Assembly: GCA_001643675.2 (NCBI GenBank)
Contig: LSRY02000030.1
Coordinates: 620,001-684,000 of the forward strand
Source: Monocercomonoides exilis PA203
Lineage: Eukaryota; Protista; Preaxostyla
Direction: 5' to 3'
DNA: 64,000 nucleotides
In this document: positions 1-64,000 of the stretch, piece by piece
How the letters are laid out: each line of letters starts with the position of its first letter
Numbering within the stretch: position 1 is the first letter of the stretch
Program-made: the position numbers and the translations under genes
The notes under the pieces: model-generated
Databases searched by the model: none
Seen by the model: only the letters and a program-made list of their open reading frames with translations
What the model was told of the DNA's origin: nothing

Positions 1-330
1 ATCCTTTTCTTCTTTCTTCTTTTCTTCTTCAATAATCATCTGTTCGAATCTTCTTCTCAGCGAAGATTTATCAAATCATGGATTCCACTCGTTTTTCAGC
101 ACATTGCAATATCCGACACACTTCAGAAGCAAAAGTGCATTTTCCATTGACATTTTCTTTTTTACTATCATTTTGTGAATTTTATTGAACAGTTTTATTG
201 TGAAAATTGATTTTAATTCATCTCCATTCATTTCATTAATCATTCTTTTCATTTCCTCCATTTTCTGCATTTGTTCATCTTCTCCGCAATCTTCAAGTCC
301 ATCAAACAATGCTTCAAAATTATAAAGAAA
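1..330 (-). pseudogene. N-terminal part of a lineage-specific helical repeat-family gene (FDGLEDC...EMN...KMI family), running off the window edge
   Basis: ORF 76..309 (FDGLEDCGEDEQMQKMEEMKRMINEMN...LFNKIHKMI..KKMSMENALLLLKCVGY) resembles 57982..58467 (EINETIDEMNDDEL..FNKIHEKIEEKKLTIENAIEILKHFG). It stops prematurely before the RRFEQMIIEEEK segment. Confidence 0.6.
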
Positions 331-1209
331 GAAAGAAATGCAGTTACCAGGAATTCAAATGTAACAATGGATGCAAACCAGTGAACTTTTCAGTGACGTT
401 CATTTCCTTCGACTTTTTGTTAAACGCATCGTTCAAAAGACATCAACATTTTAACCAATCCAAATGAAAAGAATAACCGAGACAGAGAATAAATGACAAA
501 TATAAAATTTACAAAACTATCTGGAAAATGTCTTTTCTCATACCACGCTTTTAATGAAAGCACTTTTGGCAAGGAATTGCAGAGAAAAAGAACGCTTAAT
601 CCTTTTTGGTTTGCTGTTATGGACGTTTTGATCAAAAATTTTGCAGAAATACAGGAAGATGAATAGAATAATTAGATATTATCAAATTCATTTTTTATAT
701 TAAATTATCCTATAGATCCAGCGAAGTTAAAAAATTATGGAAAAGAATTCAAAAAAAGAACATGCAATTCACACTACGAGAATTGGAAAAAACATTGATG
801 AAAAACATTTTATTTCAAAAAAGTTTATTATTTCGGCATTAACACACATTTTGGCAATAAGCAAAATCAATTTTGAATTCTTTTCATGAATATTTAATTT
901 CAAATTATGAAAAGAGAAACCTGCTTTCTGAACGAAAGCATTGGAGATCGAACAGATTTTTTTTAAAGAAATATTACGAATTAAAAAGATTCCATTTCCA
1001 AAGATACGAATAAACAATGATAATATGCAATATTTGAATGGTTTCACTCAATGAAAGAAGAAGTAATTTTTTTTAAAAATAGAAGGAGAAAGAAACAGTT
1101 TATCATTCATGAAAGAGATTCACTTTGTTTTGATAAAATAAGATTAATTAAAAGCTGTTCCGAAAAGGATTTTGTCAGATATTATCAAAATTAATATTCT
1201 TTTTTAAAC

Positions 1210-2243
1210 AGAAAAAAGGCTTGGAGGAGAGCACTTGTGTGTTCGTGTGTTTCTTCACTTCGTGATTGCTTACGAGAATTGATGGTGGAGGGATGTTTTG
1301 CTACGGTGTTCCATCTGCATTCAAAATGAGGAGCCTACAGTTTATTTCGTGCTCTGCAGCATCATATGGAGGAGGATTGGATTTCAGGCCATATCAATCA
1401 ACAGCTCCAAGCAACAACCTTTATTGCTATTTCTTCTTCTTCCACGATTGCAGTTGCAGTAATTCTACTTTATATGACCATGATGTGTATTTCTATGATG
1501 GATTCAATCTCTTTGATTCGAATAATCCGTTCTATGAATCATATACAACGAATAGCAATGATAAGAGAGTGTACTACCAATATTATAACGGAAACAACTG
1601 GGTGTATCAGGAAACACAAAAGAAGGGATGGCTGAAGGAAGGGATGAAGGATAGATTAGTTGGGGTGAATGGGAATGACGCAAACAATCTGTGTGGGATG
1701 AGTGAGGCAGCGCCGTGCAAGACAGTGGGGCATGCAGTGGGGTCGAGCATGGCGCAGCTGAGCTCCACAATCACGTTGCTGAGTGGGAGGCATGTGAGCG
1801 AAGAGAAGACGATCAATGTTGGGGAAAAGAAGATTTCCGTTGTTGGGAGAGGGAAAGCAGCGAGTGTGATTGGGACGAGTGAGCTTTCGACCTCTTCAAC
1901 AACGTTGTTTAGCGTATCTTCTGGCCAACTGGAGGTGGGGCGTGTGGGGATCGACCACAACGCGACAAGAAGCTCATCGCCGAGTATGTTTGTGGTGTCA
2001 CTGGGGAGCGGGACACTTTTGCTGGAGGATGTTTTGATCGACTCTTCTACATCAGGAGGGAGTGGAATCTCGTCATCAGCGTTTGAAGTTGCGCTGAGGC
2101 AGTTGAAAATGATTGATGTGGAGATAGAATATATGAAAATATCACAACCTCTTTTCGCTGAACCATCATCAGCAGAATCAACAAAAGGAGAAAGTTGCTG
2201 ATGAATGTGACAATTCGGAATGTGAATCGTGCTGGAGGAGATA
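1210..2243 (+). pseudogene. Fragment of a large beta-helix surface-protein gene, paralog of 17790..26960, interrupted by a TIR element
   Basis: ORF 1266..2201 aligns with the 3056-aa protein (FKMRSLQFISC vs FKMRNIQFILC; YCYFFFFHDC vs YCYFLFFYEC; CGMSEAAPCKTV vs CGANEKHPCLSV). It frameshifts near 2200, and the homology resumes at 9867. Confidence 0.85.
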
Positions 2244-2736
2244 CAGTGAGTGCTTTAGCCGATCCAAGTGCAAAACCCGATCCTTGCAAATATTTCTTTT
2301 TTCGTAAAAAATTATTTTAACTTTTCAAAGAAGCTATCTGGTGGTGAAATTACTTTTAACAAGTTCGCATTGGTTTTGGCAACAGATTTATTCTGTGAAG
2401 TTTCGGAATATTGGATTTTAAAACAATTTTCTAAGTTAAGAATATTTTCTGTTTTCATTGAGAAAGGATAAAATAAGAATTTTAAAAAAATTACCTGCGT
2501 GCTTAAAAATTGAAAAATTACTAATATTTTAACAATTTTTTATGATTTGAAATTGTCTGCAATTATTTTTCTCTTTTTCTTTGTTTGATCATGCCCATTA
2601 AGATGCGAAAAACAAATCCAAAGTTCTTCAGCATCTTTGAAAGATGTTTGCGACTATAACTTTGAATGTTTTTCGATGGAAATTAAGTTAAATAATTGTT
2701 GAACCTTTAAAATGCCCAGTTTTAATTTGTTTGTAT
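2244..2736 (+). repeat. Left TIR (493 bp)
   Basis: Reverse complement of 9372-9864. An identical shadow ORF (MQNPILANISFF...) appears at 2268(+) and 9840(-). Confidence 0.95.
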
Positions 2737-3899
2737 TTAAATTTCAATTTTTATTATTATTAGTTTAATTCTTTGTTTCTTATGTGTATTTATCTTTATA
2801 ATAATTAAACTTCGATACGCCACTGAATATAGAATTCATATTTAATATGCTCAATAAATCTGAATTATTTTTCGTTTTTATTATTGCATGTTTTTAAAAT
2901 TGAAAGATTTGTATTGTTTGGAATCCTTTCGATGATAATGACATTTTCATGTGAAATAGTGTTTTATTGTTTGTTAATAGATAATGTTTGCGAAGCCTAT
3001 ATTTCCATGAAAAAAAATATTTTCACCGTTTTTATTTTTCAAAAAATTTAACATTTCTTAGCAAATATGTATTTTTGTTTCATTTCAAACATAGATTATT
3101 GTTGCAAAAGCTGTTTTTTCTTTTATAAATTATATTATTGTGTTTCAAAAAATGTTATTTGCTTTGCTTAATGATTATTTTAATTAGCTCTTGTCAATTT
3201 CATTTTTCATACCAATTTTTCTTCTGAGGCAAATGTTGTTGACAATAACGTAACAATAATGAAAACAAATAATGCACAAATCTTTTCATCATTAAAGTAT
3301 TTGCTGAAGATGATAAAACTTTATTCAAAAAATGTTATTAGATCAATTTATTCATTGAGTTTCTTATGAAGAAAGATTTGTAATTTGGTGATTATTTTTT
3401 CACATCACAACATAACATTAATAATTATTAAGTTTTGCAAACTTGAAGAATAAATCTTTGATGTTTTTATCCTTGTCATTAATAAATAATGCCTTTGAAA
3501 TATTCAATTATCAATTTCGAATTTGATAATATGGGTGATTTTTTTTGTTATCATAAAAAAAGATCAAAAATTGAAAAAATAAATTCTAATGTGGTATTTA
3601 TTGATCAAAAATCAAATTGATTTATTGTAAGTATTTAGCTTTTATTTCTGTAATATATATTTGTTTTATGTATATATTCAAAAAAGCATACCTTTTTTCA
3701 TTAAAAAGAGTTTTTTGATCAAGTTTCAAAAAAAAAAAAAATGAAAAATCAATCTTTAAAAGGAAAATAAAAAGTTACAGTATTTGTATTGTTATACAAA
3801 TGCTGAAAGAACATTACAAATAAAGATTGGAGAATATTTCAATGAAGATTAGAAAATTAAAAATTTTAAAGGATGATAAACGTTTGTTTTCTCCAGTTC

Positions 3900-5000
3900 T
3901 TCAGCGAAAATTGTTTTGTCATATCTATCTTCCAGCTATGAGGCTCAACAGTTTCAGCAAAAGTTGAACGAAATTGATGAACATCAGATAACGCTAAGAA
4001 CAACAACTATCTCCACCTATTTGCTTCTATCTTTATTCTTCCTATTTAATTCACTTCTTGCTTCCTTCTCCATCTGCCACTCATATTCCTTCCATTTCCG
4101 CTCTTCCTCAACTTAATCCTCAATTCAAAAATACCACTAAAATTGAAAACTTCCCTCTCCAATGTTTTCTACCATTATTTCTCCACGTCAATCTGTTATT
4201 CAAAAACCTTTTATTGATATTGATTGCTCTTTCTTCTCTTCTCAATCCAATATCCAACTAAATTCTCTTCTTACTTCCATTATTCTTCCTTTAAAAAATT
4301 TTTGCAATATTCTCTCTGTCTCGTTTTCATTTTCCATTCATCTTTGATAGTTCCATCATCCTCAATAAGCACAATATTTTCTTCCTTTCTTCCCTTTCCA
4401 TTATCAACTGCACCAAAAACAGCATCATCATAACATAGCTGAACCAAAAAACTGCAACCAATGGTGGGCGCATCTCATTTGCCTCATCTGCCCCTGCCAA
4501 CACATTTTCTGTGAGTGACACCATCTTCTCCAGCTGTTGTGTGAGCGAGGATACAAGTTCTGGAGGAAGAGGCGGCGCTCTCATGATCGAGTACAAGGAT
4601 GATTCAGAAGTGTCATCCACAACCTTTTCCATCACCAATATCGTGTTTTCAGCCAACAAGGCCAGCGTCGGAAGAGATGTGTATTTTGTGTGCGAATCCC
4701 TTGTCGCTTCTGTGAAGGAACCCTTGTTCGCCTTCATGCTCAGCATCACAAAAAAATATAATCCAGTTGTTGGACATGTTTGAACAAATGCATTTGGCAA
4801 CTGGAATGTCGATTTGATAATATTTCTTGATGGGCAGACATCTGACAATAAATATGTGGATAATCATCTTGGCAACAAAGCAATGTATTGCTGGCTATCA
4901 AAAATACACTTCAAGAGCACACACAATGCGAAGGAGCTTCTGAAGAAGGCGCAGAACATAAGACAGAGATTTTTGAGTGAGTTGATTTGTCTGTGGATTT
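3900..5000 (+). pseudogene. Decayed surface-protein fragment (cargo)
   Basis: GGRGGALMI...ITNIVFSANKASVGRDVYFVCESLVASVKEPLFAFM motif, typical of this family (compare NKAQYGKDMFVEC). Homologous to 62200-63070 on the minus strand. Confidence 0.75.
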
Positions 5001-6499
5001 ATGTGTGTGAAAACCAAATGGAGGAATGGAGATTATATAAAGTTGAAGAAGAAGAGGTAGCAACAATTGGAGAAAGTGTGGAAGTTCAGATGAAGTTGAA
5101 TTGAAGCGAAACGATTAATCCTCTTCTTTTCAGTATAGAAAATCATTATTATTTCATTCACCACTCCTAAAATATCTTCTTTTCTATCTTTCTTATTAAA
5201 TTTCATACGGACAGCGCCATTCGTTGTCAAATGTTCAAACCCTTCTTTCCTCTCTTTAACTTTCTCTATTCATCATGAAACATTTTTTCACCAAAACATT
5301 TGTTCAATCACATTTGTAACAATTATCCAATCACACTTCTCCCTCTTCTCCTTCTACATAACAATCATATTTAACAAGAATAACTTTTTCTTCTTCTTCA
5401 ATTGCTCCTTCATTAACTTCATCTTCATTCATTTTATCTCCTTCATCTCCTTCCCCTTCTCCTTCTTCTTCCTCTTTTTATTCCTCCTCCTCCTCTTCTC
5501 CTTCTTCTCCTTCTTCTCCCTCTCTTTCTTTCAACACATAAGAAAATAGATCTTAATTCTCTTAACTATCTCAATTTGAACTTTCTAATTACTTTCTCAT
5601 TTCGCTCATACGCAGAATCTTCACTCTTCTGCGTCTTGTTGAAGCTTTGCGGAATTTTTGTTTCTTTTCTTTTGCTTCCTCCTACGCTAAGTGAGTTAAA
5701 ATATTCGTTGAATTCGATTCATCCAGTTATCTTCGCTTCTCTCTGCTCTTATTATGCTTATGTTCCATTGTTTTAGCATCCACTTCATCTCTCTTTTCCT
5801 TTTTCTCATTTCTCGTGAATATATCTTCTACATTTTACTCATCATTATCATCATTATTATTTCTTTAATCGTATCTTCTCCTTTCCTTCCTTCACTTCCT
5901 CTTTTTTCTTTTTAATCTCATCCTCCTATCAGATTGTTAAATTAGCTGCATTTTGTGTTGTGTTTCAGAAGAATGACTTCTCACACCTGAATATCACCAT
6001 CCGCGAACATTTTTGCAATACAGGGGTCATCTGCAGAAAGTTGTTGTGCTGCTGATGCAGAAATCGATAATTGATCTTGTGATGGGGTTGCTAAAGGAGA
6101 ACATCGAGATGAAGATATTTGGCTCATTGCTATGGTGAAAGTGCTGGACAACTAGGATGCAACGACCTGGGGCTTCAGCTGTGCTCGCTGGACTGGCTTG
6201 TGAGGAAAATGTGAATAGATTCGCTGTTCAGGCCAAGAGAAAGAGAGTCATTTTATATGTAAATTCCATGTAGTGTGCTATTAGTGATGGTCATTTCATT
6301 GTTGCATAATGTGTTGCTGAAGGAGCCTTGTTGAAGTTCGAAGTGCTTCTGCTTATTGAACATGCCTCAAGTGTCGCTGAAGAGCGAAAGTGGAAAACTG
6401 ATGAGCTTTCAAGAGTCAATGGAACCCCACTCTGGGCAATGGTTTCTTTGGCTGTTTCACTCGCTGCGCTGCTGTTTCACTATGATAGGTTACCACAGA

Positions 6500-8400
6500 G
6501 CTGATTCAGCGAGATTAAGGTGAAGAAAATGTGAATCATGCTTTAGAAACTTTCTGGTTGATTTGTGATAGAAGAAGCAGAAGAAGAAGGAAATATGTTC
6601 CGCAAGGGATCCGCCGAGGAGGCAGTAGAAGGAAGAGCGGGCAAATACGAAGGAAAAGCGGCAGCTGATGAGGATGCAGTTGTTGAAAAAAGCGACAACG
6701 GCAACGAGAAAGTTGTGGCGAAGTGAACAGGGACAAGATTTCCAGAGGTTCAATCTACTCGCACGTCAGCAAGAGAGATATGGGTGTCGAAGAAAAAGGA
6801 GGCGAAGATTCAGAAGGCGTTGTCGATGGTGCGGTAGAAATAGAGTACGACTGTGAAGAGTGAAGCGCAGGAGGCAAGCGGGGAGCATCACGGAAGGCAA
6901 AAGAGATGATGTCTTGGTCGACGAATATCTGTTGGGCGCGTAAGAAGGTGATGAAGGGGAGAAGTTCGATATCTGCATCGAAATCCAAATCAAAATCGGA
7001 ATGGGAGGAGTCGGAACTACAGTTTGATGTGTTTGTATCGAGGGAGGGCTGTGTGAAGTCGATGGAAAGGAGGGACTCGTTGATCTGGGCGGGGATGGAG
7101 GAGCACCGGAAATAATCATCCTTTCCCATAAAGGCAGCATTCAAGGCGAAATGGATGTTGAGGATGAAAAGAGAGGCAGAGGTGTTTGCATGCTTGGGAT
7201 CGTTGACAAACAGCCCACTAACTCTTTCTGTTGTTTGGGAGCAGTTGCCCAGGTGGAGGATGCATGCTCACATTAACAGCAGCAATTTCTTGCAAAATAG
7301 AATAAATGATCGATAACCAGAGAGCAGTCCAGTACCCATATGCGCTGAAGTCCAAGCCTGTTTCTCAGTCAACAAACACCTTGCTGGTCATGTTGGTCCA
7401 GAAATATACAACAAGCAGGAAGGAATCCTGAAGCAGGATTTCGCCGGTTCGAATCTGTTGAACTCGTCAAGGGAGCTCAGATTGGTGCTGGTTATGGTCC
7501 AGTTGAAATAATCGGTATCCACCACAACCGACAGAATGCTATCCGACACAAACACCTTTTTTCTTTTCCACTCATCACATCCGGCAAACACAACCACTTC
7601 AAGTGTAAACTGCTTGGTAGTATCTACTGCTCCAAAGAGCATCTCGCAACCCAGGCCAGAGCTTTGTTCCTGCCTCCATTTGTAGAAGCTGTTTCTTCTT
7701 TGAAGGACGAATCATAAATCAGTAAGACATTCTCTACCTCCAGCTCGGCTGCAACACCACCATCTCTGGTATTCGTTTGGTCCCTCATTTCCTACCCTGC
7801 CTCGCCTCTTCAAACCCCTGCCATATTCACCAGCCCGCCGTCTCAACTTCACGTCTGTAAATGATTAAAAATCATTTTGCTTCCCTTCACAATGCTGCAG
7901 TCTGTGCACTCTGTTGGTAAAAATATGATGCTAGCAACTTCGTCCAGTATTTTGAAGCCGCTCAGAATCGAACTTTATGATCCTAGTGTTATCAGCCAGA
8001 AGATCAACCTCTCCACATTTCCAAGTTGCAAGCTGCGACTTGCGTTGCACTATTAGCGTGGCTATTCTAACTTTTAGCTGTGCAAGTGGCACAATGAACC
8101 AAAAGCTGTCAAAATTTTGGATCAAATTTTTGTTCAGAAAATTATTAATCATCAGTTAATACAGTGTTGTCTGTGAATTTGGAAGATGGATAATTTTTTC
8201 AAAAAGGCAAGTGCAGAAAAGCAGTGGATGACGTTGTCAGTCAGACAATAAATGGGTGAACCTAAAAGGAGGAAGTGGTAGAAGTGTCGTTGAAGAAGAA
8301 GCTTGAGAAAGATGAAAGAGAAGAAGAATGGATGCCTGTGAGGAAATCATAAATATGCTAAGGAAGTTTAAGATTTATCTGAAACTGAACTTCTTGAACT
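6500..8400 (-). pseudogene. Decayed surface-protein fragment (cargo)
   Basis: FALNAAFMGKDDYFRCSSIPAQINESLLSIDF resembles FVMNEAHVGKDIFVRCHSIARQINETLFALNY of the 3056-aa gene. LYFWTNMTSKVFVD*ETGLDFSA resembles VYLWRNWSGDGFVSREKGGDFSG. Many stops and frameshifts. Confidence 0.7.
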
Positions 8401-9371
8401 GTGTTGCCTTTTCCTTTGCATTTTTAAAACAAAAATTTTCAATAACATTTTTTGATCAGTTTATTTGGAAATTCATTTTATTAAGTAAAACAAACACAAC
8501 TCATAGTTTTTTTGATAAATGTTATTCATAACAACACATTTATGTTTCATATGCTTTTGAAAAAATGTTGTTTTCAGCAAATTATATTAAAATTAACAAA
8601 CAAATTTCAAATTTTCTTTTCAGAAACGTCATAACACAAATTTTTCAAATATTAAGATTGATAACGTTTCAATGATAATTGTTATTATAATTTTTAAATA
8701 AGAAAACTTAAGTTTTGATGTGTTCATGGAAGTTTTGTATTTTTTTGCATAAATGTTATTATTTTTAAAAATATGAAACAAAAAGTTTAAAAAAACAAAT
8801 TAAAATCTTCAATTAATTGATAATAATAAAATATTAAACAATTTTCGAATAATTTAAATAAAAAAACTTTCATATCAACCCCACCCTTAATGAAATAATT
8901 TTTTGATCAATCGTCGGAATTTTTTATGATATCAAAAATAATCACCCATATTCGTATCAAATTTATTGAAATTATTCTCAACACAAAAACCAAGAATTAA
9001 TGTGTAACAACATTATTAGAGATAAAAAAGAGTTTTCTTGATAATAACTGTTATGTTGAGAAAATATAAAATTGATAAAAGAGATAATAATTTACAAATC
9101 AGAAAAATTTGAAATTTGTGAACTTAACAAGTGAATTTACAATTACACTTATATTGAAAACTTTAATAAAAATTATGATATAATGCACTTCACATTGCAT
9201 ATTTACAAAAAATAGTTTTTCAATAAAAACAAACTTCAGAAAAAAATTGACTCCATCACAATGCGTATGTTCAATGCTCTTATGAAAGAAAAAACAATAA
9301 GATGTCACTTATATAAAATTTAAACAATCACAAAAAATTAACAACATATTTTTAACAAAAACTCAACACAT

Positions 9372-9864
9372 ATACAAACAAATTAAAACTGGGCATTTTA
9401 AAGGTTCAACAATTATTTAACTTAATTTCCATCGAAAAACATTCAAAGTTATAGTCGCAAACATCTTTCAAAGATGCTGAAGAACTTTGGATTTGTTTTT
9501 CGCATCTTAATGGGCATGATCAAACAAAGAAAAAGAGAAAAATAATTGCAGACAATTTCAAATCATAAAAAATTGTTAAAATATTAGTAATTTTTCAATT
9601 TTTAAGCACGCAGGTAATTTTTTTAAAATTCTTATTTTATCCTTTCTCAATGAAAACAGAAAATATTCTTAACTTAGAAAATTGTTTTAAAATCCAATAT
9701 TCCGAAACTTCACAGAATAAATCTGTTGCCAAAACCAATGCGAACTTGTTAAAAGTAATTTCACCACCAGATAGCTTCTTTGAAAAGTTAAAATAATTTT
9801 TTACGAAAAAAGAAATATTTGCAAGGATCGGGTTTTGCACTTGGATCGGCTAAAGCACTCACTG
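9372..9864 (-). repeat. Right TIR (493 bp)
   Basis: Reverse complement of 2244-2736. Confidence 0.95.
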
Positions 9865-11006
9865 TAAGGTGGTGATGACAAAGAGCTAAAAGGCAAGAGA
9901 GACATATTTTTCTCGGAACACGAGAGTGCAATGGAGCTCATTCAAATCGTGTTTGAAAGGGCTGCGTCAGCAAGAATTTTTATCATCGATGTTTTAAATT
10001 TTTCATGATTTTGAACAAAAAATAACAATTTTTTTTGTTTTGGTAAAACCATCCAAATCAACAAATAACCACTTGAAGTCTTTAATACAAAACTCAAAAT
10101 ATAAAATAAACATGAAACACTTCAAATGCTTTAATTCCTGAAAACAAAATTTGATAAAAGTCAATTATCTGTTTGAACATTTGGAATAAAAAAATGTTTC
10201 TGAAACGTGCATCTGTGAAGTTATCAATAAATTCTTGCCAATAGAATAAATAACTTTCTGCTATTATACCAGTTTTATTCAATTTTTTTGTTTACGAGGC
10301 ATGTTTAATGAAAAATATTTGAATGAAAAAATGCCAAGATTTTCTCACAGATAGCTTTTTCAAATAAATACATATAAAAATCAAAAAACATTGAATTGGA
10401 ATTAGCATTTCTTTAAAAACAAAACAGTTATTCAAAGGACTGATGTTGAAATGAAGAAAAGAAAAAAGACGACAAATTCTCTCCAATAAACGAGTCTTTT
10501 GCTTTTCATCTCGGAGCATCTGTTGTTATTACAATAATTGAAACATGCTCATCTTGTATATTTCTTTTGATACACAGCTGAACGACAGAAACAACAAGTT
10601 AATCAAAAAATAATTTGTAATGGTGATATTGAAGATCAATTTTTGAGTTTTTGTCTCAGAATATAGATAACAATGAAATAAAACAAACAAAAAGGAGAAT
10701 TACAATTAATTGCAGCAAGAGAAAAAAATAATAATACTTTATTTGTGTATACTCAACAAAACTGACTTTTTATTCAAAAGTATTAGAAAGACTCAAAAAT
10801 CTTTGAAAAACTCAAAATTACTGGGTTATTTCAAAATAACTTGATCATTTCAAATTTTTTCAAATATTTCGCATTTCATCTATTTAAAACAATTGTGAAA
10901 AAAAAAATTAAAAGACGTTTCAATAATCATTAACAATATGGGTATAAGGAAGCTTTATTTCAATCAACCTAACATATTTTAAACAATTTTGCTCATTTGA
11001 ATAAAC

Positions 11007-13070
11007 TCACTTTATTCTCATTTTATCAATTTTAACCAAATTCTTTTTCATTGCTTTGATATTCCCAATGTAGCCTCTATCATATTTTTCCTTTCTTCGA
11101 TACGTGATCAGGTCAACTATATCTGTGCAACCTTCTTCCTCAAAAAGCTCTGCTAAATGAACACATCGCATAACAGCCATTTTCACTTCACTTGTGCTAT
11201 ATTTTTTAATAAAGTTATTTTTAAACCCAAAAATTCCTGATTGCTCATCCGATGAATTCTTTTCTTCCTCCAATTGATTGCTGAGATACGAAGACATTTC
11301 CATAAACATTTCTGTTAAATTCGTCACAAATCTTCTCAGAAATTCCAATCGGATAAATAATCCAGTGGTGTACAGAACAAAATCGAATGCACATGAAAAT
11401 ATATCTGGATATTTTGAGAGCTCAAACACAGTGTGCTTTGAATTCAAAAGTTCATTCAAAATTAAGCCCAAATAGCTCCTCCATGAATGCTTCGCGTACT
11501 TGATTGCAGGAGGCAAATCATGATTAGATACAAAATGAGAAGAGAAATAAATTGTATTTTTCTTCACTGCACGCATGCAAACAACCAAAAACTCCCGATA
11601 CTCCGTAGTCCCCACCAATCGCACCAAATTCTTCACTTTTTTAGTCGAATTGAAAATAAAATACACAACTGACGATAATGGATCTTTATATCCGTATTTT
11701 GCAATATATTCAGTTTGTTTCAAGTAGTAATCGAATGAAACTATTCTTTTAGTAGAATTGAAATAATCATCCCTCATTGGGTTCAAGTGAATCCCTTTTG
11801 TCTGCACCAAAAGAGGCTGAATGCACACAAACGAGAGAGGAATAAAACAATAATTTGGAGTTGATTGATGATATAAGCAACTTATCCGGCAAGCAGGTTT
11901 CGTTTGTTTTCTTTCTCTTGTTTCTTTGCCTTTCAGCTGACAAACCGAAGAATTCATATTCTTTCCAGGATTTTGCAATGAAACAACTTTGCGTCCAGAA
12001 ACAATAGATTTTGTACGTGCCGAACCTGAAATCTTCGCTTTTGAGATTGGTTTTTGAGGAGACGATGAAACAGAAGACGAGCTTGCAGAGCTTGTTGGCT
12101 TGACATTTAATGCTGAATTTGACGTTGTTGAAGAAGTACAAATTGAATTGGTGTCTGACGACGAAGCAAACTGCCCTGATTCGCTACCATTTAACGAAGA
12201 AGATTGCTGAGTGCACTTGAAACCATCTTCAGGAAACTTGCTGAACCATTCTCTAATAAGTGAATAACATAATTCCATCATCATTTGAACTCTCTCTTTT
12301 CCAAATAATGCAATTGGCTCACAATAATAACCAATAATTGAATTTAGTGATTCAATACACAGCCATTGATGAAATGGTGGAAGAGAACATGCATTATTCA
12401 GCAAAGAAGTTAAAATTTTTTCTCCTTTCTTTTCCTTTATTAATTTAGAAACTGAAATGCATATCAACAGAAATTGATAAATCCAAGCGATCAAAAAATT
12501 ATAAAACAATTCCAAACCGTTCTCTGAAAATTTCAAAAAGGAGAAGCACGTAATAAAAGAGTCTTCTTCGTTTAATGGTTTATTCAAAAGATTTTCAAAA
12601 GCATCGGCAATTGTACTCGTTTCTTCAAATGACAAATCGAAATTAACCATTGCTATAATGCGAGCAATTATGTTTTTTAAGCGCTGAGGCGTTCTTCGCG
12701 AAACTATTTGGTTCAGAAGTATTTTTTTCATATGAGAACGCTCAAAAATAGATCTAATTTTAGCTTCGCAATATAATGAGCACGACGATGACGCTTTAAA
12801 AGCAATAAGCTCCAAAAGGGAAAGAATTGAACTTTTTAATTCTACTGAAGGATTTTCAATATAAGTTGAAAGCATTCCAAATGAATCGGTTGTAAATTTT
12901 CGAACTTTGCAAAGAGGAATGCTTGCCAGACGCATTCCAAGCTGTTGAATAATGTTTTGTTGAACTTTTTCATTATTCTTCTGTGTAAAATAATAAACTG
13001 TCTCTTCAAAAGATAATTCTTTTCCAAAAGTGCTTTCAAAATCTTCTTTTTCTTTAGCCCTTCGAATCAA
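11007..13070 (-). CDS. Hypothetical helical protein with a Ser-rich linker; 5' exon and introns uncertain
   Basis: 687-codon open frame in very AT-rich DNA. The called start is non-ATG, so an upstream exon is likely. The C-terminal ELFEEEGCTDIV echoes the KMEEEGLEDII motif of the helical family. Confidence 0.65.
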   Translation of the reverse strand: MIRRAKEKEDFESTFGKELSFEETVYYFTQKNNEKVQQNIIQQLGMRLASIPLCKVRKFTTDSFGMLSTYIENPSVELKSSILSLLELIAFKASSSCSLYCEAKIRSIFERSHMKKILLNQIVSRRTPQRLKNIIARIIAMVNFDLSFEETSTIADAFENLLNKPLNEEDSFITCFSFLKFSENGLELFYNFLIAWIYQFLLICISVSKLIKEKKGEKILTSLLNNACSLPPFHQWLCIESLNSIIGYYCEPIALFGKERVQMMMELCYSLIREWFSKFPEDGFKCTQQSSSLNGSESGQFASSSDTNSICTSSTTSNSALNVKPTSSASSSSVSSSPQKPISKAKISGSARTKSIVSGRKVVSLQNPGKNMNSSVCQLKGKETRERKQTKPACRISCLYHQSTPNYCFIPLSFVCIQPLLVQTKGIHLNPMRDDYFNSTKRIVSFDYYLKQTEYIAKYGYKDPLSSVVYFIFNSTKKVKNLVRLVGTTEYREFLVVCMRAVKKNTIYFSSHFVSNHDLPPAIKYAKHSWRSYLGLILNELLNSKHTVFELSKYPDIFSCAFDFVLYTTGLFIRLEFLRRFVTNLTEMFMEMSSYLSNQLEEEKNSSDEQSGIFGFKNNFIKKYSTSEVKMAVMRCVHLAELFEEEGCTDIVDLITYRRKEKYDRGYIGNIKAMKKNLVKIDKMRIK

Positions 13071-13832
13071 TAAAATTATTTTTGTATTTGCAAAAAATGA
13101 ATATCAAACATTGAGTAAATCCACAGTCTGGAAGCTTTTAACTTTTTGATTCAATAAAGATCATAAGCATAATAAAATAATTATTTCCAAAGATTTGGGG
13201 TGAATATTTCACAATTATGAAAAATTCAACGATATGTTTCAGAATTATTCCGCAATCTCATAATTATAATTCTGACTTCACTGTTTGAAAATAAAAATTG
13301 AAATATCAAATAGTTCAGAATAATCTTTGTAAGAACTGTGAAGAACAAAATTCATAAAGCAAAAAATATAATCCCATTTTGTCGCAATAATTAACAGTTA
13401 TAATTTTATTCTGTACAACATTATTTGGCAAATCATAACAATAGCGGATTGAAAAAGGTCCAGCATTTTCTATTGTTTTCAATAGAAAATTTTGAAATGA
13501 GAAAAGAAGGATGATTAAAAATGAGATTTGGTAAATGGATAAGATCTTAGGGTTATCATTTAACCCCAACCCATTTTTTTATTCTGACCAAAATTTTTGA
13601 AGTGAAAAATTTTGAAAAAATAAAAAAATCCAAAAGAAGAATCAATTCTTCGAATTATCTTTCTTTTTCCTGGTTTTCTTTGCATCTCTTCGTTTTCCTC
13701 TTCGTTTGGGTCATCAAAAATAACATCAGAGCGTCTTCTTTTGATTTTATGTTTGAATTCAACCATTTCATCTTTTTCGTTTTCTTTCTCTTGTTTCATG
13801 TCTTTTTCCTTCTCCTTTTCTTCATTTCTCCC

Positions 13833-15112
13833 TTAAAATCTTTCCCAATTGTCGAGAAGTTCTTTTTTTGTTATTAACTTTCCAAAATAATCGAAACGGA
13901 AACGATGGGAAGGATGAGGGTATTTTGAAGATTCCGGCAGTTTGCGAAGAACCGGACTGAAAGTATTATGAATGACTCCGCTTTCTTCTGAAGCTTTTTT
14001 GATGGCAGAAGGAGTGAAAGCGGAGTGAATAGCTTGAGGGAGCACGTCGACAAGTGCTTTTCTCGAAGCAGACGATGAAGTTGACGATGGAGCATCAAAT
14101 GATGAAGAAAGAGAAGTTTTGAGAGTTGCAAATACTCCTCTATCGAGTGGTTGAGACAAATGGGTGCTGTGGGGGATGAACGTTACGACATCTATGTTAT
14201 TTTCTGAGAAAGTTTTCCAAATTGAAGGATCACCGCGTGAAGGATGAGAGCCGATGAAAAGAAGATATTTCTCTATATCTGGTGACATGCGCTTTCTTCT
14301 TTCAACGATGGAAGGGAGAAGAACTGTTCCCGCATATTTCTTGAAGTTTTGCTTGTCCATCCAGCCACTTTTATTAGGCCAGATGTCCAGAGTTGGAGAG
14401 AGAAGAGGCTTCAGTTCGTCCGGTTGTTTAACGCTTGGCCAGAGAATGATGCATGGCAATGAATAACCATCTGCAGCCACGGCAGCAACAAGTGTTGCAT
14501 TGTCCATTCTCTGCGCTTCCTTGCAGAACCCAGCGCTTTGTCCAGTTGGATGGATCACTTCAATATTAGCACCAGATGGTACACGCAAAGATGATTCATC
14601 AACATTAAATATTAATGAAGGTGTGTGATGATTTTTTTCATGTAAATCTGTAATCATGTTATACCAAGGCTTCATTACACTCTTGCAGGAAACAGCCAGC
14701 CTATTTATGTCCAAACTTTTCGGTTTGCTCTTTGTCAACTCAGGATGCAGCTTCAAAAACCCGTACGCTGCAGCATTTGAAACTGAAATATGTGGCTCGT
14801 TTTCTTCTTTTGTATCGTTTGAAACATTTTCCATCTAGAGAAAAAATGTTATTTTTTCAATAAAAAACTTGAGCAAACCAATTCTCTAGTTTTCTTCATT
14901 GTTAAACTGCTCCCACAAATAGAATCAATTTTGATCACATCCAGAACTGTTTCTTCTTTCTCTTTGCTGATTGCCTGCGGTCTCCCTGGTTTTCCAATTT
15001 CAATTTTCGCTCTCAATGATCGAACTGCGTTTTTAATGCTGCTGCGGCTGAATTGCTTAGAATTAATGGCGTCTGTGATCCTGACGAAGCCATCATGCAC
15101 AATATGTGACAT
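13833..15112 (-). pseudogene. pogo-like transposase (HTH exon + 44-nt intron 14835-14878 + DDE_1 exon), probably inactive
   Basis: KPGRPQAIS motif, IFNVDES (D1), NKSGWMD, LLFIGSH (D2 replaced by G), HLSQPLDRGVF (D3). The GT..AG intron joins the exons in frame. An in-frame TAA at 13833-35 precedes a K/E-rich tail. Confidence 0.85.
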
Positions 15113-15429
15113 TCGTTCCAGTTTATTCTTGTATTTTCTATATTGAAAAGAAAGGACAGTTTGGCATGTTTAAATTTTTTAAGTCCTTCTTTTCTTTTTT
15201 GTTCAAAAAGAATTCTCATTTTTTATTTTTGTGTTTTGATCTTATTTTCAATATTTCAAATAATTAGAAGTTTATTTAATAATTATGAAAAATGTTTTGA
15301 ATGAACAATGCAGCTTTTCACACCTTGAAACCAACCAATTTCTCTTTGAAGTTTGATGGAAGGTAAATCCCCCCTCATCTTCCCTGGTGAGATATGGGCT
15401 TTATTTAAAAATTTATTTTAAAAATACTA

Positions 15430-15690
15430 TATGGGTGATTATTTTTCAAAACATAATTTTTCATTCATCATTTTCGATTCAAAAAATATCCTTGATAAGT
15501 AGTAGATGAACGCTGAAAAGTGAACAGGTGTATTCAAGAGATCGTCATCTTTGTTTTAGCTCATTCATTTGTTTTTAATACAATCGTGATGAATTCAGCA
15601 TTTGAATTCAACATTTCATCCCAATGACAAATAACCTTCTTAAAATTAACACTCCGAAAAAAGTTATGATTTTAATAATTATCACCCAAA
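15430..15690. mobile_element. ~260-bp MITE (TATGGGTGATT.. ends) inserted in pogo copy 1
   Basis: Ends are TATGGGTGATTATTTT and AATTATCACCCAAA, TA-flanked. The segment is absent at the equivalent site of copy 2 (..caatatagattcc). Confidence 0.75.
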
Positions 15691-17789
15691 TAGATTCCTT
15701 TTTATGCAAAAAATCAAGTTGTTATTTCGTAAAGTGGGATTGAAAACTTTGGAAATAAAAAATAAGTCAGAGTTCAAAAAAAAAAAAGAAGGGGTTCCAT
15801 AATAACCCTATATGCTTTGAAGGAATGTGGACTAAATTTCGAAAATTGTCATCAATAACTGGAAAACGAGATCATTTTGTTGATGGATAATTTTAAAAAA
15901 AATTTCTGGAAAAAATACAGAAAATTGATTTTTGAAATTTTTGTTAAAAAATTCATTATTAGAAACAAATTTAATATTTATTGAAAAAATAAAGAAAATT
16001 ATCATCCAAAAATTTCAGAGAGGAAAAAGGTTCATATGGATTTGTTGATGATTCCATATTTCACCAAAAATAATTCAAATTCGAAAAAAAAAAGTTATTC
16101 AGCTTGCAAAACAACACTGATTTAAAGAAAACATAATTTCAAAAAGTTGAATAAAAATGCGTAAAATAAATAAAGTTGAATAGTTTCAAAAAAAACAATT
16201 ACAGGTATTTTTCTTTTTTTATTCACTCGGCTCATTCATCGCTAGTAAATCACCGTTATTTATATTCGGTCCAGCAGCTTCATCAAACGTTGAACGAAAA
16301 ATGGTGTAATTATTAGTCATCCATAAAATAAACGAACATCAGCTTTGCAGTAACATATTAGAAGAAAAAGTCAAGGAATATGAGGCATTTCCTGCTCTGT
16401 TGATGAAATTGAGGATGAATGTAGAATTAAGTGGCTGATGATGCTAAAGGCACATTTTTTGAAGAAATGGTTATGATAGAAGATGAATAAACACGTCAAC
16501 AGCAAAACAATCTTCTTCGATCCTTTTCCCTCAAAAAACTGCCACATCAGTAAATATGAGGATTCATCTGCATGTTCCATTTTCTTTCCTCTTTCAGGCG
16601 GTGTTGATGAATGTTGGCTTATTAAATCTAAATCAATAAATCCGCTTCTGTGGCTGCACTCTTTTTTTGAGAAAATATCATCATCATTTCCATTTGCTCT
16701 TTCCCTCTTTAAATTCTTTCTCAAAAAATACCTTCCAATCTAGCTCAGCCCCATTGACTGCTTTTCCTCTCCCTTATTTCTCCTTTTCATTGTTATCTCT
16801 TCCCTCCCTTTGTATTTCCTCGTTCTGCACAGTTTTTCTGCCTTTCTGTCTTTTCCCCATAATACAATCTTCAAAAAGAAATCTGTCAGGAACAGAGTAA
16901 AAATAACTTTTATTTCCTTATGGCATAGGAACATAAAGACAAAAACAGATGTGAAATTTCCAATCCAAAATACAATAGAAATACAAAACAATGAGATTTT
17001 TCATGAAAATATTCAAGAAAAACAAACATTCAACGGATATTCGTTGATAATGTCATTCTTTTCTTAAGTGCCTTTGTTCTTTTCAAAATTATCCATTTTC
17101 AGTCATTTCGGACTTTCACCATTTTCCTTTTTCTCTCAAATTGTATCATTTTCTGCCCTGTTTCAAAAATAGAATCAAATGAATGAATAAAACACCCAAT
17201 GAAACATCTAATATAAATCTATTCCACACCTTCCATCTCATTGGACGAGAATGTCCAATTCAGCCATCCAACGCTTCAGAAAATAACAATCAAGAAATAA
17301 CCCTTCCAAAATGCCTCCAATGACTGCAAATGAAAAAATCACACAATTGCCAGAAAACAAAATATAAAAAGTTTCTTAAAAAAAACTTTCACTGCACAAA
17401 CCTCATCTATTGCTCAGATAAATGAATTCCAAAAAGAAAATCGCTTCTCCAACTTTCCCTTCACATGAAAAAAGAATAACTCACTCAAAGGCTTTAAAAC
17501 AAATGTTATGACAAATAGATTGAGTTTTAATAGTCTTTCTGTCTGTAATAATGAAAATATCAAAACAGGAACATTTTCAGTCAATCATTTTGTATTATTC
17601 AAATGATCAAACAACAAAGAAAATTTTGCTCATTCATAATATTTCAAAATGAATTAAATAATATATCTTGCTTTGCAATTGAACAGGAAAAATATTCTAT
17701 TTTTCATTAATTTTTATTATTGCACCCATTCTTAAAAAGAAGAAATCCAGAAAAAAAGAAAAGTGTCTTCTTCGTGCAGATAAGTTCCT

Positions 17790-20700
17790 ATGCTGACAGG
17801 AATATATTGTATTGTGTGCATATTATGTGTGGAATGCCTGCGCAATGGTGCCACAAATGATGAATCAAATCTGGTGGAGAATTCAATGATTGAAAGAAAT
17901 ACAGATTATTTCAACAACTCTTTGTTTGATCTCCTTCCAAATGATAAGAATGGAGATAAAAACAAGTTAGAAATGATTGTTGAAAGGAATGAAGGTGGAA
18001 TGGAAGAAAATGAAGAAAAAGAAAAATCAACAAAGAAATATACAAATATGAAAAATCAAAGAGATTGCCGAATTGTGAAAGGAAATCAATTTGAGAAATC
18101 GAATGATGAACTTTTCCATTATGAAGGAGAAATGATGAAAATTGAAAAAATATTTGAAGAAAGTGAGATTGAAGGATGTTTTATTCTGATCAATTCTTCA
18201 ATGAAGTTCAAATCATTGGGGATGATTCAACATGAAGAGAGAAATATTGTAAAAGCAGGGGATGAAAGTCTCGTTGAATTGAACGAGTGTGGTCTTTTTT
18301 TGATGAGCGGAATGTCTCCATTTTGTTTCACTGGAGGTTGTGGGGTTTTCAAGAATATTTCACTCAGATCGCGCTCAAATGGGTTTTTGGAGACATTTCC
18401 ATCTCTTTTCTCTTCAAAAGCACAAGAAGGAGAGATTTCTCAGAAATTTCATGTTTCTGTTTGTTCATCTCATTTTTCCTCTTTTTGTGTGTCATCAGCT
18501 CCATTTTTCTTTTCACCATCAATACCCCTTGTATCCCTCTCTCAACTGACATTTTCCAATATTTCAACAGCAAATGGGGCATGTTCACCTTCAACAACAA
18601 TGTCAACCCAAACCACTTGCATGATGAGTAGTTGCTTATTCTCATCAGTTTGCGATGCATATGATGGAGGGATTGTTCCCTCTCTGAACAACCCCTTGGC
18701 CTCTTTGACTGCTTTTAACACCTCATTCGTTTGGTGCTGTCGGACAAGAAATGTTGAATGCATTGGAACTGCAGATAGAAAATTGACTCCGGGGAGACAA
18801 AATGAAACATTCAATGGAGCAAACTCATTCACTTGGTGCGAATGGAATGGATCGACAACAACTGGAGAAAGTGACTCGTGGACTGATGGAGTGTCAAGCG
18901 GAGGGGCCATCTGCATGTACAATCTGGGAAATGGAGAACTTTTTGTATCACATTGTATATTCAATGGATGTGTGGCATACAGTCGCGGAGGCGGGATCAT
19001 GTGCTATTCGATTAGATCTTTTCTTATTGAAAATTCTTTGTTTAATGAATGTCATGCAGAAAATCATCATGGAGGAGGGTTATATGCAACTTCCATTTCT
19101 TTTTGCACTCGGATCAGCGGGTGCAAATTTCAGAATTGCAGCGCATTTGACTATGGAGGAGGATTATTATTGCAGTCATTTCAGGTTTCTGGAAAAGAAT
19201 GCATTGGAGGAGAAAATGGGGGAGGTGAAAGTTCATGCCTGTTTGACTGCAGTCTTTCTTCATGTTCAGTTTCACATATTTATGGTGGAGGCTTTTATTG
19301 CAGGCATGTTCCTGAACAATTCAAAATGAGGAACATTCAGTTTATTTTATGTTCTGCAGAGCGAGAGGGCGGAGGAATGTATTTTCATTCAAATCAATCA
19401 TCAATACAAAATGGCACATTCTATTGTTATTTTTTGTTTTTCTATGAATGCAAATGTAATAACAATCCATCATACGGGCATGACATGATGTTTTACGATA
19501 GCTATAATTTATTTTTGTATTCGGAAAATCCGCTCAAAGAATGCTTATCTTCAAATACAGATGAACAGAGAGTGTGCTATGGATATAATTATATTAGTTC
19601 ATGGAATTGGGCGTTTCAACACACTGAAAAGAAGGATTGGTTGAAAGATAAAACGTTATATGTTTCTGTGAATGGGGATGACTCAAATGAGCAATGTGGA
19701 GCAAATGAGAAGCATCCATGCCTTTCAGTGAAGAAGGCTTTTGAGATGTGTGAAATATTATTGAGCTTGTCGATCACGCTGATGGAAGGGAATCACACAA
19801 GCGAGGCAGCAACAATAGAAATAGTGTCGAAGAAGATGAGAGTTATGGGAGTTGGAAGCGAGATAAGTGCTATTGGAACGAAGACACTTTCATCAGTTGG
19901 AGCGCTGTTCAGTGTGTCAACAGGTCACCTTGATTTATTGCACATGAAGGTTGATTGCAACTCAAGTGCAAATCCTTCTTCACCAAGTGTGGTTGTTGTG
20001 TCTGATGGGAGTGGGTCACTCTCATTGGAGGATGTTGTGATCACCACGAGCAATATTGGAGACCATGCCATATCTTCTTCAGTGTTTGTGGTGGTGCTTT
20101 CACAGCTGTCGATGACTGATGTGGAGATCATTAATATGAATATTTCTCAATCATTGTTCTCTGAACCTGTTTTATCTTTTTCTTCGTCATCATCTGCTCT
20201 ATTTTTGACAGCCACTGCTTCTGGAGAGAGCACGCTGGCGAACTTAACAGTGAGGAATGTGAAGTTGACAGAAGGAGATGGGGTGGTTGTGGCAAAGAGT
20301 GTGGCAGAAGGGGAGACATTTGTTGTTCAGAATGTGACAATCGAAGATTGTGAGTGTGAGAATGGCAGTGGTGGTGGGATCAAGGTTGACCTATTGTCAC
20401 CCACAAGCAAGCTTCAAGCTGAAAGAACAACAACAATGAACAGATGCACAAGTAGCGAATATGGAGGAGGGATGATGCTGTATCTGGCTGACAACTCGAT
20501 TGACTTCTCGATTGTGTCAGTTGACTTTTCAGGGTGTTCTGCTTCATTGGGGGGGAATTTTGTGTTTGTGAATGGGAGCAATTCTGTGAACTGGGGAATA
20601 ACAACAGAAAAGCTGAATGTCCAGCGTGACAATTCAAAATACAATGAGCTGGTGGGATATGATCGGAGTGACACAACGATGGGGCTGTTCCCACTGAATG

Positions 20701-23700
20701 TGTATTTGGATTCATATCCAGATGCAATTCATGTGGGGAAGGGGAAGGATGGGCTGGGTGGATACGACTCGTGGTTCTGTGGGTTTGACTATTATCCGTG
20801 TGCCACCATCACCCATGCAGCGCAGGTGAGATATCCCGACACAAACAAGAAGATCGAATTGGATTCAGGATATGAGCTTTGTGAGGCAGTTGGAATGACA
20901 GATGGCCATGAATGGGAGATTTCATGTGCCACAAAAGGGATGGAGGTTGGTGTGAAAGCACCAGAGAATTTTGAGTCATCTTGTCTGATTGAGGTTCAGA
21001 GCAAGTGTTCAATGAGAAACATCAAGTTCTGTATTCCATCTGCTCTATCTGGTGCATCATCATCATCTCTGATCACATCCAATTCCATTCTCCTCACACT
21101 CACTGACTGTTCTGTTGTTTGTTCATCTGAGAATCTCATTGGATATTGCTTTGTGAATGTGGTTGGGGGAAAAGTGAAAGTGGAGGGATTGGTGATCACA
21201 GAGACCTTGATATTTGGAGAGCATTCAGTGATTGAGTTTGGCGAAGGGGTGGAATCGGTTGTGTTTTGTGGATGTGAGGTGAACAACATTGAGAAGAGAA
21301 GTGGAGATGGAGGATGGGTGAGCGGAGTGGTTGGAGCAGAAGGGGATGAGGGGAAGAATGGGATGATTGTGATTGAGTCGTGTGTTGTGAAGGGGTGCAG
21401 GTGTGTTGGTGGAAGAGGAGGTGGGATGAGTGTTGTTGTGAAGGGGGAAGGGAGTGTTGTTGTGAATGGGAGTTGTGTGATTGATGGGTGTGAGGCGAAG
21501 TGTTCAGGGGAGAGTTCAGAAGGGAGAAGAAAAGGGAGAGGGGGAGGGATGATGATTATGATGGAGAGCAGGGATGGTTCAATGAAAATGGAATCGGGAA
21601 GAGAGGGTTTGTTTGTGTTTGGAGAGGATAACAAAGCTCAATATGGGAAGGATATGTTTGTTGAATGTGGTGGAGGAGTGTTGTTGGAGTGGAAAGTGAA
21701 TGGGAGTTCATTTTCATTTTTTGATTTTGGTGTGATTCCAACAGATGTGTTGAAGTTGTGTGGGAGTGAGGATGGGAGAGAAGGGGAAGTGATTCCGCTG
21801 TTTGTGTATTTGTGTTCAATCGGGACAAAGCTGAGAGTTGATGGGAAAGGAGAGAGGGCACTGGATCAGAGCCATTGTGGGTTTGAGGAGTTTGGGTGTT
21901 TGACGATTGACTATTGTGTTGGGAAGAGAGCGAGCATCAATGTGAATGAAATTGAAGTTGCATCAGAATCATTGATAAAGAATGAGATGAAAGTGGCATC
22001 ATTTGAGGTGAGTGTTTCAGGGAAAGAAGAAGGGATGAGGGTGATTGTGAGAGATGAAGGATCGATAAATCAAAACAACCTCATTGAGTGTTCAAAATCA
22101 TTTGAGATGAGATATTTGTCATTTGTGCTGAATGATGAAATGAATGGGAAGAGAAGTGGATTTATTCACTCCTCATCATCTACCATAACAATCACCAGTT
22201 GCTCTGTCTCATTTGGAAATGATGAAATGATTGGATTCAATGTGATTTGCATTGAAGGAGGAGGTGTGGTTGTGAATGGATTTGCGATGGAAGGGGGAGT
22301 GAGAATGAATGGGAAATTGCCAATTGTTGTTTCGAATGGAATTGAATTGGAGATGAATAACAGCCGAATGAGTGGAGTGGAAGTCGTTGGCGGAATTGGA
22401 GGAGGAGGAGGAGGATGTTTGAATGTGGAGATGGGTGTGAATGGGGTTGTGAATATTGAAGAATGCAATTTGTCATCAGTGTGTTCAGGTGGAAGTGGGA
22501 TGAAAGGGGGAGGGATGAAGATATCAGTGGGGAAGGGAGGGAGTTTGGAAATGAAAGGAGTGAAATATTCAGGGTGTGAAGTGCCAAGAGAGGATATTGA
22601 GGAAGGAGGGAGAGGAATGGGAGGAGGGATGTTTGTGAAGCTGGCAGATGAGATGGGGTCCTTTGTGATGGAAGGGATGGAATTTGAGAGATGTGATGCC
22701 TGGAAAGGGAAGAATGTGTTTGTTTCGGGATGGGATTTGAGAAAGATTGTGAATGAGGAGCACTTGAAATGGGAGATAAAGGAAGAGGAGTTGGGATCAT
22801 TGGATGAGTTGTGTGGATGGGAGAGGAAGACAGCAGGAGAGGAGGGATATGTGATTCCGCTGGTTGTGTATTTGTGGAGGAACTGGAGTGGGGATGGGTT
22901 TGTTTCTCGAGAGAAAGGAGGAGACTTCAGTGGGTGTGGGTATTCAGAAGCACCATGTTCATCGATTGACCACTTGATATCACTTCGATATCCAACACTT
23001 GGAGAAGGAGAAACACATATTGCCATTGTGGGATCAGGGTTGCTGAGCCATTCCATTTCATTTTCATCATCAATTTCAGAGTCACCAAAAGTGGTGATTG
23101 AAGGGACAAAGAAAGGAACAGGAGTGACGATCAGTGATGAAGATGAGAATGATTTGTCTGATGATGGTTCAATGATCTCCTTGAATGTGAGTCTGTCATT
23201 TGTGAATGTGTCATTCACCAAGCCAGCCATCACAACCCATCACGAAGTGTTGATTGAATCCTCTGGAACAAACACATTATTGTCTGTCTCAGATTGTTCA
23301 TTTGGCCCAGGGAGGGGGGTGGCAGAAAGTTTTGGATATTGTGTGATGAGAGTGAATGGGGGGAGTGTTGTGATTGAGGGGTGTTCGTTGAGCTTGATTT
23401 CAGAGTTGAAAGGGTTGATTGCCTTCAGTTCAAGTGCACATGAGGTGACTGTTCAGAATGTGAACATCTCATTTGCTGATGTGACAGAAAGAAGTCTGAT
23501 TTCGATGATTGAAGATGAAAACCAGATGAATGGAGAAAAGAAGGTGTTTTCAAATGGGAACAGACCAGTTTTGAGGGTTGTTGGGTGTTCATTTGCGAAC
23601 ATCACGAATGAAGGGATTGGAGCGAGTGTTGTTGATGTGGGATCATTTGAGGATGGGGTGGAGTGTGTGATGGATGAGTGTTCGATGTCGAGTTGCAAGA

Positions 23701-26700
23701 GTGGTTTGAGTGATGAAGGAGGGGGGATGAGAGTGGTGCTGAAGAGTGAAGAATCAATGTTGAAAGTGAATGGGAGCTCGTTTTCGATGTGCAAGTGCTC
23801 GAGTGAGACAGGGTGTGGAGGAGGATTGTTTATTGATGGATCAGACCCACATGCCAATTATGGAAATGAGAGTCAGATTCCGCCTCTGAATTTCAAGATT
23901 GTGAACATTCTGTTTGTGATGAATGAGGCGCATGTGGGGAAAGACATATTTGTCAGATGCCACTCGATTGCTCGCCAGATCAACGAAACACTGTTTGCGC
24001 TGAACTACAACCAGGAGTCACTGAACTCGAACAACTCGATCTGTGGGAGGGATGTTTGGAGCGAGGGAGATGTTGATCTGATTCCGCTGATCACATTCTA
24101 TTATTCGGCACAGGTGTTTGTGAGTGGGAGAGGGAGTGATGGGAGGGGATGTGGATCACAGAGCAATCCTTGTTCCAGCATCAACTGTGGGGTTGAGCAC
24201 ATTCAGGAAGGGGTGATGAATGGGATTCTGATTGATGGAGAAGGGTTTGTGAGGAAGGAGTGTGTGATTGGGGATCTGGTTGTGAATTCATTGAAAAAGA
24301 CACAGGGGATTGTTCGGTTGAACTGCAAGATTGAGAAATCAGGTGAGAAGGATTGTGTGATGGAGTTTGTGAATGAATGTTCAGTGGAGAGGTGCTCATT
24401 CCAGTTTGAAGATGGATTTGAGTCAACTCACAATTATCTCATGAAAGTGAAGAATGGAATGACGAAAATACAAGAATGTGAATTCTTCTCTTCTTCAACA
24501 ACAGTTGAGTTTATGAAGTTGAACAGTTCTATTGTGAGTGTGGAAAGTGGAGAGCTGAAGATATCTGAAACAACATTCAGAGATTTGTATTCAACAAGAT
24601 CGGTGCTTTCATTTCATGAAGAATCAGAAGTGACAATTGATGAAACAAGAATATCGAATATTGAATGTGAGGGAGATGTTGTGAGTGTTGGAGGGAAAGT
24701 GAAAGTGGAGATGAAAGAGATGGGAGTTGAGAATGCGACTGTGATGTCAAAGGGGTGTGTGATTGGGATGGAAGAAGCTGAGCAAGGGGTGAGTGTGCTG
24801 AACAGCTCATTCGAAAAGTGTGTGAATTCGGTTGATGAGGGAAGCATGATGCAGATCAGGAATTCCAAAAATGTGAGGATTGAGATATGTGTGTTTGATG
24901 GAGAAAAAAAAATCGAGTTTATCAATGAAGAAAACAATAGAAAAGAGGGATTGTGCAAATGGAATGGGTCATTGGTTGATATTGAAAACAGCAATGCGGA
25001 GATGAGGGAAACAACGATTATGAAGAGCAAGGGAGGTGGGTTGTGTGTGAGTGGAGGGAGTGTGAAGATTGAAAATGGAAAGTTTGAGAACAACAATCCA
25101 TCGATTGAGGGATATCCATCAGCTCGAAGGAATGTGATTTGTGAAGGGGATGGGGAGTTGAATGTTGTGAGTGTGAAAGGGGGAGATGGAATAGAGAAAA
25201 ACACTTCATTGTGGATATTGAACGAGGGATGTGAATTGGGAGGGATAGCAACTGAAAGAGGATCCCCCTTCTTTATTCCAATTCTTGAAGATGTGAAGAA
25301 CACAACACAGCCAAATGGGAATTTGGAGTTGATGATTGCGGGAAAGCTGCTTCTTCCATGTGATCTTTCAGTGAAGATGAGCATGAAAAATGGGGATGAA
25401 GAGGAGATTGTGAGAAAGGGGATTGAAGAAGAAGGGTTTGCGTCAGAGAATGAGATTCACACATTCATTTCATGTTCAGAATGGGAGAAAGTGAGAGAAG
25501 AGACAGAAGTGAGTGTGTGGATTGTGTTTGGGAAAGGAGATTCTCCATCAGCAACTGACTCACTTATTGTGAAGAACAGGAGTGAAAGTGCTGGTAAAGG
25601 AGATGAAAGGATTGTTGAAGGAGGGAAAGAAGGAAAATCGTATTGGTTGTTGATTGTTATTGTGCTAGTTGTGATATTATTGATAATTCTTATCTCACTT
25701 GTGATATTTGTTGTCAGATGGAGAAAGCAAAAGAGAAGAACAAAGGAATTGGAGGAGATTGTGAATGACACAGTGAGAAAGGATCCGAAGGCATTCGAGA
25801 TGGTGACGATGGAGATGACACCAGAGGAGCAGTGGAGAAGAGCTGAGAGGGAGGCAGAAAAGAAGAATGAAGAAAGGATAAAGATAAGAATATATGAGAC
25901 GAATATGGAACATTCAGAGTCATCAGAGCATCTTCTCTCCGAGAGTGGGTCAACAGAATATATTTTGGGGAGAGACTCAGACAAGATTCCACAATGGATG
26001 CTGGAGAAGGTTGACGAAAAGGAAATTGAGGTTGAGGAGGCAAGAAAGAGAACACCATCACCATCCATCTCATCAACTTCAACAACAGATTCAGACTCAA
26101 CATTTGTTCGATCAGAGAGTCTGTGCCCAACAACCTCATCGATGTCCAATCTGGTGGATGCAATGGCCTGTTCATCTCCTCACGAAAAACTGATTGTTGA
26201 TCTGAGGGATTCACTGTTCATGTTGCTTCATGGGTTGAATAAGACAAAGGAGATGCCTATTGGGACTCTGCAGGAGAGGGAGCAGACAGCTGCTCAGATC
26301 CTGTTCTGGGTGGCCAATCTCGCACTCCACTCCTTTGATGAGATGGAAAATGGATTATCTTCCCTCTCCACTCTGAGTCCTCACATTGTACTGTTTTCGG
26401 AACACATGGTGATCTGCGTTGTGATGCACTCTGACTTCTCATCAGATGATAGTTCAGACTCATCATCCATCTCGTCATCGACCATTGTGACATCCGCCAG
26501 CGATGATGATGATTCTCTGCCATCTTCAGCGTTTGAGGATGATGAATACAACAGAAAAGAGTGCCTGAGGTGGAAGGCGCCAGAGCTGCTGATCAACAAG
26601 AAGATGGGAGCAACGAAGGAGTCAGTTGCTTTTTCGATTGGGATGATGTTATGGGAGTGTTTGACTCTGGAGATTCCGTTTGGGGAGCATGAAGGGGAGG

Positions 26701-26960
26701 TGGTAGGGCAGAAGATTGTGAATGGGGAGAGGCCAGACATGAAGCTGGTGGAGGAGAGTGGAATGCCGTTTGTTGTGAGCAAGTGCTTTTCGCCAGATCC
26801 TTCACAACGACCAACACTGGGGAATCTGAAAAAAGAGTTTATCCAGCGCTTTCCAGCAGGGGCAGTGATGTTGACTGTGTCAGATGCAATCGACTTGGAG
26901 GAGCAATCAAAAGAGGAGGGAGAAAGCAATGGAGAAGACACAGAAACATTGTTGTCTTGA
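17790..26960 (+). CDS. 3056-aa single-pass receptor-like surface protein: beta-helix/pectin-lyase-like Cys-Gly-rich ectodomain, TM helix, degenerate TK/TKL-like kinase tail
   Basis: Intronless ORF with a hydrophobic N-terminus, repeated GGG/GGAI + FxxC motifs and CGxxxxPC modules. TM helix YWLLIVIVLVVILLIILISLVIFVV (~25641-25716) is followed by RWRKQKRR. Kinase C-lobe motifs: RWKAPE, SVAFSIGMMLWECLTLEIPF, RPD, CFSPDPSQRPT. Confidence 0.92.
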   Translation: MLTGIYCIVCILCVECLRNGATNDESNLVENSMIERNTDYFNNSLFDLLPNDKNGDKNKLEMIVERNEGGMEENEEKEKSTKKYTNMKNQRDCRIVKGNQFEKSNDELFHYEGEMMKIEKIFEESEIEGCFILINSSMKFKSLGMIQHEERNIVKAGDESLVELNECGLFLMSGMSPFCFTGGCGVFKNISLRSRSNGFLETFPSLFSSKAQEGEISQKFHVSVCSSHFSSFCVSSAPFFFSPSIPLVSLSQLTFSNISTANGACSPSTTMSTQTTCMMSSCLFSSVCDAYDGGIVPSLNNPLASLTAFNTSFVWCCRTRNVECIGTADRKLTPGRQNETFNGANSFTWCEWNGSTTTGESDSWTDGVSSGGAICMYNLGNGELFVSHCIFNGCVAYSRGGGIMCYSIRSFLIENSLFNECHAENHHGGGLYATSISFCTRISGCKFQNCSAFDYGGGLLLQSFQVSGKECIGGENGGGESSCLFDCSLSSCSVSHIYGGGFYCRHVPEQFKMRNIQFILCSAEREGGGMYFHSNQSSIQNGTFYCYFLFFYECKCNNNPSYGHDMMFYDSYNLFLYSENPLKECLSSNTDEQRVCYGYNYISSWNWAFQHTEKKDWLKDKTLYVSVNGDDSNEQCGANEKHPCLSVKKAFEMCEILLSLSITLMEGNHTSEAATIEIVSKKMRVMGVGSEISAIGTKTLSSVGALFSVSTGHLDLLHMKVDCNSSANPSSPSVVVVSDGSGSLSLEDVVITTSNIGDHAISSSVFVVVLSQLSMTDVEIINMNISQSLFSEPVLSFSSSSSALFLTATASGESTLANLTVRNVKLTEGDGVVVAKSVAEGETFVVQNVTIEDCECENGSGGGIKVDLLSPTSKLQAERTTTMNRCTSSEYGGGMMLYLADNSIDFSIVSVDFSGCSASLGGNFVFVNGSNSVNWGITTEKLNVQRDNSKYNELVGYDRSDTTMGLFPLNVYLDSYPDAIHVGKGKDGLGGYDSWFCGFDYYPCATITHAAQVRYPDTNKKIELDSGYELCEAVGMTDGHEWEISCATKGMEVGVKAPENFESSCLIEVQSKCSMRNIKFCIPSALSGASSSSLITSNSILLTLTDCSVVCSSENLIGYCFVNVVGGKVKVEGLVITETLIFGEHSVIEFGEGVESVVFCGCEVNNIEKRSGDGGWVSGVVGAEGDEGKNGMIVIESCVVKGCRCVGGRGGGMSVVVKGEGSVVVNGSCVIDGCEAKCSGESSEGRRKGRGGGMMIMMESRDGSMKMESGREGLFVFGEDNKAQYGKDMFVECGGGVLLEWKVNGSSFSFFDFGVIPTDVLKLCGSEDGREGEVIPLFVYLCSIGTKLRVDGKGERALDQSHCGFEEFGCLTIDYCVGKRASINVNEIEVASESLIKNEMKVASFEVSVSGKEEGMRVIVRDEGSINQNNLIECSKSFEMRYLSFVLNDEMNGKRSGFIHSSSSTITITSCSVSFGNDEMIGFNVICIEGGGVVVNGFAMEGGVRMNGKLPIVVSNGIELEMNNSRMSGVEVVGGIGGGGGGCLNVEMGVNGVVNIEECNLSSVCSGGSGMKGGGMKISVGKGGSLEMKGVKYSGCEVPREDIEEGGRGMGGGMFVKLADEMGSFVMEGMEFERCDAWKGKNVFVSGWDLRKIVNEEHLKWEIKEEELGSLDELCGWERKTAGEEGYVIPLVVYLWRNWSGDGFVSREKGGDFSGCGYSEAPCSSIDHLISLRYPTLGEGETHIAIVGSGLLSHSISFSSSISESPKVVIEGTKKGTGVTISDEDENDLSDDGSMISLNVSLSFVNVSFTKPAITTHHEVLIESSGTNTLLSVSDCSFGPGRGVAESFGYCVMRVNGGSVVIEGCSLSLISELKGLIAFSSSAHEVTVQNVNISFADVTERSLISMIEDENQMNGEKKVFSNGNRPVLRVVGCSFANITNEGIGASVVDVGSFEDGVECVMDECSMSSCKSGLSDEGGGMRVVLKSEESMLKVNGSSFSMCKCSSETGCGGGLFIDGSDPHANYGNESQIPPLNFKIVNILFVMNEAHVGKDIFVRCHSIARQINETLFALNYNQESLNSNNSICGRDVWSEGDVDLIPLITFYYSAQVFVSGRGSDGRGCGSQSNPCSSINCGVEHIQEGVMNGILIDGEGFVRKECVIGDLVVNSLKKTQGIVRLNCKIEKSGEKDCVMEFVNECSVERCSFQFEDGFESTHNYLMKVKNGMTKIQECEFFSSSTTVEFMKLNSSIVSVESGELKISETTFRDLYSTRSVLSFHEESEVTIDETRISNIECEGDVVSVGGKVKVEMKEMGVENATVMSKGCVIGMEEAEQGVSVLNSSFEKCVNSVDEGSMMQIRNSKNVRIEICVFDGEKKIEFINEENNRKEGLCKWNGSLVDIENSNAEMRETTIMKSKGGGLCVSGGSVKIENGKFENNNPSIEGYPSARRNVICEGDGELNVVSVKGGDGIEKNTSLWILNEGCELGGIATERGSPFFIPILEDVKNTTQPNGNLELMIAGKLLLPCDLSVKMSMKNGDEEEIVRKGIEEEGFASENEIHTFISCSEWEKVREETEVSVWIVFGKGDSPSATDSLIVKNRSESAGKGDERIVEGGKEGKSYWLLIVIVLVVILLIILISLVIFVVRWRKQKRRTKELEEIVNDTVRKDPKAFEMVTMEMTPEEQWRRAEREAEKKNEERIKIRIYETNMEHSESSEHLLSESGSTEYILGRDSDKIPQWMLEKVDEKEIEVEEARKRTPSPSISSTSTTDSDSTFVRSESLCPTTSSMSNLVDAMACSSPHEKLIVDLRDSLFMLLHGLNKTKEMPIGTLQEREQTAAQILFWVANLALHSFDEMENGLSSLSTLSPHIVLFSEHMVICVVMHSDFSSDDSSDSSSISSSTIVTSASDDDDSLPSSAFEDDEYNRKECLRWKAPELLINKKMGATKESVAFSIGMMLWECLTLEIPFGEHEGEVVGQKIVNGERPDMKLVEESGMPFVVSKCFSPDPSQRPTLGNLKKEFIQRFPAGAVMLTVSDAIDLEEQSKEEGESNGEDTETLLS

Positions 26961-27956
26961 GAGATAATTGAGAATAACAGTGAGCAAAAGAGCCAGAAAC
27001 GACTTTTAAGTTTCTCAAGAGAGTATTCTGTCAGCATTGCAACCAGAAGATCATGGGGTAATATAGAAGCCTTTCTGTTGCAATGCATGATTTTTCATGA
27101 AAAATTCAATGAAACATTTTTTGCAGATGAATTTTTTTTTCATTATAAATTGGATATCCATAAACACCCCCTTGCAAAAGCTCGCTTCAGGTTTTGGGCT
27201 CTTTCACTTCTGAAAGATAGAACCCGAGCTCTCAACCGATTTTCCCATCTTTTCATTTTCTCCTTTTTCCTTTTTTTTGCTAGAAATTTTATATTTATGA
27301 AAGTGTTTGTGATTTTGAAAAAGTGTTTTCAGTTTGTTGAGATTTGTTTTTAGTTCGATTTGTATATTTTCAGTTCATACTCGTTTTAAATTTGAAAGAC
27401 AGATTTTGAGTTTATTCAAATTATCATTTTTTTAATTTTCTTTCATAATCACCCATTTCGAATCATTTGTTGTATTCATTTCTTTTTTATTTAAATTTAG
27501 AAATGTGTTTTCTTATTTTATTGGTTTGGAGATGTGAAACGTGTTCTTATTTTGAAAGAGAATTAAATTTTTAATTGGTATTAGCTGTTATCTTCTCATT
27601 TGGTAAATTATTCTTCTTTTTAAGTTATTTTTTGTGCAACAAATACCATATATACCAAAAATTATTCTAAATCGAAAAACTTTCGATCAAAGTCGACATT
27701 TTCGTTAAAAAAGACATATGTTAGGTTAATCACATCTCTAAGAAATTTTCAGAAACTCGTTTTTTTTTTCGGATTTTTTGTGATAGAATGATTTAATATC
27801 AAATAATAAACATGCTAGGGGTGAATGTCCCATTTTTAATATACTTTTTTCCAATTAAAAAAATCGTGATTTCGAAAGTATTATGGTTTTGATCAAACTA
27901 ATTTCAAAATTTTTTGTTTTTAATTGAACAATTTTTGGAAATTTCAAAGTTAAGTT

Positions 27957-30540
27957 TAACCCTGGGTAACGTGGTGACTTCCGACGAGACATTTTCGATT
28001 TTTGACTGACGTTACAGATTTATCCATATCACAAAAAAAAGAAAAAAAAATCAAAAAAAAAAAAATAATTATCAAAATTACCATTGCACATTTTGAACTG
28101 ACGTGCAAGCGGTTATCGGATTTTTGACACGTCACTGACGTCACCTGTCTCTGACGTCACGCCAAGTCAGAAATGTGTAAATGCTTTAAAGATGTCAAGA
28201 AGAATCAAATAGTCAGTAATGTTACAGAATTGTTATTGCTTTTGTTTTTCTGCTTTATTTCCATAATTTTTTTTTTATTTTTCCCTCAATTCTCCATTAA
28301 TTTCTCAGTGAAATACATACATGAAAAGAAAGAACATGAAAATGCTATTTATTATTTTCTCAACGCAATTGCACAACATTGCGAATGACTTGTTGTCGAG
28401 GTTTTAATTTTGTTATTATTCATTTCAAATTTATATTTAGTGTATATTTTCGATCATGACTTAACCTGCAAAATTGTCTTTGAAAGAAAAATGAATATTA
28501 AGTTTATTCAACATCTTTGTTATAGAAAAACTGTTGGAGATTGATTCAGTTGTTGAAGAAAAGAAGAAATAAGATTATTTGATTGTTTCCATTTTTGTAA
28601 ATTTTGTTTCATTCATAAAAAAAGAAAAATAGAAAAAATTCACAAACAAAACTTTTTCATATTTCGAATAAAAATCTAGTTTCAATTTTGTGAAATGGAG
28701 AAAAAAAGAAAAAAGAACATCAAAGTGACAATATTCATTTCATCTTATTTTCTCAATCATACGTTTTATAGACAAAAGTGTTCATTGGCAATTAATCAAA
28801 ATATTTTTTATTTAAAAAAAGAAAAAGCAATTCGCAAAAAATAGCGATGATTTCTTCATATCCTTCTTCTTTTATCTTTTTGAACATCTCCCTTTTGGCA
28901 ATCTTTCTCTTTGCCTCTTTCATTTTGTAACCAGTTTTTTCTTTCATTCCTTATGACAAGAAAAAAAAATATAAGCACAAATATGCTGCTTTGTGATCAA
29001 TTGTTGATTGCTGAATTTCCTCAAAAAAAAAATTATTACAGCTCCCCATTTCAACAAGTCTTCAACTTTCACGCTTGTGTCATCTGCTGCTCTTCGAATT
29101 GATTCAATGCATTTTTGGCTCATTATACCAGAAGTATCCGTCGCTGCTAGAAATACCTGAGCAATACTGTTGATAAGCCCAGAAAATTCTTCATTCCACA
29201 AATGAAAGTTGAGAAAATATGGCTCCAACGAAAGGAGCCATCTCCAAATAATAAACACTTCTTCTTTTCCAGTTTTTTCTCTTATTTCTCTCTTCCAATC
29301 CACACATTTCGACAGCTCTCCAAGTTCTCTCCCCGCTTCTCTCACAAAATGCAGCTCATTTTCAACAAAATCTTCCAAGCTTCTTTTGAAACAGTATTTA
29401 TGAATCAGAAATTCCCAAATAGAATAATAGTTAAGATGAGAAAGAATGTTGCGTTCCTGATTACATTGGATTACTCCCGCTTCCCATTCAGATACAGTTT
29501 CTGCTCGACAAACTTCATTAAAACAAAAAAAAACCTTGACATTGGAAATAACATAAATATATTCACACATTCTGCCCAAAAGCAACTCAAAAACACCAAT
29601 TCCATTTCCACTTCTTTTTGCAGCTCTTCATTTTCCTCTATGTTCAAAACAGCTTTCAAAAGACAAGGAACGAAAATGGAAGGAACTTTTTTTGAAATTT
29701 AACCATTGGAAAGAAACAGATAACAATCACAAAGATAAACCAGAGCATTTCTTTCTTTTCTTCTTCTTTCTTCTATTTTTTCGAGAATAAACCTCTCTTA
29801 CATTTCACAAAGAAACGAACGATTCAAACCATCAATATTCACGCTCATCAAAATTTTCCAATACTCAACGTGCTCCACAAACACAGCTTCAGTGCCAGAC
29901 ACAATTTTTTATATTCGATCATTTTGTGTATTTTATCAAACATTTTTTTTGGGAAAACAAATTAAATTCTCTGTCTAACATTGTTTCTATTCCTCCATGC
30001 ATTTCTTCCATTTGCTGTCTGCGCATCTCCATTGCATCTTTCAAGCTCAGAAAACATTTCTGAATAAAATCAATAAGATATTATCACAATCATTAAAAAT
30101 TCAGCATTAACATAAAACGCAAACTCAAAAACGAATTTTCAATATACTTCTCCTTTATTTTTTTGCTTATATTGCAGTTGGAAAGTTTCACACTCCAACA
30201 ATTCAAACAAAATAAACACATGTTAATAAAGAAGAAAGAAATTGAAGTTATATGTAAATAAGTGTGAAAAAATTTGAATTCTTCCAAGATTAAACTGATT
30301 TATTCAATAAATAAGCCATTTTGAAGATAATTTTTGAATAAAAAATGAATAATTTTGAAATGGGATATCTTGATCATTCACAAAAAATTCAAAAAAGATA
30401 TTATTATATATGTTCATGTATTTATTTATAATATTTTTTTGTTGTTCTTTTCTTAGATAAATTGGTTTATTATTAATATTATAATGTGGAAAATTGGTGA
30501 TGGACGTTACGAACTTTTTTCTTCACGTCACCCAGGGTAA
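27957..30540. mobile_element. Non-autonomous hAT-like element carrying a helical-family pseudogene
   Basis: TIRs are TAACCCTGGGTAACGTG and CACGTCACCCAGGGTAA. The 8-bp flanks GTTAAGTT / GTTTTGTT match at 6/8. TGACGT motifs cluster in both subterminal regions. Confidence 0.7.
28830..30060 (-). pseudogene. Helical family pseudogene (VPCLLKAVLNIEENEELQKEVEM; NELHFVREAGRELGELSKCVDWKR)
   Basis: Homologous to 57181-58467 but frameshifted. Confidence 0.8.
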
Positions 30541-31307
30541 GTTTTGTTCAAATTGATTTGTTTATAAAAATCTTTCTGTTCAAAGCAAGTGTGTTGAAGA
30601 TATTTGAAATTCTTATTTGTTTGTATTTTATTTTATTTTATTTTATTTTATTTTTATTTTTTTGGTATGAAAATACGTGAAAATGAACTTGTAATATTTC
30701 GTTCTTCTTTTGGGTTTTCTCTCGAATCAAGATATTAGGTTTTGGGTTTTTGTTAAATTTTTGTTCATTTTTTATAAATAGGGTTAGGGTTTTTTTCAAA
30801 AAATCACTTTTTCACACATCAATGGCTTTTATTTAAATGATTGTGCAAAATGATCAGAAAAAATAATAAATATTTGAATGAATTGATAACTTTTTCTATT
30901 TCTTCACTATATAAAAGAACAATAAAGGAAAGAATATCATAAAAATTTATCTTGAATTTATTATATATATCGATTTTAATTTTAATTTAATAATAATAGT
31001 ACGTTCATAACCATAATATATTCGAAATTTTGATATTTCCCAGAAAAAAAATATTTTTTTAAAATGGAAAATTCACTTTTAGCATGTTTTTTATTTGATA
31101 TCAAATCATTTTATCACAAAAAATCCAAAAAATTTAATTAATCCAAAAAAAGAATTTCTGAATGTTACTTGAAGTTGTGACTCATCTTCGACTTTTTTTG
31201 ATGCTTTTTTTCGCTTTTTCGATTTGTGTGAGAGCTCAAAAACAAAAACAAAATAAATAAACAGCTTTATTTTTTTTTTTATAAATTTTCAGCATTTTGA
31301 AGAGAAT

Positions 31308-32508
31308 ATGGCACTTATTCTCCACCTTGCCAAATAATTGATAAACATGAGATCATATGTTTAAAGCACATTTGAAAAGATAATTCAATCGTTAATTAGT
31401 GGAAAAGTCAGATTTTATAGAAAAAAAATTGATCAACCCATGAAAAATTCAAAATATTTGTGCACAAAATTGAAAGATTAAGTATTGATGAGTATATATA
31501 TTTTCCAAAAAACATTAACGAATGTCAAATATTAAATCATTTGATGGAGGAAAAACAGAATTCACAAAGATTTTTTGCGATAATGGGAAAACCATGCAAT
31601 AGCTTCACGACAATGTGATTAACACTGTCAGATGATGCCCAATTGCAACTTGTCGTTCATTAATGATTTTGATTAGAGGAAGCGAAGGAAAATGGTTCTT
31701 CAGATTCAGCAAATTCCGAAAAGAAGTCTCTAATAGAACAGGAACTCCGTTTTCAAAATCTAGGCTTTCAATTTCAAATCTTATTCTGATCCTTTTCTTC
31801 TAAAACAATCATCTCAACTCAAAACAAACATCATCTCTAACCAAATGATAAAGACATAGTGTTTCTTATTATTATTGCATTTGCATGAGAACATGTGCTC
31901 AGATGATTGGTGGAATTCAAACTCCCATAGGAGGTCCTGGCCGCATTGTGGAAATTGACGAAGCTGTTTGGAGAAGGCGAAAATACAAGAGAGGTACTGA
32001 TTCAATATCTATTGAAACTTAATTATCAATTGAACTTTTTTGTTAGGTCGTACAAAGAAACAAATTTGGATTTTCGGAGCTCAGGATCGTGGAGGAAAAG
32101 CATTTGTTTACCCTGTGGCAAAGCGATCTGCTTTAGTATTAATTCCGTTAATAAAAAAATATATTCGTCCTGGAACAGAAATTCACTCTGATCAATAGAA
32201 AGTGTATTTTTCTTTTGGTGAGAATGGATTCACACACAAGACTGTCAATCATTCCGAGCATTTTGTAGGTTTTTTTTCCACTTTTTTTATTGTCTTTTTT
32301 CATGAAATGTTATTTTGTACTTATTCAGATCCAATTACCTGTGCTTGCACAAATAATATCGAATCGTTGTGAGCTGCGTTACGTAAGTTCATGCCTTCAC
32401 ATGGAGTGAGACCGAATAGAATGCAAGAATATGTATATTCATTTTTCTTTTTCAGAAATAGAAAAGTTTTTTTTTAATTTTTTTGTTGAATGTGATGAAA
32501 TACAGTGA
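31308..32508 (+). pseudogene. Merlin / IS1595(ISXO2)-like DDE transposase pseudogene with introns
   Basis: IGGPGRIVEIDEAVWRRRKYKRG|intron|RTKKQIWIFG...IRPGTEIHSDQ*KVY...HKTVNHSEHFV|intron|DPITCACTNNIESL*AALRK. Upstream there is a Cys cluster and RTGTPFSKSRL. The stops sit at conserved Trp positions. Confidence 0.85.
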
Positions 32509-33573
32509 TGAAGAATACAAAGCTCTTGAGGATGAAGCTTTTGTGTGAAAAGGAGATTAGGAAGAGGTTGGAGCAGAAATGCTTCGCGAAGAAGAATCTT
32601 CAGAATCAGATAATGAACTTGAAACAGAAACATCATTCGATTGGGCTGGGGATGGAGCTGATGCATCTAAATGGGAGGCTAATAAATAAATCCCGATTTT
32701 TCCACAAATCATTCTTTTGAAATTTTATAAACAACATGCTCTCTTTGATTATTTTTTTGTATTATAAAGATTTGCGAGGTGGTTTTTAGTTCAATTTGCC
32801 TTCTGTTGAAAGAAATTGGGGCAAGTTCCAAGAATATGGACCAGCAATTAAAAGTTCTTTTCATAAATAATACAAAAGAATATGTTATATAAATGAATAA
32901 TAAATTAGTTTTATTTGTCGATAATGCAATGAAAATAACTTTTAATTTTTTCATTCGATCTATCCCATAAATATTTATATAAATTTCCTATTTTTATTTC
33001 GTCTCATCAATGAAGGCTTGGAGCTTATTCCTCTCGTTACAAGGAATTCTACAGATTAATTTTATATTTAATTGCTTTTAGCTTTTTCTTGAATTTTCAA
33101 ATCACCATTTTTGACAGTTCTTATTCAAAACAAATAAAATCGTTATGTTTTTACTCAATTTAGAAAAAAATTTTTTTATCAAAAATAAGAACATGAATTT
33201 CATTGAATGAAAGCTTACTTTTATAAAACTGATGTTGTGCAATATTTGATCTATTGATAAAATTTTCAAACTGAATTTAATCAAGAACTTTTATGGAAGA
33301 AATCCAGAAAAATGAAACGATAATGTATCTGCTCCTTCATGCGATGTTAAAAAAGTTTTATTTGTTCTTGATAATGAATTTGACAACTTAGAGGTTACAG
33401 CTGACACAACAAATAAAGATAACTCTTTGAAGATCACTCCAATCAATGCTACAGTGGAGTTTGAGAAAATCTCAATTAATGATTTACCTGCTTTTAACTT
33501 TTTTTAAAGACAACGAAGAATACAAAGATGAAGGAGATTCAGATGAAGTCTAAGCAAAAGAAATCCAAACAAA

Positions 33574-36500
33574 TCACTTTTCACCAAACGCTTCTGCTGA
33601 TGGTTGTTTCCTTGATTCCTGCAAGGAGATTGTTGAGAAATAAACATTGCTCAAACACAAACAATGACTCTCAACACAAATTACAGTATTTGCCAGCTGC
33701 TCCGGCTCTTCTGACGTGATTGTGCAGTCACTGAGCGTAAGATTTCCGTTCCTCACTCCAAAGACAGAGCGATGTGGTGAAACGAAGCTGGGGCCGAACA
33801 CGATGCCCATCTCCAAAATGCTGCACTCCTCAGACGAAGACACCACACAATGGGCGCTTCCATCGGTCTGAGCGATTTCGGAGTTGAACTCAAAAACAGC
33901 TGGGCTGCCTCCGACTGCCTGAACTGTCGCTGATGAAATGGCTGTCTCTGCTGAAACAGCTGCCTTCTTCACCACCAGCACGTTCTGGTACAGCTCGTCG
34001 TTCAGATGCAGCACAGCCATGCTCAGCGTCTCTCACGGGTCTTCCCTTCGCCCACAGTCCTTCTCGTTCTTCCCGTTTTCTACTGACACAAATATCTTCT
34101 CTGACTTGTAGAACACAATAAATGGCACAAAATCAATTGGCTCGTCGTGAACCTTGTCCACCCCGTAGATGACATTTTCTCTGTCGAAGGCCAACTCGCT
34201 GAAGTCCATCACAAACAGCGCCTCGTTGATCTGCTCAGCAATCGATCGGCATACAATGAAAAGATCCTTCGCCACACTCGCTCTGTTCAAAGAAAACCGA
34301 ATCAGCAGAAATTTGATTGGCAGCGCCTTCGCTTTCTCCGAAGACTGTGCATCTGAATCTTCTGAATCGTCCAGGCAGTTTAATGCAATTGCGCCTCCTC
34401 TGCCTTTACTCGTTGAGCACGCACATGTAACAAAAGATGACAGATTCGCCAGCACACTGCCTTCATTTGCCCAGCTGCCGGCCAACCCACCCGCCTTCTC
34501 CTTCATCCACACACAAAACGCCCCTCCCAGCCGAGACTCGCTGTTGCAGTCGCTGAATGTCGAGTTGTCCATCATCAGCTGTACAGACAGCGCGCTCTCA
34601 TAAGAAATGATCGACGCCTTCGCATTTGTGCTGCAAATGAGATGCCACTGAAGATTCTCCAGTCTGATTTCGCTTGCTATCATTTCTTTGTCATTCCCTG
34701 ATAAACTAGATTCCTCATTACCCTTCTCTTCTGCATCGCCCACAGAAATAAACGATCCATCTGCAAAATTCAGAACATCAACAGAAAACGCACTCGCCAC
34801 AAAATGTGCAACCGGCGCAGCAAGTTAAATGGCTGATGTCGCAAAGGAGAGCTCGGCCATTTTGGACTCTTCAATCGAAAGTGTCCCAGACGAAACATGG
34901 AATAGCACAAAGGCAATGCCTTCTTCTGCTGTCTGCATCGCAAAGGAGCATTTGTTAAGTGTGGCTGTTCCTGTCTCAGTGAAAAGAAGTTCCTTTTGCG
35001 ATGTTTCGAAAGACGAAGGCAGGCAGAAGTTGATGGAGGTGAATGTGAGCACAAGCTTGTTTGTAAGCACAGCCTCAGAAGGCTCAGAAAGAGATTGAAT
35101 AGCTTTTCCCACATTGATTGTGCATTCATCTGAGGAAGGCTCATCAGAGGAAGAGGAAGAAGAAGAATAACCAGGAGAAGAAGGAACAGCTGGACTTATT
35201 GAGCTGTTTGAAAGGTCCCACTCGTCTGAAATGGAAGCACTTGTGTTGATTTTAATTTCTCTGAACTGAATTCCTTTTCAAAAATGCCTCATCCCTTCCC
35301 AAAACGACTGACTAGGCTCCTTTTCTGATCCGCACCTGTGGATGTCTCTTCCACTCAACGACACAACAACAGAATTGTTTGTGTGATCAAACAGCAGCTT
35401 GTCCAAAGTTATGCCTTCTGAAAAGTTCACTCCATCTGTTCAAAAGAAAGCTGTTGTGTTCTTCCATTCGGTCCAATCAAACATCAACCTTTCAATGACA
35501 TCTGCAGAATTCAAATCAGAGCTCAATATAAACATGTTTCTTCCAACATATGCTTCATTCTCAGAAAACACCAAATCAGACAAAGAAAATCCATCGATCG
35601 AGTTGCAGCAGCTCAGATACAAAAACCCTCCTTTTCCGACAAAAGTCGAGCAAATGCAATGGCTAACAGAACTTAACTGCTCGGAATTTTCTCCCTTCAG
35701 ACAGAAGCTTCCTTCTCTTCCAAGTTCAATTCTCATTCCTCTGCCTTCCACACTCAACGCAGATGTCAAATCATCCAAAGAGCAGTTCACAATTGACAGA
35801 TGCGTCTCAAGCTGAACAGATCCAAACGAAGGCTGCTCGTCATACTCACTCACATGAAGAGATTTGAATTCACAGTTCTTGAAGCTTATTTCAGTTGGCT
35901 GAGATTCTTGATTGGCTGAAGAGGAATAATCATCTTTCTCTTCTGTTGTTGAAGGAATCAGATCGAAAAGTGAACAAGATGAAAATGACAAATGCGTAAA
36001 GCTAACTCCCTCGAATGAAGCTTGGGCTGCTTGTGAAATCACAAAAGGCGTAACAGAAAACTCTGCTTTATCTGCATGGCATTGAGAAAGCTGCACAGCT
36101 CCACCCAAAACGCTGATCAAATGCACGCAACTTGAAACATCTTTCGATTCTGAAGAAGTGAGAATGAAAGAGCACAATGAAAATTGGATGTTTCCTGCTT
36201 CTGTCGAAGAGGAAAACAACGAAGCACCTTCGGGTGTCTCAACAGCAAAAACAGAAGGAATATGAAAATCGATCGAAGAAAACGAAAGAGCAGCTGTTGA
36301 TGAAACAACACTCCCAGATGCAAAAGGAACATTGGTGCTGATGTTAATCCCGCTGTGTTCTTTGCCAAATGACACAACATTGACTGAGTTGAGTGAAATG
36401 TCATTTTCGATCGAGCCATTCGATTTTACAGTGATCACACGAAGTGGCTCATCTGCACTGCTCTCTGCAAGTCGATTGACAGAATAGTCAAGCGATTGGC

Positions 36501-37440
36501 AAGGAACATATATGTTCCCACAAAACACCTCGTTCTGCCCTGCTGGCGCCTCAACCAGAACAGATGCATTCACAAAACCTTCCACAAAAATCATCAGATC
36601 AACTGCCTCGTTAAAATAACTCCTGTCAAATCCAACCAGCGCATTCGTTTTGTCCTCAAATTGCGTTGCAAATGCAAACAACTCAGAATTCACTCCCTTC
36701 CTCAGATCATTCGCCACAATGAACATGTCTCTTCCCTGGTGTGCCTTGTTTCCTCCAACACTTATCTCTGAAAATGAATATCTGTCATTGTTGTCTGTTT
36801 CACATTCCAAATAGATTCCTCCCCCACATCCTACAGAAATGCTGAAGGGACTACAGTCAAAACCGGATATAATCACGTCGAATATTATCACATTCGTTTA
36901 TTGTCACATTTTCCGATGCACCGATATTTTTTGATAGATTTTCATTCATTTTCCATCGAATATAATCACAGGGATGAAAATATATAATCACATTTTAAAT
37001 AATAATGGGTGCTTTTTTCAATGAAAAATCGATTTTTTGATCAAAAATTTCAATTTTTGATTTTTCAAAAATGTGCTTAAATAAGTCTGAATAATATAAT
37101 AAAACAATAAAAATTGTTATTTCTATTGAAAAATGTGTATTTGTGTAGAATTTCCAAAAATTAAAAAATCTACCCAAAATTAATTATTTCAAAAATTAAT
37201 TTTTAATTTTTTCTGTGTGAAGCAGCATCGTTTATTATCACAATCGGATATAGTCACAAAAAGTCGTGCAAAAACTGGTGTGATTATATCCGGTTTTGAC
37301 TGTACTTGTAATTCCCACATTCCTCATTTTCAGCTGCACATCTGCCCCTTTCAGCCCAAAAGACATCGCTCCTCCCTTTTTGCATCCTTCTGAGCCGAGT
37401 GTTTGAACTTCAAATCCAAAAACTTCGATTTCAAAGGTGC
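33574..37440 (-). pseudogene. Internal ~3.4-kb piece of a surface-protein gene (cargo), frameshifted and MITE-interrupted
   Basis: GCGGGIYLEC..NKAHQGRDMFIV, CGNIYVPCQSLDY, NRASVAKDLFIVCRSIAEQINEALF, DCGRREDP motifs across ORFs 35440..36891, 34033..34800 and 33574..34020. Confidence 0.85.
36854..37302. mobile_element. 449-bp Tc1/mariner-type MITE
   Basis: Perfect 23-bp TIR CAGTCAAAACCGGATATAATCAC with TA TSD. Internal ATATAATCAC repeats. Excision restores the frame ...NVGITS|SPFSISVGCGGG. Confidence 0.92.
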
Positions 37441-38274
37441 TAAGAAGAGGAAACTTCTAACTACACAGATTTGATGCTCAGTTGATGAAGCTGCTGAATA
37501 ATGAAGATCACAATAGAAAAACTGTAACTGAAAAATCCACTTTGCCTTTTTATTTTTTTGTTTTTAAGTTTTTCCTTTTTAAAGTATAATGCAAAATAAA
37601 AATTTTATTTATGCATGTTATTTTGATAAAGATTCTGATTGCTTGATATGAATGGGAATTAATATCATCGATGAAATAAACAATAAAATTGAATTTTGAT
37701 TTTCCTATTCAATCATAAATACTATTTGCAAAAAATGCTGTTTGTTTTCGACATTTGATTGTTTTTTGATGATTTCGAAATTCATGCATTCTTTTGTTCC
37801 CTAAATATTCAATGCAAAAGAAAAAACTCATGGGAAATTTATTCGTTCGAAAAAACATGGAAAAAATAGAAAATATTGCATATTTGTATTTCCAAAAAAA
37901 TGAGCACAATAAAAGCAAGCGTTCGAAAACATCACATATCAATGACAAGCAGAAAACAAAGAATTGATATTAAAAAAAGTTGAAAAAATATTTATTGGAT
38001 AGATCGAATTAAAAATATAAAGATATAAAAAGTGCATTATCGACAAATAAAACTAATTTATTATTCATTTATATAACATATTCTTTTGTATTATTTATGA
38101 AAAGAATTTTTAATTGCTGGTCCATATTCTTGGAACTTGCCAAGAAATAATGTCATGATTAAATGATACTCTATTTAACACACTTCACACTATTTCTTAA
38201 TCATGAAAAAAAAAAACGACAAAAGTGTTTTTTGACAAAGAGATGTTGTATTTGAAAGAAACTCATTTTCCAAA

Positions 38275-38540
38275 GTGGTGATTCTTTTTGATATAATCTT
38301 TTTTTTTTAAAACATTTCTGAAAAAAATATCACTTGATTATTTTCAAAAAAAAAAACATTGAAAAGTTAAAATGCTTGAAAAAAATATCTTTATATTTGT
38401 TTTTGCACAAGCATTTGCTTTTTTAAATAGTTGAGCTGTATTTTCAAATTAAATTCATAATTCCTTCACAAAGACAAATTACGTTTGAAAAATAAGTTGC
38501 TCGAAAAAAGTTATGATTTCAAAAATAATCACCCATATAT
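38275..38540. mobile_element. Older copy of the ~260-bp GGGTGATT MITE family
   Basis: GTGGTGATTCTTTTTG ... GAAAAAAGTTATGATTTCAAAAATAATCACCCATATA. The right end matches 15655-15690 and the length is similar. Confidence 0.55.
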
Positions 38541-39840
38541 GATGAAACATCATTATTTCCATTGGGAAATTTGAAGTTTTTTTTAAAATAGTGATCAAAA
38601 AAAGATTTATTTTTTATGACCCAATTATTAAACAAATACAACTTTTTCAAAAAAGAAAAAAAAGGATTGCAAAAAGTTCATTGAAATGCTATTAAAATAA
38701 ATTTTAATAGGAGATGAATATAATATTTTCCTATTTTCAAACGAAGGAATTGCTTTTCACTGTTTCAACGATAGCATTCAATAATCATTTTCATTGAGAT
38801 ATTTTCATTGATTAACAATGATCAACAAAATGATCATTCATTCATTTTTTTTTAACAATTAACAATTCATATAAATGTCCAATTTTTTTATCATCTGGTG
38901 AAAAATTTTTCCCTAAGGCATTTTCATCGAAAAATTAAACTCTCTGGATGAACGTTATGTACAGAAGAAATACAAATGAAAAAAGTTTTTTTCATGAAAT
39001 TTGTGTGAGGGTTTGAAAAAATCTTGAAAGGATATCATTGACATTAATTTGAATACATGAAAAACCATTTTTTTTTGAAATCTTATTAAATTTTATAATT
39101 ATTTGAATGAAACAATAATTAATTGTTTTAAGAGAAAAAAAGCATCTTTGTCCGCATTTTCTCCCATTTGAACATTATTTTACTGTTAATCGAACATGAA
39201 TGAAAAAAATAAAAGGAATATCTGAAATATCATTTATTAAAGATTTATCCAGATTTTCAAAAGATTATCACAGAATAAAATGGAAAGATCGATAGATTCT
39301 TTGTTAAGAATGTTTATATGCACTGTTTCAGTCACAAGAACCACATAAATCTTTGTCTTTTGTTTCTTTGTCATCCACATCCTCTTCATTTCACAATATG
39401 GGTGATTCATTTTTGAAATCACAACTTTTTTCAGTGCGTTGATTTTTCAAAAGTTTCATTTCTTTGAAGAAGAATTATTCATTCAAAAAAAAAAAAATCT
39501 TAAGAATTGTTAAAAATAAAGATGTTTGAAATTGAATTCATCAAAAAATTGTCTTCGAATATAAGTTAAGACTTTTCAATGTTTATATGTCAATAATCAA
39601 AGTGAATACCAAAACCGAAATTTTTGAATAAAATAATCTGGATTCAAAAATTATTAACCATATTTCAAAAAATCGTATTTTCTTTTTTGAAAAGTTGCAC
39701 ATTTTATATTTGTGGGATCAATAAAACAGATTATTTATTAATAACTTTTGTAAACAAATCCTACAATTTTCTCTTCAATATGATTAATCTCACATCAAAT
39801 AAAATTTATTATTCAAATTCGCCAAGTGATGATGCTTGAT

Positions 39841-39841
<1 letters not shown>

Positions 39842-39892
<51 letters not shown>
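39842..39892 (+). repeat. Poly-T tract (~50 nt)
   Basis: Homopolymer visible directly. Confidence 0.95.
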
Positions 39893-39894
<2 letters not shown>

Positions 39895-42289
39895 CGAGCG
39901 AATAATGAAAAATTATTTTCTCACTTTTATATTAAACATATGAAATACAAAAAAAGAAATAACCGATATTCCTTGATTAAAAATCCTGAAAAATACTAAA
40001 GATAATTATTATTTTTAATTTCAGACATTAAGAAAGTCACGTATTTTAATTATTAATTCAAAAATGAAACAAATGTTTTATATTCGGGTTTTATCGAGCA
40101 GATTTATTTTTATCACTTTAAACATCTTTTCAATCGAACTTTTTCAAAATGCAATAAAGAACATGAACATTCATTAAAAGGAAGAATATCTTCATTTCAG
40201 TGAGAATGAATTGATAATAAAAATTTTCTTTTAAAAATTCCTTCAGCAACCTTTTCGGTGAAAATGAAAACCGAATATTTTCAACAAAATATCATTCCAA
40301 CTCATAAAACTTCACAAGAAGGATAAAAAGAACATTATTTAGCATTTGTTTTCATGCCGTTGTATTTTTGTGAGTTGGAATTAATTTTTGATAAATAATT
40401 TCAGTTCTTATTTTCACCAGTTAATCAAACAAAATGAACTTTACAATAAATATTACACATATGGGGAAAATGAATAATATGAAGGATCAAAAAAATAATG
40501 GATGAATTGATGATCAGAAATCGAACACAAATCGTTCAAGAATAACATTTTCTCGAAAGTTCAAAAAATACCAATTTTAATAATTCAATCAACAGCAATG
40601 AACAGAATTTGAAGTTTTGAATTACAGCGATAAGATTTTAATTAATGGAAATTTTGTTGAAAAAACGTTATATTTATTTGCGATAATTGAAGTAACACTT
40701 TGACAAAAATCCAATATTTGAGTGGGGAAAAGCCGTTTGAATATTTCAATAACACAAATTCTGATGTAGTATTTGTTGTAATTATAAAAGATCAATAGCG
40801 AAAAAATCATATTTTGAAAAGATCCATAAGTTATTAATTGAATGATTTCAACACTTTGAAAATTTCAATATTTCAAGATTGTTATATTGTAAACATTAGC
40901 AATGGTGGACACATTCAAAAACCGTGGACAGTGGAATAAACTCAACAGCCGTTGACAGTTAACTTTTCGTCAATTAACTCTATTATTGGCTTGAAGTTTT
41001 CAAATTTTTGTGACACACATAAATGAAACGACTTGCAATTCACCATAAAGAAAAAAACATTTTTTAATTTTTAGAGAGTCTTGAAGAATGTAATTTCTTC
41101 TGATTTCTCATTATAAAAAATTTTTTTTGAATATATTTCGTTACGCAGGAAGAAGAATAATTACGAGGCAAATGAGTTTGTTTTCTTTGAGGGAAAAATT
41201 GTAAAATTTGTTGAAAAGCAACAATCAACGGTTTCAAAAATAGTCCACCATAATTATTTCTTTCTTTTGTTATTTTTGAAATAGTCATAGAATTTCAAAT
41301 AGACCTGTACTACAAGTGGTAATTTTTACCAGTTACTGACACAGGTGACCGACAGGTTCATTTTTTTTTTTGATCAAAAAACAGTTTTATTTTCAGAATT
41401 TAAATTACAAATTTATTCTTACGGAAAAATAAAATTAAATGCTGATTATATGAAATTAGTATTGTTTTTGAAAAAGAAAAAGCATATTCGTAATGAAAGC
41501 GAAAAACTAAAAATTATTTAATATTAAAATTTTCTGATTATGGTTTAGTGACAAGATCAGCGAAACTTGGAATAAAAAAGCCACTGAAATCCACTTTTGT
41601 CACTGACTTGTCACAAGTCTGAAATGTGAAAAAGTTGGAAAAAAACAAGCTAAAGAATTTAATGAACAGAAAAGCAATAATAACATTGAAATTTTAATTA
41701 CTGATAATATGAAACCATAACATTTCAGAGACAATTAAAAAAGTTTGTTTTTACCAAAAAAGAAACAAGTGAAAGTTCAAGAAGGGGCGAAAGAAAGAAG
41801 ATCATTATTTTGTTCACTCGAATATGTGACATGAAACGAAATTATACAAAGTTTTGTTTATTTATATCATATATTTTGTTAACTCATTTGTTATGAATCA
41901 CAAGCAAAGGATTTTTTCTGAGTTAAAAGCAAAAAGAATATCTTTCGAAGATATTGTTATAGGTTTTTTGGAATTCACTGTGACAATAAATGCTTGTTAT
42001 TTTTGAGATATTGATGAAAAACAATACTTGTTTTCAGCTTCGAACCTGATTGAACAAAAGAGTATTATTTGGAGTTTTGCAAGTCAAGAGCACTTGATTT
42101 GTTTGAAACAAAGGAAAAAATTACCTTATGCGTTGTTATTAATCAAATTTTTGGAATAATTAAACAATATTTTTTGATCCACAGATTGAGTTGAAAAACA
42201 ATCTTATGTATTCAAATACGGAAAACACCCGGCAAGAATGCACATGTAGGGACCTCAAATTTTTTGAAAATTTTTGCAAAGAAAAGAAG

Positions 42290-42360
42290 AATACGGGAGG
42301 AATCGAACCCGCATCCTTCTCGTCCTGTTCCAACACCCTAACCTGTTGTGCTATTTCTGG
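42290..42360 (-). other. tRNA-derived sequence / Pol III A+B box, not a canonical tRNA
   Basis: Minus strand has TAGCACAACAGGTTAG (A box/D-arm-like) and GGGTTCGATTCC (B box) at tRNA spacing. The acceptor and anticodon stems do not pair. Confidence 0.6.
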
Positions 42361-42472
42361 ACCCCAATGGGTTTAATTTTCACTTATTCTTTTATCTATA
42401 TCCCTAACCCTAAAAATATGGTCTATAAAAAAACTCACTTTTCTCATCAAAACCATAAAAAGAAGACTCGAG

Positions 42473-42941
42473 TAAACATGTGTGACTTTGTGACTATTGA
42501 CTGACAAAATTGGTTTCCTGACGGGCTGAGTAATAATGTTCACGTCAGAATATCAAAAATAAGAACAAACAATTGCATATGCAAATATTGATAAATATTT
42601 ATTCAAATAAGTAAAGAATGAAAATGCATTTCTCAAAAAAGAATATTGACAAAAAATCAAATTTGAAATGAATTGATCATCGAAATGTTAGTGAAGTCAG
42701 TGAAGTCAGTGACTGTTAATGGAGTCAGTATTCTGCAGGGAAGTGATATAAAATTTATTTATAAAAAAAAAGAAAAGTTCGAAAAATAGAACAAAATGAA
42801 TATATAAATATAATTTGATATATATTACGAAAAGTCCAAAAATCAGAGAAAATAATCTTATTTTTCAAATACCAATACTGACGTGGATTTTTTATAACTG
42901 AAGGACGAGTCAAAATTTTTTAAATCTGTAACACATGTTTA
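42473..42941. mobile_element. 469-bp hAT MITE
   Basis: TIRs TAAACATGTGTGAC and GTAACACATGTTTA. TSD GACTCGAG / GATTCGAG (7/8). TGAC-rich interior. Confidence 0.85.
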
Positions 42942-43165
42942 GATTCGAGACACAACCCTCTAACCTAAAACAACTTTTTGAAGAAGATTTTTATGATAAC
43001 CCTCACACTAAAACAAATACAAAAGTCAGAAAAAGAATTCATTCAAACCCTATAAATATTATTTTGGTTCGATGATCAAAAGGGTCCGCATATGTGCAAT
43101 CTTTCCAAACACCCACATCAGCTTAATCTGTCAGTGTATATTAATTTATATTTTTTTAAGCAATA

Positions 43166-45163
43166 GGGTTATCATTTAACCCCAACCCATTTTTTTATTC
43201 TGACCAAAATTTTTGAAGTGAAAAATTTTGAAAAAATAAAAAAATCCAAAAGAAGAATCAATTCTTCGAATTATCTTTCTTTTTCCTGGTTTTCTTTGCA
43301 TCTCTTCGTTTTCCTCTTCGTTTGGGTCATCAAAAATAACATCAGAGCGTCTTCTTTTGATTTTATGTTTGAATTCAACCATTTCATCTTTTTCGTTTTC
43401 TTTCTCTTGTTTCATGTCTTTTTCCTTCTCCTTTTCTTCATTTCTCCCTTAAAATCTTTCCCAATTGTCGAGAAGTTCTTTTTTTGTTATTAACTTTCCA
43501 AAATAATCGAAACGGAAACGATGGGAAGGATGAGGGTATTTTGAAGATTCCGGCAGTTTGCGAAGAACCGGACTGAAAGTATTATGAATGACTCCGCTTT
43601 CTTCTGAAGCTTTTTTGATGGCAGAAGGAGTGAAAGCGGAGTGAATAGCTTGAGGGAGCACGTCGACAAGTGCTTTTCTCGAAGCAGACGATGAAGTTGA
43701 CGATGGAGCATCAAATGATGAAGAAAGAGAAGTTTTGAGAGTTGCAAATACTCCTCTATCGAGTGGTTGAGACAAATGGGTGCTGTGGGGGATGAGTGTT
43801 ACGACATCTATGTTATTTTCTGAGAAAGTTTTCCAAATTGAAGGATCACCGCGTGAAGGATGAGAGCCGATGAAAAGAAGATATTTCTCTATATCTGGTG
43901 ACATGCGCTTTCTTCTTTCAACGATGGAAGGGAGAAGAACTGTTCCCGCATATTTCTTGAAGTTTTGCTTGTCCATCCAGCCACTTTTATTAGGCCAGAT
44001 GTCCAGAGTTGGAGAGAGAAGAGGCTTCAGTTCGTCCGGTTGTTTAACGCTTGGCCAGAGAATGATGCATGGCAATGAATAACCATCTGCAGCCACGGCA
44101 GCAACAAGTGTTGCATTGTCCATTCTCTGCGCTTCCTTGCAGAACCCAGCGCTTTGTCCAGTTGGATGGATCACTTCAATATTAGCACCAGATGGTACAC
44201 GCAAAGATGATTCATCAACATTAAATATTAATGAAGGTGTGTGATGATTTTTTTCATGTAAATCTGTAATCATGTTATACCAAGGCTTCATTACACTCTT
44301 GCAGGAAACAGCCAGCCTATTTATGTCCAAACTTTTCGGTTTGCTCTTTGTCAACTCAGGATGCAGCTTCAAAAACCCGTACGCTGCAGCATTTGAAACT
44401 GAAATATGTGGCTCGTTTTCTTCTTTTGTATCGTTTGAAACATTTTCCATCTAGAGAAAAAATGTTATTTTTTCAATAAAAAACTTGAGCAAACCAATTC
44501 TCTAGTTTTCTTCATTGTTAAACTGCTCCCACAAATAGAATCAATTTTGATCACATCCAGAACTGTTTCTTCTTTCTCTTTGCTGATTGCCTGCGGTCTC
44601 CCTGGTTTTCCAATTTCAATTTTCGCTCTCAATGATCGAACTGCGTTTTTAATGCTGCTGCGGCTGAATTGCTTAGAATTAATGGCGTCTGTGATCCTGA
44701 CGAAGCCATCATGCACAATATGTGACATTCGTTCCAGTTTATTCTTGTATTTTCTATATTGAAAAGAAAGGACAGTTTGGCATGTTTAAATTTTTTGAGT
44801 CCTTCTTTTCTTTTTTGTTCAAAAAGAATTCTCATTTTTTATTTTTGTGTTTTGATCTTATTTTCAATATTTCAAATAATTAGAAGTTTATTTAATAATT
44901 ATGAAAAATGTTTTGAATGAACAATGCAGCTTTTCACACCTTGAAACCAACCAATTTCTCTTTGAAGTTTGATGGAAGGTTTTAAACCCCCCCATCTCCC
45001 CCCCATGAGAAATAGGCTTCATTTCAAAATACAATTGAAATTCAATATAGATTCCTTTTAAACAAAAAATTGAGTTATTATTTCAAAATGTGGGATATGA
45101 AACTTTTGTAATAAAAAAAAAGGTCAGAGTTAAAAAAAAAAGGAGGGGGTTAAATAATAACCC
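43166..45163 (-). mobile_element. pogo/Tigger-like DNA transposon, copy 2
   Basis: GGGTTATCATTTAACCCC ... GGGGTTAAATAATAACCC with TA TSD. 43166-44980 is near-identical to 13550-15364. Confidence 0.92.
43449..44728 (-). pseudogene. pogo-like transposase copy 2 (intron 44451-44494)
   Basis: Same protein as copy 1 except F>L, with the same D2>G change and in-frame TAA. Confidence 0.85.
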
Positions 45164-45759
45164 TATTTAAGAAAAAATTTTCATCACAATGATCATTCGT
45201 TTTTTTTATCATTTTTGCGATCAAAAAAGAACACTTTTGTTAGATTCTTCTTTTCGTCACTGTGAGAAATGTTGATTGATTGGTTTTAATTTTAATTCTC
45301 ATTTCGCTATTGTGAACAAAAACATATTTGGAAAAACAATGATTCATTTTTTTAAGAAGAAACATAGAAATAATTATCAATACTTAGGAATAATCTCAAG
45401 AAAATATGAATGAACAAGTGCTTATTTTTTCCCTCATAAATCTTTAACAGAGAAAATCATTTGAGGATGTTTTTTATAGAACAGAAGATAATAAATAAGG
45501 CTCAGAAGATATCTCACTTTAATTTTTAACATTCATTTTTCAAAATAAAGTGAGATAAAAAAGGTTAAATTTTTCATTAAAAAAACATGTTGCAATTTTC
45601 CTGAAGTTTTTAAAAATGATGAAAAAAGAGAAAAATCATCATTCAAAAAACAAAATGAGAAGCATTTGTTCATGTATTCGCAAAATTGTCAGCTATAGCT
45701 AATGGTTAAACACGTAAGGATTTTAGTTAAGAAAATCAGTTATTTTATGAAATGTGGAG

Positions 45760-46800
45760 ATGCAATATTCGTATCCTTTTTCTTCCATCTTTTCAAACAT
45801 CTGGATAAATTTTTTTGAAAAGTTCCTTTTGTTTAATTTTCAAATGAAATGTCAATTTCATATTTTCATCAAAATTTTGTTCCCACTTATTAAAGTTCAC
45901 TAAAATGGAAATAAGAACATTGTCTTGATTTTATTTTTATGACAGCGAAATTTGGTGAGTGGGAACAGAAAATTGATTGAAATATGAAATTTTTATTTTA
46001 TTTGAAAATTAAACAAAAGGAACTTTTCAAAAAAATTTAGACATCTTCATTTTGGTTGCCTTTCTTTTCTATTCTTCCATTTCATCTTTCTCCTTTTCTT
46101 TCAATCGACTTGAAAACTCATCGAAAATTTTCAACAAAAAATGTCATTTCGTCATCCGATATCAGTTTCTGTGTCACCTCCAAAAAAACATCAATTGCTC
46201 CGCCTTTCAGAAAGTTATCAACTTTTATTGCTTTGTCATCTGCTGCATTTAGCGGATATATGCATTTCTCGCCATTTCTTCGTAATAATCCCTTGATGCT
46301 GATAATATCTGAGCAACGATGCTGATAAGTTTACCAAATTCTTCATTCCTTAATTGACAACAGCGAAAATAAAAAACAAATTGTTGTTGCCATCCCACTA
46401 AAACAAGCTTTTCTTACGTTTCATTCATTCATTCTTCTTTTTCTCCATTCCAATTTACGCTCTTTATCAACTCTTAAAATTCATCTCTTTCCTCTCTCAA
46501 AAAATGCAGCTCATTTGTATGAATTCCTTTTCAATTTCTATTATACTCAAATCTTTGAAAAAAGCTACCAACCAGACTAATTTTCAAGGAGGATGAGATT
46601 GTGATATCTCTGATGGTATTTTATGATTTCAGCAATCATCTTTAAAAATAGTTCTTATCAAACTATCTAATAAAAAAAAAGAAAGATATAAAATATTAAA
46701 AATTTTGAATTTTGAAATGAACACAAACAAATTATTTCATCATTAAAGTTTTCCTTCCACATCTTTGATAATGCATTTCAAACAGAAAACGCGTGATTTT
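45760..46800 (-). pseudogene. Degraded helical-family gene (NELHF...KRKATKMKMFEKMEEKG)
   Basis: The minus strand retains family motifs (aatgagctgcatttt; gatgtttgaaaagatggaag). Heavily decayed. Confidence 0.6.
45806..46039. mobile_element. Fold-back (hairpin) MITE-like insertion
   Basis: ~85-bp inverted arms (TAAATTTTTTTGAAAAGTTCCTTTTGTTTAATTTTCAAAT.. and its reverse complement). ACATCT is duplicated near both ends. Confidence 0.7.
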
Positions 46801-47107
46801 AATCATTCAAATGAAATCTTTCATGCTTTCGGGTTGAAGAAATTCATGAATTATTTTTACTCAAAATAATCACATGTGTATGAGCACTCAAACCATTTTT
46901 TTGGGGGGGTTTGATATAAATAACAAATTATTTTTATGTATGCTTAAAATTATTTATTTGTTGACGTTATTATGGTTCACATGATCTTATAAGTGTTTGC
47001 GAAAATAAAAATACATCAGTTTTAATTTGTTTATTTTGTTTAAGGCTTTTATTAACATATTCGCATTAAATAAAAATAAGAATTTAAAGACACGTTTTAA
47101 TAAGGTT

Positions 47108-47146
<39 letters not shown>

Positions 47147-47714
47147 TGACCGATAGAGTGAAAATGTTGCATGTCGTGTCGCACAGGTCTAATTTCAAAT
47201 GCAAACACAATGGAAATAAACCTGTCTGACGTGATGACCACTGACGTGAAATTTTTCAATTCTGACGGACTTGACCCAAACATTCACGTCAGCGAAATAT
47301 TTCTCGAATTTTCAGAAGCAGATTTTTTTTTGAAAAATGAATCATTGTCGATTATTATTTCATTATCTTTATTTTTCACTGAATAATTATTCTTTTTTGA
47401 AGCTTTTTTTTCTTGTTTAAAAAACAATAAATTATTAATTTTTATGGGTTACTGACGTGAAGGCAAAAAAGGAATATCAGATCGTCATTGACTGTCCTTG
47501 TCAGTCAGGTCACACTAACGTCTTCATGAGTTTGATTGAAAAAGAAAAGCAATACGGTTTAGCTGAAGAGTTAAAATCGTCATTAGTTAACCCTGAAATA
47601 GTTTGATATTTTTTGTAATTTGATAATTCAGATTCATTTTGCTTTTTATAACGAAATCCAAGTTCAATGCATTTGAAAAAAAAATAAAACAATTGGAAAA
47701 GGTTAATTGTCAAA

Positions 47715-50441
47715 TTGTCCAGTTTGAAATACACTGTGAAACACCATCAGGAAAAGGTTCACTTGTTTCTTTTCTTTTTTTTAATATTTCCCATTTTAAA
47801 TTTCAAAGTTTACAAACACCCCAAGAAATATAACGAATTCATATCAAAGTTGTCATTTGAAATTGTTGGAGGTGAGTTGTGGATATCTTATGTAATTGTG
47901 AACATTGATGGTTCTCCAAAAAAAGATTGTCATAAGTACTATATCTGCCCAAACAGCAAGGAAGGTTATGCTTGTGGAGTATCAGGGCGAAAAACTTATT
48001 CTTCAATTGTTAATCATAATTGCAGTTTACTAAATATTTCTTGTATTTCATCTTTCAAAAAGCAACTTGATTTTCAACCAAAGCCAAAAATTGTATCAGA
48101 GAAAAAGCTGGATGGATCCGTATCAAAAAGTCAATTACAAGAGTATTTTGCATCATTTGTGAGTCGGAGCAATATTTCTTTTTTATCATGTTCATCGAAG
48201 GAAGCAAACACTTTTTTTTCATCACTAATTAAAGCAGGTCAAGAAAATCCATCAAAATCTCCGCAATCCATTTTCCCCTCTTTAACTCGTTGTTCAGTGT
48301 CAGAAATCATGATGAAAGAACAAATCAGAAAAAAGGAAGAAAATATCAATAAAATCACCAATACAGGAATTTGTCTCATGATGGATGGAGCAAATGTTGC
48401 TGGCAATCAGTACACTGTTGTTACAGTTTCACAGTTGAACATCAATTCAATACCATTTTTCTGGGGTTTATATGAATCCTGCGGATCAACATCAGAATAC
48501 GAGAAATTGATTTATTCATTAGTATTGGAATTTCAAAAGCATGACGCTGTGGTGAGGAGCATTTGCACAGATGGGTGTGCGTCTCAAAAGAAAGCAATTG
48601 AACAATTATCAACAAAAAATTCCTTTCAATCAGTTGCAGTTGATTCAGTTTTATCAATAAATCCGGTATTTATATACTGTTGCAATCATCTGACGAATTT
48701 GGTGATTTATCATTCATTCAGCAAAGTTCAATTTTTACGTGATTTAAAAAGACAAATACTGGAATTCGCTCAGCAAGCAAATTTAAAGAAAACCAAACAT
48801 CTTTTCAAAAAAAGAATACCAACATTTATTTCCACGAGATGGCAAAGTCTGTATGAATTGTGCTCATTTATAAGAAAAAATCGAGAAGTAATCCTAAAAG
48901 AAAATCTACTGAATGATGGAACATTGTGTAATATCATGAAAGCGGAAGTGTTTCTTTTCCCTCTTCACCTTTTGCAATTAAAATTCGAAAGTGATAAAAC
49001 AAAACTATCTTTTGTTTTCCCTTTATTGCTTGAAGCATTTGGATATTTGTTTTTTTTGACTGAACATCCCTTATTTTCTGTTAATGAATGGCACAATGCG
49101 ATTGTCAACGTGATCGTGTATTTGTATAACTATTTTTTCACTGGTAATAGAGGCATCACAATACCGTTATCATTTGCATTTACTCCAATTGGTTTTCAAC
49201 TTTACAGAAGAGGAGAATTTACATCGCTTTATTTCAATTCACCAAAATGCTTTACTGAAAAATGCAATGACATTTCAAAGTCAAATGATTCATATACAAA
49301 ACATCACACTTTTTCATTTCTCTTTTCATCAACAACAGCTTGTCACTCGGAAGCTCAATCATTTCATGCTTCTTCTGAAAAAGATGACCAATTTTCTCAA
49401 TTCAATTCTTCAATGATCAAAACAAAGGTTTCATTGTTGGCAAATGACATCCAAGAAGGGGCAATGAAAAGATTGAATGAAAAACAATTTGATGGAGATG
49501 TCAACATTTTTTCACATTTTGGATCATCAATGGAAAATGATAATGATGAAGAAGAAAGCCACAAAACCTCAAATCACGATGAATTTTCTTCTATTCTTGA
49601 GCTGATAACGGAAATCGAAAAAGAAAATTATATCATTCAAAAAGACATAGCAGGCAATGAAGAAGGATCGGATTCGCTCAGTGAAGAAGATGAATATGGA
49701 TTATTTCTAGCGGAAGAAAATGATGAAGGCGATGAGTACGTTCCAAGGACATGTGAAATCTTATCATCTGAAACTCCATTATCTTCTTCATATTCATCTT
49801 GTTCAGCTTCAATATCTCTTTCCACACACCCATCAGCAACATCATCATTCAGTTCATTTGAAAGAAGTCATGCAATATCTTCAGAAAGGCAAGTTGAACA
49901 AACTCGTGTTCAACGAAACAAAAAAAATGAAAACAGTGAACGTTTTGATGATGAATGCTACAATTTTGAGTTCAACGATGAAAACGAATGCGATACAGAT
50001 GTTGAAGAATTATTTTCTACAGGAAAAATTCAGATTTGTTGTGATATGAACGTATTTAAAGAAAAGGAATTGTTGAAAAAGGTTGAAAATTCAATCAAAA
50101 AGGACTGGGGGCCACGCCTGTTTGATTCCTTTATGAAATATTCCAAAACAGCGTTGCAAATGCTGGATGAAAATGCTATTCAAAATTTGAACTTACTATT
50201 TCAAAGACAAATGCATTCCTGCCCTGAACAAGTCTTTGAAGAAGATCCCGAGGTTTATTACAAAGCCTTCGCTTCATATGGTGACATTCCAATCCTGTTT
50301 TCCGGATTATGCTTGACTTTAATAGATTCTCCTTGCAGCGAGGCCAGCTGTGAAAGAATTATCTCAAGGATGCGTTTCATATTGGGAGATAAAAGACATT
50401 CGATATGTGCAAAGACATTGGACGCACTGTTGAAAATGTAG
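47715..50441 (+). CDS. hAT-family transposase (true 5' end probably spliced; candidate intron 47757-47808)
   Basis: CLMMDG (D), ICTDG (D), YCCNHLTNL (CxxH), STRWQS, and PCSEASCERIISRMRFILGDKRHSI (catalytic E and hAT C-terminal dimerisation domain). No internal stops. Confidence 0.9.
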   Translation: MSSLKYTVKHHQEKVHLFLFFFLIFPILNFKVYKHPKKYNEFISKLSFEIVGGELWISYVIVNIDGSPKKDCHKYYICPNSKEGYACGVSGRKTYSSIVNHNCSLLNISCISSFKKQLDFQPKPKIVSEKKLDGSVSKSQLQEYFASFVSRSNISFLSCSSKEANTFFSSLIKAGQENPSKSPQSIFPSLTRCSVSEIMMKEQIRKKEENINKITNTGICLMMDGANVAGNQYTVVTVSQLNINSIPFFWGLYESCGSTSEYEKLIYSLVLEFQKHDAVVRSICTDGCASQKKAIEQLSTKNSFQSVAVDSVLSINPVFIYCCNHLTNLVIYHSFSKVQFLRDLKRQILEFAQQANLKKTKHLFKKRIPTFISTRWQSLYELCSFIRKNREVILKENLLNDGTLCNIMKAEVFLFPLHLLQLKFESDKTKLSFVFPLLLEAFGYLFFLTEHPLFSVNEWHNAIVNVIVYLYNYFFTGNRGITIPLSFAFTPIGFQLYRRGEFTSLYFNSPKCFTEKCNDISKSNDSYTKHHTFSFLFSSTTACHSEAQSFHASSEKDDQFSQFNSSMIKTKVSLLANDIQEGAMKRLNEKQFDGDVNIFSHFGSSMENDNDEEESHKTSNHDEFSSILELITEIEKENYIIQKDIAGNEEGSDSLSEEDEYGLFLAEENDEGDEYVPRTCEILSSETPLSSSYSSCSASISLSTHPSATSSFSSFERSHAISSERQVEQTRVQRNKKNENSERFDDECYNFEFNDENECDTDVEELFSTGKIQICCDMNVFKEKELLKKVENSIKKDWGPRLFDSFMKYSKTALQMLDENAIQNLNLLFQRQMHSCPEQVFEEDPEVYYKAFASYGDIPILFSGLCLTLIDSPCSEASCERIISRMRFILGDKRHSICAKTLDALLKM

Positions 50442-52165
50442 GTCTGTATTTCTTGTTTGCATACATCAACATTTCAAATAAATTTAAATGCATTTCATTT
50501 TATATCAAAACGAAGACGAATGAGGAATAATACGAGCTATTCATTTATTAATCTTTTGAAACACTGAAATGAACGAAGGAAATATTTTGAAAACTGTGGA
50601 ATGAATAATTTCATATCGTTTCGTTTCTTTTATCACATTCACATATTACAAATTTCAGGGTTTTTTCTTTACCTTTTTTTTAAATTCACCTATAAAGTTT
50701 TTCTCATTTCATACACTTTGGATAAAGTGTTTTCACAAAAAATGCACTATCAAAGGCAGATGATGCAAATAAGATGTACCAGCAGATGGTGGCAGTCTGA
50801 TTGTTCAGCTGTGGCGAGTCGATATTTGTCATAGAGCAGTTGGTGATGGAGAAAAATAAGGCAGGGAAGGTGGTGGAGGAGAGGATACAGTTGGCGGAGG
50901 TGGATGAAGAAGTTATGTAGGTGATGGCGGTTGTGCTGAGATTGATGGAAGGAGACTGATCGGAAAGGCGGAAAAGAATAAAGATCACAGTAATAAAACT
51001 TTTGTAGAATATATCTATTATCAGAAACTTAATAGAAAATAAAGATGAAAATGAAATAGAAGCAGAAAAAGACGGAGAAGAAGAAGAAGAAGGAGGAGGA
51101 GGAGGAGGAGGAGGAGAAGAAGAAGAGGAATATGAAGGTGATGATGATGATGATAATTGATCAAATAGAGATTCAGCTTCGTCTGTTGAGAGATAAAGCA
51201 TATCAGAAAAATCTTCATCCATTTCGCCTTCTTCCATATCTCCTTCTGCTGACATACTATTCGATGGGAAGAAGAAGATGGCGAAGAAGAAGGTGAAGAA
51301 GAAATGGAAGGAAACGAGGTTTAGGAAGAAGAAGGAATAAATGAAATATAAGTTGGAGAACAAAAATGAACATTGAGAAGAGGCGAAAGATTTTGCATGC
51401 CATTTAATGAAGAGAGTGAAGAAATGGAAGAGAGAGAAAAGGAAAAAGCAGAAGGAGATTAAGATCAAATAGCAATTGATTCTTCCTCCATCTTCTCATC
51501 TCCCTCATTCAGTATCTTCAATATCTTATTCCCAACCAATCTCTTAAAGAAACTTGGCGAGCCAGCTCTTTCTTCATATTCTGCAACATGCCCGCGCCGC
51601 TTCTTGCCTTTTGTTGTTCTGCTTTCTCCAGCTCCAGCCGTTGCATCTCCAGAACATCCTCGGCTGAGAAAGGCATTTCACCTTGAGTATCGTTTCAAAG
51701 AATGTTTTTATTAAGAAAGCAAAGAGATTCGTTGAATTGGCATGTTTATTACCAGAAATAACAAACAAAATTGAATGAAGAACGTTAAATTAAAACTTTT
51801 TTAGAAAACATTTTTTATCACAGGTTTATTAAAAATATTTAAAAAAAGAAATGCCAAAATGTTTGCTTATTAAATAATTGTTATGAACATTATCACGAAA
51901 GTTATTGAACAATGAGAATAAATAAGTCTGGAAATGAAGCAAACTTTGCAAACATCGATGCAGCATTGGTATATCTATAACTAAATAATGTTCAATTATT
52001 TGAACTTTTTGGACTCTCATCCGAATGGTTGAATAGAACTGTGGTCTGACAGAGGAAGTTGCCTTGTTCCTCCCTCTTAACGTCCTCTCTCTGTTTCGTT
52101 ACCAAACTTGTTATCTTTTGAGCAGTCCCAGAAAAATACGTGTGATGATTGGTTCTGTTTGCTCT

Positions 52166-53467
52166 TCAAGTCAGTTGCGCATGTAATAAAATTGCAACTT
52201 CAGTGAAGAGTGGCGTTGCGCGAGTGAGCTCCAGTGAGTTGGTTGTGGTTGTTACCATCTTTCTGTCAAGAAACAGAATGAAGTGTAATGGCTGAGAACA
52301 AAAAAGTGATGATGAGGAAAGTGATGATGTTGATTGTGATTGTAAATGTGAGTTTGATGGTTGAGGGATGCCACTGGAGGCGATGATGGTGGCAGTTGCA
52401 TCGTTGCCTGTAATCATTATATTTGGGGCACGGAATATGAGAGTCTTTAAGGGAGTGAAGGTTGAGGCGAGGAGCGTGAGGGAATTGTCTTGATCATCTG
52501 TCAAACATTCAAGAGCATACTCGATTGTGGCGCATGGCCTAAGATGTGTTACTCCGCAGACATCACCATCTGTTCCGTTGCTTGCAATGATTTTGTAAGT
52601 AGTAATGAGAGGAAGCCAGCCATTATATATTTCGCTATCAGCTGTTCCATAGATCCATACTCTGTTCGTTGGAGTGGTTGAGCCACATTGCTGGAAAGGA
52701 GATTGGGTGATTGCATTGCCATTGAAGAACAAATCATTCCCCCTGCCGTTTGTTGCAGTGTTGCCATCAAAGAAACAGAATGTGATGAATTTATTTCCTC
52801 TCATCCAGGAATAAGTGGCTGAACAGCAAAGCGCAGCTCCTCCCCATGAAGTTGAAGTTGATATCAATTTGTTATTTATAATCTGGCAATCATTAACAAA
52901 AAATTGATTTGGCTTATTTACAGGAGGATCATTGAATGTGAGAGAACCAGCAGAATCACCACCAGAATTTGAAATGCACTTGCATTTGGTGAATAAGAAT
53001 TTACCATTTGATGGAAAATCACCAATCCAGAAATACCAACCAGTTCCACACCAGCCAGATATTGAACAACTTTCCACTCTGTTATCTGAGAATGAATAAA
53101 CAGAATTTGATTGTGACCAGCCAACATGAGAAACTCCTCCATTAGCTGCAGAACAACTTGTGAAATTGGATTTAACAATGTTAACATTTAACAAATATAT
53201 GCAATAGAACGCTCCACCATGATTATCATTTGAATAATTGAAAAGCGAGCAAGAAGTGATTGTGATACTTGCATATGCGCAAGCAATTTTAAGAGTACCA
53301 CCTTGATCTCCTGTGCAATTTGAATCATTCCACTCGTACCTTTCAAAGAGATGATTGTTCCTATCAAAAGTGGCCAATCTTAGTGTTTTTCTTTGAGATT
53401 CTGTTCCAACATACACAGCAGGTGTATTAGAAGTAGATCGATAAAGAAAAAGAAGTTGGTTGCACAA
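52166..53467 (-). CDS. Beta-helix surface-protein-like cargo ORF (433 aa; 5' end frameshifted or truncated)
   Basis: GGTLKI, HGGAFYC, FTSCSAANGG, WGGAALC, GNTATNGRGNDLFF, and the GTDGDVCGVTHLRPCATIEYAL module. Lies inside the hAT TIRs. Confidence 0.75.
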   Translation of the reverse strand: MCNQLLFLYRSTSNTPAVYVGTESQRKTLRLATFDRNNHLFERYEWNDSNCTGDQGGTLKIACAYASITITSCSLFNYSNDNHGGAFYCIYLLNVNIVKSNFTSCSAANGGVSHVGWSQSNSVYSFSDNRVESCSISGWCGTGWYFWIGDFPSNGKFLFTKCKCISNSGGDSAGSLTFNDPPVNKPNQFFVNDCQIINNKLISTSTSWGGAALCCSATYSWMRGNKFITFCFFDGNTATNGRGNDLFFNGNAITQSPFQQCGSTTPTNRVWIYGTADSEIYNGWLPLITTYKIIASNGTDGDVCGVTHLRPCATIEYALECLTDDQDNSLTLLASTFTPLKTLIFRAPNIMITGNDATATIIASSGIPQPSNSHLQSQSTSSLSSSSLFCSQPLHFILFLDRKMVTTTTNSLELTRATPLFTEVAILLHAQLT

Positions 53468-53947
53468 ACGAGCAGAAAGAAAGAATGAAGTGGTGTAGAG
53501 GGAGAAATAGATACGGAGTAGAAGATGAAAAATACATTGAAAAAGATTATCTTAAAGAAAATACAAAGAATAATTAAATTGAAGAAGCACTTAGCGTTAA
53601 CAAAAAACCGTCTGCATTACAGAAATATATGAATGAATTATATCGTTGAAATATTTTATTAAATCGATTGAAAAATGAAAAATGAAAGGAATTTCAAAGG
53701 TTTCAAACTGTTGAAGAAATAAATAGCATATATATGTCTGATAAAAAAATAATGTGAAAGAACAAAATACACATTGTTGCACAATCAATGCAAAACGAAT
53801 CTTAATAAAGAACAATTCATTCGAAAATTCAAACTGAAATAAATTTATGGGATATGAGAAAAAATCAATTTTTGATAAACTCAAAAATGAAAAAAACAAA
53901 TAAAGTTCAAAAAATAAAAACTCACATAAAAATAATAATTCACTCTT

Positions 53948-53948
<1 letters not shown>

Positions 53949-53995
<47 letters not shown>
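53949..53995 (+). repeat. Poly-A tract near the hAT right end
   Basis: Homopolymer visible directly. Confidence 0.9.
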
Positions 53996-53996
<1 letters not shown>

Positions 53997-54299
53997 ACTG
54001 GAAAACTACTGACGGACGTGAAAAATTTTTTTCAACACGTCATACAGGTTTAAATGGAAATAATGAAATTGCAATGAAATTTTCAATCAGATAAATATGA
54101 TTATTCAAAAATTGTTAAAAGGAAAACTGTTGTTAAAATCATCAATAATAATAAAATGATATTATTTTCATCTGTTATCAAATAAACTATTTTTGGTTGT
54201 TGTTTTCGGTTCTATCAAATGTTTTTTCTTTGCGATTCTTAAAGATAAAATTTGATCATAAATATTATTGAAAAATACGAAAAGAAAACGCAAAGTTAA

Positions 54300-56260
54300 A
54301 AGCAATGCAATTCATGAAGTTTAACTTCAGATGAATCAAATGCTTCTTCAGCATATTTTCGAAGTCTTCACAAGAAATCCGCACCTTTTCTCCTCTTCTT
54401 TCTCAAACGACATCTCCAATAATTCTTCTTCCACTTCCTCCTTTTTTGTGTAACCTTCTGTTATCTGACTGATAACATCTGCTATTGCTTTGATGCACTT
54501 GCTGCTATTAAACAATTTTTTATCTTCCATATTCACTGACAGCTCTGCGTCAATTGATGATTAATATTCTTCTGACTTGTCATTTGAGACAGAAGTTAGA
54601 CAGCTTTTGGTTCACCTACCACTTGCTAAGCTTAAAATACAACCAGCTACACCAACAATGAAACTCATGTTGCAGCTGGAAATTTGGGGATGTGGAAAGA
54701 TTATTTTTCAGGTAGATATTATACAGGTTTGAAAGGCGGATCCTGAGCGACTTCGAAATGCAATAAAAAATGGCATGCAGTTTGTTTTCATAAATACAGC
54801 GTGAAGGCAGCAGCGATGTTCAATGAAGAAAATTAATTTTTGAATGTTCACAGAATTGGAGAGGAGATGATTGGTGCGTGAAGATAGCAGAAGTTGGAGG
54901 AGGTAAAGCAAAGCTGGAAATGAAAAACTACACGAAGGACAGAGGAGGTTGAGTTGCAATCGAGATGGCATCAGAAACAGTCCTTGTTTCAAATGACTTG
55001 TTCTTTGAGAACTGTTCTGCATAGGTTGGGGAATGGCAAAATGCAGAGCCATGGCTTGAATGGCGAAGTATTCTTGGAGGCAGCAGATTCCTCCAGACAG
55101 TTTGCCCTTGTTTAGGTGGTATTTTCTTATGCGATGCGAAGAACAAAAAGAAATTGACATTGGACAGTATGCTGCAAGCTGTAGTTGGTACATTCCATTT
55201 TAACAAGATCTTTAGCAGCATAAATTTGTGCTTTTTCGATGAACTCAAAGCATTCGAGCTGGTGACAGCCTGCCTCTTACACCCCATTCCCCTTACAATG
55301 TATTTCTTGGCATTTACGGTGAGCAAGGCGTTTACCGACGAAGACACAGGTTTGGACTTCAGCGCATGCAGGCACTTGGATACTCTCTGAACATCGATCC
55401 TTCATTCGATTTTGAAAGAAGTTACAGCTGCTAATATGAGCAAGCATGCTCTCCCAGGAAATATGTTTCCGAACAACAGACAAAGTCAATGGGATATGTG
55501 TTAACTACTATCAGCTTGAAAACAAACATTTCATCACATTTTCCATCTATCCATTCCACTTCACCTTGAACGACTTCTTTGTGAGAAAGAATATATTTCT
55601 TCTGTTCTCCAGCATTTCTGCAGAAATCAACGAATTCTTCTTTTCCCTCAACTTCGCCAAATCATCTTTCTCCCAAATACCTTCATCTGCGGATTCATCT
55701 CCTCCCATTCCTGCTTCAAACTCAATCCAAACTTCCGCTCCTTCATTTCCTTCTTCCACTTTCCTTTGATATTCATCAACCAAGACACGTGCATCAACAA
55801 CATCCGAATTGGATTGTTTTCAAAAAATCTTGTTTGGGTTCATTTCGCAAACATCAGCTCGCAAATGCTGTATTTCTCAGCGACTGTATCTTCACAAACT
55901 TCTATTTCCTTTTATTCATTGATAAATCTGTATGCATTTCAATCTACTGCCTTCTTGAATATCTTCTGAATGTTTTTTCGTCTCTTTATTTTGGAACCAA
56001 AGGGCATATCATCTACAACTTCGTTCTTCTGTGCTTTTCCAACTTCCTGCACCTTTCTTTTCCATATCAACCTCTCCGCTCTTAATGCTGCCTCATCCGT
56101 GTTTGCGTTCGATGATAGCTCTTGCGACTCTATCGAGCATCTCATCTCTGCAGATCTCTTCGTTGCAACTGACAGCACTGTTCTTCCAAACCCCTTCTGC
56201 TATTCCCCTTCTTCTTCTTCTTTTTTCTCGGTGAAATCGACCAGAGGGCTTCTTCATCGT
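54300..56260 (+). pseudogene. Decayed surface-protein fragment; inverted paralog of 6500-8400
   Basis: Shared blocks include gacagcttttggttca, ttggacttcagcgcat and AEINEFFFSLNF vs AQINESLLSIDF. Confidence 0.7.
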
Positions 56261-56806
56261 CACTATCTCCTTCTTTTGCCCCGATCCTCCTCATCCTCCT
56301 CTTTCGTCTTCTTCTTCTTCTTCTTCTTCTTCTTCTTCTCCTTCTCCTTCTTCTCCTTCTTCTCCTTCTTCTCCTTCTTCTCCTTCTGCTTCTAATTCAT
56401 TTTTTTATTTGATACCTTTATTTGCTCTTCTTTTATCAATTTGATATGAATCTTGGCATTTCCATATTTCTTTTATATCTTCAACCGAGATGAGTATTGG
56501 CTAACAGAAAAAAAGAACATTTTCGAAAGTGTTAAAAAATGTTATTATTTTTTTTTTCTTTGGTTTATTGAAGAAGAGGTGGTTTTCATGAAATTGGGAT
56601 AATTGGATAAACATTTGATAGAAAGATGAGTTGACAGATTATTTCGCTGAAAAGAAGAATCTGTTAAAGAAAAAGAAATTAAGAGAAAGATAGATTTTAT
56701 GGCAACTGAATTTTTCCTCCACACAAATGTTTGAAGCATTTTAATGAAATTTCTTTTTGAATATTATTAATCCAAAAATGTTTATCTCTCTCGAAATTAC
56801 TTATCC

Positions 56807-57014
56807 TATATGGGACGAAATTTTTTGATTAATGAATTTAGTTCCGTACAGTTCTTTCATAGATTTTTCTCAATTTTTTTTTATTTTCTTCATAATTATG
56901 CATGGGAATGTTAGACTTATTATTATTCGATGACAAATAAGTTTGGTACATATAGTTGTGTTTTTTATAAATGCAAATATTTTGCTTCAAATGCAGAAAT
57001 TCTGTCCCATATTT
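56807..57014. mobile_element. Possible ~200-bp MITE
   Basis: ATATGGGACGAAATTT / AAATTCTGTCCCATAT form an inverted pair. Confidence 0.4.
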
Positions 57015-57180
57015 ATTTATTTATTTATTATTATTTATTTTTCATTTTTCATGAAGTGAATAAATGACTTTGACAAAATAACTCAATTGCTCGCTCAATA
57101 GCGAAATGAACACAAAAAAGAAAAAAAGAAAATCTGGAGTTACAAAATTCAATGCATTTTCTCAAACTCTCACAAAATAA

Positions 57181-58467
57181 TCAGAAATATTCAAAAATAA
57201 ATGTGCACGGTATAATCCGAGGAAGGTCTTGAGATACTTCGTGAAAGCTAGTTATGATATCTTCCAATCCCTCTTCTTCCATCTTTTCAAGCAACTTCAT
57301 TATGATTACTTGTCTTTTCGCTTCTTTCCTTTCAAACATGTTCTTAACTTTTATTTCCTCCGAAATTGAATAAAAAAAACCAAAGATTTCAAATGTCATT
57401 CTGTTATTCAACGTTGGCCTATGAATCTCCTCCAAAACAGAATCAATAGCTCTGCTCTTCAGCAAGCAATCAGCACTAAAGGCTCCTTTTTTTGTGGATA
57501 TTCTTAATGAATGAATGCATTTATTGCATATTTCTCTGTGATTATCCTTTGCTGCTTGAAATACTTTTATGACACTTCTGAAAAGTGAAATATATTCTTC
57601 GTTCCTCGAATTGCAACAGTGAAAATAATGGTCTTCAACTTCAAGCCATCGCTTTAAAATTAGTTCTTCTTTCTTTTCTTTTTCTTTTTCCTCTTCTTTC
57701 TCTCTCTTCCTATTCACACATTCCATCAGCTCTTCCTGTTCTCTTCCTGCTTCTCTCGCAAAATGTAGCTCATTCATGATGACTTCTTCCAATCTTTTGT
57801 CGAAATTGAATCTGTTCATCAAAAATTGCCAAGCTGATTGATATGCAAGCCACGTCAGATTGTGACGCTCTTGATGATATAGGATGATTTCTTTGATTGC
57901 ATTAAAATATATTTCTTTGCCTATTTCCTATGTGAAAAGAATGAAAAATAAATCAATGATGATAAAAACGGAAATTGAAATTCAAACATCAAATTCGTTA
58001 ACATTACTCAAAGCCAACAATGCCATTTCCACTTCTTCTTTAGTCTCCTCATTTTCCTCTTTGTTCAACGCGGCTTTCAAAAGACAAGGCACACAAATTG
58101 AAAGCATTTCAGGCGATATGCAATAATTTAGCAAAATATCGCATTCGCAAAGGTTAACAAGTAATTTTTCGTTCTTTTCATCTTTTTTCTTTTCTTCTTC
58201 AATTATCATCTTTTCTAGTCTTTTGCACAATGAAGATATTTCAAAGCATCGATTTAATGCATTTTCCAGCGCTTTTCGATTTCCAAAATGCTTCAATATC
58301 TCAATGGCATTTTCAATCGTCAGTTTCTTTTCTTCAATCTTTTCATGAATTTTGTTGAATATTTCAACATCAAAAACAAAAAATAATTCATCATCATTCA
58401 TTTCATCAATCGTTTCATTTATTTCAATGATTGCTTGTTTCGGATTTAATTCAGCAGAATTCATCAA
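57181..58467 (-). CDS. Helical-family gene, apparently intact, with a 60-nt intron (57928-57987); small upstream exon likely
   Basis: Splicing GTTTGA..CACATAG joins ..NVNEFD to EIGKEIYFNAIKEIILYHQERHNLTWLAYQSAWQFLMNR, in frame with ORF 57181..57822. Confidence 0.8.
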
Positions 58468-59994
58468 TTGAGAGAGTTTCTCTGAAAAAATTGAAAATTA
58501 TAAAATAAATTAAAAAACATCATTTGTCATTCAACCATTCATTTCTTATAAAAATATTGCAAACTCTGTAAAATTTGAAATTTTGAAGGAATCTGTGCAA
58601 ATGCAAAATGAAACCAAAAACAACAAATAAATTCGTTTTTCAGAATTGTTGTGAAAAATTCGCATAAAAAGAATTAGAAACAATAGATCAAATGTTCATT
58701 AGCACAGGAGTCTAAACCTCTTTTTCCATCAATGACTTTTGCCTCAAAACAAGCAAATAAGAGAAAAAATATTCTCCTTTTTGAGCAAATAAATAAGGGT
58801 TTGCAACCTTTAATTTTAAAAATGAAGATTTTTGCTTGATGTTTATCTTCAATATGAGGATGTCTGAGATGCTTAGACATGCGGCCACAGATGCACCCAT
58901 GTGAGTTATGGAACTGCAGAAGAACAGGGATTTAACTATCAAATGGAGGAGCGAGTGGCTGTTTGCATCGATTGCTTGTGAAAAGTGAATTGGTGGAGGA
59001 GATTGCATGATATTTAAACTTATTAATATATTGCAAAACATATGACGCGACATCAGTTTCAATATTTTGAATGAAAAATAACTCAAGCAAGATGCAGAAA
59101 AAGCGATGAGAATAGCAGAAAGATTGAATTGAACCACTTGTTCATTTCAAGGGAAATATGTTTCACTTCACATATCTTTTGCGCATGACTTGCTTTGCGT
59201 GATTTTTTGTGGGATGGTTGGTTTTGTGGAAAAGGAAAGGGAATTGAGGGGTTGGACAATGGAGGAAACGAGCAGAGCGAGACACTCAGCAGGCCTCAAT
59301 AACAATCGTATTTGCCTTTTGAACGAAGCAAGTTGGAAAGCCATCAGCAAAGACATTGCGTTGAATTGGGTTTTGAAAAGGAGTTAATTTGGAGAATATG
59401 TGTTTTTATCTGATATCATGGTCAGCTTCACAAGGGATTCTCTGTGTTCGATGATGTTCTTTGCCAGCCATTTATAATCCAGTTATCTGCTTTTTTTTGT
59501 GAAGGTGAGATTCAATTTTGGAGAGCAAAACAGCCAACTGGGCTGATAATTACCAATCCCTTGGAGATGGAAAATATTTTAAAGCCAAAAAGATGGTTTG
59601 ATTTTTTTGATTTCATTCATTTTTCTTAAATGGGGTATTTTCAATGAATACAGAATGACTATGAACAGGAATGCCATAGAAAGAGAAGCCTTTTTATCCT
59701 TTTTCAAAAGATTCGAAGTTTTGAGACTATTCTTGTATGAATTACACACACCGATGGCATTCGTGTCTTTTGCCATCTGTCTTGCATGCTGCATAGCATA
59801 ACAATGTTTTGCAAGAGCTTGAAAGAGAGAAAAAGCAGTTTGTTTGGGATATTTGTTGAGAGTGTTTGGCAGAGGCGAATCTTTCATCAGAGATGATGAG
59901 CTGACAGGGTACTCTCGTTCACAACAAATTTATCTTTTTTTGTCGATCAATTTGAATTGGAAAAGCTGACATCTTCTATTTTTCTTCCCCTTCC

Positions 59995-60140
59995 CCTTCT
60001 TCTTCTTCTTCTTCTTCTTCTTCTTCTTCTTCTTCTTCTTCTTCTTCTTCTTCTTCTTCTTCTTCTTCTTCTCCTCCTCCTCCTCCTCCTCCTCCTCCTC
60101 CTCCTTCTTCTTCTTCTTCTTCTTCTTCTTCTTCTTCTTC
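59995..60140 (+). repeat. Compound microsatellite (TTC)n(TCC)n(TTC)n
   Basis: Visible directly. Confidence 0.95.
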
Positions 60141-60610
60141 GCTTTCATCATCATCTATGTTATCTTTTTTATCTTCATTCTCAAGTCAGTGTGTACAATA
60201 ATATTATCTGCAATTTCCTTATAACAAAGAGAAACCACAGATTAATTTGCATGACTTTTTTTTCTCTTTCCTTCTCCATCTCCTTCATTTTCATGTGCTT
60301 CTTCTTCTTCTTCTTCTCTTTCTTCTTCTTCTCTTTCTTCTTCTCTTTCTTCTTCTCTTTCTTCTTCTTCTTCTTCTTTCAAACAAACTCGCAATTTTTC
60401 CAACACATTTTCGAATGAACAAAATTCCAATGAAAATGTTCATTTTGATTTTTCTTCTTCTCTTCCGCCTTCGTTTATCTCTTCCACTCCAATTAATTTG
60501 GATTCTATGAATGAAAAATCAATTTCTTCTTTTTCTTCTTCTTCTTCTTCTTCTTCTTCCATCATCTTTTCAGGAGGAAGTGGTGATTTCATAACTTCTT
60601 GGCTTGTGAC

Positions 60611-61303
60611 TTCTTCTTCCTCTTCCTCTTCTTCCTCTTCCTCTTCCTCTTCCTCTTCCTCTTCCTCTTCCTCTTCCTCTTCCTCTTCTTCCTCTTCCTC
60701 TTCCTCTTCCTCTTCCTCTTCCTCTTCCTCTTCCTCTTCCTCTTCCTCTTCTTCTTCTCCTTCTCCTTCTTCTTCCTCTTCCTCTTCCTCTTCCTCTTCC
60801 TCTTCCTCTTCCTCTTCCTCTTCCTCTTCCTCTTCCTCTTCCTCTTCCTCTTCCTCTTCCTCTTCCTCTTCCTCTTCCTCTTCCTCTTCCTCTTCCTCTT
60901 CCTCTTCCTCTTCCTCTTCCTCTTCCTCTTCCTCTTCCTCTTCCTCTTCCTCTTCCTCTTCCTCTTCCTCTTCCTCTTCCTCTTCCTCTTCCTCTTCCTC
61001 TTCTTCTTCTCCTTCTCCTTCTTCTTCCTCTTCCTCTTCCTCTTCCTCTTCCTCTTCCTCTTCCTCTTCCTCTTCCTCTTCCTCTTCCTCTTCTTCCTCT
61101 TCCTCTTCCTCTTCCTCTTCCTCTTCCTCTTCCTCTTCCTCTTCCTCTTCCTCTTCCTCTTCCTCTTCCTCTTCCTCTTCCTCTTCTTCTTCTCCTTCTC
61201 CTTCTTCTTCCTCTTCCTCTTCCTCTTCCTCTTCCTCTTCCTCCTCCTTTTCTTCTCCTTCCTCTTCCTCTCCTTCATCATCATCTTCTTCTTCTTCTTC
61301 TTC
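60611..61303 (+). repeat. ~700-bp (TCTTCC)n microsatellite, poly-Glu on the minus strand
   Basis: Hexamer array with three TTCTTCTTCTCCTTCTCC interruptions. Confidence 0.95.
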
Positions 61304-62199
61304 CAACACAAATTCATTTCCTTCTCATAACATCTCAGATATCCACAGTTCAGATGATATTTCTTCATCTTTTCTGAGTTTGTCTCCTTCTTCTCCCTCA
61401 AAACACACAAATGACAACACAAACAGAAACAGAAATAAAAGTAAAACAAAAAGAAGCATCAAAACAACAAATTCATCATCATCATCATCATGTTCTTCTT
61501 TCTCTTCTTCTTCTTCCTCCTTTTCTTCTCCTTCTTCCTCATCCTCCTCTTCCTCCTCTTCCTCTTCCTCTTCCTCTTCCTCCTCTTCTTCCCCTTCTTC
61601 TTCAACTTTAACGTTTTCTAAGATGAGCAACATAATGAATATTGTTATTTCCATTTCAACGAACTTTCATCGAATTCCTCGTCAAATATCTGCTTTCTTT
61701 TCAATTCAGAAAGACAAAAGGAATGTTTCTTCTATCGCGAAATTTCAGCTGAAGTTATATGTCAATGAAAGTGATTCAATGTCAAACCAAGAATAGCCGA
61801 TCATCAGGCAAGAAATCAACATGAAAATCGAATCTGGCTTTTTCATTTCAAAACTGAAGTTAACGCCGAAAATAGAAAGAGCAAGGTTTAAAAAGATTTC
61901 TTTGAACATACAGTTGCAAGGATGGTTTTCGAGAGATTTCACAAGGCCACATGCCTTCAACAAGTCGCAGAAGATGAAACGATGAGGGAAACATATTTAT
62001 TTGAAAAGGCAAATTTGGAGGAGAATTCTAAGCAACAAGAGAATAAATGCCCGACAAGCAATGTTGATTTCATCAACCGCGTGTATGATGCAAATTCTTC
62101 TATTTTATGTTCCAACAACTTAAATTTCTTCGACTTTGCATTCATTTGCACATTAATTCACCGACAAGTAAGCCGATGAAATGATTTCAGCCTTATGAT

Positions 62200-63070
62200 C
62201 TGCACTTTCTTCAGAAGCCTCGTCTCATTGTGCGCACTCTTGTTGGGAGTCTTTTCCAACTCGCAATTCACTTCCTTGATGCCAAGTATTCTTTCCACAT
62301 GTTCATTGTCAGCTGTATGCCCGTTGATAAAGATTTATTAATCGAAATTCCAATCACCGAATGCTTCTGTTCTGTCATGTCCAACAGCCGAGTTGTCATT
62401 TTCAGTGATGCTTGTCATGAAAGTGAACAAGGGTTCCTTCACAGAAGCGACAAGGGATTCGCACACAAAATACACATCTCTTCCGACGCTGGCCTTGTTG
62501 GATGAAAACACGATATTGGTGATGGAAAAGGAAGATATTGATACTTTGTGAGCCATTGTCGAGCTCAATCATGAGAGTCACTCCTCTTCTGCCTGTTGTA
62601 TCATTGCCCGCGTTCTTTCTTATGCAGAATCAGCCAAAAATGGTGTGAAGGTTAATTTGCCAGCAGGGATGGATTGAAGATATTGTGGTGTTGAGTCAAA
62701 ACTGATCATGGAGCATTTGCCGAAGGTGAAGGAGATGAGATTTGAGATCGCGGAATGATTGAGGAAAAGAAAGTGCTTGAAAGAGATGCCTCACGTCCTC
62801 AGCAATGCTTTATAAAAAAAAGGAGGATTTGGATGATGCAGATAGGAAATAGAAGGAAGAGGAGAAGAGAATTGGGATGGAAGGTTAGAAAACAGTATCA
62901 TTGGAAGCATGAAGAATTAAAAGAGGGTAGAGTAAGTTATCCTGATTGATTGTTATCTCCCAGATGTCACATTCTCCGTTTGATGAAGCTGTTGAGCTGC
63001 ACAGCTGACACGGAAATTTAAAGAAACAGTAATAGCTGAAGAATTGGAAGAAAGCAAGCATTTGCCATCA
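62200..63070 (-). pseudogene. Decayed surface-protein fragment; inverted paralog of 3900-5000
   Basis: ITNIVFSSNKASVGRDVYFVCESLVASVKEPLFTFM is nearly identical to the 4630-4740 segment. Confidence 0.8.
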
Positions 63071-64000
63071 TTTGAAAAGTTGAAGTTTATTATTCAAATT
63101 GCAATCTTCTCCATTCTGTATTTATAATGTTCTTAAAGTATTCCTATTATAAAACATGTTTTGAAACCTTTTATTTTTCTTTTAAGATTGATTTTTCATG
63201 CTTTTTTTTAATTGTTCTTTTTTGAAACTTGATCAAAAAATTCTATTTCACTTTAAACATAAAAATAGGTATGCATTTTTGTTTAAACAAATAAAACAAA
63301 TACCTGTTGTAGCAACACATGCTTGATACTATTGAGAAATCGGTTTTTGCTGATCCAAAATACAACTTTTGACTTTGTTTTTATCTCTTTCTGATCTTGA
63401 TTTATGTATCAAAAATAATTACACTGATTAATTAAATAAACAACGTTTTTTTGTCACAGGAAATAATTTTCTTGTTTCGAAATAACTTCACAACAATCTA
63501 TTCATTAAGTTATTTGTCTCATAAATATATTTATCGTTCAAAAGTTATAAATAGAATCATAAATAATTATTTTCAAATTCAAAAAAAATATTTTGTTCAG
63601 TGAATGACTTGGAAATGATAGTTTTTATTTCTATTTTAAAATATTGAATTTCATGCAATAAATATTTGTTTTTAAAAAAATGAACTGAACATTCAAAATA
63701 TTAACTTTTCTTTTTGCCCATTATTAATTTTTGAATAAGACAAAGAGAACAATGTCTGCTTTACCGCAACGGGTTTGTTTTCATTTTTATTCGCATTTTA
63801 AGTTTTTTAAGTTTTTGAATTTTTTATGTTCATTATGGTATATTTCTTGATGTCTTTCTTTTTTTTTTTCTACAAATGAAATTTTGAAATTATTTTTAGG
63901 AAATAATGACTGAACAATTCAAGGGTCTGTAATTCATTTTCATTTTATCAACTTGTGCTATTTTTTCTTTATGCAGCATTGCTTTTTGAACTTGAAGATC

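Follow-up and report, generated by a model that had tools for sequence, protein, structure and literature searches.

At least 12 DNA-transposon insertions, from at least four families with terminal inverted repeats (TIRs), lie nested between positions 2244 and 54052 of the 64,000-nucleotide stretch of the Monocercomonoides exilis PA203 genome analysed here (the window). Units of TIRs plus host-derived cargo have been copied to other loci, bearing out the proposal of the initial annotation that transposons of several superfamilies mobilise host-family sequence. The best explanation, to which we assign a probability of roughly 0.78, is Pack-type capture of host-gene fragments, spread of these fragments, and later conversion of the cargo of one element (E3), with the transposons not acting as the engine of intact-gene expansion. 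Sequence comparison supports this reading for the elements N1, E2, E3, E4 and E5, and E1 does not fit it.

Architecture of the transposon nest

The five TIR-bounded elements originally proposed (E1 to E5) hold up at their positions, all ends and target-site duplications (TSDs) having been read directly. As claimed, the TSDs are exact in E1, E4 and E5 and imperfect in E2 (6/8) and E3 (7/8); TIRs and a TSD also bound N1, an element nested in E1. In place of the three superfamilies first counted, at least four TIR families are present: pogo/Tc1-mariner with TA TSDs (E1 and the nested pogo copies), hAT with 8-bp TSDs and TIRs of the form TARNCCTG... (E2, E4 and E5), a Merlin-like family with GG ends and 8-bp TSDs (E3), and a very abundant family with GGGTGATT ends and 4-bp TSDs that was given no superfamily (N1). 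Genome-wide searches covered the assembly of 82,301,135 bp in 101 contigs. The E5-type TIR pattern gave 234 matches versus 49 for its control, the E3-type pattern 120 termini versus 0 and the N1-type pattern 2024 termini versus 0, and with these control counts a chance origin of the three TIR types is excluded genome-wide.

E1 (2244 to 9864, no strand assigned) is a non-autonomous pogo-type element of the Tc1/mariner superfamily with a TA TSD and long TIRs, the arms at 2244-2736 and 9372-9864 being 493 nt each and 100% complementary. TA flanks were read in E1, L027, L029 and L030, and two relatives that have its termini and TA flanks (L027 and L031) encode a DDE_1 transposase (E 3e-16 and 6e-8, respectively). 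The features of pogo/Tc1-mariner, a TA TSD and DDE_1 in same-ended elements, are thus found both for the outer element E1 and for the nested pogo. The arms of E1 and its relatives, 360-500 nt long, near-identical within and diverged between elements, resemble those of Galileo/Foldback, but the E1 family is related to pogo (TA TSD, DDE_1 in relatives) and not to P-elements or Foldback. The nested pogo copy 1 (13550 to 15808, minus strand, TA TSD) carries a 333-aa DDE_1 ORF at 13833-14834 (Pfam DDE_1, E 4.5e-11) and is 99% identical across 1.87 kb to copy 2, which lies inside E4. An N1-type MITE (15433-15687) is nested in copy 1; copy 2 lacks it, and the empty site there is a single ATAT.

E1 had been taken as a carrier of captured surface-protein fragments. 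The receptor-like pieces belong instead to N1 (3533 to 8947, plus strand), a 5.4-kb element without transposase whose TIR starts GGGTGATT and whose 4-bp TSD, ATAT, lies at 3529-3532 and 8948-8951. E1 captured nothing and is the target of another, cargo-bearing transposon. N1 contains two short receptor-like fragments, at 4403-4852 (plus strand) and 6920-7672 (minus strand), and no ORF longer than 250 aa. It exists in at least five full-length copies, on contigs C60 (93%), C7 (90%), C47, C11 and C40; both fragments are kept in all copies, the flanks differ at every site, and the 4-bp TSDs read ATAT, ATCT or ACAT. Assignment of N1 to piggyBac was considered and rejected, since piggyBac needs TTAA and the ends here are GGG...CCC.

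This nesting speaks for the view that host-like sequence came to lie between TIRs by chance bracketing or plain nesting, without capture. It is true of E1, where the pieces arrived with N1 and the E1 plus N1 combination is unique in the genome, and nested transposons also make up much of E4. As a general account it is nevertheless improbable in the extreme, as units of the N1, E2, E3, E4 and E5 types recur with their internal junctions preserved, all readable flanks and TSDs are different, and multi-copy units refute it for four of the five elements. The initial annotation had suggested looking for one TIR-cargo unit at several loci with different TSDs, and this is what was found, at base level for N1, E2 and E3, whose TSDs were read, and by coordinates for E4 and E5. 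Pack-type capture is further consistent with the interiors of E2 to E5, though not of E1 itself, which derive from a host gene also existing outside the element. N1, E2, E3 and E4 have no long ORFs and no transposase homology; E5 retains a transposase.

A further, larger element may surround part of the nest. Positions 54285-63422 align colinearly, in inverted orientation, with N1 at 66-76%, and N1-type termini lie at 39400 (plus strand) and 63411-63424 (minus strand), flanked by dissimilar 4-bp sequences (ATAT versus TGAT). We tentatively regard this region (N2, 39400 to 63424, minus strand) as an old, giant N1-like element into which E4 and E5 were inserted. In silico removal of E4 and E5 left a single candidate partner for its right end, the terminus at 39400, with mismatched 4-bp flanks.

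Receptor-gene fragments in E3 and E5

E3 (32820 to 38141, minus strand) is a GG-ended, non-autonomous element with TIRs of 131-157 nt (92-93%) and an 8-bp TSD that matches at 7/8 with a 2-bp offset. Its cargo, described at first as 3.4 kb of a surface gene, is confirmed as an internal ectodomain piece of a giant receptor gene, about 3.5 kb long (33387-36851 and 37306-37579, sense on the minus strand), interrupted by a nested TA-MITE (36852-37304). The cargo shares 91-93% identity with four parent genes (L046, L047, L048 and L051), whose frames stay open over 7-7.7 kb and which have no internal inverted repeats. It matches aa 689-1922 in one of these genes and contains five in-frame stops. About 25 copies of the TIR-cargo unit occur genome-wide, versus about nine gene-like loci of the same subfamily in the same search. 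Among nine copies, all start with GGCA or a one-base variant, and the 8-bp TSD is exact in three (L042, L044 and L045) and near-exact in two.

An 8-9-bp TSD and terminal 5'-GG are the features of Merlin, and both are seen in E3. The genome contains 575 Merlin transposase candidates; among the best 150, one lies inside an E3-type TIR pair and two are near neighbours. The former, at C12:1565095-1565487, is a Merlin DDE frame that is open and has E3-type TIRs on either side, at C12:1560860 and 1569016. With the TSD, the GG ends and this one coordinate overlap as its basis, we call E3 Merlin-like. Merlin elements have been described in Monocercomonoides, with at least seven families, more than 100 copies and TIRs of 23-29 nt (Lopes et al. 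2021, PMC8101967). E3 shares their terminal 5'-GG and 8-bp TSDs but differs in having no transposase, TIRs of ~130-157 nt and 3.5 kb of a receptor gene aboard.

The E3 cargo is 90-95% identical among transposon copies and to the genes, whereas the backbone is 62-85% identical. In-frame stops in the E3-borne cargoes number only 2-5, and dN/dS is 0.35-0.41 between transposon copies and 0.20-0.37 between genes. The far better preservation of the cargo, together with the dN/dS between transposon copies, is a new observation and points to homogenisation by gene conversion from functional receptor paralogues. For each transposon copy, a gene is the nearest neighbour in the majority of 300-nt windows, and the cargo edges are 60-75% identical to the genes (55-57% at the amino-acid level). 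No long near-identical conversion tracts were seen in the cargo, and identical runs do not go beyond about twice expectation. Part of the contrast could come from slower substitution in the cargo, which is richer in GC, relative to the AT-rich backbone. From these comparisons we infer that cargo and genes exchange sequence, with gene to transposon as the only direction indicated. The earlier proposal that the elements shuffle the repertoire has indirect support only, through the suggested exchange, and not as a flow from transposons into genes.

A bolder extension would see the hundreds of transposon-borne receptor fragments as a mobile pseudogene archive, converting to and from the ~300 giant receptor genes. 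We consider this unlikely; if true, the archive would amount to a transposon-fed diversification of the surface repertoire, with a logic like that of the pseudogene archives of antigenic variation.

E5 (47217 to 54052, plus strand) carries another part of the receptor family. The element has an exact 8-bp TSD (AATGGAAA) and TIR starts matching at 9/10 positions, and its description as an autonomous-looking hAT with a beta-helix ORF is sustained by a predicted 908-aa transposase ORF (47715-50441, plus strand) and an ORF for a receptor N-terminus. The predicted transposase aligns to Hermes (E 6e-4) in two blocks that include the CxxH/RW region and the C-terminal dimerisation motif, and gave Atlas feature matches to Dimer_Tnp_hAT clusters (0.94-0.95). 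Pfam returned nothing for it at E 0.01 or better and no hAT family at E 10 or better, and a homologous-protein search yielded no match at E 1e-10 or better. The 8-bp TSDs and short TIRs are as in the hAT superfamily (Hermes, Ac, hobo), to which the Hermes alignment also points; E5 departs from it in a candidate transposase too diverged for the Pfam hAT models and in carrying a convergent, host-derived ORF.

That ORF (52166-53467, minus strand; 433 aa, open but truncated) represents the beta-helix part at the N-terminal end of the giant receptors; its amino-acid identity to the N-termini of frames 2000-3100 aa long is 59-68%. Pfam was uninformative for the E5 cargo and for the ORFs of N1. A search for an internal hAT TIR, which would have marked the cargo as a nested element in its own right, found none. 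At least seven E5-type copies exist, those outside the window being known by coordinates; they include a second full copy (C68:146086-153289) and at least five derivatives of 3.9-4.0 kb in which the cargo gene is accompanied by an E5-type end on one or both sides, with no room for a transposase.

The helical family and its hAT carriers

The placement of helical-family cargo in two further hAT elements is likewise supported by homology, and both units recur elsewhere. E2 (27957 to 30540, minus strand) is a 2.6-kb non-autonomous hAT-type element with a 17-nt TIR and a TSD of GTTAAGTT/GTTTTGTT (6/8 matching). It sits within a MITE (about 27724-31185), of which two other copies (L036 and L037) provide paralogous empty sites reading GTTTAGTT or similar. 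The cargo (~28828-29833) is a dead two-exon copy of the helical (ARM-like) family, with stop codons, in which both exons and an intron-sized gap of ~155 bp are retained. Four copies (L032-L035) are 84-88% identical across the entire element, and exact 8-bp TSDs are found among the E2 copies (CTAAAAAT and CTCGAATC; exact in L033 and L034). With additional E2-type TIR pairs of 2.86-2.91 kb on C1, C2 and C9, the copy number is at least eight.

E4 (41300 to 47191, no strand assigned) is a non-autonomous hAT-type element with an exact 8-bp TSD (ATTTCAAA) and, as cargo, a diverged helical-family fragment (45738-46557, minus strand; 34-38% amino-acid homology). About half of E4 consists of three nested transposons: a 469-bp hAT MITE (42473-42941), the 2.0-kb pogo copy 2 (43166-45163) and a 234-bp foldback (45806-46039). 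Backbone and cargo recur on C57 (81-89%) and partly on C42, where the nested elements are absent, giving two to three copies, the others identified by coordinates. The C57 copy seems to have the same 8-bp TSD as E4.

For comparison, an apparently intact two-exon helical gene lies outside the five elements (57181 to 58467, minus strand), as two ORFs with ~160 bp between them and no hAT-type TIR found nearby. The family has 1769 candidate loci genome-wide and weak alpha-solenoid matches, and a Pfam scan of the helical ORFs gave nothing usable.

These numbers bear on the idea that the host families are passenger genes of transposons and owe their numbers to mobile elements, for example giant GGGTGATT-ended ones. 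Of the four helical copies in the window, two lie within hAT elements and another within the tentative N2; the GGGTGATT family has 2024 termini, some in same-contig pairs 6-20 kb apart, and many short beta-helix genes on C25 stand in inverted pairs. We still hold this to be very improbable. Among the best 150 helical loci, which are mostly stop-free, none coincides with the listed hAT TIR pairs, and the open frames at ~45-50% amino-acid identity fit the expectation for an old host family. Moreover, the helical copy of E2 is a pseudogene, and the parent receptor genes are open beyond 7.7 kb, with the absence of internal inverted repeats already described.

Proposed capture and the growth of the gene families

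Pack-type capture can be outlined as a sequence of steps. DNA of two multigene families, the giant beta-helix receptor-(pseudo)kinases and the two-exon helical family, would have replaced or joined the interior of an element once per family (N1, E2, E3, E4 and E5). Template switching in double-strand-break or gap repair is the most likely route, as the intron is retained, the gene fragments are internal and all copies have the same junctions. The chimeric element would then have been copied to new sites by transposases acting in trans or, for E5, in cis. In E3 the middle of the cargo would have been repeatedly overwritten by conversion from functional receptor paralogues, the cargo edges and backbone retaining the old divergence.

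The initial annotation went further, suggesting that transposon capture may be a main engine by which the receptor and surface-protein repertoire is expanded and shuffled. Several unrelated TIR families do bear pieces of the same receptor family, the E3-borne fragments outnumber the gene-like loci of their subfamily, an exchange of sequence between cargo and genes is indicated, and unclassified repeats in the genome have been noted in print to overlap tyrosine kinases. However, the cargoes are at most 3.5 kb, internal or N-terminal, and mostly broken fragments with stop codons, the sole open cargo ORF being the truncated one of E5, whereas intact genes measure 8-9 kb. The window has a single intact giant receptor (17790 to 26960, plus strand), a host family member of 3056 aa with a TM segment and, at its C-terminus, a kinase-like domain (Pfam PK_Tyr_Ser-Thr, E 3.6e-8, matching the C-lobe only); it is in no TIR pair, and its flanks show no TIRs and no significant inverted repeat. 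Among the best 96 genomic matches to the E5 cargo domain, 45 fall within open frames of about 2000-3100 aa, and the 1769 candidate helical loci compare with about 8-10 copies of the E2/E4 type. Many intact family members exist, much larger than the cargoes and not TIR-bounded where checked, and the flow indicated is from gene to transposon only. As the fragments are mostly dead, the elements are not the main route of gene-family growth, and we regard the main-engine claim as quite improbable. The elements therefore scatter receptor-gene fragments and appear to exchange sequence with the family, and are not the source of intact-gene expansion.

Like the Pack-MULEs of plants and the Pack-TIRs of animals (PMC8277862), the M. 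exilis elements are bounded by TIRs and TSDs and contain mostly non-functional host-gene fragments, with capture at the DNA level that favours GC-richer sequence (cargo GC 42-46% versus 26-34% in the background) and amplification by transposition. In animals, multicopy cases make up only 1.4% of Pack-TIRs, with none attributed to Merlin (Tan et al. 2021, PMC8277862), whereas every cargo family examined in M. exilis is multicopy. Further differences from Pack-TIRs and Pack-MULEs are that pieces of one receptor family are carried by at least four TIR families, that the carrier E5 retains a transposase ORF, and that one cargo seems still to be homogenised with its parent genes. The M. exilis elements extend multicopy capture of genes by DNA transposons to metamonads and add carriers other than MULE, hAT and Tc1-mariner.

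According to published work on M. exilis, ~35% of the assembly is unclassified repeat, much of it overlapping tyrosine-kinase-like receptors, the largest gene family of the organism. Transposons carrying gene fragments offer a concrete explanation for this overlap in a model amitochondriate eukaryote. The well-kept cargo in a decayed backbone suggests continuing genetic contact between captured fragments and the gene family, which bears on how receptor genes are annotated and counted, and makes the feeding of receptor diversity by transposons a testable question.

Termini and gene cargo of the five elements

Reading the ends of the five TIR-bounded elements (E1, 2244-9864; E2, 27957-30540; E3, 32820-38141; E4, 41300-47191; E5, 47217-54052) confirmed the positions assigned to all of them in the initial annotation. 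E1 has arms of 493 nt that are 100% complementary, with TA on both flanks, and the TIRs of E3 are 131-157 nt long (92-93% identity). E4 and E5 have short TIRs that are related to each other (TAGACCTGT and TAAACCTGT), and their 8-bp TSDs are exact. In E2 the TIR, broadly similar in type, is 17 nt long, and the TSD matches at 6 of 8 positions. The MITE hosting E2 is unbroken at the insertion point in its other copies, where a single intermediate 8-mer constitutes a paralogous empty site. Genome-wide counts of the terminal motifs far exceed chance for the E5 type (234 matches vs 49 in the control), the E3 type (120 vs 0) and the type found in N1 (2024 vs 0), a cargo-bearing transposon nested in E1 at 3533-8947.

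Two regions of the 908-aa ORF of E5 aligned with the Hermes transposase (E 6e-4), one the catalytic block with CxxH/RW and the other the block for C-terminal dimerisation. The closest Atlas clusters of this ORF are hAT; a Pfam search did not recognise it. The convergent 433-aa ORF matches the N-terminal region (~390 aa) of a family numbering 1374 candidate loci at 59-68% identity, and 45 of the best 96 matches to this cargo elsewhere lie in open frames of ~2000-3100 aa, indicating that the cargo is a giant receptor gene truncated to its 5' part. A second full copy of E5 resides at C68:146086-153289, and at least five elements of 3.9-4.0 kb combine the right end of E5 with the cargo. Both TIRs were among the listed matches for C63:26394-30340 and C5:686641-690569, and a single TIR for the elements on contigs C76, C23, C91 and C1. 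These shorter elements are the expected deletion derivatives, with the transposase lost and the cargo kept.

Full-length relatives of E2 (84-88% identity) are found on contigs C40, C43, C80 and C30, with additional E2-sized TIR pairs on C1, C2 and C9. The interior of E2 represents a two-exon gene in a dead copy that retains an intron-sized gap; the gene belongs to a helical family of 1769 candidate loci, with features weakly resembling alpha-solenoid (ARM/HEAT/TPR) proteins. The best 150 of these 1769 loci, which were scored, all had E <1e-44, were mostly stop-free and shared ~45-50% aa identity. The cargo of E4 is likewise a piece of this family, at greater divergence. The element's own ~3.2-kb backbone, lacking the three nested elements, is present on C57 and in part on C42. 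The match to E4 at C57:203379-206179 spans the 8-bp TSD on both sides (41292-41299 and 47192-47199) and then ends; two independent hAT insertions should not have a TSD in common.

Probable capture and sequence exchange in E3

The genome contains ~60 elements with E3-type termini in total, and ~25 loci where E3-type TIRs accompany the same cargo. In the nine copies read to base level the flanks were all different, and the 8-bp TSD was exact in three and near-exact in two. Terminal GG and 8-bp TSDs are structural marks of Merlin transposons (PMC8101967). Merlin is abundant in this genome, with candidate transposases at 575 loci, and on C12 one open Merlin DDE frame is located, by its coordinates, between E3-type TIRs. 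Together, the terminal GG, the 8-bp TSDs and this coordinate overlap make E3 a probable member of Merlin. Another E3-type TIR pair of the same GG-ended family, 2884 bp apart, lies 5.7 kb before the window (C26:611370-614253).

A second set of loci matches the E3 cargo alone, at 91.5-93% identity. Six were retrieved, and four of them (L046, L047, L048 and L051) are open over the full 7.0-7.7 kb retrieved and are 91-96% identical among themselves. The E3 cargo, which has five in-frame stops, aligns as a single continuous reading frame with aa 689-1922 of one such parent frame. The cargo is an internal piece of a giant receptor gene, from its ectodomain region, which is the classical Pack signature.

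The backbones of the E3 copies are 62-85% identical to each other, but the centre of the cargo reaches 90-95% identity, whether the transposon copies are compared with one another or with the intact genes. Identity to the genes falls to just 60-75% (55-57% at the aa level) in the outermost 150-250 nt at either end of the cargo. In most 300-nt windows the closest relative of each transposon-borne cargo was a gene, the other transposon copies being the farthest. For dead DNA a dN/dS of ~1 is expected; the values were 0.35-0.41 between transposon-borne cargoes and 0.20-0.37 between genes, and dS between transposon-borne cargoes (0.17-0.18) was below the backbone divergence. The simplest reading of these comparisons is a single old capture of a receptor-gene piece, suggested by junctions common to all copies, after which the cargo centre would have been overwritten repeatedly by gene conversion from functional paralogues. 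The cargo comparisons revealed no long near-identical tracts, and AT-rich backbone DNA may evolve faster or align worse, which would contribute to the contrast between cargo and backbone. This contrast was absent when copies of E2 and N1 were compared, and in E5 it was the opposite, the C68 copy being 92-93% identical in the transposase half and 81% in the cargo half.

A nested cargo element in E1

When the E1 interior was searched against the genome, 3529-8951 was found again on C60 (93%) and C7 (90%), with more distant matches on C47, C11 and C40; the rest was unique. The recurrent segment corresponds to N1, which has its own TIRs of ~30 nt beginning GGGTGATT. The flanks differ in every N1 copy, with 4-bp direct duplications (ATAT three times, ATCT and ACAT), and each copy bears the same pair of short receptor-like fragments, oppositely oriented; N1 has no ORF >250 aa. 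Without N1, E1 measures 2.2 kb. Since relatives sharing its terminal 40-400 nt and TA flanks include two (L027 and L031) that encode DDE_1 transposases, E1 is a non-autonomous pogo-type element into which N1 inserted. E1 is TIR-bounded and TA-flanked as first described, but the capture attributed to it falls away, as the receptor-like pieces belong to N1.

One of the window's two 99%-identical pogo copies harbors a 255-bp MITE with N1-type ends, and the other has an empty site with a single ATAT, indicating that the N1-type transposition machinery was active after the pogo duplication. The GGGTGATT-ended family with 4-bp TSDs ranges from ~255-bp MITEs to terminus pairs 6-20 kb apart, and its termini or elements in the window are at 3533, 8947, 15433-15687, 38276-38534, 39400 and 63424. 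In the long-TIR pogo-type family (2244-2736/9372-9864; L027, L028, L029 and L030), the two arms of an element match at 98.4-100% over 360-500 nt and those of different elements at only 67-74%; the arms seem to be homogenized within each element. At C25:1.48-2.49 Mb, the coordinates show dozens of short (~700-780-aa) beta-helix genes in inverted pairs a few kb apart, adjoining the segment carried by N1, possibly in a large region rich in palindromes or transposons. A 311-aa ORF at 1227-2165, 47% identical to aa 480-793 of the neighboring giant receptor, stops 43 nt short of E1. No continuation of it turned up on the far side of E1, and the ORF resembles a stand-alone receptor fragment more than a gene that E1 interrupted.

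Transposon cargo and the receptor repertoire

Repeats make up 46% of the published ONT assembly of Monocercomonoides exilis PA203, with 'unclassified' repeats accounting for 35% of the assembly and often overlapping protein tyrosine kinases (PMC8767320), the largest annotated gene family (332 members; PMC6759080). Pack-MULEs of plants and Pack-TIRs of animals have already been described, the latter being rare, multicopy in 1.4% of cases and dominated by hAT and Tc1-mariner (PMC8277862). Our literature search yielded no account of gene capture in Monocercomonoides.

The 3056-aa receptor at 17790-26960 matches the kinase model in the C-lobe only (positions 161-257 of 258), and neither an HRD nor a DFG motif is visible in its translation, so it is probably a pseudokinase. 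Periodic repeats of 9 and 12 nt fill ~1.9 kb at 59900-61800, where strand skew is extreme (GC skew -0.70). Shorter versions occur at 5384-5530, 51026-51153 and 56240-56460, and all of these probably represent low-complexity coding portions of the receptor-like genes.

Intact family copies in the window are all outside E1-E5, and a search of the flanks of the intact receptor at 17790-26960 revealed no inverted repeat. Fragmentary copies are mostly inside TIR elements, the exceptions being 22-267 and 1227-2165. The proposal that transposon capture is a main engine expanding the repertoire is not borne out: the cargoes are mostly broken fragments, intact relatives are plentiful and exceed any cargo two- to threefold in length, and transposon-borne helical copies are a tiny fraction of their family. 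The Pack-type reading itself stands, as the combination of TIRs and cargo recurs in the genome for four of the five elements.

Follow-up and report, generated by a model that had tools for sequence, protein, structure and literature searches.

Relation to known gene-carrying transposons

Gene capture by transposons is known in plants and fungi. In Pseudocercospora fijiensis and Pyrenophora tritici-repentis, hAT elements have captured histone H3, and a complete hAT has been amplified together with host coding sequence; this cargo is a small housekeeping gene whose copies have been inactivated by RIP (PMC6710886, PMC3538342). The Pack-TYPE elements of plants (Pack-MULEs and Pack-hAT-like elements) are bounded by TIRs and TSDs, contain host gene fragments, and are non-autonomous by definition (PMC8903248). 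Turmoil-1 of C. elegans is a DNA transposon outside plants with transduplicated protein-coding sequence, as in the element described here, but is a different kind of element, with the captured sequences within long inverted ends (PMC2572040).

The window analyzed here is a 64,000-nucleotide stretch of contig LSRY02000030.1 (positions 620,001 to 684,000) from the metamonad protist Monocercomonoides exilis PA203. It contains a 6.8-kb element that, like the fungal histone H3 elements, combines a complete hAT with host coding sequence amplified alongside, a combination that a sequence-only reading of the window had called unusual but for which the fungal elements are a published precedent (PMC6710886). 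It differs from these in its metamonad host, in its cargo, which is an internal fragment of a receptor from a giant multigene family, and in the exchange of the cargo core with paralogs. Unlike Pack-TYPE elements it has a transposase gene, and it carries one fragment of one huge family rather than exons shuffled from several genes; its relatives of approximately 4 kb (C63, C76, C23, and others) do fit the Pack-TYPE description. What distinguishes this locus is that members of the captured gene's own family overwrote the carried core. No report of repeated overwriting of a cargo by paralogs was found in a limited literature search. Taken as a whole, the reading of a divergent hAT element with a passive captured receptor fragment, the core of which was overwritten by paralogs, is considered probable.

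Boundaries and mobility of the element

The element occupies positions 47217-54052 of the window and is flanked on both sides by identical copies of a perfect 8-bp TSD (AATGGAAA; 47209..47216 and 54053..54060). The 5' TIR (TAAACCTGTCTGACGTG; 47217..47233, plus strand), at the first base of which the C68 copy also begins, and the 3' TIR (54036..54052, minus strand; reverse complement TAAACCTGTATGACGTG) are 17 bp long and agree at 16 of 17 positions, bearing out the perfect duplication and matching ends reported by the sequence-only reading. The TIR pattern had 75 matches in the genome, compared with 2 for a reversed control. Four further copies (C68, C63, C76, and C23) have the same ends as the window element, each with a different perfect 8-bp TSD, and the terminal 54-107 bp are common to approximately 45 other elements at 79-91% identity. 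This stretch is a real DNA transposon of the cut-and-paste type, duplicating 8 bp of target on insertion.

The 5' subterminal region (47217..47525, plus strand) contains repeats of TGACGTG at 47227, 47242, 47285 (minus strand), and 47453, which are possible transposase-binding sites. Across the window this motif occurs 15 times against 2.7 expected, with 5 of the 15 within the element ends. At the opposite end, the 3' subterminal region (53442..54035) belongs to the element family alone, and its similarity to the 4-kb elements continues without a gap across the junction between gene and element sequence; it includes a run of 47 A residues at 53949-53995.

The transposase gene and its affinity to hAT transposases

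The transposase occupies a 917-codon stop-to-stop frame on the plus strand. It had been described as uninterrupted, and the open frame and its motifs stand, but the long frame does not begin with ATG, and the predicted start codon is in an exon of its own further upstream, at 47526. Conservation among paralogs suggests a plus-strand gene with exon 1 (47526..47600; ATG plus 24 codons, then a GT donor), a 62-nt intron 1 (47601..47662; GT...AG), exon 2 (47663..47756; 31 codons plus 1 nt, with NAFEKK and CQIVQFEIHCE), a 52-nt intron 2 (47757..47808; GT...AG), and exon 3 (47809..50441; 877 codons, counting the split first one, and then the stop). A short exon with the pattern of exon 1 (L.EEL..SL.N..I, then GT) is kept upstream of 7 paralogous transposase genes, and the donor (G/GT) and acceptor (AAAG/) of intron 2 are found at the same positions in paralogs. 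Exon 2 is likewise conserved in paralogs, and its frame relative to exon 3 varies among them (0, 1, or 2), as is expected with an intron between them. The element thus apparently encodes an intact 933-codon three-exon transposase, which is presumably active.

Exon 3 contains two D candidates (MDGAN, 48381-48395, and CTDGCAS, 48564-48584), CxxH (CCNHL, 48678-48692), RW (TRWQS, 48834-48848), and a C-terminal SE..ER block (CSEASCERIIS, 50334-50366), with a disordered acidic/Ser-rich insert of approximately 310 residues before the C-terminal domain. On the branch leading to the window copy, 12 synonymous and 15 non-synonymous changes were counted in the transposase (dN/dS 0.32, p = 0.004). The closest copies are 88-93% identical and broken. 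With 93% as the highest identity of any other copy, the sequences do not support a recent burst of the subfamily, for which recent activity had been proposed.

Pfam recognized no domain in the transposase protein, and a word search across 5.8 billion proteins returned no relative. Hermes was the sole sequence match in the PDB (E = 6e-4), and a paralog profile (A1) aligned with Hermes (E = 4.9e-5) at CxxH/RW and at the C-terminal catalytic-E block. The top 11 Foldseek matches were likewise all Hermes (E 6e-9 to 7e-7), with an AF2 model that is poor overall (mean pLDDT 50, TM about 0.3). None of these alignments placed the two catalytic D residues. Sequence, profile, and fold agree in supporting the hAT-type identity proposed earlier and place the element in a very divergent hAT (Ac/Hermes-type) lineage. 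As in Hermes/Ac-type hAT elements (2bw3, 4d1q, 6dww, 8edg), the TSDs are 8 bp and the TIRs short; Hermes, the best fold match, has the aligned motifs in common with the window transposase but is only about 16% identical in structural alignment. The element also differs from these hATs in having no detected Pfam hAT domain, a TIR that begins TAAAC rather than the usual YARNG, two short 5' introns, the disordered insert, and 3.6 kb of extra DNA 3' of the transposase gene.

The cargo is a fragment of a giant receptor-kinase-like gene

Coding sequence for part of a beta-helix lies within the approximately 3.6 kb of non-transposase DNA. Here the sequence-only reading had described a 433-codon beta-helix frame (52166..53467, minus strand; 461 codons stop to stop) of another subfamily than the window's 3056-aa gene, and identity to that gene is indeed only 23%. 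Structure prediction gave a right-handed beta-helix (Z 17.7), so that frame and fold stand, but the first ATG in the frame is at codon 221, and the last approximately 42 codons of the frame are read-through into unrelated inserted DNA. The remainder is cargo piece A (52285..53441, minus strand), approximately 385 codons of beta-helix ectodomain with at least 97 genomic matches at 59-68% amino acid identity, many of them in frames of 2600-3100 aa that terminate in a kinase C-lobe.

Family matches and tblastx to the L016 gene identified cargo piece B (50733..51016, minus strand) as the distal part of the captured fragment: in a 254-aa frame, residues 165-252 have in-frame matches to over 140 members of the family, and the segment is 89-96% conserved across the receptor family. 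Pieces A and B are split by a 1.27-kb insert (51017..52284), partly GAA/GAG low complexity, which is present in the C68 copy and missing from the 4-kb relatives and from genes. Parental frames continue beyond the fragment on both sides, for about 357 codons upstream and, downstream, for about 1800 to the kinase C-lobe. The cargo itself showed neither a signal peptide region nor a transmembrane segment or a kinase tail, and 53468-54031, in the 3' subterminal region, yielded no credible upstream exon. What had been called a passenger gene is a start-less internal ectodomain fragment of this giant family, the host's largest surface-receptor family, and is probably a passive passenger without function.

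Copies of the element and single capture

A second full-length element, on contig C68, is decayed but collinear with the window element throughout. The same receptor fragment is carried by approximately 14 transposase-less 4-kb relatives, which show 8-bp duplications of their own and have that family's own 1.3-kb segment in common; the cargo is thus not the one-off insertion that would have refuted the sequence-only reading. Similarity to the 4-kb elements covers element positions 3539-3710 and 5092-6836 and runs unbroken through the gene/element junction. A tree built from the flanks only has a branch (support 86/92) with all 9 element copies on the same side. Since the same fragment occurs with the same gene/element junction and the same fragment-edge sequence, it was captured once.

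Replacement of the cargo core by paralogs

Sharp identity edges delimit a hypervariable core of approximately 0.9 kb within the cargo (52344..53236). This tract is 59-77% identical to the C68 copy, compared with 88-96% elsewhere in the element, and is present in the 4-kb copies as well. In a tract-only tree, element copies are scattered among genomic paralogs, and a single clade was rejected for the tract both with all 9 copies (AU test, p = 0.0004) and with the seven 4-kb copies (p = 0.0018). The core has been replaced by sequence from paralogs. For the window copy and C68, none of the 40 candidates scored, out of about 500, exceeded 82% identity as a donor, which implies that the replacements are old, mosaic, or derived from paralogs that are unassembled or have since changed.

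Cargo dN/dS ranges from 0.24 to 0.41 among the element copies and from 0.19 to 0.28 among the genes. These values are low, but replacement by paralogs is preferred to selection as their cause; repeated overwriting of the core likewise explains the open frame better than function does. Real selection on the cargo would also be compatible with dN/dS near 0.3 and with a frame open over 461 codons.

On the reading preferred here, an ancestor of the lineage captured, by transduplication, an internal beta-helix ectodomain piece of approximately 1.7 kb from a giant receptor-kinase-like gene, which is now present in the window element, its decayed sibling C68, and the 4-kb relatives. In the window element's sub-lineage the 1.27-kb insert splits this piece. 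Paralogs of the piece number in the hundreds in this genome, and its core has therefore been replaced repeatedly, presumably by ectopic gene conversion or by a template switch in the course of repair. Such replacement would keep the frame open and its differences gene-like without selection on the element-borne copy.

Alternative explanations

The same cargo could be a functional passenger or chimeric gene kept by selection, the element being its autonomous vehicle. Expression from the 3' end of the element might then yield a surface module that is secreted or acts as a decoy. A frame open over this length in DNA of 35% GC, the low dN/dS among element-borne copies, retention of the fragment in transposase-bearing and 4-kb lineages across about 25% divergence, and the long open frames still held by C76 and C23 would all agree with this. 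It is nevertheless improbable, given the late first ATG, the missing upstream exon, signal peptide region, transmembrane segment, and kinase tail, the end by read-through into the insert, the broken cargo copies of C68, C63, C91, and C1, and the confinement of gene-like substitutions to the tract whose phylogeny is that of import from paralogs. Still further from likely is that the divergent core and clustered differences are artefacts of assembly or polishing, from mis-mapped short reads of paralogs and no sequence exchange. The published assembly was polished by ten rounds of short-read correction (PMC8767320), and C63 and C91, which are 99% identical, differ in a 250-bp patch that falls within the family's most conserved segment (89-96%) and for which the donors found do not exceed 92%. 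Mis-polishing cannot, however, yield a tract of about 0.9 kb that is 59-77% identical yet keeps its frames intact and a gene-like bias by codon position in many independent copies, nor well-supported groupings with specific paralogs in the tract phylogeny.

Capture by the window element's own lineage followed by core replacement, the reading preferred here, has a stronger competitor in a secondary chimera, in which a cargo-less autonomous element gained the cargo and 3' end of an older 4-kb Pack-type element; we regard this as possible but the less likely course. Recombination or template switching would be the route and the 4-kb family the original carrier, so that no autonomous element would ever have captured the cargo. 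That family is the more numerous, its fragment is uninterrupted and it has no transposase remnant, only the terminal approximately 80 bp and approximately 70 bp of the 5' region are common to it and the window element, and identity of about 76-77% across the shared 3' half indicates an old split. These observations do not give the direction, since replacement of the transposase in a cargo-bearing autonomous ancestor yields the same pattern. A point against the chimera is that other subfamilies with a transposase apparently reach 8 kb and have their 3' ends far off, so autonomous members may commonly contain long stretches of extra DNA.

Boundaries and copies of the element

Genome-wide searches were carried out against the Monocercomonoides exilis assembly of 82,301,135 bases in 101 contigs. 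The element at 47217–54052, which lies in an AT-rich window (26–46% GC), is a hAT-type cut-and-paste transposon with 8-bp target-site duplications (TSDs). As the sequence-only reading had proposed, the same perfect octamer, AATGGAAA, is found at both flanks (47209–47216 and 54053–54060), and the terminal inverted repeats (TIRs) match each other over 17 bp at 16 of 17 positions (5′ end, TAAACCTGTCTGACGTG; 3′ end, the reverse complement of TAAACCTGTATGACGTG). When the genome was searched with the TIR pattern, one free position and one mismatch being permitted, 75 matches were obtained compared with 2 for the reversed pattern used as a control, and the matches were frequently paired and inward-facing, 2.8–8.2 kb apart. 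A full-length copy on contig C68 (146086–153289, minus strand) begins and ends on the same bases as the window element, has perfect TIRs, and is flanked by a perfect TSD of its own, ATAACTTC. Perfect 8-bp TSDs also flank relatives on contigs C63 (AATAAAAC), C76 (CTTTGGTG), and C23 (CTTTTCAT). The TSD and TIRs, the excess of 75 matches over 2, and the identical ends of the C68 copy with its separate TSD together establish the boundaries and mobility of the unit and dismiss a chance match.

Both the 8-bp TSD and the 17-bp TIR are as expected of hAT elements, whose TIRs are short (about 10–25 bp). The TIR begins TAAAC, with C rather than G as its fifth base, and so departs from YARNG, the usual start of hAT TIRs, which is a superfamily tendency rather than a strict criterion. 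There are 15 copies of the motif TGACGTG in the window, where 2.7 are expected, and 5 of these lie within the ends of the element. The 3′ subterminal region also has an uninterrupted run of 47 A residues (53949–53995), which lies ∼40 bp inward of the TIR. A search for an interrupted host gene across the rejoined insertion flanks returned a single 83-codon low-complexity frame spanning them.

The closest genome match is at most 88% identical for the 5′ 309 bp of the window element and at most 93% for its body. Because nothing exceeds these values, a recent burst of its subfamily is not shown, and the earlier claim of recent activity is not sustained in that form. Two of the transposase-less relatives of ∼4 kb, those on C63 and C91, are about 99% identical across 3.9 kb, with C91 lacking the first ∼80 bp.

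The transposase gene

Sequence searches and fold prediction were performed with the unspliced transposase frame (908 codons by the ORF tool, 917 from stop to stop). Pfam searches with all four frames, and with the two long ones among them at E values up to 10, gave nothing useful, and a word-based search of 5.8 billion proteins found no relative of the transposase. The Hermes transposase was the sole PDB sequence match (E = 6e-4). A profile built from the window transposase and eight genomic paralog loci was aligned to Hermes with E = 4.9e-5, which pairs CCNH with CSSH, TRW with TRW, and the E residues of CSEASCER and SAASER with each other. The final ∼45 residues of the frame align to Hermes residues 459–503, the E of CER being paired with that of SER; this stretch alone gives E = 0.044, and PF05699 gives no Pfam match at E = 10. 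When the AF2 model of the transposase was submitted to Foldseek, all of the top 11 matches were Hermes (E = 6e-9 to 7e-7, probability 1.00), followed by the P element, ISCth4, and retroviral integrases. The model has an overall pLDDT of 50, with 60–88 in the core, the low overall value being because ∼310 residues are disordered. Profile and fold, the latter from a low-quality model, agree on an RNase H-like transposase with CxxH and RW in the insertion domain, and the protein was placed in the hAT superfamily because the PDB match, the profile, and Foldseek all give Hermes. Among the D, D, CxxH, RW, and E motifs claimed earlier, CxxH and RW hold by alignment to Hermes and the E is a candidate aligned there, whereas the D pair (MDGAN and CTDGCAS) is present as candidate catalytic motifs outside every alignment to a solved hAT transposase.

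At least 50 genomic paralogs of the transposase were found at 34–50% identity, many with open frames of ∼900–950 aa. The predicted disordered segment, which is acidic and Ser-rich and covers ∼310 residues (window 49140–50075, exon 3 residues ∼444–756), separates the catalytic core from the C-terminal hAT block and is present in the paralogs at variable length.

No ATG occurs in the long frame until about codon 198–207 (the count depending on whether it begins at the listed start or at the stop before it), and paralog conservation begins at its very first codons (KVYKHPKK), once immediately after a stop codon. Upstream of the main frame, the window and seven paralogs share two short conserved coding blocks, each preceded by AG and followed by GT. 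The reading-frame offset between these blocks and the main one varies among paralogs, as introns predict. The gene model based on paralog conservation has three exons (47526–47600, 47663–47756, and 47809–50441) separated by two introns (47601–47662 and 47757–47808), and encodes 933 codons with no internal stops.

Branch-specific substitutions were assigned by a three-way comparison of the window copy with those on C68 and C33. The branch leading to the window transposase carries 12 synonymous and 15 non-synonymous changes (ratio 0.32, binomial p = 0.004) and is only about 1% long; the lineage has therefore been under purifying selection, and the gene is little decayed. The C68 copy is broken, with stops and a 241-bp insertion. 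The C33 copy (658772–661589; L032 3773–6590) is a fragment that covers element positions 427–3241 only, at 88% identity and with many stops; it begins inside intron 1, finishes just past the stop codon, and has neither TIRs nor cargo. On this sequence evidence, the window element appears to be a hAT with an intact transposase gene and is potentially autonomous.

The cargo and its parental gene family

The cargo frame (433 codons, 52166–53467, minus strand) had been described as an open passenger gene with a beta-helix fold. With 12 aligned family members as input, AF2 gave a model whose pLDDT is 70–92 across residues ∼30–285. Foldseek alone returned nothing significant for this model (E ≥ 0.12). 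VIA-align superposed it on 248 chains at Z ≥ 8, all of them beta-helix proteins, with a best Z of 17.7 to 7c7d (rmsd 3.4 Å over 229 residues). The modeling bears out the earlier fold assignment, and the domain is predicted to be a right-handed parallel beta-helix.

Residues 6–391 of the cargo frame match at least 97 genomic places at 59–68% identity, many of which lie inside open frames of 2600–3100 aa. Two minus-strand pieces of the element, piece A (52285–53441) and piece B (50733–51016), match members of this family in frame (at least 97–149 matches), and the element thereby holds host sequence in the Pack-TYPE sense. In at least three cases, a match to the domain or to piece B has the same strand and frame length as a C-terminal-half PF07714 match ∼5–7 kb downstream. 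The 2699-aa frame on C47, for example, has the cargo-type domain at 329696–330838 and PF07714 positions 162–257 at 323912–324202, and a single frame contains both a piece B match and a kinase match on C6 (2714 aa) and likewise on C7 (2551 aa). The family thus combines a cargo-type domain and a kinase in one open frame and is receptor-kinase-like. This co-occurrence fits published work, in which tyrosine-kinase-like (TKL) kinases are the largest M. exilis gene family (PMC6759080) and overlap "unclassified repeats" (PMC8767320, PMC6759080). The 3056-aa gene of the window (17790–26960) has the same architecture, with a beta-helix-type ectodomain, a transmembrane-like segment near residue 2620, and PF07714 positions 161–257 only, but it shares just 23% identity with the cargo. 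The half-kinase tail of the family may be a pseudokinase, because many members show the same C-terminal-half PF07714 match.

The cargo itself reads as a fragment of such a gene. Its first ATG is codon 221, and a search for an upstream start exon in 53468–54031, the 560 bp to the TIR, found only T-rich low-complexity frames. The open frame of one genomic member, L016, reaches ∼357 codons further upstream, and parental frames continue for ∼1800 codons further downstream, including the kinase C-lobe. Family homology ends at about window position 52285, where the cargo frame reads on for ∼42 codons into unrelated DNA. Piece B adjoins piece A in the genes and in the 4-kb elements, whereas in the window element the two are 1.27 kb apart. 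The intervening insert (51017–52284) is partly GAA/GAG low-complexity sequence and is present only in the window element and the C68 copy; no source could be assigned to it. The lack of an early ATG, the longer parental frames, the read-through at the end of homology, and the insert that splits the pieces are the reasons for calling the cargo a fragment. With parental ends absent, it falls short of the complete coding sequence, with start codon and parental domain set, of a functional passenger gene, and the claim of an open passenger gene was abandoned.

Shared capture and divergent core of the cargo

The relatives on C63, C76, and C23 are each 3.95–4.0 kb long, with related TIRs and TSDs that differ from one another. 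Common to these and the window element are the 5′ terminal ∼80 bp and element positions 3539–3710 and 5092–6836, the last being one contiguous match that spans the point where gene-derived sequence gives way to element-specific sequence. The 1.72-kb fragment is unbroken in all three relatives, and no transposase remnant was found in the 4-kb elements. A 1.3-kb internal segment specific to the 4-kb family has about 14 copies, and at least 17 TIR matches lie beside cargo matches as judged by coordinates. Other copies, full-length on C68 and 4 kb elsewhere, do therefore carry the cargo.

Phylogenetic trees were constructed from nine element-borne cargo copies (window, C68, and seven 4-kb elements) and genomic paralogs. 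In the tree of the cargo edges, all nine element-borne copies fall on one side of a branch (86/92), with the window and C68 copies as sisters (100/99) and the seven 4-kb copies clustered (93/91). From these sequence comparisons, the cargo is common to several elements and appears to have been captured once.

The core of the cargo shows a different pattern. In 200-bp windows, the window element and the C68 copy are 88–96% identical except at element positions ∼5128–6020 (window 52344–53236), where identity drops to 59–77% with sharp edges. Among the 4-kb copies, the core is 57–75% identical compared with about 90–97% elsewhere. In the core-only tree, element copies are dispersed among genomic paralogs, with C76 grouping with L014/L015 (97/94) and C1 and C5 lying within a clade of L016, L019/20, and L025/26 (100/99). 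In AU tests of the core, with groups fixed beforehand from TIR boundaries, monophyly was rejected both for the nine element copies together (p = 0.0004) and for the 4-kb set of seven (p = 0.0018).

A receptor fragment would, by analogy with known transduplication, have entered an ancestral element once. The core has since been replaced, probably through homology. Two routes are provisionally favored, namely ectopic gene conversion, for which hundreds of paralogs are available, and, alternatively, template switching during repair of the excision gap. The top paralog switches between successive 60-bp windows of the core, with local identity up to 98%, an informal comparison that suggests a mosaic. 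The weak point of the replacement reading is the donor: the receptor family is clear as the parental source, yet the top-scoring single match to the core reaches just 82% for the window element and for C68 alike, and no recent donor above this value was found. A smaller case is seen between C63 (L034 7420–7690) and C91 (L033 5845–6115), where a single 250-bp patch in the most conserved segment of the receptor family accounts for 31 of the ∼55 differences (p about 1e-22). An assembly-wide search for a donor of the C91 version returned nothing above 92%, and of its 30 variant bases, 11 are absent from all 18 sampled paralogs; the patch could be a product of mosaic conversion, come from a missing donor, or have been introduced as an artefact of polishing.

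Selection on the cargo is the competing account of its open frame. Domain-wide dN/dS is 0.24–0.41 for element copies compared with 0.19–0.28 for genomic pairs, as expected of imported gene sequence with some decay. The differences sit in the paralog-imported tract, and the low ratio does not by itself show selection on the element copy. An open frame with low dN/dS inside a transposon need not signal a functional passenger: if the passenger has hundreds of paralogs, exchange with them can imitate selection.

The transposase would recognize the TIR and the subterminal TGACGTG repeats and might mobilize the 4-kb relatives too. A further suggestion, that hAT-borne beta-helix cassettes on many chromosomes act as mobile donors and recipients in patchwise recombination of receptor ectodomains, is considered very improbable. 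Such elements would form a transposon-borne cassette archive, whose logic may resemble that of the pseudogene archives for surface-protein variation in other microbes. If exchange also ran from element to gene, transposons would add variation to the largest surface-receptor family.

Comparison with known systems

The arrangement had been called unusual, but its kind is already known, because a complete hAT carrying host coding sequence (histone H3) has been published from fungi (PMC6710886), and non-autonomous carriers of gene fragments, hAT-type included, are well known in plants (PMC8903248). Unlike Pack-TYPE elements, which are non-autonomous, the window element has a transposase gene; its 4-kb relatives are non-autonomous as Pack-TYPE elements are. 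Particular to the window element are its oxymonad host, the extreme divergence of its transposase, its predicted introns, and a core repeatedly exchanged with a huge paralog family. A limited literature search found no description of repeated paralog exchange in the core of a transposon passenger. Of the sequence-only reading as a whole, the hAT assignment and the intact transposase survive, with a cargo that other copies share; the passenger gene and the unusual character do not, and a recent burst is not shown. The element documents a potentially autonomous member of a hAT lineage missed, for its divergence, by standard domain models in oxymonads, where repeats are mostly unclassified, and its description could aid annotation of the ∼35% of the genome labeled "unclassified repeat."

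Other elements and repeated frames

A second hAT-like element, transposase-less and 2.58 kb long (27957–30540), lies just downstream of the 3056-aa gene, with ends TAACCCTGGGTAACGT and, on the reverse strand, TTACCCTGGGTGACGT. Its insertion is probably old, because the flanking 8-mers (gttaagtt and gttttgtt) are only 6/8 identical.

Other transposase-bearing subfamilies seem to be ∼8.2–8.3 kb long (C46:166025–174322, a C6 element ending at 1168528, and C10:1553736–1561913), as judged from the coordinates of TIR, 5′-end, and transposase matches alone. Such elements would hold ∼5 kb of extra DNA, and beta-helix cargo adjoins one end of that on C10. The 3′ ends of paralogous transposase-bearing elements were not found within the sampled loci and therefore lie >1.35 kb past the stop codon.

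At about 1.49–2.49 Mb, contig C25 contains dozens of short versions of the beta-helix domain (400–800-aa frames), including the identical inverted pairs L014/L015, L019/L020, and L021/L023, and this region looks like an array of shortened family members or segmental duplications. In the window, two ATG-started minus-strand frames 30 kb apart (13833–14834 and 43449–44450) are both exactly 333 aa long; they may be copies of one gene or belong to a repetitive element.
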